A stretch of DNA of 64,000 bases from NCBI GenBank assembly GCA_024137785.1, contig JAHRHZ010000274.1:11164210-11228209 (forward strand), in the 5' to 3' direction. Origin of the DNA: Ginglymostoma cirratum (Eukaryota). The stretch's first letter is position 1, and each line of letters starts with the position of its first letter. Below the pieces are notes generated by a model. The model did not search any database. It saw only the letters and a list, made by a program, of their open reading frames with translations, and was not told the DNA's origin. Position numbers and translations under genes: made by a program. Positions 1 to 64,000 of this stretch are shown piece after piece.

Positions 1-21
1 TTTCTTTCCACAGTATTTCTA

Positions 22-1320
22 TACCATAAGATCGTGAAACATAGGAGCAGAAATAGGCCATTTTTCCAAAAAAAAGTCTACTCTACTATTCAATTACATC
101 ATGGCTAATCTGGTCCGCCTCAATTTCACTTTCCTGCAACTATCCCCATAAATCTTGATTCCTTTACCGATTAAAAACCCATCTATTTCAGCCTTGAATA
201 GACTTATGATTCAGCCTCAACAGCATTCTGATGAAGACTTCCACAAATTCACTAGTCTAAGAAATCCTCTCTCATTTCTGTCTTAAACGGGTGACCCTTT
301 ACTCTGGAATTAAGATCTCTAGTGCTCTCTACATCTCCCTTATCAAGTCTACCGTTCTATCTGGCAAATCTTCACCCAGTCACATAAACTGTCTGTATTC
401 TGGGTGAGCATCATCCTCGCTCATTGCCTTCCTGCCTTTATGGTATACACAAACTTGGCTATAATACATTCACTTCCTCATCCAAGTCATTAATATATAT
501 TGTATATAATTTGGCTCCACAGCTGATCCCCATGGCACTCCATTAGTTACAGACTGCCATCTTCAAAATGCCCCCTTATCCCAATGCTTGGTTTTCTATT
601 CATCAGCCAATTCTTTAGCGATGTTAACGCATTCCCTACAGCAATACATTAGGTCTTACCCTATTAAGTAGGGCAACATGCAGTACTTTATCAAATGGTT
701 TCTGAAAATCCAAATATATAATATCCACTGCTTCCCTTTATCCAACCTGTTACTTCCTCAAAGTCGTCTAACAAATTTATCAGGCATGTTTTCCTAATCA
801 TGATGTTATGATGCTGCTGCTGCTTAGTTATATTATGTTTTTCTAAATGCTCTGCTAAATAATTCCCTTTAATTGAGTATCATTTGTATTTTGCCTCCCT
901 TCTTTTCAGAGTAAAACTGGCAATTTTCTAATCATCCAGAATCTAAGGATTTTGGGAAGATTTTTCCCAGTGCTTCTGTAGCTGCTTCTTTCAAATCCAA
1001 GGATGCAACTCTCAGATCTAAGAAACTTAAGACTTTAGCCCAATTCGTTATTGTATTTACTTCCTCTCCCCCTTTTGCCCCTTTATTATCATTATTTTTA
1101 TAAATGAATAATTGCGTATTCCACTGTGAAAACAGAATCAAAACACTCATTCAACTCCCCTGCCATTTCCTAGGTTCCCATTGTCTCCCCAGCCTCATTC
1201 TCCATGGGGTCTGTGTTCACTCTGGCCTTTGTCCTGTCATATAATTAAAGCTCCTGACGTCCATCTTGACATCATTTGTAAATTTATCCTTAAACTTTAT
1301 GCCAGTTTTCCCATGAGTTC
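22..1320 (-). mobile_element. Decayed CR1-type LINE (3' tail and RT remnants)
   Basis: Typical CR1 3' tail (cataggagcagaaataggcc...), degenerate GVPWGSAV and KFV motifs on the minus strand, many indels. Confidence 0.7.
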
Positions 1321-1789
1321 TCTCACTATCATTTCTCCCCGAGATACATAATCACTGGATATTTCACTAATGTTCCTAACTGAACTTTAAGGTTCTGTCT
1401 TCTTAAACGACAGCATAAAGTTTGAAGACATCTTTCTTGCTGTGAAAGCCTAAACTGCCACAAACTAAACTACTTTTCTGTTGGTATAAAACTGTTCTAC
1501 TTGAAAGAAACCAGATTGTGGCCCCTGGTCTGTTATCCAGTATGTCAGAGATTTTCAACTTTGTAAACCTCATGAATCAACTCCCCAGGTAGTTTATCTA
1601 GTCATTGAACTTCACACATGCTTTCTTGAAAATTATCTTTGAACAGTGTTCATAAAGTTATTTTGAACAGTGAGTTCAAAGAAACAGGTCACCTTCACAG
1701 AACTTAATAAAAATCTATTTACATTTCCTCTCCATGTGAATCCACGTTCCCAAATAACAGTATTCTACGAAAACCTGTACCACAAGCGA

Positions 1790-2050
1790 TATGTGGGCTA
1801 GACCAGATGAAGATAGCAGATTTCCCTCCCTGAAGGGCATTACTCAATCAGCTGCAATTTTTTTTTTCTAAACATCAAAAGTAATGTTGAGGCACCATTG
1901 AGACCAGCTTTCCATTTCAAATTTATTCATTGAATTATTAATTGTTTTTATTATTTAAATTCCACCAGCTTTGTCACGGTATTTGACATACCCCAACAGA
2001 ATGAGTTTGAGCCTCTAGATTACTATCCCAGTGACGTTACCACTATGCTA
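1790..2050 (-). mobile_element. Decayed tRNA-derived SINE (same family as 55990-56315)
   Basis: Shares blocks gcagatttccctccctgaagggcatta and aaattccaccagct...tttga with 56090-56310. Confidence 0.55.
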
Positions 2051-4734
2051 CAGCCTCCAGAGCTAACTGTGCAACCTTGGCTGCCAATATTGCTATATCA
2101 TCATAATTACTACACTTCAGAAGTACTCCATTAGCTGTGAAATCGCAAGTTTCTGAAACTTCTAACGTAGAAGCAATTTTGTTTTCAGAGATCGTAAATT
2201 GCCTAAGGTCAAAATGAACAAATTTCTTCACTGAAATGCTAATGTAATAGATTTTTATGAAATTGTTGATGGGATGTTCATGTCTCTAGTGATTAAGGAC
2301 ATTGCACTGAATTGCAGGGTTCAAGCTTCTCAAAAGCAATTCAGGATGGGCAAAGTAGCCGCACCCACAGTACAAGTAGGAAGAAAGTTTCAGGTTTTGT
2401 ACAAAGTGGCAATGAGAGAACAGTCAAATAGTTTCAGGTTCTAGGGGGAAGGCAACACAGTAATGGTGGCTACAAAATTACCTAATAGTTTTTTTACAGC
2501 TATCTGGTCCACTGATAACCTCTAAACAGTCGAAGGAAATTCAGACTGTATAGGCATAGTAATAAATAGGATCAGAATGTCTGGGCTGCAAATGAGGAAG
2601 CAAGAAGCAACAAAAGTCAAAAGAACCCCATGATGGGTTCATGCCTGTTGCAGGTGAATGCAATCAGGTGAAAGCAATGATAAATCAATGCGTGGGCTCA
2701 TAAGATTTTTACAGAGCATAAGTAGTTCCAGGAAGTGCCTTGAGGGAGCGTATCATTGGATGCCTTGATGGCTTGCATTTTTCATGGAAGAGACAGGAGA
2801 ATTGACCACAAGTACATACTTATCCAGGACCAGCAGAGATTGTGGAATTGACGATGGGCATACAGCATCAAAGGATTTAGCACTGGAATAAATGGGAACA
2901 TTGCAAAAAGCAGCAAAGCACATCATTCAGTAGCATGAAGTAAAATTCACAGCAGAGTTGAAACCAACAGGGACAGATCAGTAATATCACAGGGAACAAA
3001 GGGAGGAGTAATAGGACATTCAACCACTCTAGCCTGTTGTACCATTCACTAAGATCAAGGCTGATCTACTGTCCAATTCCATATATCTGCCTTTGATTCA
3101 TACTACTTGATATATTCACTTCACAAAAACATGTCTACCTCTGATTTAAAATTAACAACTGATCCAGCATCCACTGCAGTTGTGGAAGAAAGCTCTAAAC
3201 ATCTATCACCTTAAGACTCAAGCAACCTTGGAACTAAATGAAAACTGGCAGTATTAAGGTTCTCTGGATACAACAGGCTGAATATCCAGAAGGAACAGGG
3301 TTATTTCCATCCAGCTATATATTTAGTTCATTTTTCTTTTACTTTGATATCAACATTGATATTTATCACATTGTTTTCTCACAAGTTTGTCCATCCATTA
3401 TTTTTGAGCAAATCTAAAAACTTTAGGAGATTACAACGTTTACTTGCAAATCTTTGAAAAGAATAATAAAATTTAATTCTCAGCAAATTAAGGCTCTACA
3501 ACTGCTAGCAAACTGATGACGTTTGTATTAACACATTAAAAATGTGAACAAAACAAAAATATTTTACATGCTAGGCAATGAAGCAACAGCGGAGAATGTT
3601 TAAAAAAATCCCAAGGACAAACAGCACCTGCGCAGAAAACATTCTGGAATGTGAACACTTGTCCAGAATTATCTTAAAATTCTGCACAAAAGCCAAATGC
3701 TTCCCTAACAGCAAGACCAAAGAATGCACAAGGAAGTCAGGGTGATTTTGGAGTCAATTTACGTTAAAGATGTGACCTGCATTTTCAAGTGTACATGCAA
3801 TTCTCAAACTTTACATTAGTCCCCAAACATCACATTCACAACTGAAGTTGATAATTTTCTTTCACTGGCTGAAACCTCCAGCATAAAAATATGTAATGAA
3901 GGTGGTGGTAGTAGAGGTGTGGGAGGTGTTTTCACTAACCCACAATAGTCTTTAATAAAACCTTTTCCTCTACAGTTACAAAAATCACAGTTTGTATATG
4001 GTAGGATCCATGGCCATATAATGGAGTTCACGTTTTATATATTAGTTTTTCTGTAAACTCTTTGAAATTACTAGCATGTCATTTCTGTTTCTGAATACAA
4101 ATCTACCTGAGTAGATAACATTGGAAGTTCAAACTATTTATAGTTACCAGAAAAATACTAACGCATTCAGTGAAAAAAAGAACATAGGTAAGTCAGTAAT
4201 AGTTGAGTATTAATAAAAATAGTAGCATATTATAGTTGTCTCGCCTGCATTGTAAATGCAAAGTTAATCTTGTAGTCATGCAAAACTGATGTAAATAACT
4301 TACAGCATATTTAAAATAGAACCAACTGCATGCCTCAAATCTAGAGACACAAACTTCCTGAAAATTATCCACCGCATGATGTAAGCGCATAGAAGAAAAT
4401 GTTTCACTTACAAAATGTAAACTTCTTATTCAGACCTGTTTAGCAGGATTTCCATGCAATTAAAATCGTTTCTGGCCTTTGTAGAACAAACCTTGGTCAT
4501 GTTTACAGGTACACACAAACACATTACTATCTTAATATATTTGAAGTCCTCTATGTATAGCGACAATTGTTTTGCAGTATTATTCTGCAATGCTTGTGGG
4601 TCACTCTCAACTCTCAAGCATCATTGCATTTGATTAGGTTATTTTTCCCAAATAATCAAGTGTAGCATTGTGGGGGCCCTGAAACATATGCAACCTTTTA
4701 ATAAAAATTGAGAGAACAGAACCTGTTGGTGCTT

Positions 4735-5110
4735 CTCAACATCTCTAAAGCACTTCACATCTAATGAAATAGATTTGAAGTGCTGTCATTACAGTAATGT
4801 GGTAAATTGCTAAATGATGTATTGGAAACTCCTACAAACAGCAATTAAATAACCAAAATAATGTATTTTAGATGTTGACTGAGGACAAACATTAGCCTGG
4901 GTGCCAGTGGAACAACGTTACTACTCTTTGAAACTTACTGTGAGATTCTTTTATACGTCGTGTTAAACGTACATCTGAAAGATGGCAGAAGGAAAATTCC
5001 CTCAGTACTGCACTGAGATGCCAGCAGGTCACGTGTGTTCAACTAACTGGAATATGGTTTGACACCACAATCTTCTCACTCAAGCAGCAAACATGCTACT
5101 ACCGAGCAAA
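4735..5110 (-). mobile_element. DeuSINE/SacSINE1-like SINE remnant
   Basis: ctgaaagatggca...tccctcagtactgcactg Deu-domain-like core; tRNA-like head remnant near 5055-5108. Confidence 0.55.
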
Positions 5111-5399
5111 AGTTAACTATTATTCATTTCAATTGTATCTTCAAGGATCGATTTTCTGCTTTGTCAGTTAAGGATAAAACCTATGCTCTGTTGCATAAAC
5201 GGCTCAATTTTTATTTCCTTTCATTTGAATAGAAAATCTCCCCAAATTGAATACTGGCAAGACCAAAGCCACCATTCATTGACCTCCCAACCATTACAAA
5301 TGATGTTACCTTGGTCACCAGTTACATTACTCTCCCTGAACATGATGTCTGGCTGAAATCAGCTGTACTCTGAATGAGACTAAACTGAAATTTTGATCA

Positions 5400-5770
5400 C
5401 AAACTCTTCATTACAAAAACTGCCCACATCCATCTCTGCCTGTGTCCATCCCTGCATCAGCAGTGCTGAAACCCCCATTCTTGCTTTGGCTACCCGCAGG
5501 CTAAAGCTCTCCTGACCTGGCTCCTTCCTTCCCTCCTGCAAAACTACATCTCATTTCAAACCTGGCTATTCTAACTTTGGTGAGCATAAATATTACTCAA
5601 TCTCTTTACCTTTGATTGGACCTACATTGTCTGCAGATTCCTAATGTCTTCAATTTAAAAATCAGTATGCTGTTCAAATCCTTTCATGACCTCATACCTC
5701 TTGATCTTTGCAGGCTCTTCCAATATAACCCTCCAGGACCTAGGTATTCCTCCAATTATGGTCTCAATGA
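5400..5770 (+). mobile_element. L2-type LINE 3' remnant
   Basis: Degenerate L2 C-terminal motifs (gctgaaacc...; LHxL..FNLKI..LFKSFHDL.P); similar to 53640-54090. Confidence 0.55.
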
Positions 5771-6025
5771 CAGCACCAGCTTATTTTGCCCAGGAAGAGC
5801 CCAGCAAATCAGTGCAAAAGATAAGGCTGAAGTATTTGCAGAAATCTTCAGCCAAAAGTGGCAAGTGGATGATCCATCTCTGCCTCCTTCAGCAGTCCCC
5901 AGTGTCATAGACGTCAGTCTGTCTTCAGCCAATTCAATTCACTCTGCATGACATCAAGAAACAGTTGGAGACACTGCATACTGCTGAGGCTACAGACCCC
6001 GAGAACATTCCAGCAATGGTACTGA

Positions 6026-6595
6026 AGGAGAATGCAGGTGTGTAGGGACTGGACGTCCATGGTAAAAACGAGATGTTGGGGACCGGGGAATTGGAAGTTC
6101 TGGAGGAGGTGGAGGGCGTGGGTGGTGTCACAGACGTAGGTAGGGAGTTCCTGGACAAAGGGGTAGAAAATGGATTAGAGATAAGTTCGGTGGGGCAACT
6201 CATCCCTCACACCCTGTCCCCACCTCCCTAACCTGTTCTTCCACTCACCTATCCCCTCCTCCCACCTCAAGCCCCACTCCCATTTCCTATCTACTAACCT
6301 CATCCCACCCCCTTGACCTGTCTGTCCTCCCTGGACTGACCTATCTCCTCCCTACCCCCCTACCTACACTCACCTTTACTGGCTCCATCCCCGCCTCTTC
6401 GACTTGTCTGCCGCCTCCTCCACCTATCCTCTCCTCTATCCATCCTCTATCCGCCTCCCCCTCTCTCCCTATTTATTTCAGAAACCTCTTCCCCTCCCCC
6501 ATTTCTGATGAAGGGCTTAGGCCCGAAACGTCAAGTTTTCCTGCTCCTATGATGCTGCTTGGCCTGCTGTGTTCATCCAGCCCCATGCTTGTTAT
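6026..6595. mobile_element. Penelope-like element with inverted internal RT fragment (6026-6200, minus) joined to a plus-strand 3' end carrying a hammerhead motif
   Basis: Minus strand encodes PFVQELPTYVCDTTHALHLLQNFQFPGPQHLVFTMDVQSLHTCI (PLE RT motif D-V-x-S-L). The plus part matches 32580-32995 and 45640-46030. Confidence 0.8.
6501..6536 (+). ncRNA. Minimal type I hammerhead ribozyme motif, intact core
   Basis: AUUU-CUGAUGA-A-GGGC(UUAG)GCCC-GAAA-CG-UC-AAGU: conserved core, 4-bp stem II, palindromic ACGU stem III, short stem I. Confidence 0.7.
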
Positions 6596-8710
6596 GTTGG
6601 ACTGAAGGGTCTGTTCCCATGCTGTCCGATTACGTCCAGTGTCCTTTGTCTAACTTACTTGTGACCACTTCAAAGAATTCTAACAGATTTGTAAGGCGTG
6701 ATCTGCCCTTGATGAAGCCATGCTGACTTAGCCCTATTTTACCACGCACTTTAACCACTCCACAACCTCCTCCTTAATAATGGATTCTAAAATCTTACTT
6801 ACAACCGAAGTCAGGTTAACTGTCTTATGGTTTCCTGTCTTCTGCCTCCCTCCTTCTTTAAACAGGAGTGTTATAAAAGCCATTTACCAGTCCTTTGGGA
6901 CTCTCCCTGACTTCAGTGATTCCTGAAAGATCACCACCAATGCCTCTACAATCTCCTCAGCTATCTCTTTCAGAACTTTGGATGTAGTCCATCAGGCCCA
7001 CGGGATTCATCCACCCTCAGGCTTTCAGCTTCCCTATTACTAATTTATCCAACCTCATTTTCCAGGGGTCCTCGATAAGCGATAGCTTTCTCTTTCAAAC
7101 TGTGACATTTAGCGCTGTGTCACACAGAAGACGACAGCCCACCACTTCATCTGTGGCACATTAATCCTCAGGTATGTGGAAATGCATCCCAGAATATTTA
7201 CTAATGTTTATGCTTTTAACAAAATCATGAAATCTTATGCACCATACTGCAAATTAGCCTTTTGTATATTATGAGATCATACACAAGCATTCAGGATTTT
7301 TAAGACTACACGTAATGTTAATCCCTTTACAACAATTTTCCATTATTTGGATTTTTGCAACCTTTAATGGAACCAACACCCATTTTCCTGAACATCTTGA
7401 CAGGCATTTATTTTCTCTTTTTTGGGTGGAGAAAGTTGAAAACAATTCCAGGAAAGAGTGTGTTAGCAGAAATTTGCTCAGATGAGGAGATTATGTCATG
7501 TTAATTATATCCATAATCAAAAATACAGCTTGCTTGCAAAGTACAGACAGTGAATATTAAAACAATCAACTGCATAGTATTTTTCACAGGAAAACCACAA
7601 GCATCGGAAATGAAACTGTGGTTTATTCAAAATGTAACTACATACTTCCTTATTGAACCATAGTTGAAAACCACATATTTAACAGGAGTATTTCAGCAAA
7701 CCTACCACTAAAGTCAATCGATAGGAAAAAAAAAACATGAACAAAATCATCAATTACAGTAGCACATACTGCTCACTGGAAATAAACAGAAAAGACTTCA
7801 TTCACATCTTAAAATTATGCTGCTTATTGGTCATTTTACTTTGTCGCTTACAATATCTATCATACAGAACACTTCCAGGTCACAGGCAACTTACTAATAC
7901 AGTAGTCAATTTTGCCCTGTAAAATTGTTGCACCATTCAATTAAATCATGACTGGCTCGTATTTCTACAATCTTTGTATTACTGGTCATTTTATTCATTA
8001 AATTAAAGTATGTTCTGCACGGAGGTTAACATTTTAGATCACGGGTATAATGAATATTGCATTAATCCACATTTTCTGCTAAGTTTCTCTTTGCAACGCC
8101 GCCCTTGACATTCACCAAGTATCCATTGATCCCAATCATGAAGATTCAAAGTGATTCTCTCTACAGAACGTAGCAGATCACCAACATCTTCCTGCGTGAA
8201 GTATGTTTTCTAATTTAACTTCTAAACACCTCCGCTCCAATTTTATTATCCATTTTTATTCTGGATTCCCCATGAGGAAGAGGCCCCATTATATCTACCC
8301 TATATAACTTTATCATTTTCAAGATCACAATTCGATGCCTTGATTTTGAACTTCAAAACTGATGCGACCTTTTGAGGCCTGATATAATTTCAGTGACTCT
8401 GTTGGAGCTCCAAGACTCTAACATGGTCACAAATTTGTGCAGACATGGATAAGATGTATTACCTCAAATAAAATATAACTTGAACAACCAAAATCAGAAA
8501 TCTTTTAGTCTAACAGAACAGTTCATACGAATCATCAATAGTTAAAATTACTGCTTTCACACCTTTTTATCATGTGTTCCAGATAATAGATTTGGTACAC
8601 AAAGTTGATGGGAGCCTTTAACACACAAAGTTCACTTAAAGTATAGTTGATCATCTGCCAAAGTCTTTGCTCCTATTATGTTCTGTTGTTCTGGCTGCAA
8701 TTTATGTTCT

Positions 8711-8880
8711 GTGCAGATCTCTGAAAGAGAAAACAGAGTTAATGTTTCGGGTCCGATCACCCTTCCTCAGGGCAACTCCAGTTCTGAGGAAGGGTCACCG
8801 GATTCGAAAAGTTAACTGTTTCCTCTTTCACAAATGCTGCCAGACCTGCTGAGCTTTTCCAGCAACTTTATGTTTGTTCC
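8711..8880. mobile_element. Fold-back mini-element with two head-to-head hammerhead motifs (8741-8770 minus; 8779-8818 plus)
   Basis: ...ttaatgtttcgggtccgatcacccttcctcag / cagttctgaggaagggtcaccggattcgaaaagttaactg...; plus copy has 5-bp stem I CAGUU/AACUG. Confidence 0.75.
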
Positions 8881-8889
8881 AAGTTTTGG

Positions 8890-9840
8890 ATTCCTTGGTT
8901 ATTCACCCTATCCACGCCTTTCATGATTTTATAAGCCTCTGTTAAGGTCACCCCTCAGCCTCCAATGCTCCAGGGGAAAGAGAAGTAGTCCCAGCCTATC
9001 CAGCCTCTCCCTATAGCTCAAACCCGCCAATGTCAGCAATATCCTTGTAAACCTTTTCTGAACCCTTTCAAGTCTGAAATCTTTCCTATTGCAGAATTGC
9101 AGAGACCAGAATTGAATACATTATTCTGAAAGTGGCCTCATCAAAGTCCTATATAGCCACAACATGACATCTCGATTCCTGTACTGAATGCACTGACCAA
9201 TGGAGGCAAGCATGCTAAATGCTTTCACACCACCCTGTCCACCTGCAACTCCACTTTCAAGGAAATATGCAATTGCACCCCGAGGCCTCTGTTTGGCTGC
9301 ACTGCCCAGGGCCTTACCATTAACCAAACAAGCCCATTGGCCCATCTGATCAAAATCCTGTTGTACTCAGATAATCTTCTTCACTGCCCAATAACACCAA
9401 TTCTGGTGTCATCTGCAAACTTACTAACCATACTTCCTATATACACATACAAATCATTTATATAAATGACAGAAAACAGCAGATCCAGCACCGATCCTTG
9501 CAGTACACCAGTGGTCACAGTCTGAAAACAATCCTCTACCACCATCCTGTCTCCCACCTTCAAGCAATGACGTTCCACACACAAAGCTATGTTGACTGTC
9601 CCTAATCAATCTTTGCCTTTCCAAATGCATATACATCCTGTCCCTCAGAATCCCCTACAACTTACCCATCACTGATGTCATGCTCACTCATCTATAATTC
9701 CCTGGCTTTTCCTTACAAACTTTCTCAAGCAATGGCACCAGATCAGCAACCCTCCAGTCATCTGACACCTCGTTCGTGGTTGTTGATGATACAAATTTCT
9801 CAGCAAGGGGCCCAGCAACCTCTTTCCTAGCTACCCACAA
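8890..9840 (-). mobile_element. CR1 LINE RT fragment
   Basis: ORF track: VTTGVLQGSVLDLLFSVIYINDL...VSKFADDTRIG; HLERQRLIRDSQHSFV; YRTLMRP. Confidence 0.85.
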
Positions 9841-10109
9841 ATTATAACTAAACTCATTTTTGGATGACCTGTTACAATATCTTCTGACATCAAATGGTGG
9901 TCTATTGAAAGGTGTGTAAGTCAGTCACTGGAGCCAATTCCACTGCATTACAATATACTTCAACTTCATTACCTCGCTGTCTTGCTCTACGCCCCTTTAG
10001 CAAACAGACTTAATAAAACACATTAGCCCAGAATTCACAGCCTTTTGAGGAACAGGATCTACTGCACTGTGGAAATAAATTCCAATTTCACTGCTGAAAG
10101 GGTGAGTCA

Positions 10110-10705
10110 GACCACAAAATATCGGAGCACAATTAGGCCATTTGGCCCATTAAGTCCACACTGTTTTTCGATCATGGCTGATACGTTTCTTAACCCTATT
10201 CTCCTGCTTTCTCCCTGTAATCCCTGATCTCCTCATTAAATCAAGAATCAATCATCGCTATCTTAAAGACACCCAATGACTTGGCAATTGTGGCAATGAA
10301 TTCCATAGATTCACCACCCACTATCTAATGAAATTCTTCAACATTTCAGTTCAAATGGTTCACCAGCTCACTCAGAGGCTGTGCCCTCAGTTCCTTTCCT
10401 ACTCGTGGAAAGATCTTTTCCACGTTCACTCCATCCAGGCCTCCTAGCTTTGTTTCAGTGAGATTCCCCCCCCCCACATCCTTCTAAACTCCAAAAAGTA
10501 CAGACAGAGCTGTCAAAGGGTCCTCAAATGACAAGACCTTCAACTTCAGAATCATTGGAAACCACTTCTGGACATCCTTTAAGGCTAGCGCATCCATCCT
10601 TTCGATACACTACCCAAAACTGCTCACACTATTCCAAATGCAGTCTGGTCAGACCCTTATAAAGCCTCAGCAATACATTTCTTCTTGTATATTCCATAGT
10701 TTAAG
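10110..10705 (-). mobile_element. CR1 LINE 3' fragment
   Basis: Tail ggagcacaattaggccatttggccc...atcatggctgat; RT C-terminal remnant. Confidence 0.75.
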
Positions 10706-11399
10706 ATTGTGCCATCTTGTCAGGAATCCCCTACTGTCAGAGACTCATAGTTCGACAGCATCTAACTCAGAATCTGTATACCTGCCTCAAACAGTTATTC
10801 TTGGTGATTCCATCTGTTTACTATCTTTGCATAGTCCTATCCTCATTCAACATCAAGAATGTATACATACTAAAGCTGTCTACGAGTAATGCAATACCAT
10901 GAAATATAATCTGTATTATCATACACTTTCTACATAACTTGTTCAACTGTGAAATAAGTGATCCTTTATTTTTGGTATTGCTCATTGAATACATTACTGG
11001 TCAACTCCTCAGCTCTACTCCATACGCAAAGTACTTGAACAAGCCATACTGGCTCTCAGTTCAACATCTCAGATTACAATAATTTGCAGAGGTCAGCCAT
11101 CACCCTGGCAAAGATTTCTGTTTATTTTTAAATTAGCGTCCATGCTAAGGGATTAGGAACTGAACATTAAAGTTACTTTTACACAGGCCATAAATAGATG
11201 TCCTATTTTGTCCTGGCACATATTCACTACTTGGTAGATAACAAGTGGTTCTATTTGCTCTTTTTACTGAAACTGCTTTCCTAGATAAATGAATTTGGTC
11301 AACCATCTCTCTGAAGACAACCACAGTTCACCTAAACTGATGAAATCTGGGAATGACTTGACCTTTAATACAAAAAAATGCCCATCCTATGATCATATT

Positions 11400-11600
11400 G
11401 GCACAGAAGGCTGTGGAGGCTAGGTCATTGAGTATATTTAAGACATAGATAGATAGGCTCTCGATTGTTAGGGGGATCAAGGGTTACGGGAAGAAGGCAG
11501 GAGAATGGGGCTGAAGAACTTATCAGCCATGACTGAATGGCAGAGCAGACTCAACGGAATGAGTGGCCTAATTTCTGCTCCTATGTCTTATAGTCTATGT
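11400..11600 (+). mobile_element. CR1 LINE 3' tail
   Basis: cagaaggctgtggaggctaggtcattgag...ggcctaatttctgctcctatgtcttat. Confidence 0.8.
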
Positions 11601-13699
11601 ACAGTTCTTCTGTGATATTGACTTTCAGCAGTATGAGATGGCATGGCTCTTCTATTAGGCCATTCGTTGCTTAAGGTCTTTCTCAAATTTAAGACAATCT
11701 ACCCCAGTGGGTTGGTAAATCTCAATCACTTGATCTACAGACAAGAGTCAGTATTAAATGAATTAATGAAAGTGATTTATTTTTCTCTCTCATGCATCAG
11801 TTGAGATGATTCACGTTGTGTCAATCTTACTGATCAATCTCACTAACCAAAGGTAGAAATTCTGTAAAAACTCATTAGCAAAAATCATTTTCTCCCCTTT
11901 GCTGCAGAAACTCATGTTAAAATATATCCTCATCCTCCAAAACATTCCTGGTGAACCATGAGTCATGTCAAGCAGTTGTGGTATTTTACCCTGTAATTTT
12001 ATTTCCAATTAGAATTTTCTAAACCAAGTTCTTCCTCAACGTGAATGTAAATCATCCGTGACCGATAGGATTTTGAAGCACAAGACACAAGCTGGCCGAG
12101 GTGCAGGAAACATGCAAGCAGTCTTTGAGATGCCTTGTGTTCGAAAATTACATCCTATTGAGGTCAAATTATTTTAATGCTGGCACTTGAAGGTGACAGA
12201 TGAGGAGTAAATCCAGATACGAAAGCTGAAAGTCACATGTAAAGTCAGAGTAGTTGCCACAATAACTTCCAAAATACCTTATTTGACTGAGAAAGCATCA
12301 TAGACATTGCTTCAGCCATTATACAGAGTTGAGGACTTGTATGTAAACTTTCTTCTTGAAGCTCAATTGATTGGGGATATTTGGAAAACCAAGCCCAACA
12401 ACCTGAGCATAATTCAACACTGAACCACAAAGATCATCAGTAGATATTGTTCATCTAGAACAGTCAAACCCTTTCAGCTGATCTACAATGGCAAATAATG
12501 TTGCATTTGTCAGATGCTAGATTAAAATATCCCTAGTTTGAAGTGGACAGTGATTCCAGTTAAGGGTTGTGTTAAATGTTCAAAGTCATCACATGCCAGC
12601 TTTACCATTCCCTTGAAAGTGGAGAGTAACTTCTAACTTTTTTAAAGGACCGAGTGTTTAGGTACATGCTGCATTATTCATATTCTTGATATTTAACTAT
12701 CAGTTGCATCTGTTGAATGATTCAAGTACCCAAAATTGGTATGCATCAGGAACTTATAGATGCAGGAGCAAAAACAGGCCATTCAGCTGATCAAATCTTG
12801 ACCACTATTCAGTTTGTTAATAATTTAGTTAATTTGCTCACTATTACAAGTAACAATTTATCTAACTGTTAATTCTAAAAGAGTGCACGAGAGGTTTATT
12901 TTATTTAACTAGAATTTGTTGAAAGCAGGTTACACTACTTTTCACACTCCTTAACAGACTGCAGTGAAATTACAGTTGATCTGATAATCTGACTCCTTCA
13001 CTGCCTTTTCCCCAGAGCACTCGAGTGTCTCATTGATTCAAAAGAACTGTCTAATTCAGTCTTGAATATACTTATTAACACAGCCTCTGCAGCCACCTAC
13101 AGTCAACAGATTTACTATTGTTGGAACGAAATTCCCCCTAATTTCTAGGTTTAATGGGTGTGACCCCTTACTTGGTCCTCAACTCTCCTACATGGTAAAC
13201 AACCCCTCTGCACCTACCCTGGCAATTATGTTTTGCTAAAGTCACCTCTCATTCTTCCAAACTTCAATGATACAGAACCAACTTACTTCACCTCTCCTCA
13301 AAGTCTCTGCATACCTAGGATCAATCCGTGAACAATCTCAGTGTCTCCAATGCCAGTACATCTTTCTTCACTTAGAACACTGTTCGAAGTATGCTTACCA
13401 TAATCTAACATGTGCCTTGAAAAATTACAGCAAGGCTTCTCTTCTTTTACTCCACTCCCTTGCAACTAAAGCCCAATCTATCATTTGCTTTCCATATTAT
13501 CCATTGTACTTTTACACAGGCGTTTTTTTAAATGTCATGCCTGAGGACCCCAATATTTCTGTGCTGCTTCTCGCTGCAGTCTTTCTCCATTTAAATTCTT
13601 CCTCCCATAGTGTATTTTTCCACATTACATTCCATTTTCCAAGTTTTCGCCCATTTTCTTTAAACTGTTTATATCGGTCTGCAAACTTAGCGTCATCTA

Positions 13700-15150
13700 G
13701 ATTAAATGCACTGTCTCCAAATTTGAAGGTAACACAAAGCTGGAGGGTGAGCTGTGAGGTAGTCACAGATGCTTCAGTGCAACTTGGACAATTGACTGAA
13801 TGGGCAAATGCATGGCAGATAACGTATAAATGTGAGATTATTCATTTTGGTAATGTTATAAAGTGGAGGTTGGCCCCCTCTGAGAACTAAAACCAAACAC
13901 CCAAAGAGGAGTGCCTCATCCTATAATCTGTTAAGGAGTGTGAAAAGTGGTGTAACCTGCCTTTCAATAATTTCTAGATGTTAAACAAAATAAGCCCCTG
14001 GCACACTCTTTTACAATTAAATGACAATTTATCTAACTGTAACAGCGAGCAAATACTAAATTATTAACAAACTGAATAAACCCCCTAACTACCAACTATT
14101 CCTGGAAAAAAAAAGCAAGATGCTAATGGTATGCTGGTCCAATAAATAGAAGGTCCACTTATATAAATTAAAAGAAATAGAATTTCATCTCTTGAAATTA
14201 CAGTCAGAACGTTGTGTCATGAATATCTTCTCTGTCAATTCTTGTCAGAATTAACAACTAGTTGTTCCGTAGGTACCTTTGATTTTGATGGTGCTTTCTC
14301 TAAAACTTACAGGGCCGTGAAAGCCAGTGATTGTCTCAAGAGCTGACAGCTGTTAACTCTGGCAGATGGCAGTTCACTCTCCTGTCTTCGACAAACTGCC
14401 CTCTTCTTTTATACCTTTGATGACGTATCAATTTATTACAATAGGATTGGTCCTATGTTGTCAAAACCATAAGACTTAAATTTAATGGTTTTTCGTAACT
14501 AAGTGCCTGGTTCAAATTAAGTGGCTAAATTCAAAACTTCTTGTCTTAATAGCGAAACAAAACTGCTGCTTGGCCTGCTAACTACACAGCCTTTTGATAC
14601 AAATGTTTCAGTTCAAGAGCTCTCTGTGTCCTTGCAAACTCACTGGAAGATGGGTGTTCTAGTTATGGAGGATGTGCAACAACAATTACCAGACTGATTC
14701 ATGGGATGGCAGAACTGACATATGAAGACAGACTGGATCGGTCAGGTCAGTATTTAGAAGAATGAGGGAGGCTCGCTAACAAATCTATATAATTGTGACA
14801 GGATTAGACATGACAATTACAGGAAGGATGTTCTGCACGACTACAGAGTTGAGAACGGAAGGTCTCAGTCTACAGCTAAAGGGTAGGTCATTTAGGACTG
14901 CGAAGAGCAGAAATTTCTTCTGCCACAGAGTGGGAAGCCTGCAGAATTCTATCACAAAAAGCAGTTGACAACAAAACATTGAATATTTTCAAAAAGATGA
15001 TAGCTAAAGTTTTTAGGACTAAAGGGATCAAACAGTGGGAGCAGAAACAGGGTACTGAGTTAGATGACCAGCCATGACGAAACTGAACGGCAGGGCAAGC
15101 TCAAAGGGCCAAATGACCTACTCCTGTTCCTATTTTCAATGCTTCTAGTT
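13700..15150 (+). mobile_element. Plus-strand CR1 3' fragment nested in the minus-strand CR1, itself interrupted at 13853-14640
   Basis: KCTVSKFEGNTKL...EWANAWQI..KCEIIHFG, resuming at 14645 and ending in tail ctactcctgttcctatttt. Confidence 0.7.
13853..14640. mobile_element. Unclassified ~790-bp insertion (possible solo LTR)
   Basis: Interrupts the CR1 frame; begins TGTTATAA; no ORF; no convincing TSD or CA end found. Confidence 0.35.
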
Positions 15151-15825
15151 TTACCCCTTACCTTTCCACCTACTTTTGTCTCAATTGCAAACTTGGCGAT
15201 AATACATTCTCTTCTCTCATCCAAGTCATGAGCAAATTTTTTAAGTAATTGTAACCCAGCACAGGTCCCTGTAGTACTTCACTAGTTACTGGTTGCCATT
15301 CTGCCAGCACCGTACTCCCTTATCCTAACACACTGTCTTCTATTTGCCCTCTAATTCCTTATCTACATTAACATATGATCCCCATCACCATAATGTTTGT
15401 GAGTAGTACCTAATCAAACATGTTTTAGAAATCCAAATATAAAAAAAAGTCAACTGTTTTCTCTATCTATTCTGTTTACTACTTTTTGAAAAGAATTCTA
15501 TAAAATTTGTCAGGCATGAAGTCACAATGACACTGCTTGCTTCCGTTATACATTGCTAGACGATTTGCTAAAGAATCCTCTAAGCCGAGAGTTATTTCTT
15601 GCCTCCCTCCCTTTTTGAATGAGGGTATTAAACTGGCAATTTTCCAATCCTCTGGGACTTTTCCAGAACTTAAGCAATCTTGGAAGATTATTACCAGCGT
15701 GTGTACTCTCTGTGTGGGTATTTCCCTAATATCCAGGGCAACATTTCCTCCGGTCCAAGAGACTACAGTTTTTAATCCCCATTAGCTTCATTAGTGCTTT
15801 TTCCTTAAGTGATAGTCATAGTGTT

Positions 15826-15914
15826 CAAAAACAGAAGTTGCTGGAAAAGCCCAGCAGGCCTGGCAGCATCTGAAGAAAAGAATCAGTTAACGTTTCGGGT
15901 CCAGTAACCCTTCG
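15826..15914 (-). mobile_element. Hammerhead-family mini-element truncated within the ribozyme core
   Basis: Reverse complement gaagggttactggacccgaaacgttaactg...atgctgccaggcctgctgggcttttccagcaacttctg. Confidence 0.7.
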
Positions 15915-17243
15915 TTGCTTATTGTGTTTATTTCCTACCTCTGTCTTTTATTTAGTAGTTCGGAATGCTTTCAGTGTCTTCTACTGTGAAGGCTGGCAAA
16001 AGGTATTTATTCAACTCCCCTGCCATTTCCTGATTCTCTATTATTATTTCATTAACCTCATTTTCTAAGGGGCCTATGTTCACTTTAAATTAATAAAAAA
16101 GGAGAGAAACCTAAAGAAACACTTACTGCCTGTTTTGATATTACTTGCTAGTTTATCCTCAAAGCTTATTTTTCCACTCGTTAGTTTAGGTTCATCTTTT
16201 GCTCGTTTTTAAAACTTTCCCAATCAGGTTTACTACTATTCTTTGTCACAATGTATGCTTTTTCTTTCAATCTGGTATTATCTTTAACTTCCCTGGATAA
16301 CCATTGCTGACTTATGCCCTTCCCAGAGTGCTCAACTGGACAAATCTTGGTTGAATCAAGAACTATTTTCTTACATGTTTACCCTTGTTCATTAATGATC
16401 TCTTTGGCTAAAGACCTTTCCCAATCCACTCCAGCCAAAGCTGTCCCCATTTCTTTGCAACTACTTATTTAAACTTAGCACTGTTGTTTCCAACCCAGGT
16501 TTCTCCCCCTCAAGTCAAAAGTTAAATTCTACCAGGTTATGGTTGCGGTTTCCTCTGGGACTTTTCACACAGAATTTATTAAACCTGCCTCATTATACAT
16601 CAGCAAATTCGATGGACTCACAACACTGTTCAATGAAACTTCCCAAACACACTAAATTATTCTTCATGGCAACCTTTGCCAATTTGATTTTCCAAATCTA
16701 TGTGTGAAGATTTAAGTCATCCGTGATGTATGTTCTTTCTTTTGTGTCTTCCCCCATTAATTCACAATATATTCTTTGCCCTACACTGCAGCTATTGTTT
16801 GGGGGCCGACAGACGACTCCGGTGTTTCCGCCCCTTGTTATTTCTTACCCCCACTCATATAAACTCTACATTTTCCAATCTAAGATCAATTCTTGTTGTA
16901 TTTATTCTTTTAGTAACAAAGCTACCTCATTATCCTTTCCCAGCCATGTGATCCTTTGATAAGTCATTTACCCAAGTATTTCTGTTCCTACCTTAGATAT
17001 ACCTGGAACCGTGTCTCTGCAATAGCTATTAAGATTACACCTATAACTCCTTTTTGTGCCATTAATTCATTTATTGTACTCCAAATACTACATGTATTTA
17101 AGTAAAAAGCCATCAATTTTACCTTGTTACACCTGCTTTGACCTGACTTGTTGCTTTTTTCCTACGTTTGTACACTTCTCTCTTCCTGTCCAAACTCTGG
17201 GTATCATTACCTAAATAGCTATACTGAAGAGCTACCAAATTCT

Positions 17244-17546
17244 GGGCAGCACGGTGGCACAGTGATTAGCACTGCTGCCTCACAGCGCCAGGCACCTGGC
17301 TTCAATTCCACCCTTGGGTGACTGTCTGTGTGGAGTTTGCACATTCTCCCTGTGTCTGCATGGGTTTCCTCCCACAATCCAAAGATGTGCAGGCTACGTG
17401 GACTGGCCATGCTAAATTGCCTGTAGTGTTCAGGGATGTGTAGATTAGGTGGCTTATAGGGGAATGGGTCTGGGTGGGATCCTCTGAGGGTCAGTGTGGA
17501 CTTATTGGCCCGAAGGGCCTGCTTCCACACTGTAGGGATTCTATGA
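17244..17546 (+). mobile_element. HE1-type SINE (tRNA head, CR1/HER1-like tail)
   Basis: A-box ggtggcacagtga, B-box-like gcttcaattcc, gtctgtgtggagtttgcacattctccc core, tail ccacactgtagggattctat. Confidence 0.85.
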
Positions 17547-19410
17547 TCCCTTTGCTTTGTAAGGCAACCTTTCCCATCTCCCAAATCCTCCATCCCTTTA
17601 GTTTAAAACCATCTCTGCAGCCCTAGTTATTTGATTTGCCAGGACACTGATCCCAACATGGTTCAAATGAAGGCCATCTCAACGAACAACTGCCTTCTAC
17701 CAGAACTGGTGCCAGTGCCCCAAGAAATGATATTCAGTTCCCTGACAAAACTTGTTACGCATTTAACTCCTTGACTTTGTTTACCCTATTCAGTTTGCTA
17801 TTTGTTCAGATAGCATTCCTGAGATTCCATTGAGGTTCAGCTTTTCAATTTAGTTCCTAAACGCTCAAGTTCTTTCAGGAGCATCTCCTTTCTCTCTGAT
17901 CAATATTATTGGTAGGTGTGAGCTATGAGAAGGATGGATTCCCTCAATCCCACTCTTAAGTTCCTCTGAAATATTACTTAATGCAGGCAGACAACACTCC
18001 CACTGGGACTGATTCATGGCTACAGAGAAAGATTCCTATCTCCCTAATTGCCTCGTCACCTACCATCAAAACACTCCTATCTTTTCCACCAACCGGAATA
18101 GCTGTCTGTACTTCAGCACTGTGGCCAATGTGCCTAGCCTCCATGCAGTCTGCGCTTTCTTCCAAACAGCTGTCAAGAACATCACAGCTGTTGGGTGGTT
18201 GCAGGGTCTGAAGCTCCTTGAATGCTACCCCTGGGGCCCCAAAACTGCCCACCTGCAGTCACACCCTCCTCTCACTGATCACAGGCCAAATTTAAATTAG
18301 CTATTCCGAGGGGGTGTGACTGCCTCCTGGAGCAAAGTGTCCATTTATCTGTTCTTATCTGTTGTACCTCAGGCTCCAGCTCCTCAACTTGGATCCAAAG
18401 TTCCTCCAGCTACAAGACACTTACTACAGATATGTTTGCTCTTGATCCTGGTGTCCAGCAGCTCCCACATGCCGTAGTGGCAACACAGCAGCATCCTACT
18501 ACCACTGCAATATTTCACTGAATTTATTCATTAATTGCTCTGGTATTCCTGTTCTTGACACTTGTAAGTCTTCTGCTCTTCATACCTGATTGTAATTATC
18601 TTTTTGTTTTCATACAAGTGTCAATTTTATTCTGAACCAGCTCTTTTTAAGGCGAAGAGAAAAAAATATGACTAGACATCTAAACGTAGAGTAAAAACTT
18701 TACTTGTAATTTAAATATGATAAATATTCACCGATTCTATTTACCTGTCAGCTACTTTCCTTGCACTGCTGTCAGGTCCAAATTCATGTCATCACTCCAC
18801 CATGGTCTCACTTCAGGTAGGGTCTCATTTCATGCTTTTTACCTTCTCCCACTCAGCTCTCATTCAAAAAATATACTATTTTGATTCTTAGGAACACAAT
18901 ATACCTTAACCAGATATTCATTAACTGACCAGCTCCTTCTCCTGTAGCACAGCAAGAATTCTCAGAGGGTGAAAACAGTCAGACAAATACAACCAAATAC
19001 CTCTTTGCCTTCCCTGCTTTAATTCTGTGCAGTGCTCAACTCTAGCATCCTGTTTTAAGTTTTACACAACAGATAAGCTTCACTTATTTAGCGACATATA
19101 AATTATTTCTAATCAACCTGTTCGATTATGTTATGACATATCTCCAGAACAGGGGAACTCAGATCTTCTGGTCTAGAGTTAGGAATGCAACCACTGTGTC
19201 ACAAGATCCCCCCTTAATATACTAATACAAAAGGCCTGAGTCAGTTAATGAGGATCCAGTTTCAGCTGGTCATTGATTAGGCTGCTCTCTTTCACTAAAA
19301 CCCTTGAAAAAAATCTGGTTAAAGTTGGCAATCATACAGAATTTCAAATGTAGCTTTCAGTCTATTGTCAACTACAACCTACAATCAAAACATATACTTT
19401 CTTATCCAAT

Positions 19411-19539
19411 CTGAGGAAGGGTCACCGGACCTGAAATGTTAACTGTTTTCTCCTCCACAGATGCTGCCAGACCTGCTGAGCTTTTCCAGCAACTTTGTTT
19501 CTGTTCCCTGTTTATAGCATCCGCAGTTCTTTTGATTTT
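19411..19539 (+). mobile_element. Solo hammerhead-cored mini-retroelement with 16-bp TSD
   Basis: Starts exactly at CTGAGGA. TSD tactttcttatccaat (19395-19410) / tacttttttatccaat (19540-19555). Confidence 0.8.
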
Positions 19540-20499
19540 TACTTTTTTATCCAATGATGCATTCATCTCTTCAACAAAAAAAAATACTTTGCAAGTAGTT
19601 TTGTTCTTAGCATTTCAATTTAATTGAATATGAACAGACAGCTTGAATCTTCAACCACCGCCAATTTGGGATATCGAACAGCCTCACGACTTATGGAAAT
19701 ACATCCCAGAATGTTATGCAGGGACATAAGCATATTACTGAACAAAAGAACAAACCAGCGTGATGAAAAAAAATTTGGACGGTCATCAAGAATTGAAGAA
19801 AGAACAGCAAGATGGAGAATGGGAGAAGTTCAGAGAAGAATTCCACAGACCAGGTGATTGAAGGAGCAACAAATGCTCAGGCGAACAAGTTCTGCTAAAA
19901 AAAATTAAGGCACCATGTTGGGAGATAGTTTAAAAGACAGGGTGGGAGAGTCACAGATGGATTTTTAACAACATACATAAATATTTTGGCTTTTACATTA
20001 TGAAGTGCCTTCATGCACTTCATAGAGTGTCACAAAGCAAAGTATAGCTCTGAGCTATACAAGGACATATTGGGGCAAATCATTAAAAAAATTGGTCAGA
20101 TATAGATTTTACACTTTTCTCTTTCAGACGTAGAACCAGGTTACAAGGTTGAATGGTTCAGGCAGATAATTCCAGAATTTAGGGCCCAGGCCTCTGGCAG
20201 CATAGGCAGCATATGTCACTTCAAAATACCAGTGTTTTCTGGCTAACATTTCTATCTCAGGCCTGTTTATGTGCTTCAGTGATGCTCAGTGCATACTGGA
20301 GGAACAACACCTCATCTTCCACCTAAATACCTTATAGCCCTCAGGACTCAACATGGTACTTAACAATTTTAGAATGTGAACAACACAGTCATTACCCACC
20401 CCCACAACCCCAAGACCTTTTTTGTACAACTAGCCCGTTTTGAACTATTTTCACTTTTCATTAGCACCTGCATAGCATTTTTCTCCCTCTTGGCTTATC

Positions 20500-21480
20500 A
20501 TTAATTGAATCGAGGATGTTCAAGAGGCCAGAATCCAATATGTACAAACTGTCAAACTGGAGAAGGTTAGGGAGATGGGGAGAGGCCACAAAGGATTTTA
20601 AAGACAAAAATTAGAGTTTCAAAGTCAACCTGCTTCCTAAAAAGTAAACAAAAATGGTCAAGGAGCAGACAGGTGTTGGTGAAAGGGAACTGATGCAGTT
20701 AATAGCATGGGCAAGAGTTCTGGATAATCTTGTTCATGCAGGGTAGAGTGCAGGCGGCTAGTCAGGAATGGTTGGAAATAATCAAATTGAGAGATTACAA
20801 AGGCATCAATGTGGCTTTCCGAGTAGGTTGGCCAAAGCAAGCATTGAGTCAGATGAGTTAGCGATAGAAATGGGTGAAGTTAGTGATGGTATTGATGACT
20901 GTGTGTGGCCAAAAATTTCACTTGGGATCATATATCACCAAGGTTGCAAATGGCCTGCATGAGCCTCAGACAGTGGTGAGGAATAGGAATGGAGTTTGCA
21001 ACTACAGAACAGAGTCCATGGTGGGAAAGGAAATAGGAAGGACTGCAGATGTTCCATGATGGTAAAAATATGCTTGACCTAGCTGTTGGATAAATGGAGG
21101 ATATTTCTACTCATCCAGAAGTCAGATAAGCAGTTGAACAATTTAGCTACAATGCACGAGTTGAGAGATGGTGGGGAAGTAAAGACTCCCATTCAGGTAA
21201 ATGACAACGAAAAGGAGGAGGTGGATGGCAATGGGCAAAGGCTACTGACAAGGTGAAAAGGGTGAGAAAGAGTAGCTTACCTTTCTCTCAGTTACACTGG
21301 CTGTAATTTGTGACTTATGCAACTGTGAATTTGGCACTATAGCAAGGTCAGAAACAAAACTGTTGGGTTTCAGAAAAGAAATTCTGTTAAAGTTGGAAAA
21401 TGGATTTTGGAAGCAACAATACGTTCAAAGGCTTGGGAGAGAAAAGTAAGTTTGGACTGCAGATAACAGGATGACTGGAT
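20500..21480 (-). mobile_element. Highly decayed L2 LINE
   Basis: HIDAFVISQFDYFQPFL resembles the L2 IHAFVTSRLDY motif; further remnants at 19790-20200 and 22200-23400. Confidence 0.55.
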
Positions 21481-21630
21481 CAAAGGTTTTTTTGAGGAAA
21501 AGGTGAACACAGGATTAGACAGAGGGATACTACTTTAAAAAAAAACTTTTTAACAGTATCACTTAATGCTAAGTACAAGTAGGGGAATTGGATGATCAGT
21601 AGCTCAGTGGGAATAGAATTTAAAAAGACT

Positions 21631-21937
21631 GGGCGGCACGGTGGCTCAGTGGTTAGCACTGCTGCCTCACAGCGCCAGGGACGCAGGTTCGATTCCCCCT
21701 CGGACAACTGTCTGTGTGGAGTTTGCACGTTCTCCCCGTGTCTGCGTGGGTTTCCTCTGGGTGCTCCGGTTTCCTCCCACAGTCCAAAAATGCACAGGCT
21801 AGGCGGATTGGCCGTGCTAAATTGCAAAGATGTGTAGATTAGGTAGGTTTGGGGAATGGGTCTGGGTGGGACGTTCTGAGGGTTGGTGTGGACTTGTTGG
21901 GCCAAAGGGCCTGTTTCCACACCATAGCGATCCTATG
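21631..21937 (+). mobile_element. HE1-type SINE
   Basis: gggcggcacggtggctcagtgg (A box), ggttcgattcc (B box), CR1-like tail. Confidence 0.9.
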
Positions 21938-23864
21938 GAAGATGATGTCCGTGAGCACCTTACACTTTGATTTCAGGTGATGGAAGAGACAGCAGCAAGA
22001 CGGATTTAAGAACTGTTTGCTGTTTAAAAAAAAAAATCCTGGGATTATCCTTGCATTCCCAAATATCTTGGAGTAGCAAGCAGTTCTAGCAGACAAGAAA
22101 AGGACTCTATAATCCTTTACGTACTGCAGTCAGATCTGGCAATGAGTGTCAAAGAAAGTTGTCCACTATACCCTTTCAAGCCTGCCTTCCTTGGATTTAC
22201 AGGCAAGAGTGAGAGCGCGCGACAGCGAGACACACACCAGTAGACATACTGGGGCTTGAGCATGAAAACGTGGAAATGAGAGTGCAGTTGAACAAATGCA
22301 AAGCTTCAGAAATAATATGGAAAACACAGACAGCAATAAAAAGTGGATTGGGAATAGCCTTTTTCTGGACACTGACTGAGAGGAGTTTGGGTTGGGACAT
22401 TAAAAGGGAAAAGTGAAAATCACACAGAGAGATTGAGGCAGTCTTTTCTGGAATTAATACAATGCAATTAGTAAGGATACATGAAAAGTTATTGTTCAAG
22501 GGGTTGATATCATATTTGGGCCAGAAAGTTTGCATAAATACAGAGAGTGAGGCAGAAGAGGGTTTGCAAACTTAGAAGAGAGAGAGAGAGAACATGACGA
22601 TGAGAGATGGAGGTTACAACCTCTAGGGTTGAAAAGTCATTCAGTGTAGAGGCCACGTGCAAAAAGCCCTGCAGCTATCTCGGCAAGAAAATCATTCTTA
22701 CATTTTGGTCGGCCACAGAGATGGAGCATTTTCAATGAGCACAGATATGGAACTGTAAAGAATTAATATGAATTTGCAAATAAGGTAGTTTACACCATCA
22801 TGGGAAGTGATCAAAAATCACATGACTGCTAGATGATTCTCTCTAGCAGCCCTTTGGTAGAGGCAAAGTCTTGTTCTGTACTCACTTATATTTACGATGT
22901 GTAAATAAAAAGGAATGTCTGCTGACAACAGACTCTTGCAACGTTTTCCAAACCCTCTCTTAGGTCCAACCAAAGTAGAATAGCAGAAGCTCAAAACAGA
23001 AAAAAAGTTGAAGGGCAGCATACAGTAATTTGGTGCTAAGGGCCATACTGCCATCACGGCCTTGGTACGACAAGTGGTGAAAAGTATAGCAAGATAGGGA
23101 TGCTTCATTTATGGTCTTGTTTCCACGTGAATGGACAGTCTGGGAGACATGCAGAAAAGGGTGCTAAGAGCTGATCTAGTGATCGACAGGGCCAGCGTGG
23201 GAAGGTGACAACAAACAGAGAATTATAAATTTGAGAAATTGGAGTCATGTAAATCAGTGAAAAGTGGTGATGGCTGAATAAGTATTAACACTGGACAGGG
23301 TATAAACAACAAAATATTTCATAAGTTAACATTTAGAGGTTGAAAGATGGTAGCAGCTCAGACTGGATATGACAAAAGCAGTGACAAGGGCTTAATCAGA
23401 AGACGAGTTGACATTGTTCATGGAGAAGGTGCACATTGACAGTATTATTACAAAGCATTTCAAGACTGACTTGTTTGGTGCATTCCAATATTGATATTCG
23501 TCTCCTATAGATGAAAGATGAACAAAGAGAATGTGATCTTCTACAGCACTTCATAGCCAGTTTCCTTTTAGTTCCATTTTCTGGACTTTGAACTGAAAAT
23601 CGGCTCTGTTCTCCACCACTTTACATTTCTGATCCCTAACAATAGCTAACTTTCTAGTTTTAACTGTTCTCTAAGACACAGGAGTAGAAATAGGCCATTC
23701 TTACAACAGTCTGCTCTGCCATTCAATGAGATAATGGTTGACTGGACAATTCAGAACTCCAGTTTCCTGGCTTTTGCCCTGTACCCCTTAGACCTTTCAA
23801 AAAAAAAAATGTTTATTTCTGACTTGAATACACAATGACTCAGCCTTTACTGCCCTCTGTTGTA

Positions 23865-24049
23865 CAGGTAGCTCTGTTATAATGCATGTTTTGCTAACGT
23901 GAATTGGCTGTAACAAGATTGATGAATAGCAGACATTGTTTGTATAATGCAAACTTTCTGCTGTACAGGTATAGCAATTTTCTACAGTGATTTTCTATAC
24001 CACAAGGTCACACGAGAATGCAACCATTGCATTATAGGAGAACAACCTG
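23865..24049. mobile_element. 185-bp Tc1/mariner (Tigger/pogo-like) MITE nested in a CR1 tail
   Basis: Imperfect TIRs CAGGTAGCTCTGTTATAATGCA / rc CAGGTTGTTCTCCTATAATGCA; TA on the left flank, TG (mutated TA) on the right; host CR1 tail continues on both sides. Confidence 0.75.
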
Positions 24050-24899
24050 TGAAGATTTAGACCGGTTCACAACCCTCAGATGAACTTCCTCCTCATCTTA
24101 AGTGTACAATTCCTTATTCTAATACTATGCCCTCTGTTGAACCCTCTCTTCCCCCTTCTGTATTTTAAGACAACTGCTTATGAAAAGTCACTGACTAATC
24201 ACAGATGTGACAACAGGAGCTTTTTCCCCCAAGGGTTGGGTAGTTCAAAACTAGGGAGCATATTTTTAAGGTGGGAGGAGAATGTTTTAAAAAGGTCACG
24301 AGGGGCAACATTTTTTACACAGTGGAATGAACTGCCAGAGGAAATGTTGGACGCAGGTACTGTTACAACATTTAAAAGACATTTGGATAAGTATACAAAT
24401 AAGGAAGGTAGTGTTTTATAGTAATAAGTATCAAATTTCAGTAGAAAATGCCTTACACACACTTAAATAATACAAGTAAATATACTTCATCTGTATTTTA
24501 CTTAATATCTACTACCAATCAATAACGAAGTAAATAAAGCACTTGGTGGTCAAAAAGTAGTTGCACATGGCTTTTTGCACCTCGCCATTTTTCCAACACA
24601 TGCACTCAGTACACACATGTAATTTATGAAGAGAAGTACTGAGACCACTTGTCCAATAAAAGCATTTTAAAATATATTTATTTACTAACCAGAAATGTAA
24701 CTAGCTACTTTTGATCCTCAGGTGCTGGTAATTAACGCACTGGACAACAATTTCTGGTAAATTCACGGTGAATGGAGTTTAGCTCTAATACCATTCACCA
24801 TTTATGTTCAGTCAGTAACAAACTTCAGAGATCCTTAATGTTCGGTCTGTTCAAAGAGATGCACACTTCAGCCAATTTTACAAAGCCTTCTAGGTGAGA

Positions 24900-25760
24900 A
24901 AGCCCACTCTTCGGCTTGAACGCAAAAATCAGGTCAAACACTTCAGTGCAATACAGAAGCAGTGATGCACTGTCAGAAGTGCTATCTTCCAGACAAGACG
25001 TTAAATCAAGGTCTAAGCTGCTTGCTCAGTTAAAAGATCCAATGGCATTATTTTAAAAATAAACAGCAGTATCCAAAAAAAATTTCTCTCTCAATCAATA
25101 TTATTAAATCAGAGAGGATGCAGAAAAGATTAAAAGGATATTACTGGAACTGGAGGGCTCGAGTTATGAGGAGAAGCTGGAACTTTTTTCACTGAAGGAG
25201 GCTGAGGTGACCTTAGAGAGGTTGGTAAAACCACGATGAGTACTGATGAGGTGAATAACAATGGTCTTTTCTCCTAGGCAAGAGGAGTTCAAAACTAGAG
25301 GGCATAATTTTGTGGTGAGAGGAGAAAGATTTAAAAAAGGGACCTGCGGGGCAACTTTTTCACACAGGTGGCTCGTATGTGGAATAAACTGCCAGAGGAA
25401 GTGGCAGATGCAAGTACAGTTACAAATTTAAAAGACATTTAGGCAGGTACATGAACAAAAAAGGTTCAGAGGGATATGGACCAAACGCGAGCAAACAGGA
25501 CTAGTTTAGTTTGGGAAACTATTCAGCAGGGATGATTTGGGCCGAAGGGTCTGTTTCCGTGCTATATGACTATAATATCACAAAATAGACTAATCGTGTC
25601 ACAATCACATTGTGGGAGTTTGCCGTGCATAAGAGCTGCTGCTTTTTCTACATTATAACAGTGACTTACAGCAGTTTAGACAAGTACTTTGTTGAATGAA
25701 AAGTACTTTGAGGTGTGTAGTGGCCATAAAAAGCACTATGTAAATGCATCTTTTCTCTTT
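24900..25760 (+). mobile_element. DeuSINE-like SINE split by a CR1 3' fragment (25111-25575)
   Basis: cagtgcaatacagaagcagtgatgcactgtcagaagtgctatcttccaga; resumes with tgtgggagtttgccgtgcat...aagcactatgtaaatgca after the CR1 piece. Confidence 0.6.
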
Positions 25761-25887
25761 GAGACAAAACAAGACAATGTTTTGTCTTGATTAAGGACAG
25801 AAGCTTAAACTTGTATCAACATAACTGCAGACAGGGCAAGCATTGCATAAATTGTGTTCAAAAAACTGTTTTCCAGTCAAACTGTTC

Positions 25888-25981
25888 AGAGATGTTATTA
25901 CACACCTCTGGAACAGGTAGGACTTGAACCCGGGCCTCTTGGCTCAAGTGTATGAATACTACCACTGTATCACGAGAGCCC
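25888..25981 (-). mobile_element. Short tRNA-derived SINE head (related copies about 19135-19210 and 39090-39163)
   Basis: rc gggctctcgtgatacagtggtagt...cccgggttcaagtcc (A and B boxes). Confidence 0.6.
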
Positions 25982-27859
25982 TGGAAGATGTTCTCAGAAC
26001 TAAGTTCCCAAACAGGTCCAATACATTTTACTTATGTTGGAGTGGGATCCTGCGATAGTCTCAGCACAAGAGCTCAATGGAAAGTACCAGCTCTTGTAAA
26101 GGATCTGATGGGATGTGTATGAGAAATGGCTTAAGCACCACCCACTACAATATCATTAAGACTCGTGGACAGAACTGCTTGGAATCTCAAAAGTTGTGAA
26201 ATCAAGCATCTGATCCTCCTCAAATTTTCTGTAACAGTGTCAATCATATCAACACGACTTGCAACTTGTTACTAACATGCAATAAACAATATTGCGCTAG
26301 CTTGTTAGACAAGTGGCTTCGTCTAACATGTTAGATCTGTTAGGACCCTGAGGGTGATGGCTGCCACCTTCACCGTTAGTAGCAGCTTGCTACAGCATAG
26401 TGAGGTGGTATGCCCATATAACAGCGCCCTCTTTTTCACCCTTTAGACAGCAAAGTAGCTACTGTGATAATGGTTCTAGCATCCGTCAGTTTAACCTAAA
26501 AAATCTGCAGGTAGACTTGAACACAGAAGGGTAAATGAATACTTGGAGCAGCAAATATAAAATGATAGTTAATCATCTCCTATAGATAACAAAATAACGT
26601 CCCTAAAACAAAATTCACAAATGCATCAACTATGATTATGAAGGGACAGTCAATTAGAAATAGTTCATTAAAAATAAGCAGCATTTAAATGATAAAATTT
26701 TGCTTAACTAACCTAAATTTGACTTCATTAGGTATGAATGGTTTACAAATGGAAAAACAAAGTGCATGATCTGAAATTGTAATTAATGTTTTGCAAGTAC
26801 GATAGGGATTGAAAAGTACAAACGGTACTGACGTAAAACAAGCACCATTTTAAAGACTTTATTTGAGCTTAGAAATTTAGGGTCTTTTCTTGATTCAGTA
26901 TCAAAGTCTACCAACTTTTGACAACATGTACATGAAAATCTATTCCTTCAATCTCTCTTTTAGATATCTATGTTGGTTTCCATTTATTTTGTGGCCTCTG
27001 CTCACATGACAACATTGATACAAGACATACCAAACAGCAAGTGCGTAGTATTTTGGAAATATCCAGTTACCTAGAAGGCAAAAATCAACACCATGGCAGA
27101 TGGAACAATATCAATAATCTTCTGGATAACTGCCTTTCTTCCTACAGAAAACAAACAACAATTATGTTTCTGACAGTCAGATTATCAAATTAGTGGACCA
27201 TCAATCTATTTATCATAGCGTTTGTTGTTAGTGCAAGGAGAAGCCTGGCCAGGCATTGACACAAAAATTTAGCCTAATCCAATGAAGTACACGTGGCTGG
27301 AATTTTGCAATTTAATAATGGCAAAACTGTCAGTATTTGCCATCTTTAGAGCTGTGAAAATGACAACCATACATGTACATTCCATGCTGAAATCTAAACA
27401 CTGATGTTGTGTTTCCCTTGATCCTACAAGCATGAAATTTGCACAAATGAAAACCTTGGACACAACTTTAATAGACACAAATTTCCAATTTAACGCTCTT
27501 AACCAGGAAAAGTTGCAACTTTTGTTGAAAGAAGTGTAGCTGGGTTTTAACTCAGGAAAAGGGCAGGCATTGAGAACATTCAAGTCAAAAATCAATAGAT
27601 TTCCATGAGTGAACGGTAAAGAAATTGGAGATAGTGGGGGCCACTGGCACTGAGGTGAATGATGAGCCAAATCTAGTTGAATAGACGAGCAATCTTGATG
27701 AACTGAATGGTCTTTTCTGGTTTCAATGTTCCTATCTAAAAGGAATTAATTTTCCCCTAAATTTCATAGCTTGCAAGAAATAATTTCATCAGATTGTCAA
27801 CTTTTCTTACAGCAGTCTACTTTGGTAAACAATGAGCAATACATTTCATACTCTCAAAC

Positions 27860-28890
27860 TTCTTGGCATAAAAACCACTTCATAATACACAATGCTCAAA
27901 CCACTTCTCAGCAATATTATGCAAAGAGTCATCAAGCAGCCCTTGCTCAACAATAACTTGCTCATGGACATGCAGTTTCAGTTCCGCCAGGGCTACAATA
28001 CCTGAATTCATTGCAGCTTTGGTCCTATCATGGATAACACAGTGGAACTCGAGAGATAATAGGTACTGCAGATGCTGGAGAATCCGAGATAACAAGGTGT
28101 GGAGCTAAGAGCAATCAAGGAAGCATTTGAACTACTTTGGAATTAGGGGGCCTCGCAAAATCATGTGCCAATGGGAATCAGAAACAAAACACTCCACTAG
28201 TTGGAGTCATACCTAGGAAAATGGTTCAGGTTGTTGCAGGTCAATTATCTCTGTCCTGGGACATCATTGCAAAGATTCATACGAGCAGTGTCTTAGGTCC
28301 AACTACTTTCAGCAGCTTCATTGTTGAAGCATTGATGCTTCATCAGCTTCTGACTCATCAGGTACTGCAGCAGTCCATTCCTACATGCAGCACATTGTGC
28401 ACAAGATTTAGGCTTGGACTAATAAGTGAAAAGTAAGATTCATGCCACACAAATGCCAAGTCACAGAGAACTGAACAATATCCCTTGGTTGACCATCAAC
28501 AGCGATTTTGCGTTTTTATTGGGAAGGTGGGTTGATCACTGGCCAATGCTGTGCTACAACAGCAAGTCAGATACTCAAGTTTTGCAATGGGAAACTCAAT
28601 TTTTGTCTCTCCAGTCCCTGTCCTCCGTCTACCAGAAGTGTGATGCAGTATTCTCCACTAGCCTGAGCGCAGCTCCGACTTTATGCAAGACGTTCTATCC
28701 CATCCAGGACATGGTGGCCTGCATGAATGGCACCTTATCCACCACTAGCTTTCACTCACTCCACCATCACGACAGTGGACACAACAGTGCACACTGTCTA
28801 CAAGATGCGCTACAGTATTTCACCAAAGCTCCTCTCTCAACACACTAAATCCATGACCTCCACCACTTAGAAGAACACGGCAGTAAGTGT
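27860..28890 (+). mobile_element. Decayed LINE RT (same family as 5775-6025 and 43180-43590), with a ~55-bp PLE tail inserted at about 28052-28107
   Basis: SSVLGPTTFSSF motif; related to SVLGPNIISSFNDFP...KVGMFTNDCT at 43333-43566. Confidence 0.6.
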
Positions 28891-29582
28891 AGAGGAATAT
28901 ATGCCTCTCATAATTTTGTTTATCTTAATCAAATCGCACCTTTGCTAAGATAAAACAAATCAGCAGGGACTTGGTAGGCTGCATAAGAGACTTTTCATCC
29001 CAAGCAACATTCTGGGTGAATCGCCTCTGCACCCTCTCCATAGCAATCACATTTCACTGATATAGTGTGGCAACCAGAACTAAATACAGAATTCCATTTC
29101 TGGCTTACTCTACACTCTGGCTAATGAAGGCAAACATCCACTAAAGGTCTATATATGGAGGGTCAAGGAGACTAATTTAAAACCAAGCAGTAAAAGCAGA
29201 TTCCTTGTTTTAAAAGAAAACAGGGATTAAGGTTTAAATGCACTGTTGGAATTACTGATTACAACAAATGCCTGTGAACATTTGAAAAGTGGGTTAAATG
29301 GATGAATCAAGGAGAAGGGAATAACGGTTAAAGCAGGTAAGTAAATAGATGAAGCCAGTGATCCACATAAAGCATAAATGTCAACACAGCTCAATGATTG
29401 AAAAAGCTTGCTGCTGTTGCAATATTTAACATCATTCTATGCAGTAACTTTATTCGATTTCATTGGCTGGGGGATCAAAAATACAGTTCTTAATTTTTGT
29501 CAAATGTGTTGAATTGTTGCAGCATTCCTGGAAACTAGGAAGAGAGGGTAGTAGAGAAATTCTGGATGTGATGTAGAAAAAG

Positions 29583-29893
29583 GGGTGGCATGGTGGCTCA
29601 GTGGTTAGCACTGCAGCCTCACAGCGCCAGGGACCCGGGTTCGATTCCAGCCTCACGTGACTGTCTGTGTGGAGTTTGTACATTCTCCCCGTGTCTGCGT
29701 GGGTTTCCTCCGGGTGCTCCGGTTTCCTCCCACAGCCCAAAGATGTGCAGGCTAGGTGGATTGGCCATGCTAAATTGCCCATAGTGTTCAGGGGTGTGTG
29801 GGTTATAGGGGGATGGGTCTGGGTGGGATGTTCCAAGGGTCGGTGTGGACTTGTTGGGCCGAAGGGCCTGCTTCCACACTGTAGGAATTCTAA
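29583..29893 (+). mobile_element. HE1-type SINE
   Basis: A box tggtggctcagtgg, B box ggttcgattcc, tail gcttccacactgtaggaattcta. Confidence 0.9.
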
Positions 29894-31639
29894 TAAATCA
29901 AAATACGTCGTTCACTCAATGCACAACAGTATTGATTAAAACATCTGAAGTCTTGTACAAACAGTAGAAGAAAATCCAACAGCAAACTACAACATCTTGC
30001 CTGATGAAATATACAGTAATGGGATAATTTGTAATGCAGTACTTAATTCTTCTCCCACAATGACTGTTAATCCTTCAATAAACAGCAGTGCAGAAATATC
30101 CCTTACTTTGCTGTAAAATATAAGTAAATTGCTTTTAATATCATTAATTTCAGTAACACCAACACAAAAACCTGAAACAGTTGAGGCTTTACAAATTATT
30201 AGTTATTTTGATAATATTCACTTTGGGTGCGTCTTATATTGGATGTGGAGGAATAGGAACCCTAGTTATAAATTAATAATACTGGACAAGTTGTGCCAAA
30301 ACATCTAGAAAAGACAGTCCAACTTCAAAATTTAAGAAAAAGGTTTACAGGAACGCAATCTAAAAAATTAAATTCAAGGTGATGACAATTTAAATGAAAG
30401 CACAAGATTAAATTGGTTGAATTTTTATATCAATTCAGGTTTTGCTTTGCACTAGAAGCAGCTGACAATGATCCTAAATGCTAATATGTTCTGCATCACT
30501 GACAAAAGACATTCACACTGCAATTTTAATGAGCATGACATCAGTAGTCAGTGTCAAATAGATTTGGAGATCCTGCATTGAAATTGAAATCTCCCACATT
30601 GACAGTTGAACAAATATTGAAGATTTCATCAGACATGCAAAAGAAAACAAATAGATACTTGTCACTATCCAAAGTCTCAGTACTTTTCCTCATCAAATCA
30701 TCAGGAACAGAAATCATGGCATACAAAATCAATAAGAGTTCCGAGACAGAAACTCAGGGCAAATACTACTGTTAGGTGCTGCCCTAACTTTTATTCCTGC
30801 AAATTAAACTTGACTTCAAGGCCAGCCTGGCACAGCTAGAGAATCTGAACCTCGGAGTGAGTATGTTTTGACTTTAAGCCTTAGTCGAGGTTTTGAGCAC
30901 ATAATCTAATGATGGAGTGCTGCACTATCAGGAGGTGCTGTCTTTGGAATCATAAAATTTCACAGTATGGGGAGGCCATTCAACCCATCAAGTCTGTACC
31001 AGCTCCTGCAAGAGCTACCTAGTTAGTCCCATTCTCCAGCCCGACCTCATCACTCTCTAAATTCATCACTTTCAAACGTAATTGCAGCTCTCTTTTGAAA
31101 ATTATGAAATCAACCTCCACCACTCTCCCAGGAAGCAGATTCCAAATCCTAACAACTCTCACGTCGAGAAGTTTCATCAAGAAGATCTAATGATAGTTTC
31201 CAAATACAAGAACTCTCCCCATATCTTGGTCACCATTCATCCTCAACCTATACTGCTAAAATAGATCATCTAGTCATCTATCTCACTGCCACTTAAAGGG
31301 AGCATGCTATACACAAATAGCCAGTAACCAGACTGCAAAAGCATTTTATCAGCCATGAAGCATTTCAGAATGTAACAGGAGTAATCTAAATGCACACATT
31401 CTTCTCAGTCGAGACACCCCTGTATCTTGATAATTATAAGCACTTGAAAAATAACAGCACATTTATGAACACCTGGGTATTTTCGCAGAAAACTGAATTC
31501 GCAGAATGATGCAGGCGGCCATCTGGCTCACTGTGCCTGCACCAGCTCATTGAACAACCATTATGAAGTACCAACAGAGATAACAAGGTGTAGAGCTGGA
31601 TGAACACAGCAGGCCAAGCACCAGAGGAGCAGGAAAGCT

Positions 31640-31667
31640 GACGTTTCGGATCTAGACCCTTCTTCAG
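31640..31667 (-). ncRNA. Minimal hammerhead ribozyme motif, intact core
   Basis: rc CUGAAGA-A-GGGU(CUAG)AUCC-GAAA-CG-UC. Confidence 0.65.
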
Positions 31668-32900
31668 AAAATGGGGGAGGGGAAGTGGATTCTGAAATAA
31701 ATAGGGAGAGATGGGGGAGGCGGAAAGATGATGGATAAAGGAGCAGATAGGTGGATAGGAGACAAACAGGTCAAGGAGGCGGGGACGGAGCCAGTAATGG
31801 TAAGTGTAGGTGGGGAGTTGGGAGGGATAGGTCAGTCCAGGGAAGACGGACAGGTCAAGGGGGGGGGAGCGAGATGAGGCTGGTTGGTAGGAAATGGGGG
31901 TGGGACTTGAGGTGGCAGGAGGGGAGAGGTGGGAGGAAGGACAGGTTAGGGAGGCGGGGACAAGCCAGGCTGGTTTTGCAATGCAGTCGGAGGAGGGGAG
32001 GTTTTGAAGCTTGTGAAGTCCACATTGATAGCATTGGGCTGCAGGGTTCCCAAGCGCAATATGAGTTGCTGTTCCTGCAACCTTTGGGTGGCATCGTCAT
32101 GGCACTGCAGGAGGCCCAGTCGTCTGCGGAGTGGGAGGGGGAGTTGAAATGGTTCGCGACTGGGAGGTGCAGTTGTTTGTTGCGAACCGAGCATAGGTGT
32201 TCCACAAAGCAGTCCTCAAGCCTCCGCCTGGTTTCCCCAATGTAGAGACCGCCACATCGGCAACAGCGGATACAGTATACCACATTAGCAGATGGGTAGG
32301 TGAACATCTGTCCAATGTGGAAGGTCTCCTTGGGGCCTGGGATGGGGGTGAGGTGCAGGGGCAAGTGTAGCACTTCCTGCGGTTGCAGGGAAAAGTGCCG
32401 TGAGTGGTGGGGAGTGTGGAGCTGACGAGGGAGTCACGGAGAGAGTGGTCCCTCCGAAAACCAAATAAGGGTGGGGAGAGAAAAATGTCTTTGGTAGTGG
32501 GGTCAGATTGCAGATGGCACAAGTGCTGGAGAATGATGCATTGGATATTTTGGACTTGACAAGCTTCAAAATCTCCCCTCCCCCTACCACATCCTAAAAC
32601 CAGCCCAGCTTGTCCCCACCTCTCTAACCTGTCCTTCCTCCCTCCCACCTATCCCCTCCTCCCACCTCAAGCCGCACCCCCATCTCCTACGTACCAGCCT
32701 CATCCTGCCCCCCTGACCTGTCCACCCTCCCTGGACTGACGTATTCCCCCGCAACTCCCCAGCTACACTCACCTTTACTGGCTCCATCCCCACCTCTTTG
32801 ACCGGTCTGACTCCTCTCCACCTATCTTCTCCTTTATCCATCTTCTATCCGTATCCCCCCCTCCCTATTTATTTCAGAATCCCCTTCCCCTCCCCCATTT

Positions 32901-32928
32901 CTGAAGAAGGGTCTAGGCCTGAAACGTC
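32901..32928 (+). ncRNA. Minimal hammerhead ribozyme motif
   Basis: CUGAAGA-A-GGGU(CUAG)GCCU-GAAA-CG-UC; stem II weakened by G-U pairs. Confidence 0.55.
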
Positions 32929-35900
32929 AGCTTTCCTGCTCCTCTGATGCTGCTTGGCCTGCTGTGTTCATCCAGCTCTACACCTTGTTATTTCAGATTC
33001 TCCAGCATCTGCAGTTCCTACTATCTCCAAAGTACCAATATCCTGCTTTCCCCCATACCCTTGTATACTTCCTTTATTCAAATAATTGCCTAGTGCCCTC
33101 TTACATTCCTCAGTTGAGCCTCAACCACTGTTTCAGGCAGTGCATTCCATACACCCATCCACTTGCCGAGTAAAAAGCTTTTTCTTCACCTCACCCTTGC
33201 TTCTTTTGCAAATCACTTGAAGTCTATGCTTCCTTTTACTTTCTTATTCACAATTATTTGTGAAATGTTATTTGCATCCTCTACAGTGAATACAGATGCA
33301 AATATTTATTTGCCATTCCCTCAATTTCCATTATTAGTTCTCCAAACTTACTCTAAGAGACCAACAGTCACTTTATTTATGTTTTTTTCCTTTTGGAATA
33401 TCCGTAGAAACTTTTACTTTTTTAAAAATATTTCTAATAAGTTTTGTTATACTCTAATTTCCCCTTCCTTATTAATCTTTTAGCTAACCTCTGCTATTAT
33501 GTGGATGATATCCAGTATTCTGACTTGCTACTCATCTTTGTAAAATACTACACTTTTGCATTCTGTTTCTTCAACCTCCTTAGTAAGCCAGGCATGTATC
33601 ATTTCTGCGCACTCTGAACTATTTCCTCGACCAAAGTGCCATTGTATCATTGCCAACTCAATCTAGTTTCCCAGTTCACTTTAGCAGCTCAGTCTTGATA
33701 CACTCGCAATTGTCCTCCAAGCCTAAAACCCCTTTTTGATCCCTAATTGGCCCTACTCCTCTTCTGATTCCTATTTTACTATTTATATGACCATAAAAAA
33801 CTCTGTGACACCTCTACGATGGCAGACAGTCTTTTCCTCATAATTCCTCTTTGCCTCATTTATTTTCTCACCTCCCCTCTGAACATTCCATATTCCTTTT
33901 AGTTCTCAATTTTAATTTCTACCTGACACTTGTCATTAGCACACCTTCTTGCTCATCTTTATTTCCAGCTCCTTTGCCATCCAGAGAGCAGTGGATTTCT
34001 TTCTTCTGCTTTTCACATTGAGAGAATGTATCTTGGCTGTAGCTAAACATCTGTGAAGGCACCTCATTGTTAAGTTACCGTTTTTACTGCCAATCTCAGC
34101 CCGGCCTAGCTCTTTTCCTGCCCCACTGAAGTCTGCTCTCCACAGTGATTTTTCTCAATAATTTAATAGCAGTCTCATGGAAAGTTTTTCCACAGTTAAA
34201 AACAATTAAGAATTATGCAAATTGTTAATAAATCCTTACACTTTATTCTTTGTCGGTTGAATATTTCGGTGATCTCCAATGCAGACAACTCAATGTGATT
34301 TGGCTCGGAGTCTCTAACCACAGAAGTGCAAGCTAGGTACCTTTCAACAACAATGAGCACCCTAATGACAAAATCTAACATTAAAATTATCTTCATACCT
34401 TACATTTAAAACAATGTTAGATTAAATGTTTTACTAGTTGCTTTAACTAAACTTAAGAAAAAGAGAATACCAGTTTAAGAATCTGCTTGATATAGATATT
34501 CCAAAATCATGACAAGCACAATGGTGAGTGAAAAATGCTACAATGGAAAATTGGATGCAGATTTTAAGTGTGCAGCCATCTCAGTCCAGTAACTTGTTCC
34601 ACAAGGATATCTAAGAGGTATATCATAATATTTCAAATTCTCCAGGCAAATCACAGTATTTGTACAAAGGAAGCACAGATTATTGGATATATTCAAACTC
34701 TCAACAGCATTAGAAATTGCCCCGATGGAGGTTTAATGTGTTTCAACTATTGATCATGACCAAGTGTTAGCGTGCACGGAAGTAGGTGAAGGACAGAAAG
34801 CAAGAATCACATTTTATTTATACCAATACGGGAATGAGAACAGAGGGACAAAATATGTCCTAAAAACACAAACATCCTCAGCTCAACTGAGCAGCTGTTT
34901 TGAGCAAAATTTAAAAGTTCTCTGAAAACCAAAAGGCTTTTTGAAAAAAATATTAGCAAAAAGAGGAAAATTTGATAATAAATTTTATTTCTTTTAAACT
35001 TGCATTAAATACAAAGGCTAGAAAGTCATATTCAATCATTATGAAAAAATTTGAAATTTTCAGTCACTCCAGAATAAAAAAGTCAAATTGAATGTAGGTT
35101 CACGTTCCCACTATTCAGTGAATTGATGACAAGGCAACATGAACTCAAAAACGGAATGCTTAAAATATTCAACAGATCTGGCAGCACTTGTGAATAAAAG
35201 TTAAATGTTTTAGTTCTGTTATTTTTCAAAAGATTTGCATTTTCAGGTTCGTGTCTGTAATTCCAAATATCAGCATCTACAATATATTGTCACAAACAGG
35301 GATTTTTCAAGCTAACTCAACCATAAAGATGATTTTGTTAAGTACTCAAGACTATAGGAAAACTTCAAGAAAACAGAATCCAGATTTTCTTTCTTTCTGT
35401 GAGGGGATTGAGTGGGGTAAGGGAAACGAGAAAAGAGAAAGGGGGATGTGAAATGGATGGAATGATGGCTCACAAAATTTCAAAAAACATTTCTGATATT
35501 ACACAGTAAATTACCCTCTTAAACACAACAATGTTCAACTTAAATTTCATACCTATTTCAAAGTCAGTGTATGTATAGCCATAACTGTCAAGAGATACTG
35601 TCATTAAGCATCATAAAATAAAATATACAAAATTTTTAAAGCTAGTAATTTGTGTAAAACATTAAGGAATGCTGACTCAGCAGCAAGTAAATTTATTTGC
35701 AATAATTAGCGACTCAAGTATCATTGCACACTTACAGGCATATACATTAGTTTGCATACTTGCACCACAGTCCCAGTGAGCTCTGGGACATGTTAAAAGC
35801 TGACAAAAAAAAGTCAGCCTACAGATTTCAGCTGGTCTGCAGTACCGATTTTCAAATTATCTGTGCAATTATTTTACCAAACTGGTATAGAATTAATATC

Positions 35901-38900
35901 CATATCACAGCCAAATCACACAAAATTGGCAATGTAACACCATCATTTTGGTTAGAAGGAGAATTAAGAACAGAGTATTTTGATGCATCATTGTAGAAAT
36001 TAATTTCTGTAAGGTACTCAGTTACTAACGTCAATTTATCATATACCCGTGTTATTGACTTCAATTCGGCTGTTTCATACCACGCAACACATTAGAACCT
36101 TTATTTACAAGTCAGACAGTATTTGCGTTTGCAGAACATGACATTATTCAAATTTAGTATCCTATGCAAACATCACTAGGGCCCAATTTTGTAATTATGT
36201 ACCAGCACAAAAATTGATAAACTATATGCCATATTGCAAGTTTACTTTTTATTTACAAACACTATCAAGAAAATAAACAATAAATGACAACGCTCATGAA
36301 GCAGACTAGCATATTATGTTTGACAGCTAGACAACAACAGCTCAAATTCTCTATTGGAAATCAGGTACATGGGGGATAAAGTAAAATAATTTTAAGAACT
36401 TCTGTCAACCCCTAATTTTATTTTGTGAAGGATAGCGACTACTAAATAACTTGAAGACAGGTAGAACAAAGCACAAGCTGTCCTAAAATTTATTTCAAAA
36501 GCACTTCAAGATGTAATTCAAATCAAGCATAATTTTTTTAAAGAAGTTGTAAAAAATCTTTGACCATTTACATACTTTTACTTGAATCCGCCCAACGTGT
36601 TCAACACAACTGGACAACAAAGTGAAATTTAAGTTGAAGCAAATTAATTAAGCTGTTGTCTGTAACTTCCTCAGTCAAGCTCATTAACTCTTTCAAGTGC
36701 ACTTTCAATGAAGAAAAGAAAAATATTTAAGACTAATTCTACTTAAACTTACAACATGGGATTCCAATCAAGGGACTTATAAACTAATATGAAATGCAAG
36801 ATAAAAGCCAGCACAATTTCTCTTCATGTGAACCAGGTCCTTAAACTTACTGTGATGTAAAACAGTTCCTACCGCAAGCAGAGTTGTAAGAATCATTTTT
36901 AACTTCAAACATCACCGTGCAGCAATAGGCTCTGTCTGCACGTGTTTTTGTTGACACGCATGTGGAACAGATCTTGATAAAGACTTATTGAATTACTTTG
37001 CAGCATTATGTAGTAAGTTTTCGCCAGCACAGAAGAATGGCTCAGGTTGATTCAAATTGGATAAAGTGGATCCAAGAATCCACTGGGAAAAGGAGCCTTA
37101 ATGATCGTATTGTACCTCCAACATTACCAGGCTATTTGTGATATCATGTTAACTTTTCTGTAATTTGCATGATGTCATAATTTGGAACAGAACAGATTAT
37201 TTTACTGTTGTCTTAACTGAAAAAAAAACCCAGTAAAACCAACTCATCATTCAATAGTTTCCTGCTTGCGGCATCTAAACGGTAACCTACTGCATCACAG
37301 AATTGTTACGGTGCAGCAGACAGCGATTTTTCTCACCTTGAATTACCTTCTTTTGCCAAGTACATTACAGCTGAGCCCTAGTGGGAAGTTTTCCTCCATC
37401 AACTTTGTCCAGATCCCTCAATTTTCATTAATTATCAAATATCCTCTTAGCCTTCTCTGCAAGGAAAACAGTCCCAACTTCACCAATCTAAGGAATAATT
37501 TGAAAGTGACTGTATTCCAAAAAGCTTTATATGAAGTGGTTGGGGTATGCTAGAAAGTAATAGTGAAATGAAAGCCACGATCTGTACTGCACTATTAAAG
37601 CTGAGTAATTTTATTGTATTGGTATAGTACAAGAACATAATCTCAACACTGCTGAAAGGATGTATTCAAAACTTAAATGATTAGAAATGCTTTTGGGGAA
37701 CCTGTGGATGCTCTGTATGTAGATTTCTAGGTGTGTCATAAAGATGCCAAAAAGATTACTAAATAAATAAGTACTCAAAAGGGCACAGGCAACAGATGCA
37801 TGGGAACACTAACATTTGCAAGCTCCCCTCCAAGTCACATACCGTCCTGATTTGCCATTTAATCGCTATTCCTTCAATGTGGCAGGGTTAAAATGTTGGA
37901 ACTCTCACCCCAATTGCACTGTGCGTCCATTTGTTGCAAATGGACTGCAGTGGTTCAAGGTGGCCGCTTACCACCACTTTCTCAAAGGTAATCAGGGAAA
38001 CACAAATACTAGATCAGCCAACAAATAGGCTTTTACAAAAAGAAAAAGGCTAAACAGGTTGGCCTGTATTCACCACAGTTTAGAAGAATGGGAGGTAATG
38101 CTTTGATAAACAAGATCCTGAAAGGGCTTCACAGGGTTGTTGCTAAAACTTTTTCCCTTTGGGAGACAGACTAGAGCTAAGGCGACATATGTTAAAATAA
38201 GCAGATTTCCACTTAAAATAGAGATGAAGATAACTATTTTCTTGGTGAGTCAGGAGCATTTCCCCAGACAGCAATGGAGACAGAGTCATTGAGGATTTGG
38301 GACATTGAATCTGACATTAGTAGGGAAGTGGGCAGAAATACGAAGTTTAAGGTAGTAATCAGATCACCCAGTCTTGATGGGCCCAATGGCTAATACATAA
38401 GCATGCTGTGTACACATCAACCATCAAGATTTCGAAAACCACCCATCATATACGTCTAATTTCATTAAGAACATCACAGTTTCTCTATGAATATCTTTTT
38501 CTTCCCCCTCAATTGAAAACAAACATTGCCTGTACAGAAGATGCATCGTAAAGGAACGGGAAGGGAAAAGTGTTACCAAAAATGCATAGTGGCTTCGATT
38601 ATATTTGATGTTGCATAGCAAATATTCATTCATTAGCTGTTAAGCAAACTTCCTGCAATGCTTAAAGTTAGTAAAGTATCCTAGAATTATTTGGACACAA
38701 TCCGTTTAACAAGTGTTCATTTCAAGTCAATTCATAAAGATCACAGTCAAATTATATCCAAAGCACTAAAACAAAGCCAGAAAATAAACGGCACAGTTTT
38801 TTAAAAAAGTAATCTTCTGGCTTTCTTAATTGTAATCAAGTTATCAGTTTTTAAAAAAGTACCCTTATTAAACAAGAAAATAAATGTGGAAAGTTCAAAA

Positions 38901-38963
38901 GTAGTTAACTAGTGGGTGCTTCTAAGAAAGCTTGTGGGCATGAATGGGGCTGTGCAACACCAT

Positions 38964-38985
38964 TCTCTCTCTCTCTCTCTCTCTC
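38964..38985. repeat. (TC)11 microsatellite
   Basis: Seen directly. Confidence 0.9.
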
Positions 38986-39998
38986 GTAATCCTAAATGGT
39001 CCAAGGTCCAAAGCATTGCACTTATAGAACTCCGAATAATGATCAGTATCCGTTTTAGATAGCTTAATAAAAATCAACCCGCTCAGAGGTGTTAACCAAT
39101 GGGACTTCAACGCAGTCTTCTGGCTGAGACAGAGGGACACTACCACTGCACCACAAGAGCCCCAAAGCATCGCTCATATATGGATAGATATGTCAAATGA
39201 CATGTACCATGGCGTTATTCACAAATAATTCAAGCATCCAGCAATAAAGTAAGAGTCATTCATCTGAATAAAAGTCAAGTTTCTAAAGGTAAACCTCAAG
39301 TTAGTCATAAACTTATATGGAAAGCTACAGACCTTGCAAATACATTTTTAAGGCTATTTGCGTACTTAAATTTTAAGATGCAAGTGACTGGTTTCCCCTC
39401 TCTACAAAAGCAAATTCTAACTATTCCACAGAAACACTTATTTTTCTCCAAATCACAGCAAAAACTGAAAATTAAACTGGATTTGGGGCTAGAATGAATC
39501 AGAAATTGAAGGCAAGTGGCTCATTAAAATTATCCATTAATTGAGTTTATGTTATTAATTTGCTAAGATCCTGGGAATTAAAGTGAGAGTTAGTTTATAA
39601 GTTGTTGTTATTGATTTTAATCATTAGTAAAAAAGACAAAAATCGTTCCCTGCCACAAGGTCCACGACACTAAACTTAACGATTATTGTGGAATTGTTGG
39701 ATTTAGAACAATTACAAATTATTCTCACTACAGGTATTAAGTGCTTTTACTTAATACTGGAGAGGACTCTGTAAACATAAGATTTATGGCTCTGACATGT
39801 AAATTCGGAGGTCCAGAAAGGAATAGTGAAGTTGAGGAGTCTATTGCAGCAAAGAGTGAATTCTTTTGAATCCTTTTTAAATCAAATGTTTTATATTTAT
39901 TGCTGACTTTTTGGCATCCTTGCCAACTGAATCCTGTGAGAGTCATGAAATAAAATGAAGAACTTTGGATGCTGGTAAACAAACAAATTCAGAAATTG

Positions 39999-40398
39999 NN
40001 NNNNNNNNNNNNNNNNNNNNNNNNNNNNNNNNNNNNNNNNNNNNNNNNNNNNNNNNNNNNNNNNNNNNNNNNNNNNNNNNNNNNNNNNNNNNNNNNNNNN
40101 NNNNNNNNNNNNNNNNNNNNNNNNNNNNNNNNNNNNNNNNNNNNNNNNNNNNNNNNNNNNNNNNNNNNNNNNNNNNNNNNNNNNNNNNNNNNNNNNNNNN
40201 NNNNNNNNNNNNNNNNNNNNNNNNNNNNNNNNNNNNNNNNNNNNNNNNNNNNNNNNNNNNNNNNNNNNNNNNNNNNNNNNNNNNNNNNNNNNNNNNNNNN
40301 NNNNNNNNNNNNNNNNNNNNNNNNNNNNNNNNNNNNNNNNNNNNNNNNNNNNNNNNNNNNNNNNNNNNNNNNNNNNNNNNNNNNNNNNNNNNNNNNNN
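39999..40398. other. Assembly gap (400 N)
   Basis: Run of N. Confidence 0.99.
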
Positions 40399-40908
40399 CG
40401 AAGAGGCGGGGATGGAGCCAGTAAAGGTGAGTGTAGGTAGGGGGGTAGGGAGGAGATAGGTCAGTCCAGGGAGGACGGACAGGTCAAGGGGGCGGGATGA
40501 TGTTAGTAGATAGGAGATGGGGGTGTGGCTTGAGGTGGGAGGAGGGGATAGGTGGGAGAAAAAACAGGTTAGGGAGGTGGAGATGAGCTGGGCTGGTTTT
40601 GGGATGCGGTTGGGGGAGGGGAGATTTTGAAGCTTGTGAACTACCTACCCCGCTACCTACACTCACCTTTAATGGCTCCATCCCCGCCTCTTCGACTTGT
40701 CTGCCTCCTCTCCACCTATCCTCTCCTCTATCCGCCTCCCCCTCTCTATTTATTTCACAACCCTCTTCCCCTCCCCCATTTCTGATGAAGGGTCTCGGCC
40801 CGAAATGCCAAGTTTTCCTGCTCCTATGATGCTGCTCGACCTGCTGTGTTCATCCAGCCCCACGCTTGTTATCTCGGATTCTCCAGCATCTGCAGTACCT
40901 TTTATCTC
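40399..40908. mobile_element. Penelope-like element with inverted arms, abutting the gap
   Basis: Minus arm 40399-40640 joined to plus arm 40641-40908. Hammerhead motif at 40782-40809 has a mutated cleavage site (GAAATGCC). Confidence 0.85.
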
Positions 40909-41835
40909 TGATACAATCCTCCACCATCAACATCTTTAGGGGCTACCATGAACCAAAAACTTAACTGGACTATTCATAAATAATGTGGCTAAAAGAGCAG
41001 TCCAATGACTGATCAGGTGGCAACTCATTTATCTGCTGACTCTCTGTCATCACTATCACTACTTCCCTGAATGAATGTAGCTCCTGTCACTTCCTGTTGT
41101 ATCTAACTGTGCCGGATTTTCTAATAATCTGAATTGTAACAGACCACACCCAGCTCCAAGACGTGATCATCAAGCAACTTCAATTCTGTCCAACAATGAG
41201 ACCAAGACTTACTGAAGATTTCAGAAGAACACTCAGGACAGGTTTGGGGGCACTGACAAAAAATTGAAACGTTAAAAGCAGCTGAAGGGCGGCTCAGACA
41301 GCGACAGAAACAGAAACAGATTCCTGGTTAGGCTGTGTTGCGTCAAGGTGCACTGCTGAGAAGGTAACCGAAATATACAGACTGTATGTGGAGGACTCAA
41401 TGAGAAGCCTCAAGAGGATGTGGAGATCTCTGTGCAATTAGATAGAACCGTAGAATCATTAGAGATGTACACCACAGAAACAGAGCCTTCATCCAACTCG
41501 TCTATGCTGAAAAGATATGCTAAATAAATCTAGTCCCATTTGCCAGCATTTGTCCCTTCATTCTTTAAACCCTTCCTATTCAAATATCCAATCAGATGTC
41601 TTTTAAATGTTGCAATTATACTAGCCTCCACCATTTCCTCTGACAGATTGTTCCATTCACGCACCACCCTCCACATGAAAAAGTTGCCCCATTAGTCCCT
41701 TTTAAATCTTGCCCCTCTCACCTTAAACCCTAGAAGTATTAGGAGTTAGTCATCCACTGAGTGTTGGAGTGAGGGCTCTGAAAATGTCTGGCAAGCTATC
41801 AAGGATCAGACGAAATCCTATGCCACTATTAGTTC

Positions 41836-41960
41836 AGATGTGGAGGTGCCAGTATTGGACTGGGGTGGACAAAGTCAGAAGTCACACGATGCCAGGTTGT
41901 AGTCCAACCGGTTTATTTGAAATCACAACCTTTTGGAGCACAGTCCCTTCATCAGGTGCA
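41836..41960 (-). mobile_element. 3' end of another Penelope-like family with a degenerate hammerhead
   Basis: rc cacCTGATGAagggactgtgctccAAAAggtt...aataaaccggttggactacaacctgg...ccccagtccaatactggcacctccacatc. Confidence 0.55.
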
Positions 41961-42860
41961 CAGAGAGAAGAGCACACAGACAGACTTTATAGGCAGAGAG
42001 ATCAAGGGCTGAGAGATCAAAAGATCATACATGGAGAGATTCGATAATCGCTTCCACTTAATTTGAGGTGGGGGTGGGGTGGGGAGGGGATGGATTTGCT
42101 TAGAAGTCCAACAGATCTATTTGATGTGCACTGTGGAATGTCAGTATCAGTGTTACCTATATGAACAACATATTTTGTGTAAAAAATTCTGTGTTAAAAA
42201 GCCTAAAGAACTGCAAGTGATAGAAATCTGAAACAAAAACAGAAATTGCTAGAAAATCTCAGCATGTCTGGCAGCATCTGTGTTGAGAACAGATAGCACT
42301 GTGGAACAATATTCACCACACAGTCGTGTTCTCAAGAGCAACTTGTGCGCACCCCCCCACCACCCGCCAAAATAAATGTTGCCTAGAACACTCACCCCGT
42401 TACCAAGTGTTATTTTCAACCCCTATAAATAGCTTCAGAGAAAAAGCACACCTTTCAAATCACCTGCACCACATTCTCATGAACATCAAATTATCACTAT
42501 CAACGCGCTTAAAACAGATTATGCCATAGAAATCTGACTTAGTTTTCTGGATGTCTAACACCATAAGCTAGTCATCCCCAGTCCTATTACACTTGGAAAT
42601 GTGGTGGACATATCATTTATAATGTTTGTTCGTTCAGCAATGATAGACTAACTTGTTGCTATAGGACCCTTCTGGTACAAAAAAAAACTTTACATAATTG
42701 CAAAAAACATTATTTTAAAAACACACAACTCTGCAGATTAGAAGTGCGCATCTCCTGAAACACTGACATTCTAATTAACTCTCATTTTCCCAATAACTTG
42801 GTGTAAATGTCAGTTACTCCCTACTTTCTGCATATAAACTGATGTTTTCCCAGGCACCAT

Positions 42861-42940
42861 CAGTTCTGAGGAAGGGTCACCGGACTCGAAACGTTAACTC
42901 TGTTTTTACCTTCACAGATGCTGTCAGACCTGCTGAGCTC
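42861..42940 (+). ncRNA. Hammerhead-cored mini-element, intact core at 42866-42895
   Basis: CAGUU-CUGAGGA-A-GGGUC(ACCG)GACUC-GAAA-CG-UU-AACU. Confidence 0.7.
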
Positions 42941-44469
42941 TGCCTATTTTCAGGTTTTCACATATAACTACAATGTTATTGTCTCCTTTCTTTGTACGTG
43001 CAGTGTGCTGCACATTGACACGTGGGTCATACAGCAATTTCTATTTTGTTTCTCAAGTACAGTTTATCACAACCGATGCTAGCACAACTTCAACTGTAAT
43101 CATAGTAACATCAACTACAACAATATTTAATTGCACTCATTTAGATGCCTACGTTTCCCACATCATACTGTGATCCAAGAATGACAGCCCTTGACATCAA
43201 GGCCTCATTTGACCAAATGTGGTATGAAGGAGCCCTAGCAAAACTAGCATTTTTTGGGAATCAGGGGCAATCTCTCCACTAATTGGAGTCATACCTGGCA
43301 CACAAGAAGATGGTTGTGGTTGCTGGAAGTCAATGATCTCAGCTCCAATACACGTCTGGAGTTTCTCAGGATATAGTGTCCTAGGCCCAAACATCATCAG
43401 CAGCTTCAATGACTTTCCCTCCATCATAAGGTCAAAAGTGGGGATGTTCACCAATGACTGCACATGTTCAGCATCATTCGTGACTCCTCAGATGCTGAAG
43501 CAGTCAATGTTCAAATGTAACAAGATCTGGACAATATCCAAGCTTAGGCTGACATGGCGCAAGTAACATGCATGCTACACAAATGCCAATTGAATTGCAG
43601 AGTATAGGTATCACTAGCATTTTATTACTCGATATTCACATCTTTGACGATGTGATAGAGGGTCATCCTGAGCAGCTGCATGTCAGATTGCTCCAGTACC
43701 TTCAGAATTCTGTTTGGGCAGAAGTCCTCTAAGTCCTGAAGAATAAGGAACTGAGATATATGCCCACTAGAAAATGGTGCGTAACATGAATGAGAGGTGA
43801 TGGTATCATGATGCAACAACTGCCTTTTTACTTCCGTAGTCACTGTCTCATGAACTGGTACCAAGAAGCTTTAGAAAAATAATACTGTGCACGTATTACA
43901 TGCCACAACCATGCTGATGTTAAAGCATTCTCTGCTCCTTCCAAGTGTTTTGTATTGATAAGGATGGTGTCAAGCTTCTCAACTGTGCTATATCTGAAAC
44001 CAACTTGGGGTTGCACTCTTGATGTGCCTTGTAGACCAAGCTTCTTTAGGAATTAGGGATAACCTAGACAGACACTGAATACCTTGCCCCTTACTTGATT
44101 TAGTAGCCATAACATTTATCTATATTGTCCAGGTGGGTTTCTTGTCAATACTGAAAGCTATCACAGCTCCACTCACATTTACAAACTTCAATCCTTTAAA
44201 TAGTCAGGAAAAAAGGAATCAAAGAAAAATCAAAAGCCTTCTTTTCCAAGAAATTCAGATAAAAGGATGAGCAATGACTAAATTTGATCCTTTTGTCCCC
44301 ACTGATTAGACCGCTTTAAAATTGATCCCTGGTTTCTTACTTGCTAATTATGTCTTTTTACCATATGGAGTGAGATACTTACCCTGCTTGCATCAGTACC
44401 TGCAATGTGACGTAGTCACGTCGTATACAAGACTGAGCATTAAAAGAGCGAGCAAAATCTTCGATCTGG

Positions 44470-44665
44470 ATAAAAATCGAAAGAACTGCAGATACGGTAA
44501 ATCAGGAGCAAAAATACAAGTTGCTGGAAAAGTTCAGCAGGTCTGGCAGCATCTGTGAAGAAAGTCAAAATCAGAGTGAACATTTCAGGCCTGGTGACCC
44601 TTCCTCAGAATGTTCTGCTGCCAAACCTGCTGAGCTCTTCCAGCAACTTCTGTTTTTGTACCTTC
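44470..44665. mobile_element. Fold-back hammerhead-family element with 8-bp TSD
   Basis: TSD cgatctgg at 44462-44469 and 44666-44673; inverted arms gttgctggaaaagttcagcaggtctggcagca / ctgccaaacctgctgagctcttccagcaac; degenerate core on the minus strand at about 44578-44608. Confidence 0.75.
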
Positions 44666-45029
44666 CGATCTGGGTTGGAAATCAAGATCAAACTGAAAAT
44701 TATCCAATTCCCTTTGATGCAGTTTTTAAAGCAAACTTCTGAGCTGAAGCAGAGCACAAGAATTCGGAGTAGATTGGCGCTGAAAAGACAGAGGAGGCTT
44801 AAGATGGGCTTGTGTGGGGGCACGACCACATTGGCTGTGTGGGTGAACCAGGCTGGTGAGTCAAGGGGTTCAGTGATATAATTAGCCAGGAGTTAAGTAG
44901 GTTTAAATTTCTGCGACAATTCCTAACTAACTAGTCACATAACCGCCAGAAGTCCCAAAGAAATTGACAGCGGATCAAGGACAGGGGCTAAGTAAAATTA
45001 CCTTAAATAAATCATCAATAATGGGGGGA

Positions 45030-47040
45030 CTAATGGAACTGAACAGTGACAAATTCCCAGAATTTGATGGTTTCTATGTAGGGGTATTGAAAGGGGGTAG
45101 CAAAACACATTGAAAGATTAGGATTAGGGCACTGGCAGAGTTCCTGGGTTCAGGAACTCATGAAACTCCATTCTTTAAGAGTGAGTGGGAAACCAGGGAA
45201 TTACAGACCAGTTAACCTGACATCAGTTGTTGGAATCTATAATCAAGGTTATGGTAACTGATCATGTTGAAACATTTCAGTTAATCAGAGGCAATCAGCA
45301 AAGACTTACGAAGGGTAAGTCTTCGCATCCGCTGTACCCGTTGTGGCCTCCTCTACATCGGCAAAACGAAGCGGAGGCTTGGGGACCGCTTTGCAGAACA
45401 CCCGCGCTCAGTTCGCAACAAACAACTGCACCTCCCAGTCGCGAACCATTTCAACTCCCCCTCCCATTCCTCAGACGACATGTCCATCCTGGGCCTCCTG
45501 CAATGCCACAGTGATGCCACCCGAAGGCTGCAGGAACAGCAAATCATATTCAGCCTGGGAACCCTGCAGCCCAATGGCATCAATGTGGTTTTCACAAGCT
45601 TCAAAATCTCCCCTCCCCCAACCGCATCCCAAAACCAGCCCAGCTCATCTCCACCTCCCTAACCTGTTTTGCCTCTCACCTATCCCTTCCTCCCACCTCA
45701 AGCCCCACCCTCATCTCCTATCTACTAACATCATCCCGCCCCCTTGACCTGTCCGTCCTCCCTGGACTGACCTATCTCCTCCCTACCCCCCCTACCTACA
45801 CTCACCTTTACTGGCTCCATCCCCGCCTCGTCGACTTGTCTGCCTCCTCTCCACCTATCCTCTCCTCTACCCATCCTCTATCCGCCTCCCCCTCTCTCCC
45901 TATTTATTTCAGAACCCTCTTCCCCTCCCCCATTTCTGATGAAGGGTCTCGGCCCGAAACGCCAAGTTTTCCTGCTCCTATGATGCTGCTTGACCTGCTG
46001 TGTTCATCCAGCCCCACGCTTGTTATCTTGGAATAATGGGTAATTACTCACATTGGCGGGACATGACTAGTAATGTCCTGCAAGGACCTCTGTTGGATCT
46101 CAATTATTCACAATATTAATAAGTTGGATAATAGCTTAAAAAGTCAAATGTCCAAATTTGCTAATGACAAAAATTGGGCAGCATTGTAGACAGTGTTGAT
46201 GACGACAAAATTACAACAGGATACCATTTGATTAGGTAAATGGGCAATGGGTAAAAGCTGCGGCAAATGGATTTTAATGTAAGCATGAGCGAGGTTATCC
46301 ATTTCAGAATGAAGAAGGATAGAGGAGGGTATTTTTAAGAAGGCACCAAGTTAACTACAGTGGATGACCTGCAAGATTTGGGGGGTGGGGTGGGGTGGGG
46401 TCCGGTTCAGGTGCATAGCTCTTTAAAATGTCATGAACAGGTACAGGAAATATTCAAGACAGAACGCTAGTCCTCATAAGGATGCAGATGTTATGCTGCA
46501 ATTATACAAAACCCTTCTTACAGTACTAAGAGCAGATCTGGACACCACACTTTAGGAAGGATGCTTTGGCCCTGGAGGGAGCACAGTGCAGGTCCATAAG
46601 GAGTCCTGGATTTTAGGGGTTAATTTGAGGAGAGATTAGAGAAATTAGGCCTTTATTCTCTGGAATTTAAAAGACTAAGGGGTGATCCAATTGAGATCTT
46701 CATATAGTAACAGGGTAAGATAGTTTACCTTTAGTACCCTACTTCCACTGATTAAAGATTCTAGAACCAACTGACATAAGAATTAGGGCCAGACCATTCA
46801 GAAGAAATATTAGAAGTCACTGTTACATACAAAGGGTAGTGGAGATTTGGAATTCTTCCTGAAATGGCTGTCGATACTAATTCAAATTTTAAATTTAAAT
46901 CTGAGATAGGCGCATTTTTGTTAAGGGCATCAAAGGATACCTTAGGGCAGGCATATGGACTTAGGCCAAAATCAGCCATGATCTTATTGAATTGCAGAGC
47001 TGGCTGAAGGAGGTAAATGGCCTACTCCTGTTCCTAAGTG
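45030..47040 (+). mobile_element. Decayed CR1 LINE interrupted by a PLE
   Basis: PGNYRPVNLTSV, LIRGNQQ, MSKFANDK motifs; 3' tail ggcctactcctgttccta. Confidence 0.8.
45322..46030 (+). mobile_element. 5'-truncated Penelope-like element (GIY-YIG C-terminal half and 3' end)
   Basis: Open frame RIRCTRCGLLYIGKTKRRLGDRFAEH...QPNGINV to 45662; hammerhead at 45936-45963 with mutated site (GAAACGCC). Confidence 0.9.
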
Positions 47041-47417
47041 TGTTCCAACAAGCCAAGGTTTCAACTCTGTGTATACCAGGTAACGGCCCAATTTTCAACT
47101 TTGCAGGCAATTACCATGGAATCAGCTGCATCGGGCTTCCACACGGCCCTGACCTGCAACTCCTGTCTGCAATGCGGAAACAACCAACTGCCCAACAGAA
47201 GGGCTGGACAACTGTATTACTCAAGTAGACACAAAAAAACACCCAGCCGATTTACCAGCAAAGTATACAATGGGTTAAGTGTGATATCAACAACACAAAA
47301 CAATTTTCAGTCATGAGATTAACAATGTAAAAACAAACAAAACCCTTTGGGAAGGTGAAGAAAAATATTTATCCCTGTGCTTGCATCCAGCACTCGGATT
47401 AACACTTCTTTCATCAA

Positions 47418-47614
47418 ACACAAAAACAGAAACTGTTGTGAAGCTCAGCAGGTCTGGCAGTATCTGTGGGAAGAAAGCATCACTGAAGAGTCAGTGAATT
47501 GATAACATGAACTCTGCTTTCTACCAACAGATGCTGACAGACCTGCTAAGTTTCACCAGCAATTTCCATTTTTGTTTCAGGTCTCCAGCATCCATCGTTC
47601 CTTGTTTTATTTGA
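47418..47614. mobile_element. Fold-back hammerhead-family element with 12-bp TSD
   Basis: TSD ttctttcatcaa (47406-47417) / ttcttccatcaa (47615-47626); inverted arms; degenerate core. Confidence 0.7.
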
Positions 47615-49636
47615 TTCTTCCATCAATTTGTTTGCTTTCATTTTTAGGTCCACACATTTGAATTTCTGTTTTTCCTTCTCCTGCTAATGCAGTGTTTTAA
47701 CATTTCCCAAATTTGATACATTAAAAAAAAGGGAGGAAAGCTCTAAGTATCAATTTCACTAGCAGCCAAGCTAGCAGAAAGTGCAAAGGAGATCACATTC
47801 CCTAAGACAGAGTTTAAACATTAGATTTTGTTATGCAGTCTCTTCCTAAGAAAATAAACCTTTTATTAAAATGTCCTGGAGTCATCCTTAGTGTCAGTAT
47901 TAAATTACCTACTGCATTTTGTTTTAAAAAGTGCTCCTCCATTTAAAGAATTTGGAATTACTTAATGCACTAATTTTTATCACCTTGGACTAAACAAGTT
48001 TTCCTTGTATTCTTCAACTTGCAGAACGTCACCTATTTTTCATCCTTACTAAATGCTGCTTAAAGGTTAGTCCATATTTTCACTACCTGGCAGCTCATTT
48101 GCTGCAGGACTATCCCCACTAGTCTCATGCATTTCATCTTACACCAGTCCCAATTCAACCAGAACATCATATACCATTCCACATCTCAACACCTTAGCAC
48201 CAATCCGTTAGCTTTCCAACCAGTGCAATGATTTTAAAGCACAAATCCTCCTCTTCAAATCTCTTCAGTTAAATGCTCCATTTCAGGTTGACAATTTCAT
48301 ACATCCTTAAGCCAACATTTTTTACTACTCCATTACGCAGTACATGCAGCTATCTAACTTCTCCAATACAATGGAAAAACCTTCAGCCACCACTATCCTT
48401 CCATTTTTGGAATTCTTGTCATTGACTTACATAACTCTTTGTCTTCAAAAAGAAAACCACTTTATACTTTGCCTTTTATTATTTCTTCAGTCACATCTCC
48501 AAATTAGCTCATATTTCCTACACTCAGATCTATTCAAATGGAACATGTCCAACATAACTGAGTTATTGCTGTCAAACTCTTAAGTCAGCATGGCTTAAAT
48601 AAAGTCTTGTCATGCTATCATCAATGATCCTCCTGAATGCTCCATTCCAAGTTCTTAGAAAAATTCATAAACCATTGATGGATAAAACAAAAATTATGAC
48701 ACAAAGGATTATTTCTACGTGATATGATCAGACTACCTGTTTACATGTTTTTAAGCTACCCTCAAGTCCAATACTAAATATGTATTTAAATATGTAAAAT
48801 CAAGATGTGCATTTTAACAGGTATTAAGCTCAACCACAATGATGTGACGATTTAGTTAGCAAATGTCTGTTGGGCTTCTTTTCCTTCCTCAAACTGATTT
48901 TAGTCTCATGTCATAATGTAGTTTAATTTCATGGAAGTCAATTTATTCTTTTCAAGTGAATAATGGTACGTTAGTCACATACTTAAATTGACAGATAAAT
49001 AGTTGTGGAATTTTTGTCTTCAGCTACAGTAAAGAGCGTTCACTTGTACAAATTTACACTATCTAAATTGTTTAAATCTATAGGTTTCAGTCAACACCAA
49101 CATTCAAAATAGTCAAAAATCTTACTTCTGAATCAGAATCTTATTTTTCCTATGCAAGGTTAAATATTACGTCAGTCACCTGTAGGCCAAAACAAGTGAA
49201 ATTGCCTGAAATTTTACATGTAATTGGCATAGCTCCAAAGTTAAGTACTAGTCAGGAATGAAACATATCTAGAACCAGCACATTTTGAACTCTCGTACTT
49301 ACTACCCAAGTCAAAGCTGATTTTATTCAAAACATTTGGCCCTTACATGGGCTTGTATCACAATATAACTTTGCTGCACATTTTTATGCAATCATCCAAG
49401 AGAAAATTCCATACTCAAATCCACAGGCTGAATTTACAAGTCACAAATGCAAGATTCTGACATTCCTTTCTTAACCAAAATGAAATAAACAATCACTTGT
49501 ATATACGTTGAAATAAATGTTTCTAAAAGTTGAGAAATACGTTAAAAAATTATATACAGAGGGTAAGTATGTTTGTTTTCCATCTTTATACATTTTTGTA
49601 CCCTTAGGAGATATTTTTCAGAATAGGTTGGAGTCA

Positions 49637-51295
49637 CTGAGGTTAAGTTTTTTTACACATAGCTGGAGCTGATATCTTGGTTAGATTGTCAGTTAGATCT
49701 TTTTTTAAATGAATCTTGGATGGAAAAAGATCAAAACTTGTTCATTGCACCAATACAGAAAAGTGTAGTGGCCTCCCATAATGATCAAACTGCTTGAAGA
49801 GAGTCGTAAATGCTTCTTCTGTGGCCAATGAGCTATGGTATGGGACTTGAACCCATAACGTTTGGTTGTGAGGGATGCTGCCACTGAGCCACTGACCTTG
49901 ACAAAAGTACAAGGAGTCACCAAAGTAAATTGCACTGTAATCACAGAAGAAAGCTGGGTCAAATTATGGTTTGATTTATTATTGTCACATGTACCTACGT
50001 ACAGTAAAGTGTTTTATTTTGTGGGCAGTACAGGCAGATCATACCATACAAAGTACATAAGGGTAATACAATAAAGGAGGAATACAACGTTGTTACAGCT
50101 ACACAGAAGGTGCACAACGAGTGAGATCATCAGTAATTCTGAAATTTGAAAGGCCCTCAGAAGTCTAATAACAACGGTGAAGGAGCTGTTCTTGAATCTG
50201 TTGGTCTGTATGTTTAAGCTTCTCTATCTTCTGCCTGCAATAAGAGGTTGTAAGAGATTATAACTGGTGAGAGACGGGTCTATGATCATGCAGGCTGCCT
50301 TTCCAAAGCAGCAAGTATACTTAGAGTCAACGGATAGAAGATTGGCTTGCGTGATGGGTTGGGCTGTGTTCACAACTCTCTGGAGTTTCTTAAGATCCTG
50401 GAAAGAGCAGTTGTCATATCACACTGTGATGCATCTGAATAGAATACTTTCCATGGTGCATCTATAAGAGTCTTTATAGACATGCCAAATTTCCTTAGTC
50501 TGAGGAAATAGAGGCACTGTTGTGTTTTCTTGACTGTCGCATACGTGCGTGGACCCGGGCAGATTGATGACAGGCGCTCCTAGGAACTTGACACAATCTT
50601 CCATGTCCATCTCAGCTTCACTGATGTAGATAGGAACATGCATTCAACCTTGCTACCTGAACTCAATGACCAGCTCTTTCGTTTTCCTGACTTTGAAGGA
50701 GAGATCATTATCTTTACAACATGCCCTCTCTTTCCTGTGTTCTGTCTTGTCATTGTTTGAGGTCCAGCCTACAACAGTGATGTTGTCAGCAAACTTGTCG
50801 CTGGAATCAGGATAAAATTTGGCAACACAGTCATGTGGGTACAGGGAATATAGTAAGGGGTTTGAGTACGTGGTCTTGTGGGGTCCCAGTGTTGAGGATT
50901 GTCATTGAGGAGGTACTGTTGCCTATTCTCACCGATTGCGATCTGTGGGTCAAGAAGTCGAGGATCCAGTTGCAGAGAGACCTAGGTCTCGGATTTGACG
51001 AGGTCAACGTCAAGAGAACTAGCGTGGACTTGAAACAAGGAGAAAAGATGTAAAAAGGGAAACTGGAGATGAATGGGTTAAATGGTAATACATCATGACC
51101 ATTCTTACATTCACAAATTCCTTTTCAAAACAACTTTGTCTTGACTCGTCTTATGGGAGGCCACTACACTTTTCTGTATTGGTGCAATGAACAAGTTTTG
51201 ATCTTTTTCCATCCAAGATTCATTTAAAAAAAGATCTAACTGACAATCTAACCAAGATATCAGCTCCAGCTATGTGTAAAAAAACTTAACCTCAG
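49637..51295. repeat. Perfect 145-bp inverted repeat (49637-49781 / 51151-51295) with a 1369-bp spacer
   Basis: Base-by-base reverse-complement match by eye, including homopolymer lengths. Confidence 0.92.
49965..50985 (-). mobile_element. Rex1/Babar-type LINE 3' fragment
   Basis: [34 protein letters not shown]; MEDCVKFLG; YRCTMESIL. Confidence 0.75.
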
Positions 51296-51719
51296 AATCC
51301 ACTTCAAAGCCTACCAGCTAACCACAGAGCAGCATTAATGAAGCATTCATAGTTCAAATCTATCCTGGAACCAGTGCTCACAGTGTACATTACAGAAGCT
51401 AAACAAATGAGAACAACTACATTTTTAAAAAAACTAATTCACCTGGGAACAAAACTTCTGTATGCGCTTGAGAAAACCTGTTTTTCCAGTAAGCAAAATC
51501 CAAAAAATACCAGATATAAAAACTGAAATCTTTCAGCAGGTCAAACAAGCAATAGAACAGTTGAAGCAGAAAAGAGAATTGTAAGTAGCCTTTGGGGTGG
51601 GAAATAAATAGTTTATGAAGCAAGGGGAACTACAATGATGTTGTTACATAAAGTCATTTACAAGAAAACATTTACACAAACTTGTTGAATTCTCTGCAAA
51701 TCATAACTTTTATAGTTGT

Positions 51720-51935
51720 TGTAGTCCCAGAGGACCACAGGGGTACTCTCACAGTAGAGAGAGAGGTAACTGGTGATGGTTTAACTTAAGTGTCACCATA
51801 TCCCAGGATTGGAGCAAGGTTGAGAAGGCAGGACCTCCATGGTGACTTCAGCCAATAGAGCAACTGAAGCTATGCTGTTGGTGTCACTCTGCATCAGAAA
51901 TCAGCCATCCAGCTAACTGAGCTAACCGACCCCCG
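51720..51935 (-). mobile_element. tRNA-derived SINE (related copies at 59770-59960 minus and about 61995-62210 plus)
   Basis: rc ggggtcggttagctcagttagctggatggctg head; shared block gactggt.atggtttaac. Confidence 0.6.
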
Positions 51936-54097
51936 CAAATCCTAACTCATGACCAAGCTCACAAATAAAAGGTGGTCATCTCCTTCAAGGGTAGGATGAA
52001 TATATCCAGTCTTGCTCAAATCAGCTGACATGGATGCCGATAGCTAACATTAAATTGCTTAGTTACAACATTCTGCCGATAGTACTGAATGTGCATGTGT
52101 AGTAGTAATCGCATACAAAAGCTCACTAGTGCTTCAGGCAAACACCCAACTGCTTAAATTTTTCTTAACTTCCACTGACTCATGCAAAAGTTATTTCAAG
52201 TATTAGAGAAGTATTTTAAAGAACAGAAACAGAGTATTCAGTCAACACTTCCATGTCAGCATTTATGCTCCATATGAGCACTCTCCTACCCGTCTTCATT
52301 TAACCCTAAACTCAGACAGCATAATACATACAAGCAATAAATACTGTATTCCACATATATAGATCAAGGTCTGATAATGCTGCTGTATAATTAACATTTA
52401 ACTCCTTTACACAGGAGTTATCTACTTGAAGTTATTCATGTACTACTACGAAAGTGCTACATTTAGGCAGCATCCAATTTTTTTTTCATGTATCTTAATT
52501 TTTTTTTAAATGCACCCATATACTCTCCAAACAATGTGTCAGTCCTACTGGAAAAACTTCACATTTACAGACATTCAACGTCTACAAACTCACCTCCTCA
52601 TATTACTTTCTATACTTAAAACATTATTTTTTTTTATTCATAGAATCCCTACAGTGTGGAAACAAGCCATTTGGCCCAACAATACAAGACCCAACTGCAA
52701 AATTTCCATATAATTTTTGATGTATCCTCAATTTTCCACTATTATCTTTCAATGTGAAAATTATCCACCACATATTTAAAATCATCATCCAACAAATGAA
52801 AAACTGACCTAAGTTACAGTCTACATAGGCATTTGCTAGCATCTCTAGGAAAAAATTCAATACCAAGATAGTAACTGGAAAATTGTAACCACGAATTTAC
52901 GCCAAATCCTCTTTCCTGGGATTTTTACAAAACTGGTTTTTGTTTCAATTTGTAAAGGATCTCTATCTCCAATGATACAATCATATTCTGTGGCAAATCG
53001 AAAAAATTCTCAAGCACTTGCCCCACCTGTGAGCATTCCAATCAAAATACAACATAATGCACAGCACGATACATTTCATTACAGCAACTAAATTGATGGA
53101 TACAACAAATTAATCCTCAATACAGAAGAACATCAACTATAATGGAAAATCCCTTCAGCACAATTTATTAAAGATAGTTTTCAACAAATCTAAAGTACAC
53201 AATTGTTTCACCATAAGCAAGTTCACCAAAAGTTCAATCTGCTGTATCGTGCAAAATAACTGCACTTGTGAAAGACAATCACTCGGAGCACTCACGGTCC
53301 ATATCATTGCATCAATAACAATGAATCAGAGAAAATGCTGTTATTCTACAACTCTTTGGTCTCCACTGACTTCCTAATTCCCCCACACCTTTATTATATT
53401 TCTAAATTTTCATCCAAGGTTATAGGGTTCTACACAGCTTCATTCAACCCTACCACTGAAAACTTCCTGAAACTATTGATTTTGGCGTTCCCTTTGGTGA
53501 TTGGGTCACTGCCTTTTTTCCCCCAAATGTCTCTCCAAAATCCTCAATCATAGCACATCTTGTTCTATTTTCAAAGGCCTCTGTATACATTATACTTTTG
53601 CCCATGACTTTGACAATTTCTCCCATTTTTTCCTCAGATTTGATTCCCATTTAAATGCAACACTTTAAGAGAATTTTGCCTCAGCTCATCTGCTGCTGAA
53701 ACTGGACTTGCTACCCTGAACTATTGCGTCATATTGCTGACCAGCATCCCACTAAACCTCACTCAGGGTTCCTATTATTCAAGACACTGTCCATAAACCG
53801 ATTCATACATGGTTCTGTGCATCCATCACCGCTCTGCAGAAACAACCTCCTGACTCTCCTCCAATTTTGGTCTTGAACATCCTCTATTTTAATTGTGGCA
53901 CGGAAGATAGCTATGCCTTCAGCTCGATGCCCTAAAACTCTAGAAAACCCTCCATAAACCTTTCCATTTCACTTGCGTAGTTTAAAAATTCTGCTTGAAA
54001 GATATACCTTTGAGGACACATGACCAAATATTTACTCAATGTGTTTTCTTTTTATGGGTTCCTTGGACATTCAATTACATTCAAGGTGCAGTAAAAA

Positions 54098-54234
54098 TGT
54101 TTTTTTCTGAAGAAGGGTCCAGACCTGAAACATCAGCTTTCCTGCTCCTCTGATGCTGCCCGGCCTGCTGTGTTCATCTAGCTCTACACCTTGTTATCTC
54201 AGACTCCAGCATCGGCAGTTCCTACTATCTCTCT
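54098..54234 (+). mobile_element. Solo PLE 3' end starting at the hammerhead, with 11-bp TSD
   Basis: TSD tgcagtaaaaa at 54087-54097 and 54235-54245; core CTGAAGA...GAAACATC at 54107-54134. Confidence 0.85.
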
Positions 54235-55989
54235 TGCAGTAAAAAGGTTGTTGCTCTTGTTTGCTCCACCAAACACTATATCAATACAATCTCCCTTCTC
54301 CCCATGTTATCCAATCACTGTCACTGCCAATCTCCTTTTTGCTGTCCAGTGAAACAAAGTACATATTACCGCCACTAAAGTTTATGCCTTCGCTTTAACC
54401 CCAACTCTCTCTGTTCAATTGGCAGTTGTACTATGCGGGAGATTTAAAACATTAAACCCTCACTAGGCGCAATCACAAGCAGATCTGCAATTCATTCTAT
54501 GATGGAACACGTATTACTCCTGAGGCTCACCCCAACAATGAGCAAATAAGCTCAATCTAAAACATATATGTTCCATGTAAATAAGTCCTTTCAATTTTCT
54601 ATATAAAACAACTCCAACCTTTCTCAAACATAAGCATGCTTAAGGACTTCAAATCAGTCTTAGGAACAATGCGTATCACTTCTAAACCAAAGTGTGTGTG
54701 TACATTTCAACCCATCCACAATACACTTTAATACACATTTTCTTGTCCGTTGCACCTCTTAAAAATGTAAATACTGTAACCTGAAAATATTGGATTTAAA
54801 TTCAAATTTTCATTGTCACAACTTCCACAATGCCCAAAAACTTATTTTACAAATGAAACCAACCTCAAAGCCCAATTACAGTTTCTAAAATAATACTTTA
54901 AAACACCAAATTTATGCCATTAGGTGATCAAACACAACCTCATAAAATCAATTTGTTTACACAGATTTTCCCAACTGAAGATTTATTTTCTGACGTTTGC
55001 CAAAATACTTTGTTATTATGAACTTAAATTACACTACAAAAAGAATCAAATCTTAAAGGGTGCCAAAGTTCTCAGTTTTGCCCATGATACTTCTAATTTC
55101 TCATTTCAAACTGGTTCTCCATAATCATAAAATCAACAGTAACCATTTGTATTTCATTCTGCATTATAACAAACATGGGATCACCACACAACTTAAACTC
55201 AGAAGAAAGAAATCTTACTGGGATACTGGTTTCTTCCTAGTAAGGAGGGTTTGAATGAGAATTTCCCAACAATGCAGTACAATGACGACAAAACTGGCCA
55301 TTTAAATAACAATAATTTTATACTAATTGTGTAATTTCAAACTACATATGTGCAATTTTTGATTCTACATTTGTCTTTGACGTGCCACATGTTACTGCTA
55401 GGAATGAAATGGAATATTTTGACATCAGTCACAAGTCAGGGAGTGCATGATCAGTTGGAGAGTAAAACTCCCCTTGCAGAATTTAATAACATGCCTCAAG
55501 CTCAACTTAGAAAGTCATCTCAACATACTAATTAAAAATGCTTCCACTGCCCACAACAGCTATCTCTGTCGTTTAAATGAGAGTACCCATTTACTGGAAC
55601 ACTTTGCAATTCAATTCCTTGTGGTGGACAGGTTTGATAGGCTGAATGGCCTACTTCTGCCCTCACATCTTATGTACCTCAGACACAACTCAATTGAAAC
55701 ATGTTCCTTAAAGATCTCTGATCACTCACTCACTTGTCTGGAATAGATTTGAAACTGGGTTCTAAATATCTGAGTTGAAAGCAGAAACATTCCATAAATC
55801 ACAACATGAATCTATCTTCTGTTCCTCCCATGAAGGCAAAAGCATCACCTGCACCTCCTCTTCATTTTCTAAAATACATAACTGTAATTGCGTTCTGAAA
55901 TATACAACGATAACAAACATTAACAGATTGGTGTTGGATATACTCGTTTACAATTTGCAAACTTCAATTTACAAACATGCTTGCTTTTT

Positions 55990-56315
55990 TCTTTATTCAT
56001 TCACAGGATGAGGGCATCACTGACCCAGCAGCATTTATTACCCATCCTGAATTGCCCGGAGGGCAGTTAAGAGTCACCCACATTGCTGTGGGTCTAGAGG
56101 CACACGCAGGCCAGACCAGGTAAGGATGGCAGTTTCCTTCCCGAAAGGTCATGAGTGAACCAGATGAGTTTTTCCAAATACTGACGATGGATTCATGGAC
56201 GTCATTAGATTCTTAATTCCAGGTATTTATTGAATTCAAATTCCACCATCTGCCATGGCAGGATATGAACCCAAGTCCCAAGAACATTATCTGGGTCTCT
56301 GGGTTAACAGTCCAA
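55990..56315 (-). mobile_element. tRNA-derived SINE with LINE-like tail
   Basis: tttattcattcacaggatgagggcatc tail; aaattccaccatctgccatggcaggatatgaaccc B-box region. Confidence 0.65.
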
Positions 56316-58362
56316 CTGAAATAATTTATATTGGTTCATAGTGCATGTAATCCAATGAGATCCAAAATGTATTTTCTATTTATCAAAATGACAGTTGAAA
56401 CCAAACAAAAAAGCCAATAAACTTTTAATAGAAGTGGACAAATACCGATCAGAAATTATTAAATGTGGTTTGTAAAACAGAGTTAAAGAAAGTGGAAGAA
56501 AAATACAACATGATGTGCCAAAGAGTGGGGTCTGTAGCTTCTTACTCAGTTCAATGCACATTCACGGCATTAGCTGGAAGACGGACACTAAGTATTTCCT
56601 TTTCTTTCAGGGTGGGAGGGGAATTCAGATGACTATAGTTGTGCGGGAACAAAGCTATGTCCACGTCTAGTCACATTAACAGAAACCCAAAAGCAAGCTG
56701 GATGCACACACTCTTCTTCAAACAAACTGTATTGTGCATCAAGAAACTGAAAGGGAAGAAATGTAAACTTTAACCTAGAAAAAGGAAATTTTGAATAGAT
56801 TTGTTTTTAATTATTGCCACAAATCCACAGAGTCTAGAGTCACAAAAAAGATGTTGAGAATATGGATCCTATTTAAAATTGAGTAATGATGCAAGGAATG
56901 GGCTTTACAATCTCAAATATTTATATAAACTGAAATATATGTACATAATATTACATTCACAATGAGCGTCTGGTAATGTTATCAGTTGTGAGTTGAAGGA
57001 AGGCATTACTCCTCACACTTTCAAATAACTATTGTGATCATTGATCTTGACTTCAGTCTACTTTCTTCAAGTAATTCTTTCTGATTTAGGTAGTCTGATT
57101 TATTAGACCTCTTCACGATGGCATGCTAAAGAGCTTTGTTTTTAATTTCTATAACTGCTGTACAAAGATCTTCATTTGATAGCAGTCTCACTTAGTGGAT
57201 GCTCTAGAATGTGATGCCCTTTTGGCACTGGTACATCTAATAACCCTGGTATGGCAATACTGCAGTATTGTAGGCACCATCAGTATCAGGAACACATAGG
57301 TCTTCTTGTATTTTCAAATTTTCAAAAATTAGGCTAGAACATTGGAGAATAACATTTACAAGTCTTGTTTGAATTAATTGATTTAATGGCTAAATTTAAA
57401 GTCTTAGGTGCTATCATGATAAGTTTAGTAAGACCAAGTGGATCATAAACCAAAACCTACAGTTTTCCTTCGAAAAACCTAAACCACTTATGTCCAAATG
57501 AAAAAAAAATTGCCAAGTCTTTAAACCTTTACTATTTTAAGTGACATAACAAGAAATTGATCTCCTGCTACAACAAATCTCTAAACATCTTGAAAAAGCC
57601 TTCACCTAATTTTTTTTAAAAAGTCTATTTCAGCATCTCAAAAACATAATGTAATGACCGGTTTACAGAAAGAATAGTGAAACCGCTATCAAAACAAAAA
57701 AAAAAAGGCACAGTTCACAACACAAAAAATACATCCCAAAGAATTAAAGTGCAAATTACAAAATATCAGCTAAAAATATACATTAATTTAACTTCAAGCA
57801 GAAGAAAATTAACTTGACAAGCAAAATAATTAAACATTAACTTAATCAGTTAGATTTAATTTTATTCCCAAAACAATTTAGAAATGACGAACAAAATTAA
57901 AATGGAACTGATTACATTTTAAAATATAACTACCTTAAATTAAAACAAAAAGAAACGAGCTAGGTAGCTGTAAACTGATTGCACTGAAAGCCCTAGGCCT
58001 TCCCTAGGCCTTTCTTAGACTTGTTACCAATCCCCTCGGCTGCTGGAGGAGGGGTAACACTCAGTTGCAAACACCAAGACGTGATGAGATGAAATGAAAC
58101 GAGATGTCAAAAAAATCATTTTCCTTAGTGAAAACAGATGAGAACCACCCTGGATTTATTTATTAGAGGGAGTGCGTGTTAAATCCCAAACTGGAAAACG
58201 AAACCAGAGCGATGGTGAGGAAAAAGAGGTGGGGGCGGTGATAGGTGGACTAAAATCATGGGGATTACTAGCAACAAACAAAACTAAAGATGCAATATAA
58301 CATGAAGGAATCAATGAAGGCATTCCCCCCTCCTCCTCCTTTACAATTCTCTCCACACCTTA

Positions 58363-58551
<189 letters not shown>

Positions 58552-58840
58552 TCACAGAAAGGCGAGCATGAAGGGAAGAGGGGAAGGGGAGGCGGAAGAA
58601 ATTCCAAAAAAAAACTCCACAAAAGACCCCCGGGTTATTTTTTTTTCACTGTGGAGACATAATCCTCCTCCGACAAATATTTTTCCCTCTCAAACTCTTG
58701 ACCACCTCCTCCTTTCCCTTGATATTTTTTTCTTCAGGTTTTTTTTAAAAATCGTCTTTTCTTCTAATGATCTACATATATATAAATAAAAAAGCAAAAC
58801 AATAATAAAATGTCTTTCCCCCCCTCCTCCTCAGCGGACT

Positions 58841-58882
58841 CTCTCTCTCACACACACACACACACATACATACATACATACA
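58841..58882. repeat. (CT)n(CA)n(TACA)n compound microsatellite in the 5' UTR/promoter region
   Basis: ctctctctcacacacacacacacacatacatacatacataca seen directly. Confidence 0.9.
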
Positions 58883-59270
58883 CCCCCACCCGCTCGAACC
58901 AACTTGACGGCCGGAAGCGAAGGCTGATGGTTTTGGGTGGGGGGGGGGAGGTGGATGAGAGAAGGAGAGGTGAGTGCGCAGGCGCGTCGATTGGCACTGA
59001 GCGGGAATGTGGGCGGAGGGGGTGAAGGCCGTGAGTAAAAGAAGGGAAGGGAAAGTGAGCGAGCGCCTGAGTCTGCGGAGGGCGGGGTAAACCGGATTTG
59101 ACCGACGTCGCGTATCGGCCAATAGCGCCGAGGAATCGTGCGCGCCTACTGACCAATCGGGAGGGGGCAGGCGGGATGTCCGCCGCGCGAGCCCTGACGG
59201 TTGCTGTCTAGGATATGCGCCTCGGGTGGAGGTGAGTTCCTGCCCGTTCGCGCAGGTGAGGTTTGTTGGA
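58880..59270. promoter_or_regulatory. CpG-island promoter of the Gq-class gene
   Basis: Sharp local rise in GC and CpG in an otherwise CpG-depleted window. ETS-like CCGGAAG 58911-58917, NRF1-like TGCGCAGGCGCG 58975-58986, ATTGG 58990-58994, CCAAT 59119-59123 and 59153-59157, GC boxes 59011-59016 and 59080-59087. Lies about 400-700 bp upstream of the ATG. Confidence 0.8.
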
Positions 59271-60689
59271 GGAGGTTGCTGGGGAAAGCGTCTCAGAGTT
59301 CTGGTAGTACTTTGGTAGCCTTTCGACCTGGGATCAAGTCCCAGCCTATTCCCCAGGTGTGTTATAATATAAAACAGAACGGCCAATGCTGGAAATCTGA
59401 AACAAAGGTAGAAATTGCTGGCGAAGTCCAACAATTCTTAGCAGTCACGAGATCTGGAATGTGAAGTCTCTTTCTCTCTCCACACGTGCTAAGTTTTTTT
59501 TTGTCTGTGTAATAACGTATCTGGTCTAGTGGATGTAAGAGAAAAAAGGTCTATGCTGCAGCCGACAATGTAACTTGAGTCGTTACTGTATTTTAATGTC
59601 CCAACGTCTTGTCAATGTGGTGCGTCTGTGCTGGTTAGTATTTGTTTGCCAGCCTGAAGAGTGTTGTTTGATGAGATTATCCCTGAGCAATACTGCTCTT
59701 GATTCACCTGTAACATGTTGACCAGTAATTGCTGCCCATGTCTCCTATAAATTGCCCTGAGTAAAGGTAAAATCACCAGAGACCTTCCAGACCAGAGGGC
59801 TGCTCTGTCTCTAGACAGAGATGACTGGTAATGGTTTAACCTGAAGAACACACCACACCTCAGGTGAGAAGGAGACGCTGTTATAATAGCCTCAGCTGAT
59901 GTGAAAATTGAACCCATGCTGCTGGCATTCCTCCATGTCACAAACCAGCCACCCAGCATTTGTCGGAATCTGTTAAATGTCATGGAGTTTTTGCAGCACA
60001 GAAAGTGGCCCTTCAGTCCATCATGTCCATACCAGTCATTGAACATCCATCTATTCCAATCACACTTTCTAGCATTGACTCAAGCCATCTATGTTATGGT
60101 GTTTCAAGTGTTCATCTACTGCCTGCTGCTTACCTTCAACCTCAGCCCCTGATAATTGAACCATCTACAATGGGGATAAATTTCTCCCTGAATCTGGTCT
60201 ATGCCCTTCAGAATTTCATACACATACACGTTTTGTACACATCCTGAGCAACGGTATCTCAACTGTTGGACTCATCTGTAATATGCCTATCAATAATTCT
60301 CTTTCACAACTCGTAGTCATATCTTGTATTATTTGCTCTGTGTAGCAATCAATGAGATGGCATACTTTGGACCTCAATGGAATTTAATTTGTTTTTCGTG
60401 GATTGTGCATAGATGTCAACCAGTGTTGCTGTCCATGAGTTAACAACACTTCTCTTGTCATCAGTGACTTTTGATCAGAGAACTCCCAACAAAGACAATG
60501 CTACTTTCCCTCTGGAATCTTCGCAATCTTTTTAAGCCAACCTTCAACTAAATGGATTGTGCTGAGAGCACTGCTGTAGACATTATACCACACTCATTCA
60601 CTATCCTGAGCAGCACACTTCCCCAATCGGGGTCTCCTTGTTGACTCAGTTTTCTGGAATTTTCTTGCAGTTCAAACTGCTCCAATTAA

Positions 60690-60855
60690 ATACAATAAAA
60701 GAAATTGCTGGAAAATCAGTTATGAAGAAGAGTCACTGGATCCAAAATGTTAACTCTGATTTCTCTTCACAGATGCTGCCAGACTTGCTGAGAATTTCCA
60801 GAAATTTCTGTTTTTGTTTCAGATTTCCAGCATCTGTGGTTCTTTTAGTTTTTTA
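60690..60855. mobile_element. Fold-back hammerhead-family element with perfect 12-bp TSD
   Basis: TSD tgctccaattaa at 60678-60689 and 60856-60867; short inverted left arm; degenerate core atgaagaagagtcactggatccaaaatgttaac. Confidence 0.75.
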
Positions 60856-61476
60856 TGCTCCAATTAAGTGTTTGCTTCTTTTAATTCTCTGATCACATGT
60901 GATTTTCCCTTCAGCTGCTGTAAACTTTCCGGCAGTTAGTGAGACATTTATGGACAACTTTTCAAGCCCTTCATATTGGCTGTGAGCAGCATGCTACTAA
61001 TTAGGATTGCTTAGTAGTCACTCAGTCTGCAAGCTTGTGTCAAAAGGAGAGCAAGCCTTTCGTAACACACTGCTTGCTGAAAATGTGCTATTTCTGTTTC
61101 ACTTCTAACTCACATAGGAGAACTTTAAAAGGGGCATTCGTGCTGTCATCATCATTACAAGCCCATAGATGCTCCTAAACAATGACTCTTCCCACCGTCA
61201 TTCCTACAAAATCTTAATGCATTGAGTTGCTAACTTTCAACGTATTGTTCACTTTATACATAAGTTTCTGAAATGCACTGTTTGTTTTGTTGAGATTTCC
61301 CCTTGATTGTAATTGATATGTCACGGGCCTATCTTCTTTCTTATCTGCTCATCATTTTTTCTTATTTCACATTAACAGCGTTCCTTCTGCACTCATCTTG
61401 TATTAACCCATTTCCATGCATCCCATTTTAACAAAATTAACTATCTACACAGTGATCATAATCAGGCACATCTGTT

Positions 61477-61579
61477 AGAAGAAATAACAAGGTGTAGAGC
61501 TGGATGAACACAGCAGGCCAAGCAGCATCATAGGAGCAGGAAAGCTTGATGTTTCGGGCCTAGACCCTTCTTCAGAAAT
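61477..61579 (-). mobile_element. Solo PLE 3' end starting at the hammerhead, with perfect 12-bp TSD
   Basis: TSD ggcacatctgtt at 61465-61476 and 61580-61591; rc core CUGAAGA-A-GGGU(CUAG)GCCC-GAAA-CA-UC at 61548-61575. Confidence 0.85.
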
Positions 61580-62429
61580 GGCACATCTGTTTTCAGCTTT
61601 CTCATGGTGTATTCAATCCAGACCACCCTGTTGAAACTTCCATTCCAGTAGCTACTTCCCCAACTATAACTGAACATACAGCACATCCCAATTGCTTCTT
61701 TCCATACCATTGCCCGCAGTCCTAAACATATTGTCGGTTTGCATTATGTACAAATTCTCCAAAGTATGCCTCTATTTCCTCCATATTCTAGAATATTTTG
61801 CTGACTTGTATACTGGTGAGATTGAAAGTATGAAGTATTTATCAGCAAGCATAATTCAGACTTCCCTCTGATTTAACCATTCCTCCCATTGCCACTCCTA
61901 AATTTCCACTATTAGTTTGAGTTACTTGTTTGATTCAAGTTCAACATAGACTTTCAAAAACTGTTATAAATATCAAACCTCAACGTCACAGCTTAGGAGG
62001 CTTGTTAGTTCAGTTGATAGATGCCTAGTGTCTAGTTTGAAATAACACCAAGAAAATGAGATTGGATCCCTGGTCTGGAGGAGTTTGATTTGGAATCTGC
62101 CCCCTTACTCAGCAACATTGTAAAATTGTGGCATATGTAGTGGCTCAGTAAACCTAAATAATCAGGTATGCTACCTGGAGGCAAGTAGTCATGTTATGGA
62201 CGTTATGTTACTTCTAAGGGTGTTGCATTCAATATCATACAGTACCAATCTGTGGCATTTCCTAGCCAGTTCATTTCAGTTACGTTAGAGTCAGCGGGCA
62301 ATGTCATTTTTGCCATGCTCTTGCCTGTGATTGAAATGACCTTGCATATCATTTATAACTTTCCTGTCCTTTCCAGATTTTGATAAAACTATGCAGTGCT
62401 TATTAAATGCATTTCATACCCATATTTAG

Positions 62430-62528
62430 AATATTTGAAACAAAAACAGAAATTGTCAAACTGAACAGGTCTGGCAGCATCTGTGGGAAGAAAACAGAGT
62501 TAAGACCGGTGGCCCTTCATCAGAACTG
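62430..62528 (-). mobile_element. Hammerhead-family mini-element with the GAAA segment deleted
   Basis: rc cagttCTGATGAagggccaccggtc-ttaactctg...agatgctgccagacctg. Confidence 0.6.
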
Positions 62529-62881
62529 AAATGAAAAGAGTTGAATTAGAAAAAAAAAAAAATAGAGAAAAGGAAAAGTTTGCTATGCAAAGAAAAGAGT
62601 AATGGAATGGGAAGAGAAAGAAAGGAAACTGGCTAGAAATAAGAAAACTTCAACTGGAAAAAGAGGAGAAAGGAAAGCAAAAACAACAATGGAGCCTCAA
62701 CAGTGGAGATGCATCTTTTCAGAAGTTTCAGTTCAATCAGAGGATGGCAGTTTCTGGTTCCTAAGGATGACAATGAGGCCTCAAGGTGGCAGTTGCACAC
62801 TAATTCCTGACCATCTGTCACTCATGTCACTAGGGCACCGGAGTAAATAGAACGTACTTCAGGCTATGATGAACAAGGCCA

Positions 62882-63190
62882 TTAGTGGATGAGGATTAGA
62901 GGTCTGTGATACATGAGGGAATGCGAAGATGAGGGTTAGAGATCAGTGATGTACAAGGGGGCGGAAGGATGCGGTTTGAGGTCAGTGATTGATGATGGAC
63001 AGTGAATGACGGGTAGAGGTCAATGAAACACAATGGACAGTGGATGAGGGGTAATGGTTGGTGATACATGAGGGATAGTGGGTGAGGGGTAGGGGTCAGT
63101 GATATTTGAGGGTCAGTGGATGAAGGCTAGGGATCAGTGATACTTGAGCAATAAGAAGATGAAGGTTAGAGGTCAGTGATACATGAAGTG
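62882..63190 (+). repeat. Degenerate ~38-bp minisatellite, about 8 units
   Basis: Recurring ggatgagg.tagaggtcagtgatacatgaggg.cagt. Confidence 0.8.
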
Positions 63191-63370
63191 GTGGATGCGG
63201 GTACAATTACAACATTTAAAAGACATTTAGATAAGTACATGAACAGGAAATGTTTGGAGCGATATGTGCCAAGCACGGGCGTGTGGGACTAGTTTAGTTT
63301 GGGATTATGGTCAGCATGGACTGGTTGGACCGAAATGTCTGTTTTCATGCTCTATTGTATTGACTCTATA
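63185..63370 (+). mobile_element. CR1 LINE 3' tail
   Basis: gtggtggatgcgggtacaattacaacatttaaaagacatt...ggaccgaaatgtctgtttt; similar to 25400-25570. Confidence 0.8.
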
Positions 63371-64000
63371 ACTCTCAGAAGGGGTCACCATGGTTATCTA
63401 GTCAGGATACCCTCTCCTAACTTAATGGGAAGGCAAGTAATTGGTCCAGTGGCGAGTTAAGGCTTTTAACTGGCCATTAATTTACCACGTAAGGGCTTCA
63501 ATAGTGACGAGCGAAGAAAGTCCCCAATGGACCTTCTTTCTTGCAGCTAATTGCTGAGGTGGTGGAGAGGTGTTGAGCATCTCTCCAGAGTCAACTTACC
63601 CAGTTAATTATCCTTCTTGCCGCCTTCCGTGTCACTTCCAAAGAAGGGGAATGTGCATCCAATATTTTAGTACTCTTATGAGATTCATAGATTGCTGTCG
63701 CTGACACCTCACAGTGATTCCTTGAATGATCAGATGAATAGAGATGGATCCTGTTTTGTTGAGTGAAAGGTAAAGTTGTGAGAGCAGACCAGTGATAATA
63801 CTTTTTGAATAGCTAGGCAGAAAGAACTGGATTGAAAACACTTACATTTATTGTCCAGTAAAACTCAATTGTCAAAAAAGTAGATTTAATTTCTACAACT
63901 AATATCAAGCTGAAATAAATTTTCTAGCACTGGAGCAATTGTTTTTACGTGTAAGACTGCTGGTTAAGTTAGTCATAGTCATATTCAAGATGGGTTAGAT

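Follow-up and report, generated by a model that had tools for sequence, protein, structure and literature searches.

The short hammerhead-bearing repeats dispersed through the stretch of Ginglymostoma cirratum DNA analysed here (64,000 nucleotides, hereafter the window) constitute the terminal unit of a Penelope-like element (PLE) in the same genome, 3,150 bp long and encoding an RT and a GIY-YIG endonuclease. The object itself is ordinary, i.e., it consists of the ends of a PLE, and its layout is already published. The repeats correspond to the opening ~100 or ~135 bases of the full-length element and probably arose as dead-end cDNAs that began at two internal starts and ran off at the 5' end of the mRNA. 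As likely run-off products of an RT that started close to the front of the element's RNA, these short copies (stubs) probably do not form a mobile family of their own.

All nine copies named in the initial annotation were found in the window and are homologous, and a tenth, at 42195..42282 on the minus strand, was missing from that list. The copies are as follows, with positions in the unit numbered from the C of CUGAGGA (+1):

8708..8880, both strands: fold-back with two hammerhead cores, no TSD found; arms +1..+63 inverted (8708-8770, minus) and -4..+99 direct (8779-8880, plus)
15826..15913, minus: solo stub +6..+95 without the 5' part of the core, no TSD found
19395..19555, plus: solo stub 0..+136 (19410-19544), TSD of 16 bp with 1 mismatch at 19395 and 19540
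20287..20437, plus: fragment of the ORF end and 3'UTR of the parent element, from -349
42195..42282, minus: stub +48..+133
42817..42939, plus: copy -48..+74 retaining parent 3'UTR
44462..44673, both strands: fold-back, exact TSD of 8 bp; arms -1..+134 (44470-44610, minus) and +54..+100 (44616-44663, plus)
47406..47626, both strands: fold-back with decayed core, TSD of 12 bp with 1 mismatch; arms +36..+96 (47420-47479, minus) and +25..+136 (47504-47612, plus)
59358..59515, both strands: old, decayed, probable fold-back with no recognisable core, TSD of 10 bp with 1 mismatch; arm +78..+125 (59373-59421, minus), direct arm weak
60678..60867, both strands: fold-back with decayed core, exact TSD of 12 bp; arms +74..+93 (60697-60715, a short inverted stub) and -6..+132 (60715-60853, plus)
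62439..62529, minus: solo stub -5..+97 with a partly deleted core and no TSD found
45285..46041, plus: sister Penelope-like family B, for comparison, with a GIY-YIG-like fragment (E 6e-4, under the Pfam cut-off), 3'UTR and hammerhead unit
6217-6610, 31578-32433, 32551-33037, 40399-40887, 54104-54230 and 61481-61581: further copies of family B

The two cores reported for the 8711 copy are present, as are all five of the proposed TSDs (19395/19540, 44462/44666, 47406/47615, 59358/59506 and 60678/60856), and no TSD was found at copies 8711, 15826, 42861 and 62430. The core is near-intact only at 8711, 19411, 42861 and 44470. The copy at 15826 has lost its 5' side, those at 60690, 62430 and 47418 have decayed cores, and no core can be recognised at 59368. 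The copy at 42817..42939 has TATAAA at 42833-42838 and an initiator-like TCAGTT ahead of its hammerhead core.

The parent element both begins (5') and ends (3') with the unit. Nine of the 30 top copies run on into a common 3'UTR, and the long copies, which are broken, translate as RT and then GIY-YIG, with the protein showing 45-50% identity to RVT_1 + GIY-YIG proteins; partial tandems have a period of 3,150 bp, and the long ORF begins near +172. An intact ORF was not seen in the three copies translated, and Pfam returned no match in three ORF fragments of the parent itself. The search for longer copies joined to an RT/GIY-YIG ORF, which had been suggested as a check, thus found them, and the earlier view that no coding partner is visible is wrong for the genome and partly wrong for the window, where pieces of the parent 3'UTR and ORF end lie at 42817-42860 and 20287-20437. 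No relative of the RT was found in viral contigs.

The traits of EN+ PLEs are all present here, i.e., an RT + GIY-YIG linked to the unit, partial tandems of the pLTR, inverted 5' copies and a tail at one end, and the pLTR of the parent contains the minimal hammerhead. One copy (L051) has a CX4CxxC linker between RT and EN, and a CX2-5CxxC linker in this position is the criterion for Neptune, shared with Nematis (PMC8557442), which makes it likely, on the sequence, that the parent belongs to the Neptune clade. The published accounts of Neptune/Nematis-type EN+ PLEs describe partial tandems, inverted pLTRs and, at one end, a tail of 30-40 bp (Craig et al. 2021, PMC8557442; Arkhipova et al. 2013, PMC3846280), and the present element resembles them in its RT followed by GIY-YIG, CX4CxxC motif, partial tandems, inverted 5' copy, TSDs, solo pLTRs and a tail of ~37 bp on one arm. 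It differs from what those accounts describe in that most insertions here are stubs that end at one fixed 5' wall.

The abundance and the ends of the stubs were established in an unselected survey of 673 kb of unmasked DNA, which yielded 82 insertions (101 arms), or ~1 short-class insertion per 8 kb. The minimal-hammerhead motif gave 48 matches in these 673 kb versus 0 in each of five Markov-1 controls, far in excess of chance; the identification as a minimal type I hammerhead is supported. Stem I had been given as 5 bp, but it mostly has 4 (AGUU/AACU), with a fifth C-G pair in 2 of 58 cores. At its third pair, family A has G-C, a variant of family B has U-G, and 17 of the 58 cores have U.C. 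Stem II mostly retains its pairs, with one-sided changes plus three substitutions of A-U for G-C. An Rfam search matched no hammerhead family, single-strand MFE folds of the monomer formed no hammerhead and had non-significant z-scores, and ARAGORN found no tRNA genes.

The core corresponds to the minimal hammerheads (min-HHRs) described for metazoan PLEs in its CUGANGA/GAAA motifs, extra base between 9 and 10.1, G10.1-C11.1 pair, palindromic 15.2/16.2, lack of helix III and 4-bp helix I, and differs from that description in a helix II of 5 bp and in H17 being U in family A (PMC4209133). Cleavage and circularisation are proposed in the same source, and the ends measured here bear no trace of them. 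At the predicted cut, +31, there is no peak of 5' ends (7 of the 101 arms from the 673 kb, versus 12 and 9 in the adjoining bins), and only 1 of 30 copies chosen on their 3' 81 nt alone begins there; the ribozyme cut was therefore rejected as the 5' boundary.

The 5' ends stop instead at ~-3, on an initiator-like motif ~30 nt downstream of a TATA box. Of the 101 arms, 40 begin within -7..+3, the two 11-nt bins immediately upstream contain 1 and 3, and 10 pass -30. The same wall appears in 20 of the 30 copies chosen on their 3' 81 nt alone (-10..+4); among 56 young copies extending to +1/+2, 47 stop at -6..+1 and the remaining 9 have 3'UTR. In family B, 38 of 105 arms stop at the wall (mode -2), with 15 short copies at -6..+1. 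The 3' ends of family A fall at two positions, ~+96 (38 of 101 arms at +93..101) and ~+133 (29 of 101 at +129..143). The short copies are thus a discrete class, as had been claimed, and not a smooth truncation series, and ordinary truncation also occurs, to judge from the 47 of 101 unselected arms (about half) that begin downstream of +3. Among 20 ORF-bearing copies, 4 have the wall joined to mid-ORF, two of them via A-rich filler, and the cDNA therefore seems to have ended at the wall and jumped. A splice acceptor as the source of the wall was rejected, given that the copies have no common upstream exon and that the wall of family B lacks an AG.

The position of the wall may reflect either the start of transcription or a later event. 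In family A the TATA box begins at -32, and in family B a TATA-like TATTTA begins at -34, a spacing from the wall that suits a Pol II start in both families. Among 13 hammerheads beside distant Penelope RTs, some of them closely related to each other, 8 have TATA at -35..-45, versus 0.28 expected, and 5 have none within -46..-31, a window that was set after seeing the data. A TATA box with an Inr-like motif has already been noted in the pLTR of Adineta Pen2a (PMC8557442; PMC3846280), and the Penelope of D. virilis has an internal promoter without TATA (PMC2377424). On the other hand, the parent and the run-off could be the same and the RNA end at ~-3 arise post-transcriptionally, through exonuclease trimming that is blocked by the hammerhead fold or by a bound protein, or the RT could pause on a longer RNA. 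In both families the wall falls at the 5' edge of stem I, which favours this reading, as does the lack of a clear signal of an extra cap-derived G (4 of 7 copies starting at -3). We consider it unlikely, given the TATA spacing in the two families, the TATA ahead of the hammerhead in distant relatives, and the expectation that an RT stalled by the fold would halt at its 3' edge (~+35) and not at its 5' edge.

The fold-backs carry the same two 3' ends. Of 53 young short copies, 36 are flanked by TSDs with at least 9 matches, compared with 0% of swapped-flank controls, in agreement with the proposal that each TSD-flanked copy is a single event. TSDs accompany 27 of 30 fold-backs but 9-13 of 23 solo copies. 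In 25 of those 27 fold-backs, the TSD lies no more than 4 nt from the outer end of the inverted arm. One +96 arm is joined to one +133 arm in 12 of 14 classifiable unselected fold-backs (P=0.004), two short-type arms are paired in the other 2, and of 26 arms partnered with a +133 arm, only 1 extends to the long site (P=5e-5). A MITE or DNA transposon was rejected on the ground that the two arms are unequal parts of the end of a retroelement.

How head-to-head inverted copies form was left open in the published account (PMC3846280), which attributes such junctions to antisense self-priming and, together with a later one (PMC8557442), ascribes solo pLTRs to recombination or deletion. The fold-backs could likewise have arisen by self-priming, i.e., the extension of a cDNA hairpin or the use of an antisense template, as for the Adineta Penelope, instead of from two target strands, and the short palindromes that are frequent at the inner junctions, together with that published proposal (PMC3846280), speak for it. 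The probability of this route is nevertheless small, given that the second arm ends at the +96 site which solo and long copies use as their 3' end and adjoins the TSD, that the inner ends of the arms are frequently unequal and split by filler, and that TSDs are commoner in fold-backs than in solos.

Under the preferred run-off reading, the TATA box in the 3'UTR of an upstream copy would direct a Pol II start at ~-3, a position suggested by the motifs, and the hammerhead would therefore lie at the extreme 5' end of the mRNA. The GIY-YIG endonuclease would make staggered nicks ~10-16 bp apart, and RT priming at the 5' copy of the unit would yield a stub, while priming at its 3' copy would yield the rarer, variably truncated long copies. 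If both nicked strands prime, one per start site, two run-off cDNAs would be joined head to head, and this twin priming would produce a fold-back with its tails outward and a clean TSD. The template would be mostly uncleaved RNA.

Several of these steps have counterparts in the Poseidon of Anolis (PAc), for which the in vitro study describes two internal RT starts that define the "tail" (Frangieh et al. 2024, PMC11167929), nicking and extension of both target strands, a predicted dimer, and uncleaved RNA as the main template, as is proposed here. These starts, adjacent and ~100-135 nt past the hammerhead, match the two 3' ends observed here. PAc belongs to another clade, and its ORF begins inside the hammerhead, whereas the long ORF here begins near +172; the part of the PAc paper available to us contains no discussion of stubs at the RNA 5' end or of start-site pairing in fold-backs.

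No obvious mechanism of pLTR regeneration besides tandem formation has been seen (PMC2377424). A broader scheme, which we put forward tentatively as less probable than the run-off reading itself, is that PLE copying resembles that of retroviruses, with a dimeric RT, priming on both strands, a run-off ("strong-stop") cDNA and its transfer to the 3' unit. Two priming sites would lie near the mRNA 5' end, the cDNA would end at the TATA-driven start just 5' of the hammerhead, and transfer to the identical unit at the RNA 3' end would allow the 3'UTR and ORF to be copied, regenerating the pseudo-LTR promoter. If this were true, roughly half a million stubs would be failed transfers, and the spacing of TATA, start and hammerhead would be conserved across distant animals. 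The ends of the stubs would make the poorly understood copying mechanism of PLEs testable, and three results, namely the fixed wall below the TATA box, the joining of +96 to +133 arms and the wall-to-mid-ORF jumps, lead to specific predictions that could be tested in the PAc in vitro system.

The initial annotation saw in these repeats a non-coding, retrozyme- or SINE-like unit mobilised by a Penelope RT. Mobilisation by such an RT is supported; the separate unit is not, being the terminus of a coding PLE in the same genome. An independent family, with its own transcription and using the Penelope RT in trans, would account for the discrete size class, the TSDs, the excess of short over long copies and the very large number of copies (82 insertions across 673 kb). 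Short copies also differ from long ones in 2 of 12 variable columns (p=0.02 and p<0.001), a comparison that is confounded by query choice but may point to a partly separate source. We nonetheless regard such a family as very improbable. The extent of the unit is identical to the parent terminus, short and ORF-linked copies are equidistant within and between classes (0.063/0.064/0.060), variants are shared at 10 of the 12 sites (in 100-bp units, which offer little resolution), and none of the pairs among 46 short copies has a common junction flank. The hallmark of SINEs is an internal Pol III promoter with A and B boxes; no B box was found within 1 mismatch of the consensus, and A-like matches only at 1 mismatch. 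The TATA box is absent from most stubs, which would not be expected to propagate alone.

Retrozymes, as described, form head-to-tail arrays of units that give rise to circles, measure ~150-450 bp and carry canonical ribozymes (PMC7229834), and animal retrozymes have been proposed to derive from pLTRs (bioRxiv 10.64898/2026.07.22.740005), which favours an independent family. The present units share with metazoan non-LTR retrozymes a type I hammerhead, a non-coding nature and a relation to pLTRs (PMC7229834; bioRxiv 10.64898/2026.07.22.740005), but they occur singly or head to head, and cleavage sites do not mark their boundaries. None of the 82 insertions is a head-to-tail array of intact units, 2 of the 82 have same-direction partial units without complete cores, and the unit ends do not fit ribozyme-cut monomers. 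Min-HHRs are reported mostly as dispersed single motifs, ascribed to truncated PLEs, and also as opposite-strand pairs (Cervera and de la Pena 2014, PMC4209133), and many of the dispersed single "minimal hammerheads" or "monomer retrozymes" of animal genomes may be run-off stubs and not independent elements.

The nine short hammerhead-bearing copies named in the window by the initial annotation were all found, together with a tenth, unlisted one, and every one of the five target site duplications (TSDs) claimed for them was verified, while none was found at the remaining four copies when it was looked for. The hammerhead core attributed to these elements is near-intact in four of the nine, and not in the other five. 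Positions are numbered here from the C of the CUGAGGA core (+1, the preceding base being 0), with the predicted cut between +30 and +31. The unselected sample was composed of the window and 75 hand-picked 10-kb stretches, many of which adjoin one another, from a genome of 4.36 Gb, giving a total of 814 kb, of which 17% is N, i.e., 673 kb unmasked. In this unmasked DNA, a minimal-hammerhead descriptor retrieved 48 matches versus 0 in each of five controls, which bears out the motif, and the min-HHR features published in PMC4209133 are present in the unit. Stem covariation is weak, and the motif was not detected in an Rfam search. Further, older hammerhead-bearing subfamilies with other stem I and stem II pairs were also observed (L054:838, L154:6421 and 8746, L066:8291).

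In nine of an initial set of 30 close copies, the sequence carries on upstream of the unit into a shared region, the translation of which yields a reverse transcriptase (RT) and GIY-YIG joined by a CX4CxxC linker, and the copy at window 42817–42939 retains 48 nt of the parent 3'UTR. The parent protein has 45–50% identity to its best matches, whose precomputed domains include RVT_1, with GIY-YIG in some, although three of these gave scores close to the Pfam cut-offs when rescanned. A linker of this type is given in PMC8557442 as a criterion for Neptune that is shared with Nematis, and it suggests that the parent belongs to one of these two clades. In partial tandems among 20 ORF-bearing copies, picked on a mid-ORF stretch, the unit continues into the ORF 5' region with a period of 3,150 bp; the element thus begins with the unit at its 5' end and finishes with it at its 3' end. 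All three copies for which a full translation was made are broken. Between +40 and +175 (L074, L076, L084, L085), an upstream ORF of ~30 codons opens near +52, immediately downstream of a pyrimidine tract that terminates in CAG. It shares its reading frame with the long ORF, the ATG of which (near +172) is preceded by a second acceptor-like tract; given this frame and these two tracts, a 5' intron or uORF control is suggested.

Many of the short copies share a fixed 5' end, the wall, at about -3. Among the 101 unselected arms, 40 begin at -7..+3, one at -18..-8, three at -29..-19 and 10 beyond -30, with the remaining 47 scattered downstream and no peak at the predicted ribozyme cut at +31 (seven arms versus 12 and nine in the adjoining bins). 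When copies were picked solely on the 3' 81 nt (n=30), 20 began at -10..+4, two were long, six began downstream, and two were masked, and among 58 young copies reaching +1/+2, 47 end at -6..+1, nine keep the 3'UTR, and two are masked. In family B, a sister Penelope-like family, the wall lies at the same place in 38/105 arms, and 30 selected loci comprise 12 long copies, 15 short ones with the 5' end at -6..+1, and three masked or clipped.

From its sequence context, we infer that the wall would be the 5' end of the mRNA. The upstream motif is TATAAA from -32 in family A, and TATTTA from -34 in family B; both lie 29–31 nt upstream of the A at -3, whose surroundings resemble an initiator, as read against the TATA and initiator consensus motifs. 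A same-strand hammerhead is present on 13 of the 80 metagenome contigs that encode a related RT (two matches are on the opposite strand), and eight of these 13, some of which are related to each other, have a TATA at -35..-45, a window set after seeing the data, versus 0.28 expected from shuffles. A TATA box and Inr are noted for the Adineta pseudo-LTR (pLTR) in PMC3846280, although the D. virilis Penelope promoter is described as TATA-less in PMC2377424, which weakens the generality of a wall set by TATA. Four of the 20 ORF-bearing copies show the wall fused directly with a mid-ORF position (+1091, +1133, +1424, +1544), which implies that the cDNA ended at the wall and then jumped to another template position. 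Two of these junctions (L073 and L083, oriented positions about 3501–3517 and 3454–3464) contain A-rich untemplated filler, as if the RT had jumped onto an oligoadenylated RNA fragment. A cap-derived G at the wall is not evident in young copies.

The proposal of a separate retrozyme-like unit was not sustained. The mean distance is 0.063 among the 46 short copies and 0.060 among the 27 long ones, with 0.064 for comparisons across the two classes, and short and long copies do not differ at 10 of 12 variable sites (they do at two). No pair of the 46 short copies has a junction flank in common, no B box was found in the unit, and no arrays occur among the 82 unselected insertions; on these grounds, the units differ from retrozymes as defined in PMC7229834 and bioRxiv 10.64898/2026.07.22.740005.

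These 82 insertions (101 arms) correspond to a density of one every 8.2 kb; provided that the sample is representative, this would extrapolate to roughly 5x10^5 across the genome. Their 3' ends fall at +93..101 in 38 arms, at +129..143 in 29, and elsewhere in 34, and these two clusters agree with the pair of internal RT start sites, and with the tail, reported in vitro for PAc, the Poseidon of Anolis, in PMC11167929. Within about +50..+125, the complementary blocks GATGCTG and CAGCATC flank the +96 site in both families, a candidate RT-binding stem-loop; MFE z-scores were not significant.

Head-to-head insertions, or fold-backs, account for 17/82 of the unselected sample. Three of these have a clipped arm and were left out. 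In the other 14, one arm is short-type and the other long-type in 12 cases, both are short-type in two, and both are long-type in none (P=0.004 under independent choice; L022, a three-piece locus among the unselected fold-backs, is ambiguous). Selection of young loci with the long end (n=68) gave 32 fold-backs, 30 of them unmasked, in which the partner arm ends at +91..109 in 25, is clipped in four, and reaches +127 in one (P=5e-5), and the partner arm of family B fold-backs is at the long end in 0/8. TSDs of 10–18 bp flank 27/30 fold-backs versus 9/23 solos (13/23 with a looser gap). Self-priming, as proposed in PMC3846280, explains these data less well, given that it predicts neither the fixed end of the second arm nor the TSD contrast, and priming from both nicked strands explains them best.

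Previous publications already describe partial tandems, inverted and solo pLTRs, the tail on one side and dispersed min-HHRs (PMC3846280, PMC4209133, PMC8557442, PMC8969392, PMC6765202). In a literature search that covered mainly papers available without subscription, nothing was found that unites Penelope-like elements, twin priming and the pseudo-LTR, and neither strong-stop run-off nor shark PLE stubs were found in the papers within scope.

The window also contains the following repeats, the first three of which we take to be HE1 of sharks and rays:

17237–17543: tRNA-derived SINE-like repeat
21624–21935: tRNA-derived SINE-like repeat
29576–29892: tRNA-derived SINE-like repeat
62878–63186: degenerate tandem repeat, period 38–40 bp, at least 6 copies

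A perfect inverted repeat of 145 bp (100% complementary; 49637–49781 and 51151–51295) encloses 1,369 bp and has no obvious TSD; it may stem from a recent inversion/duplication or from the assembly. The stretch 58001–60000 is GC-rich (48% versus ~39% in its surroundings) and includes a (GT)n run; it is possibly a host CpG-island promoter next to the 59368 copy.
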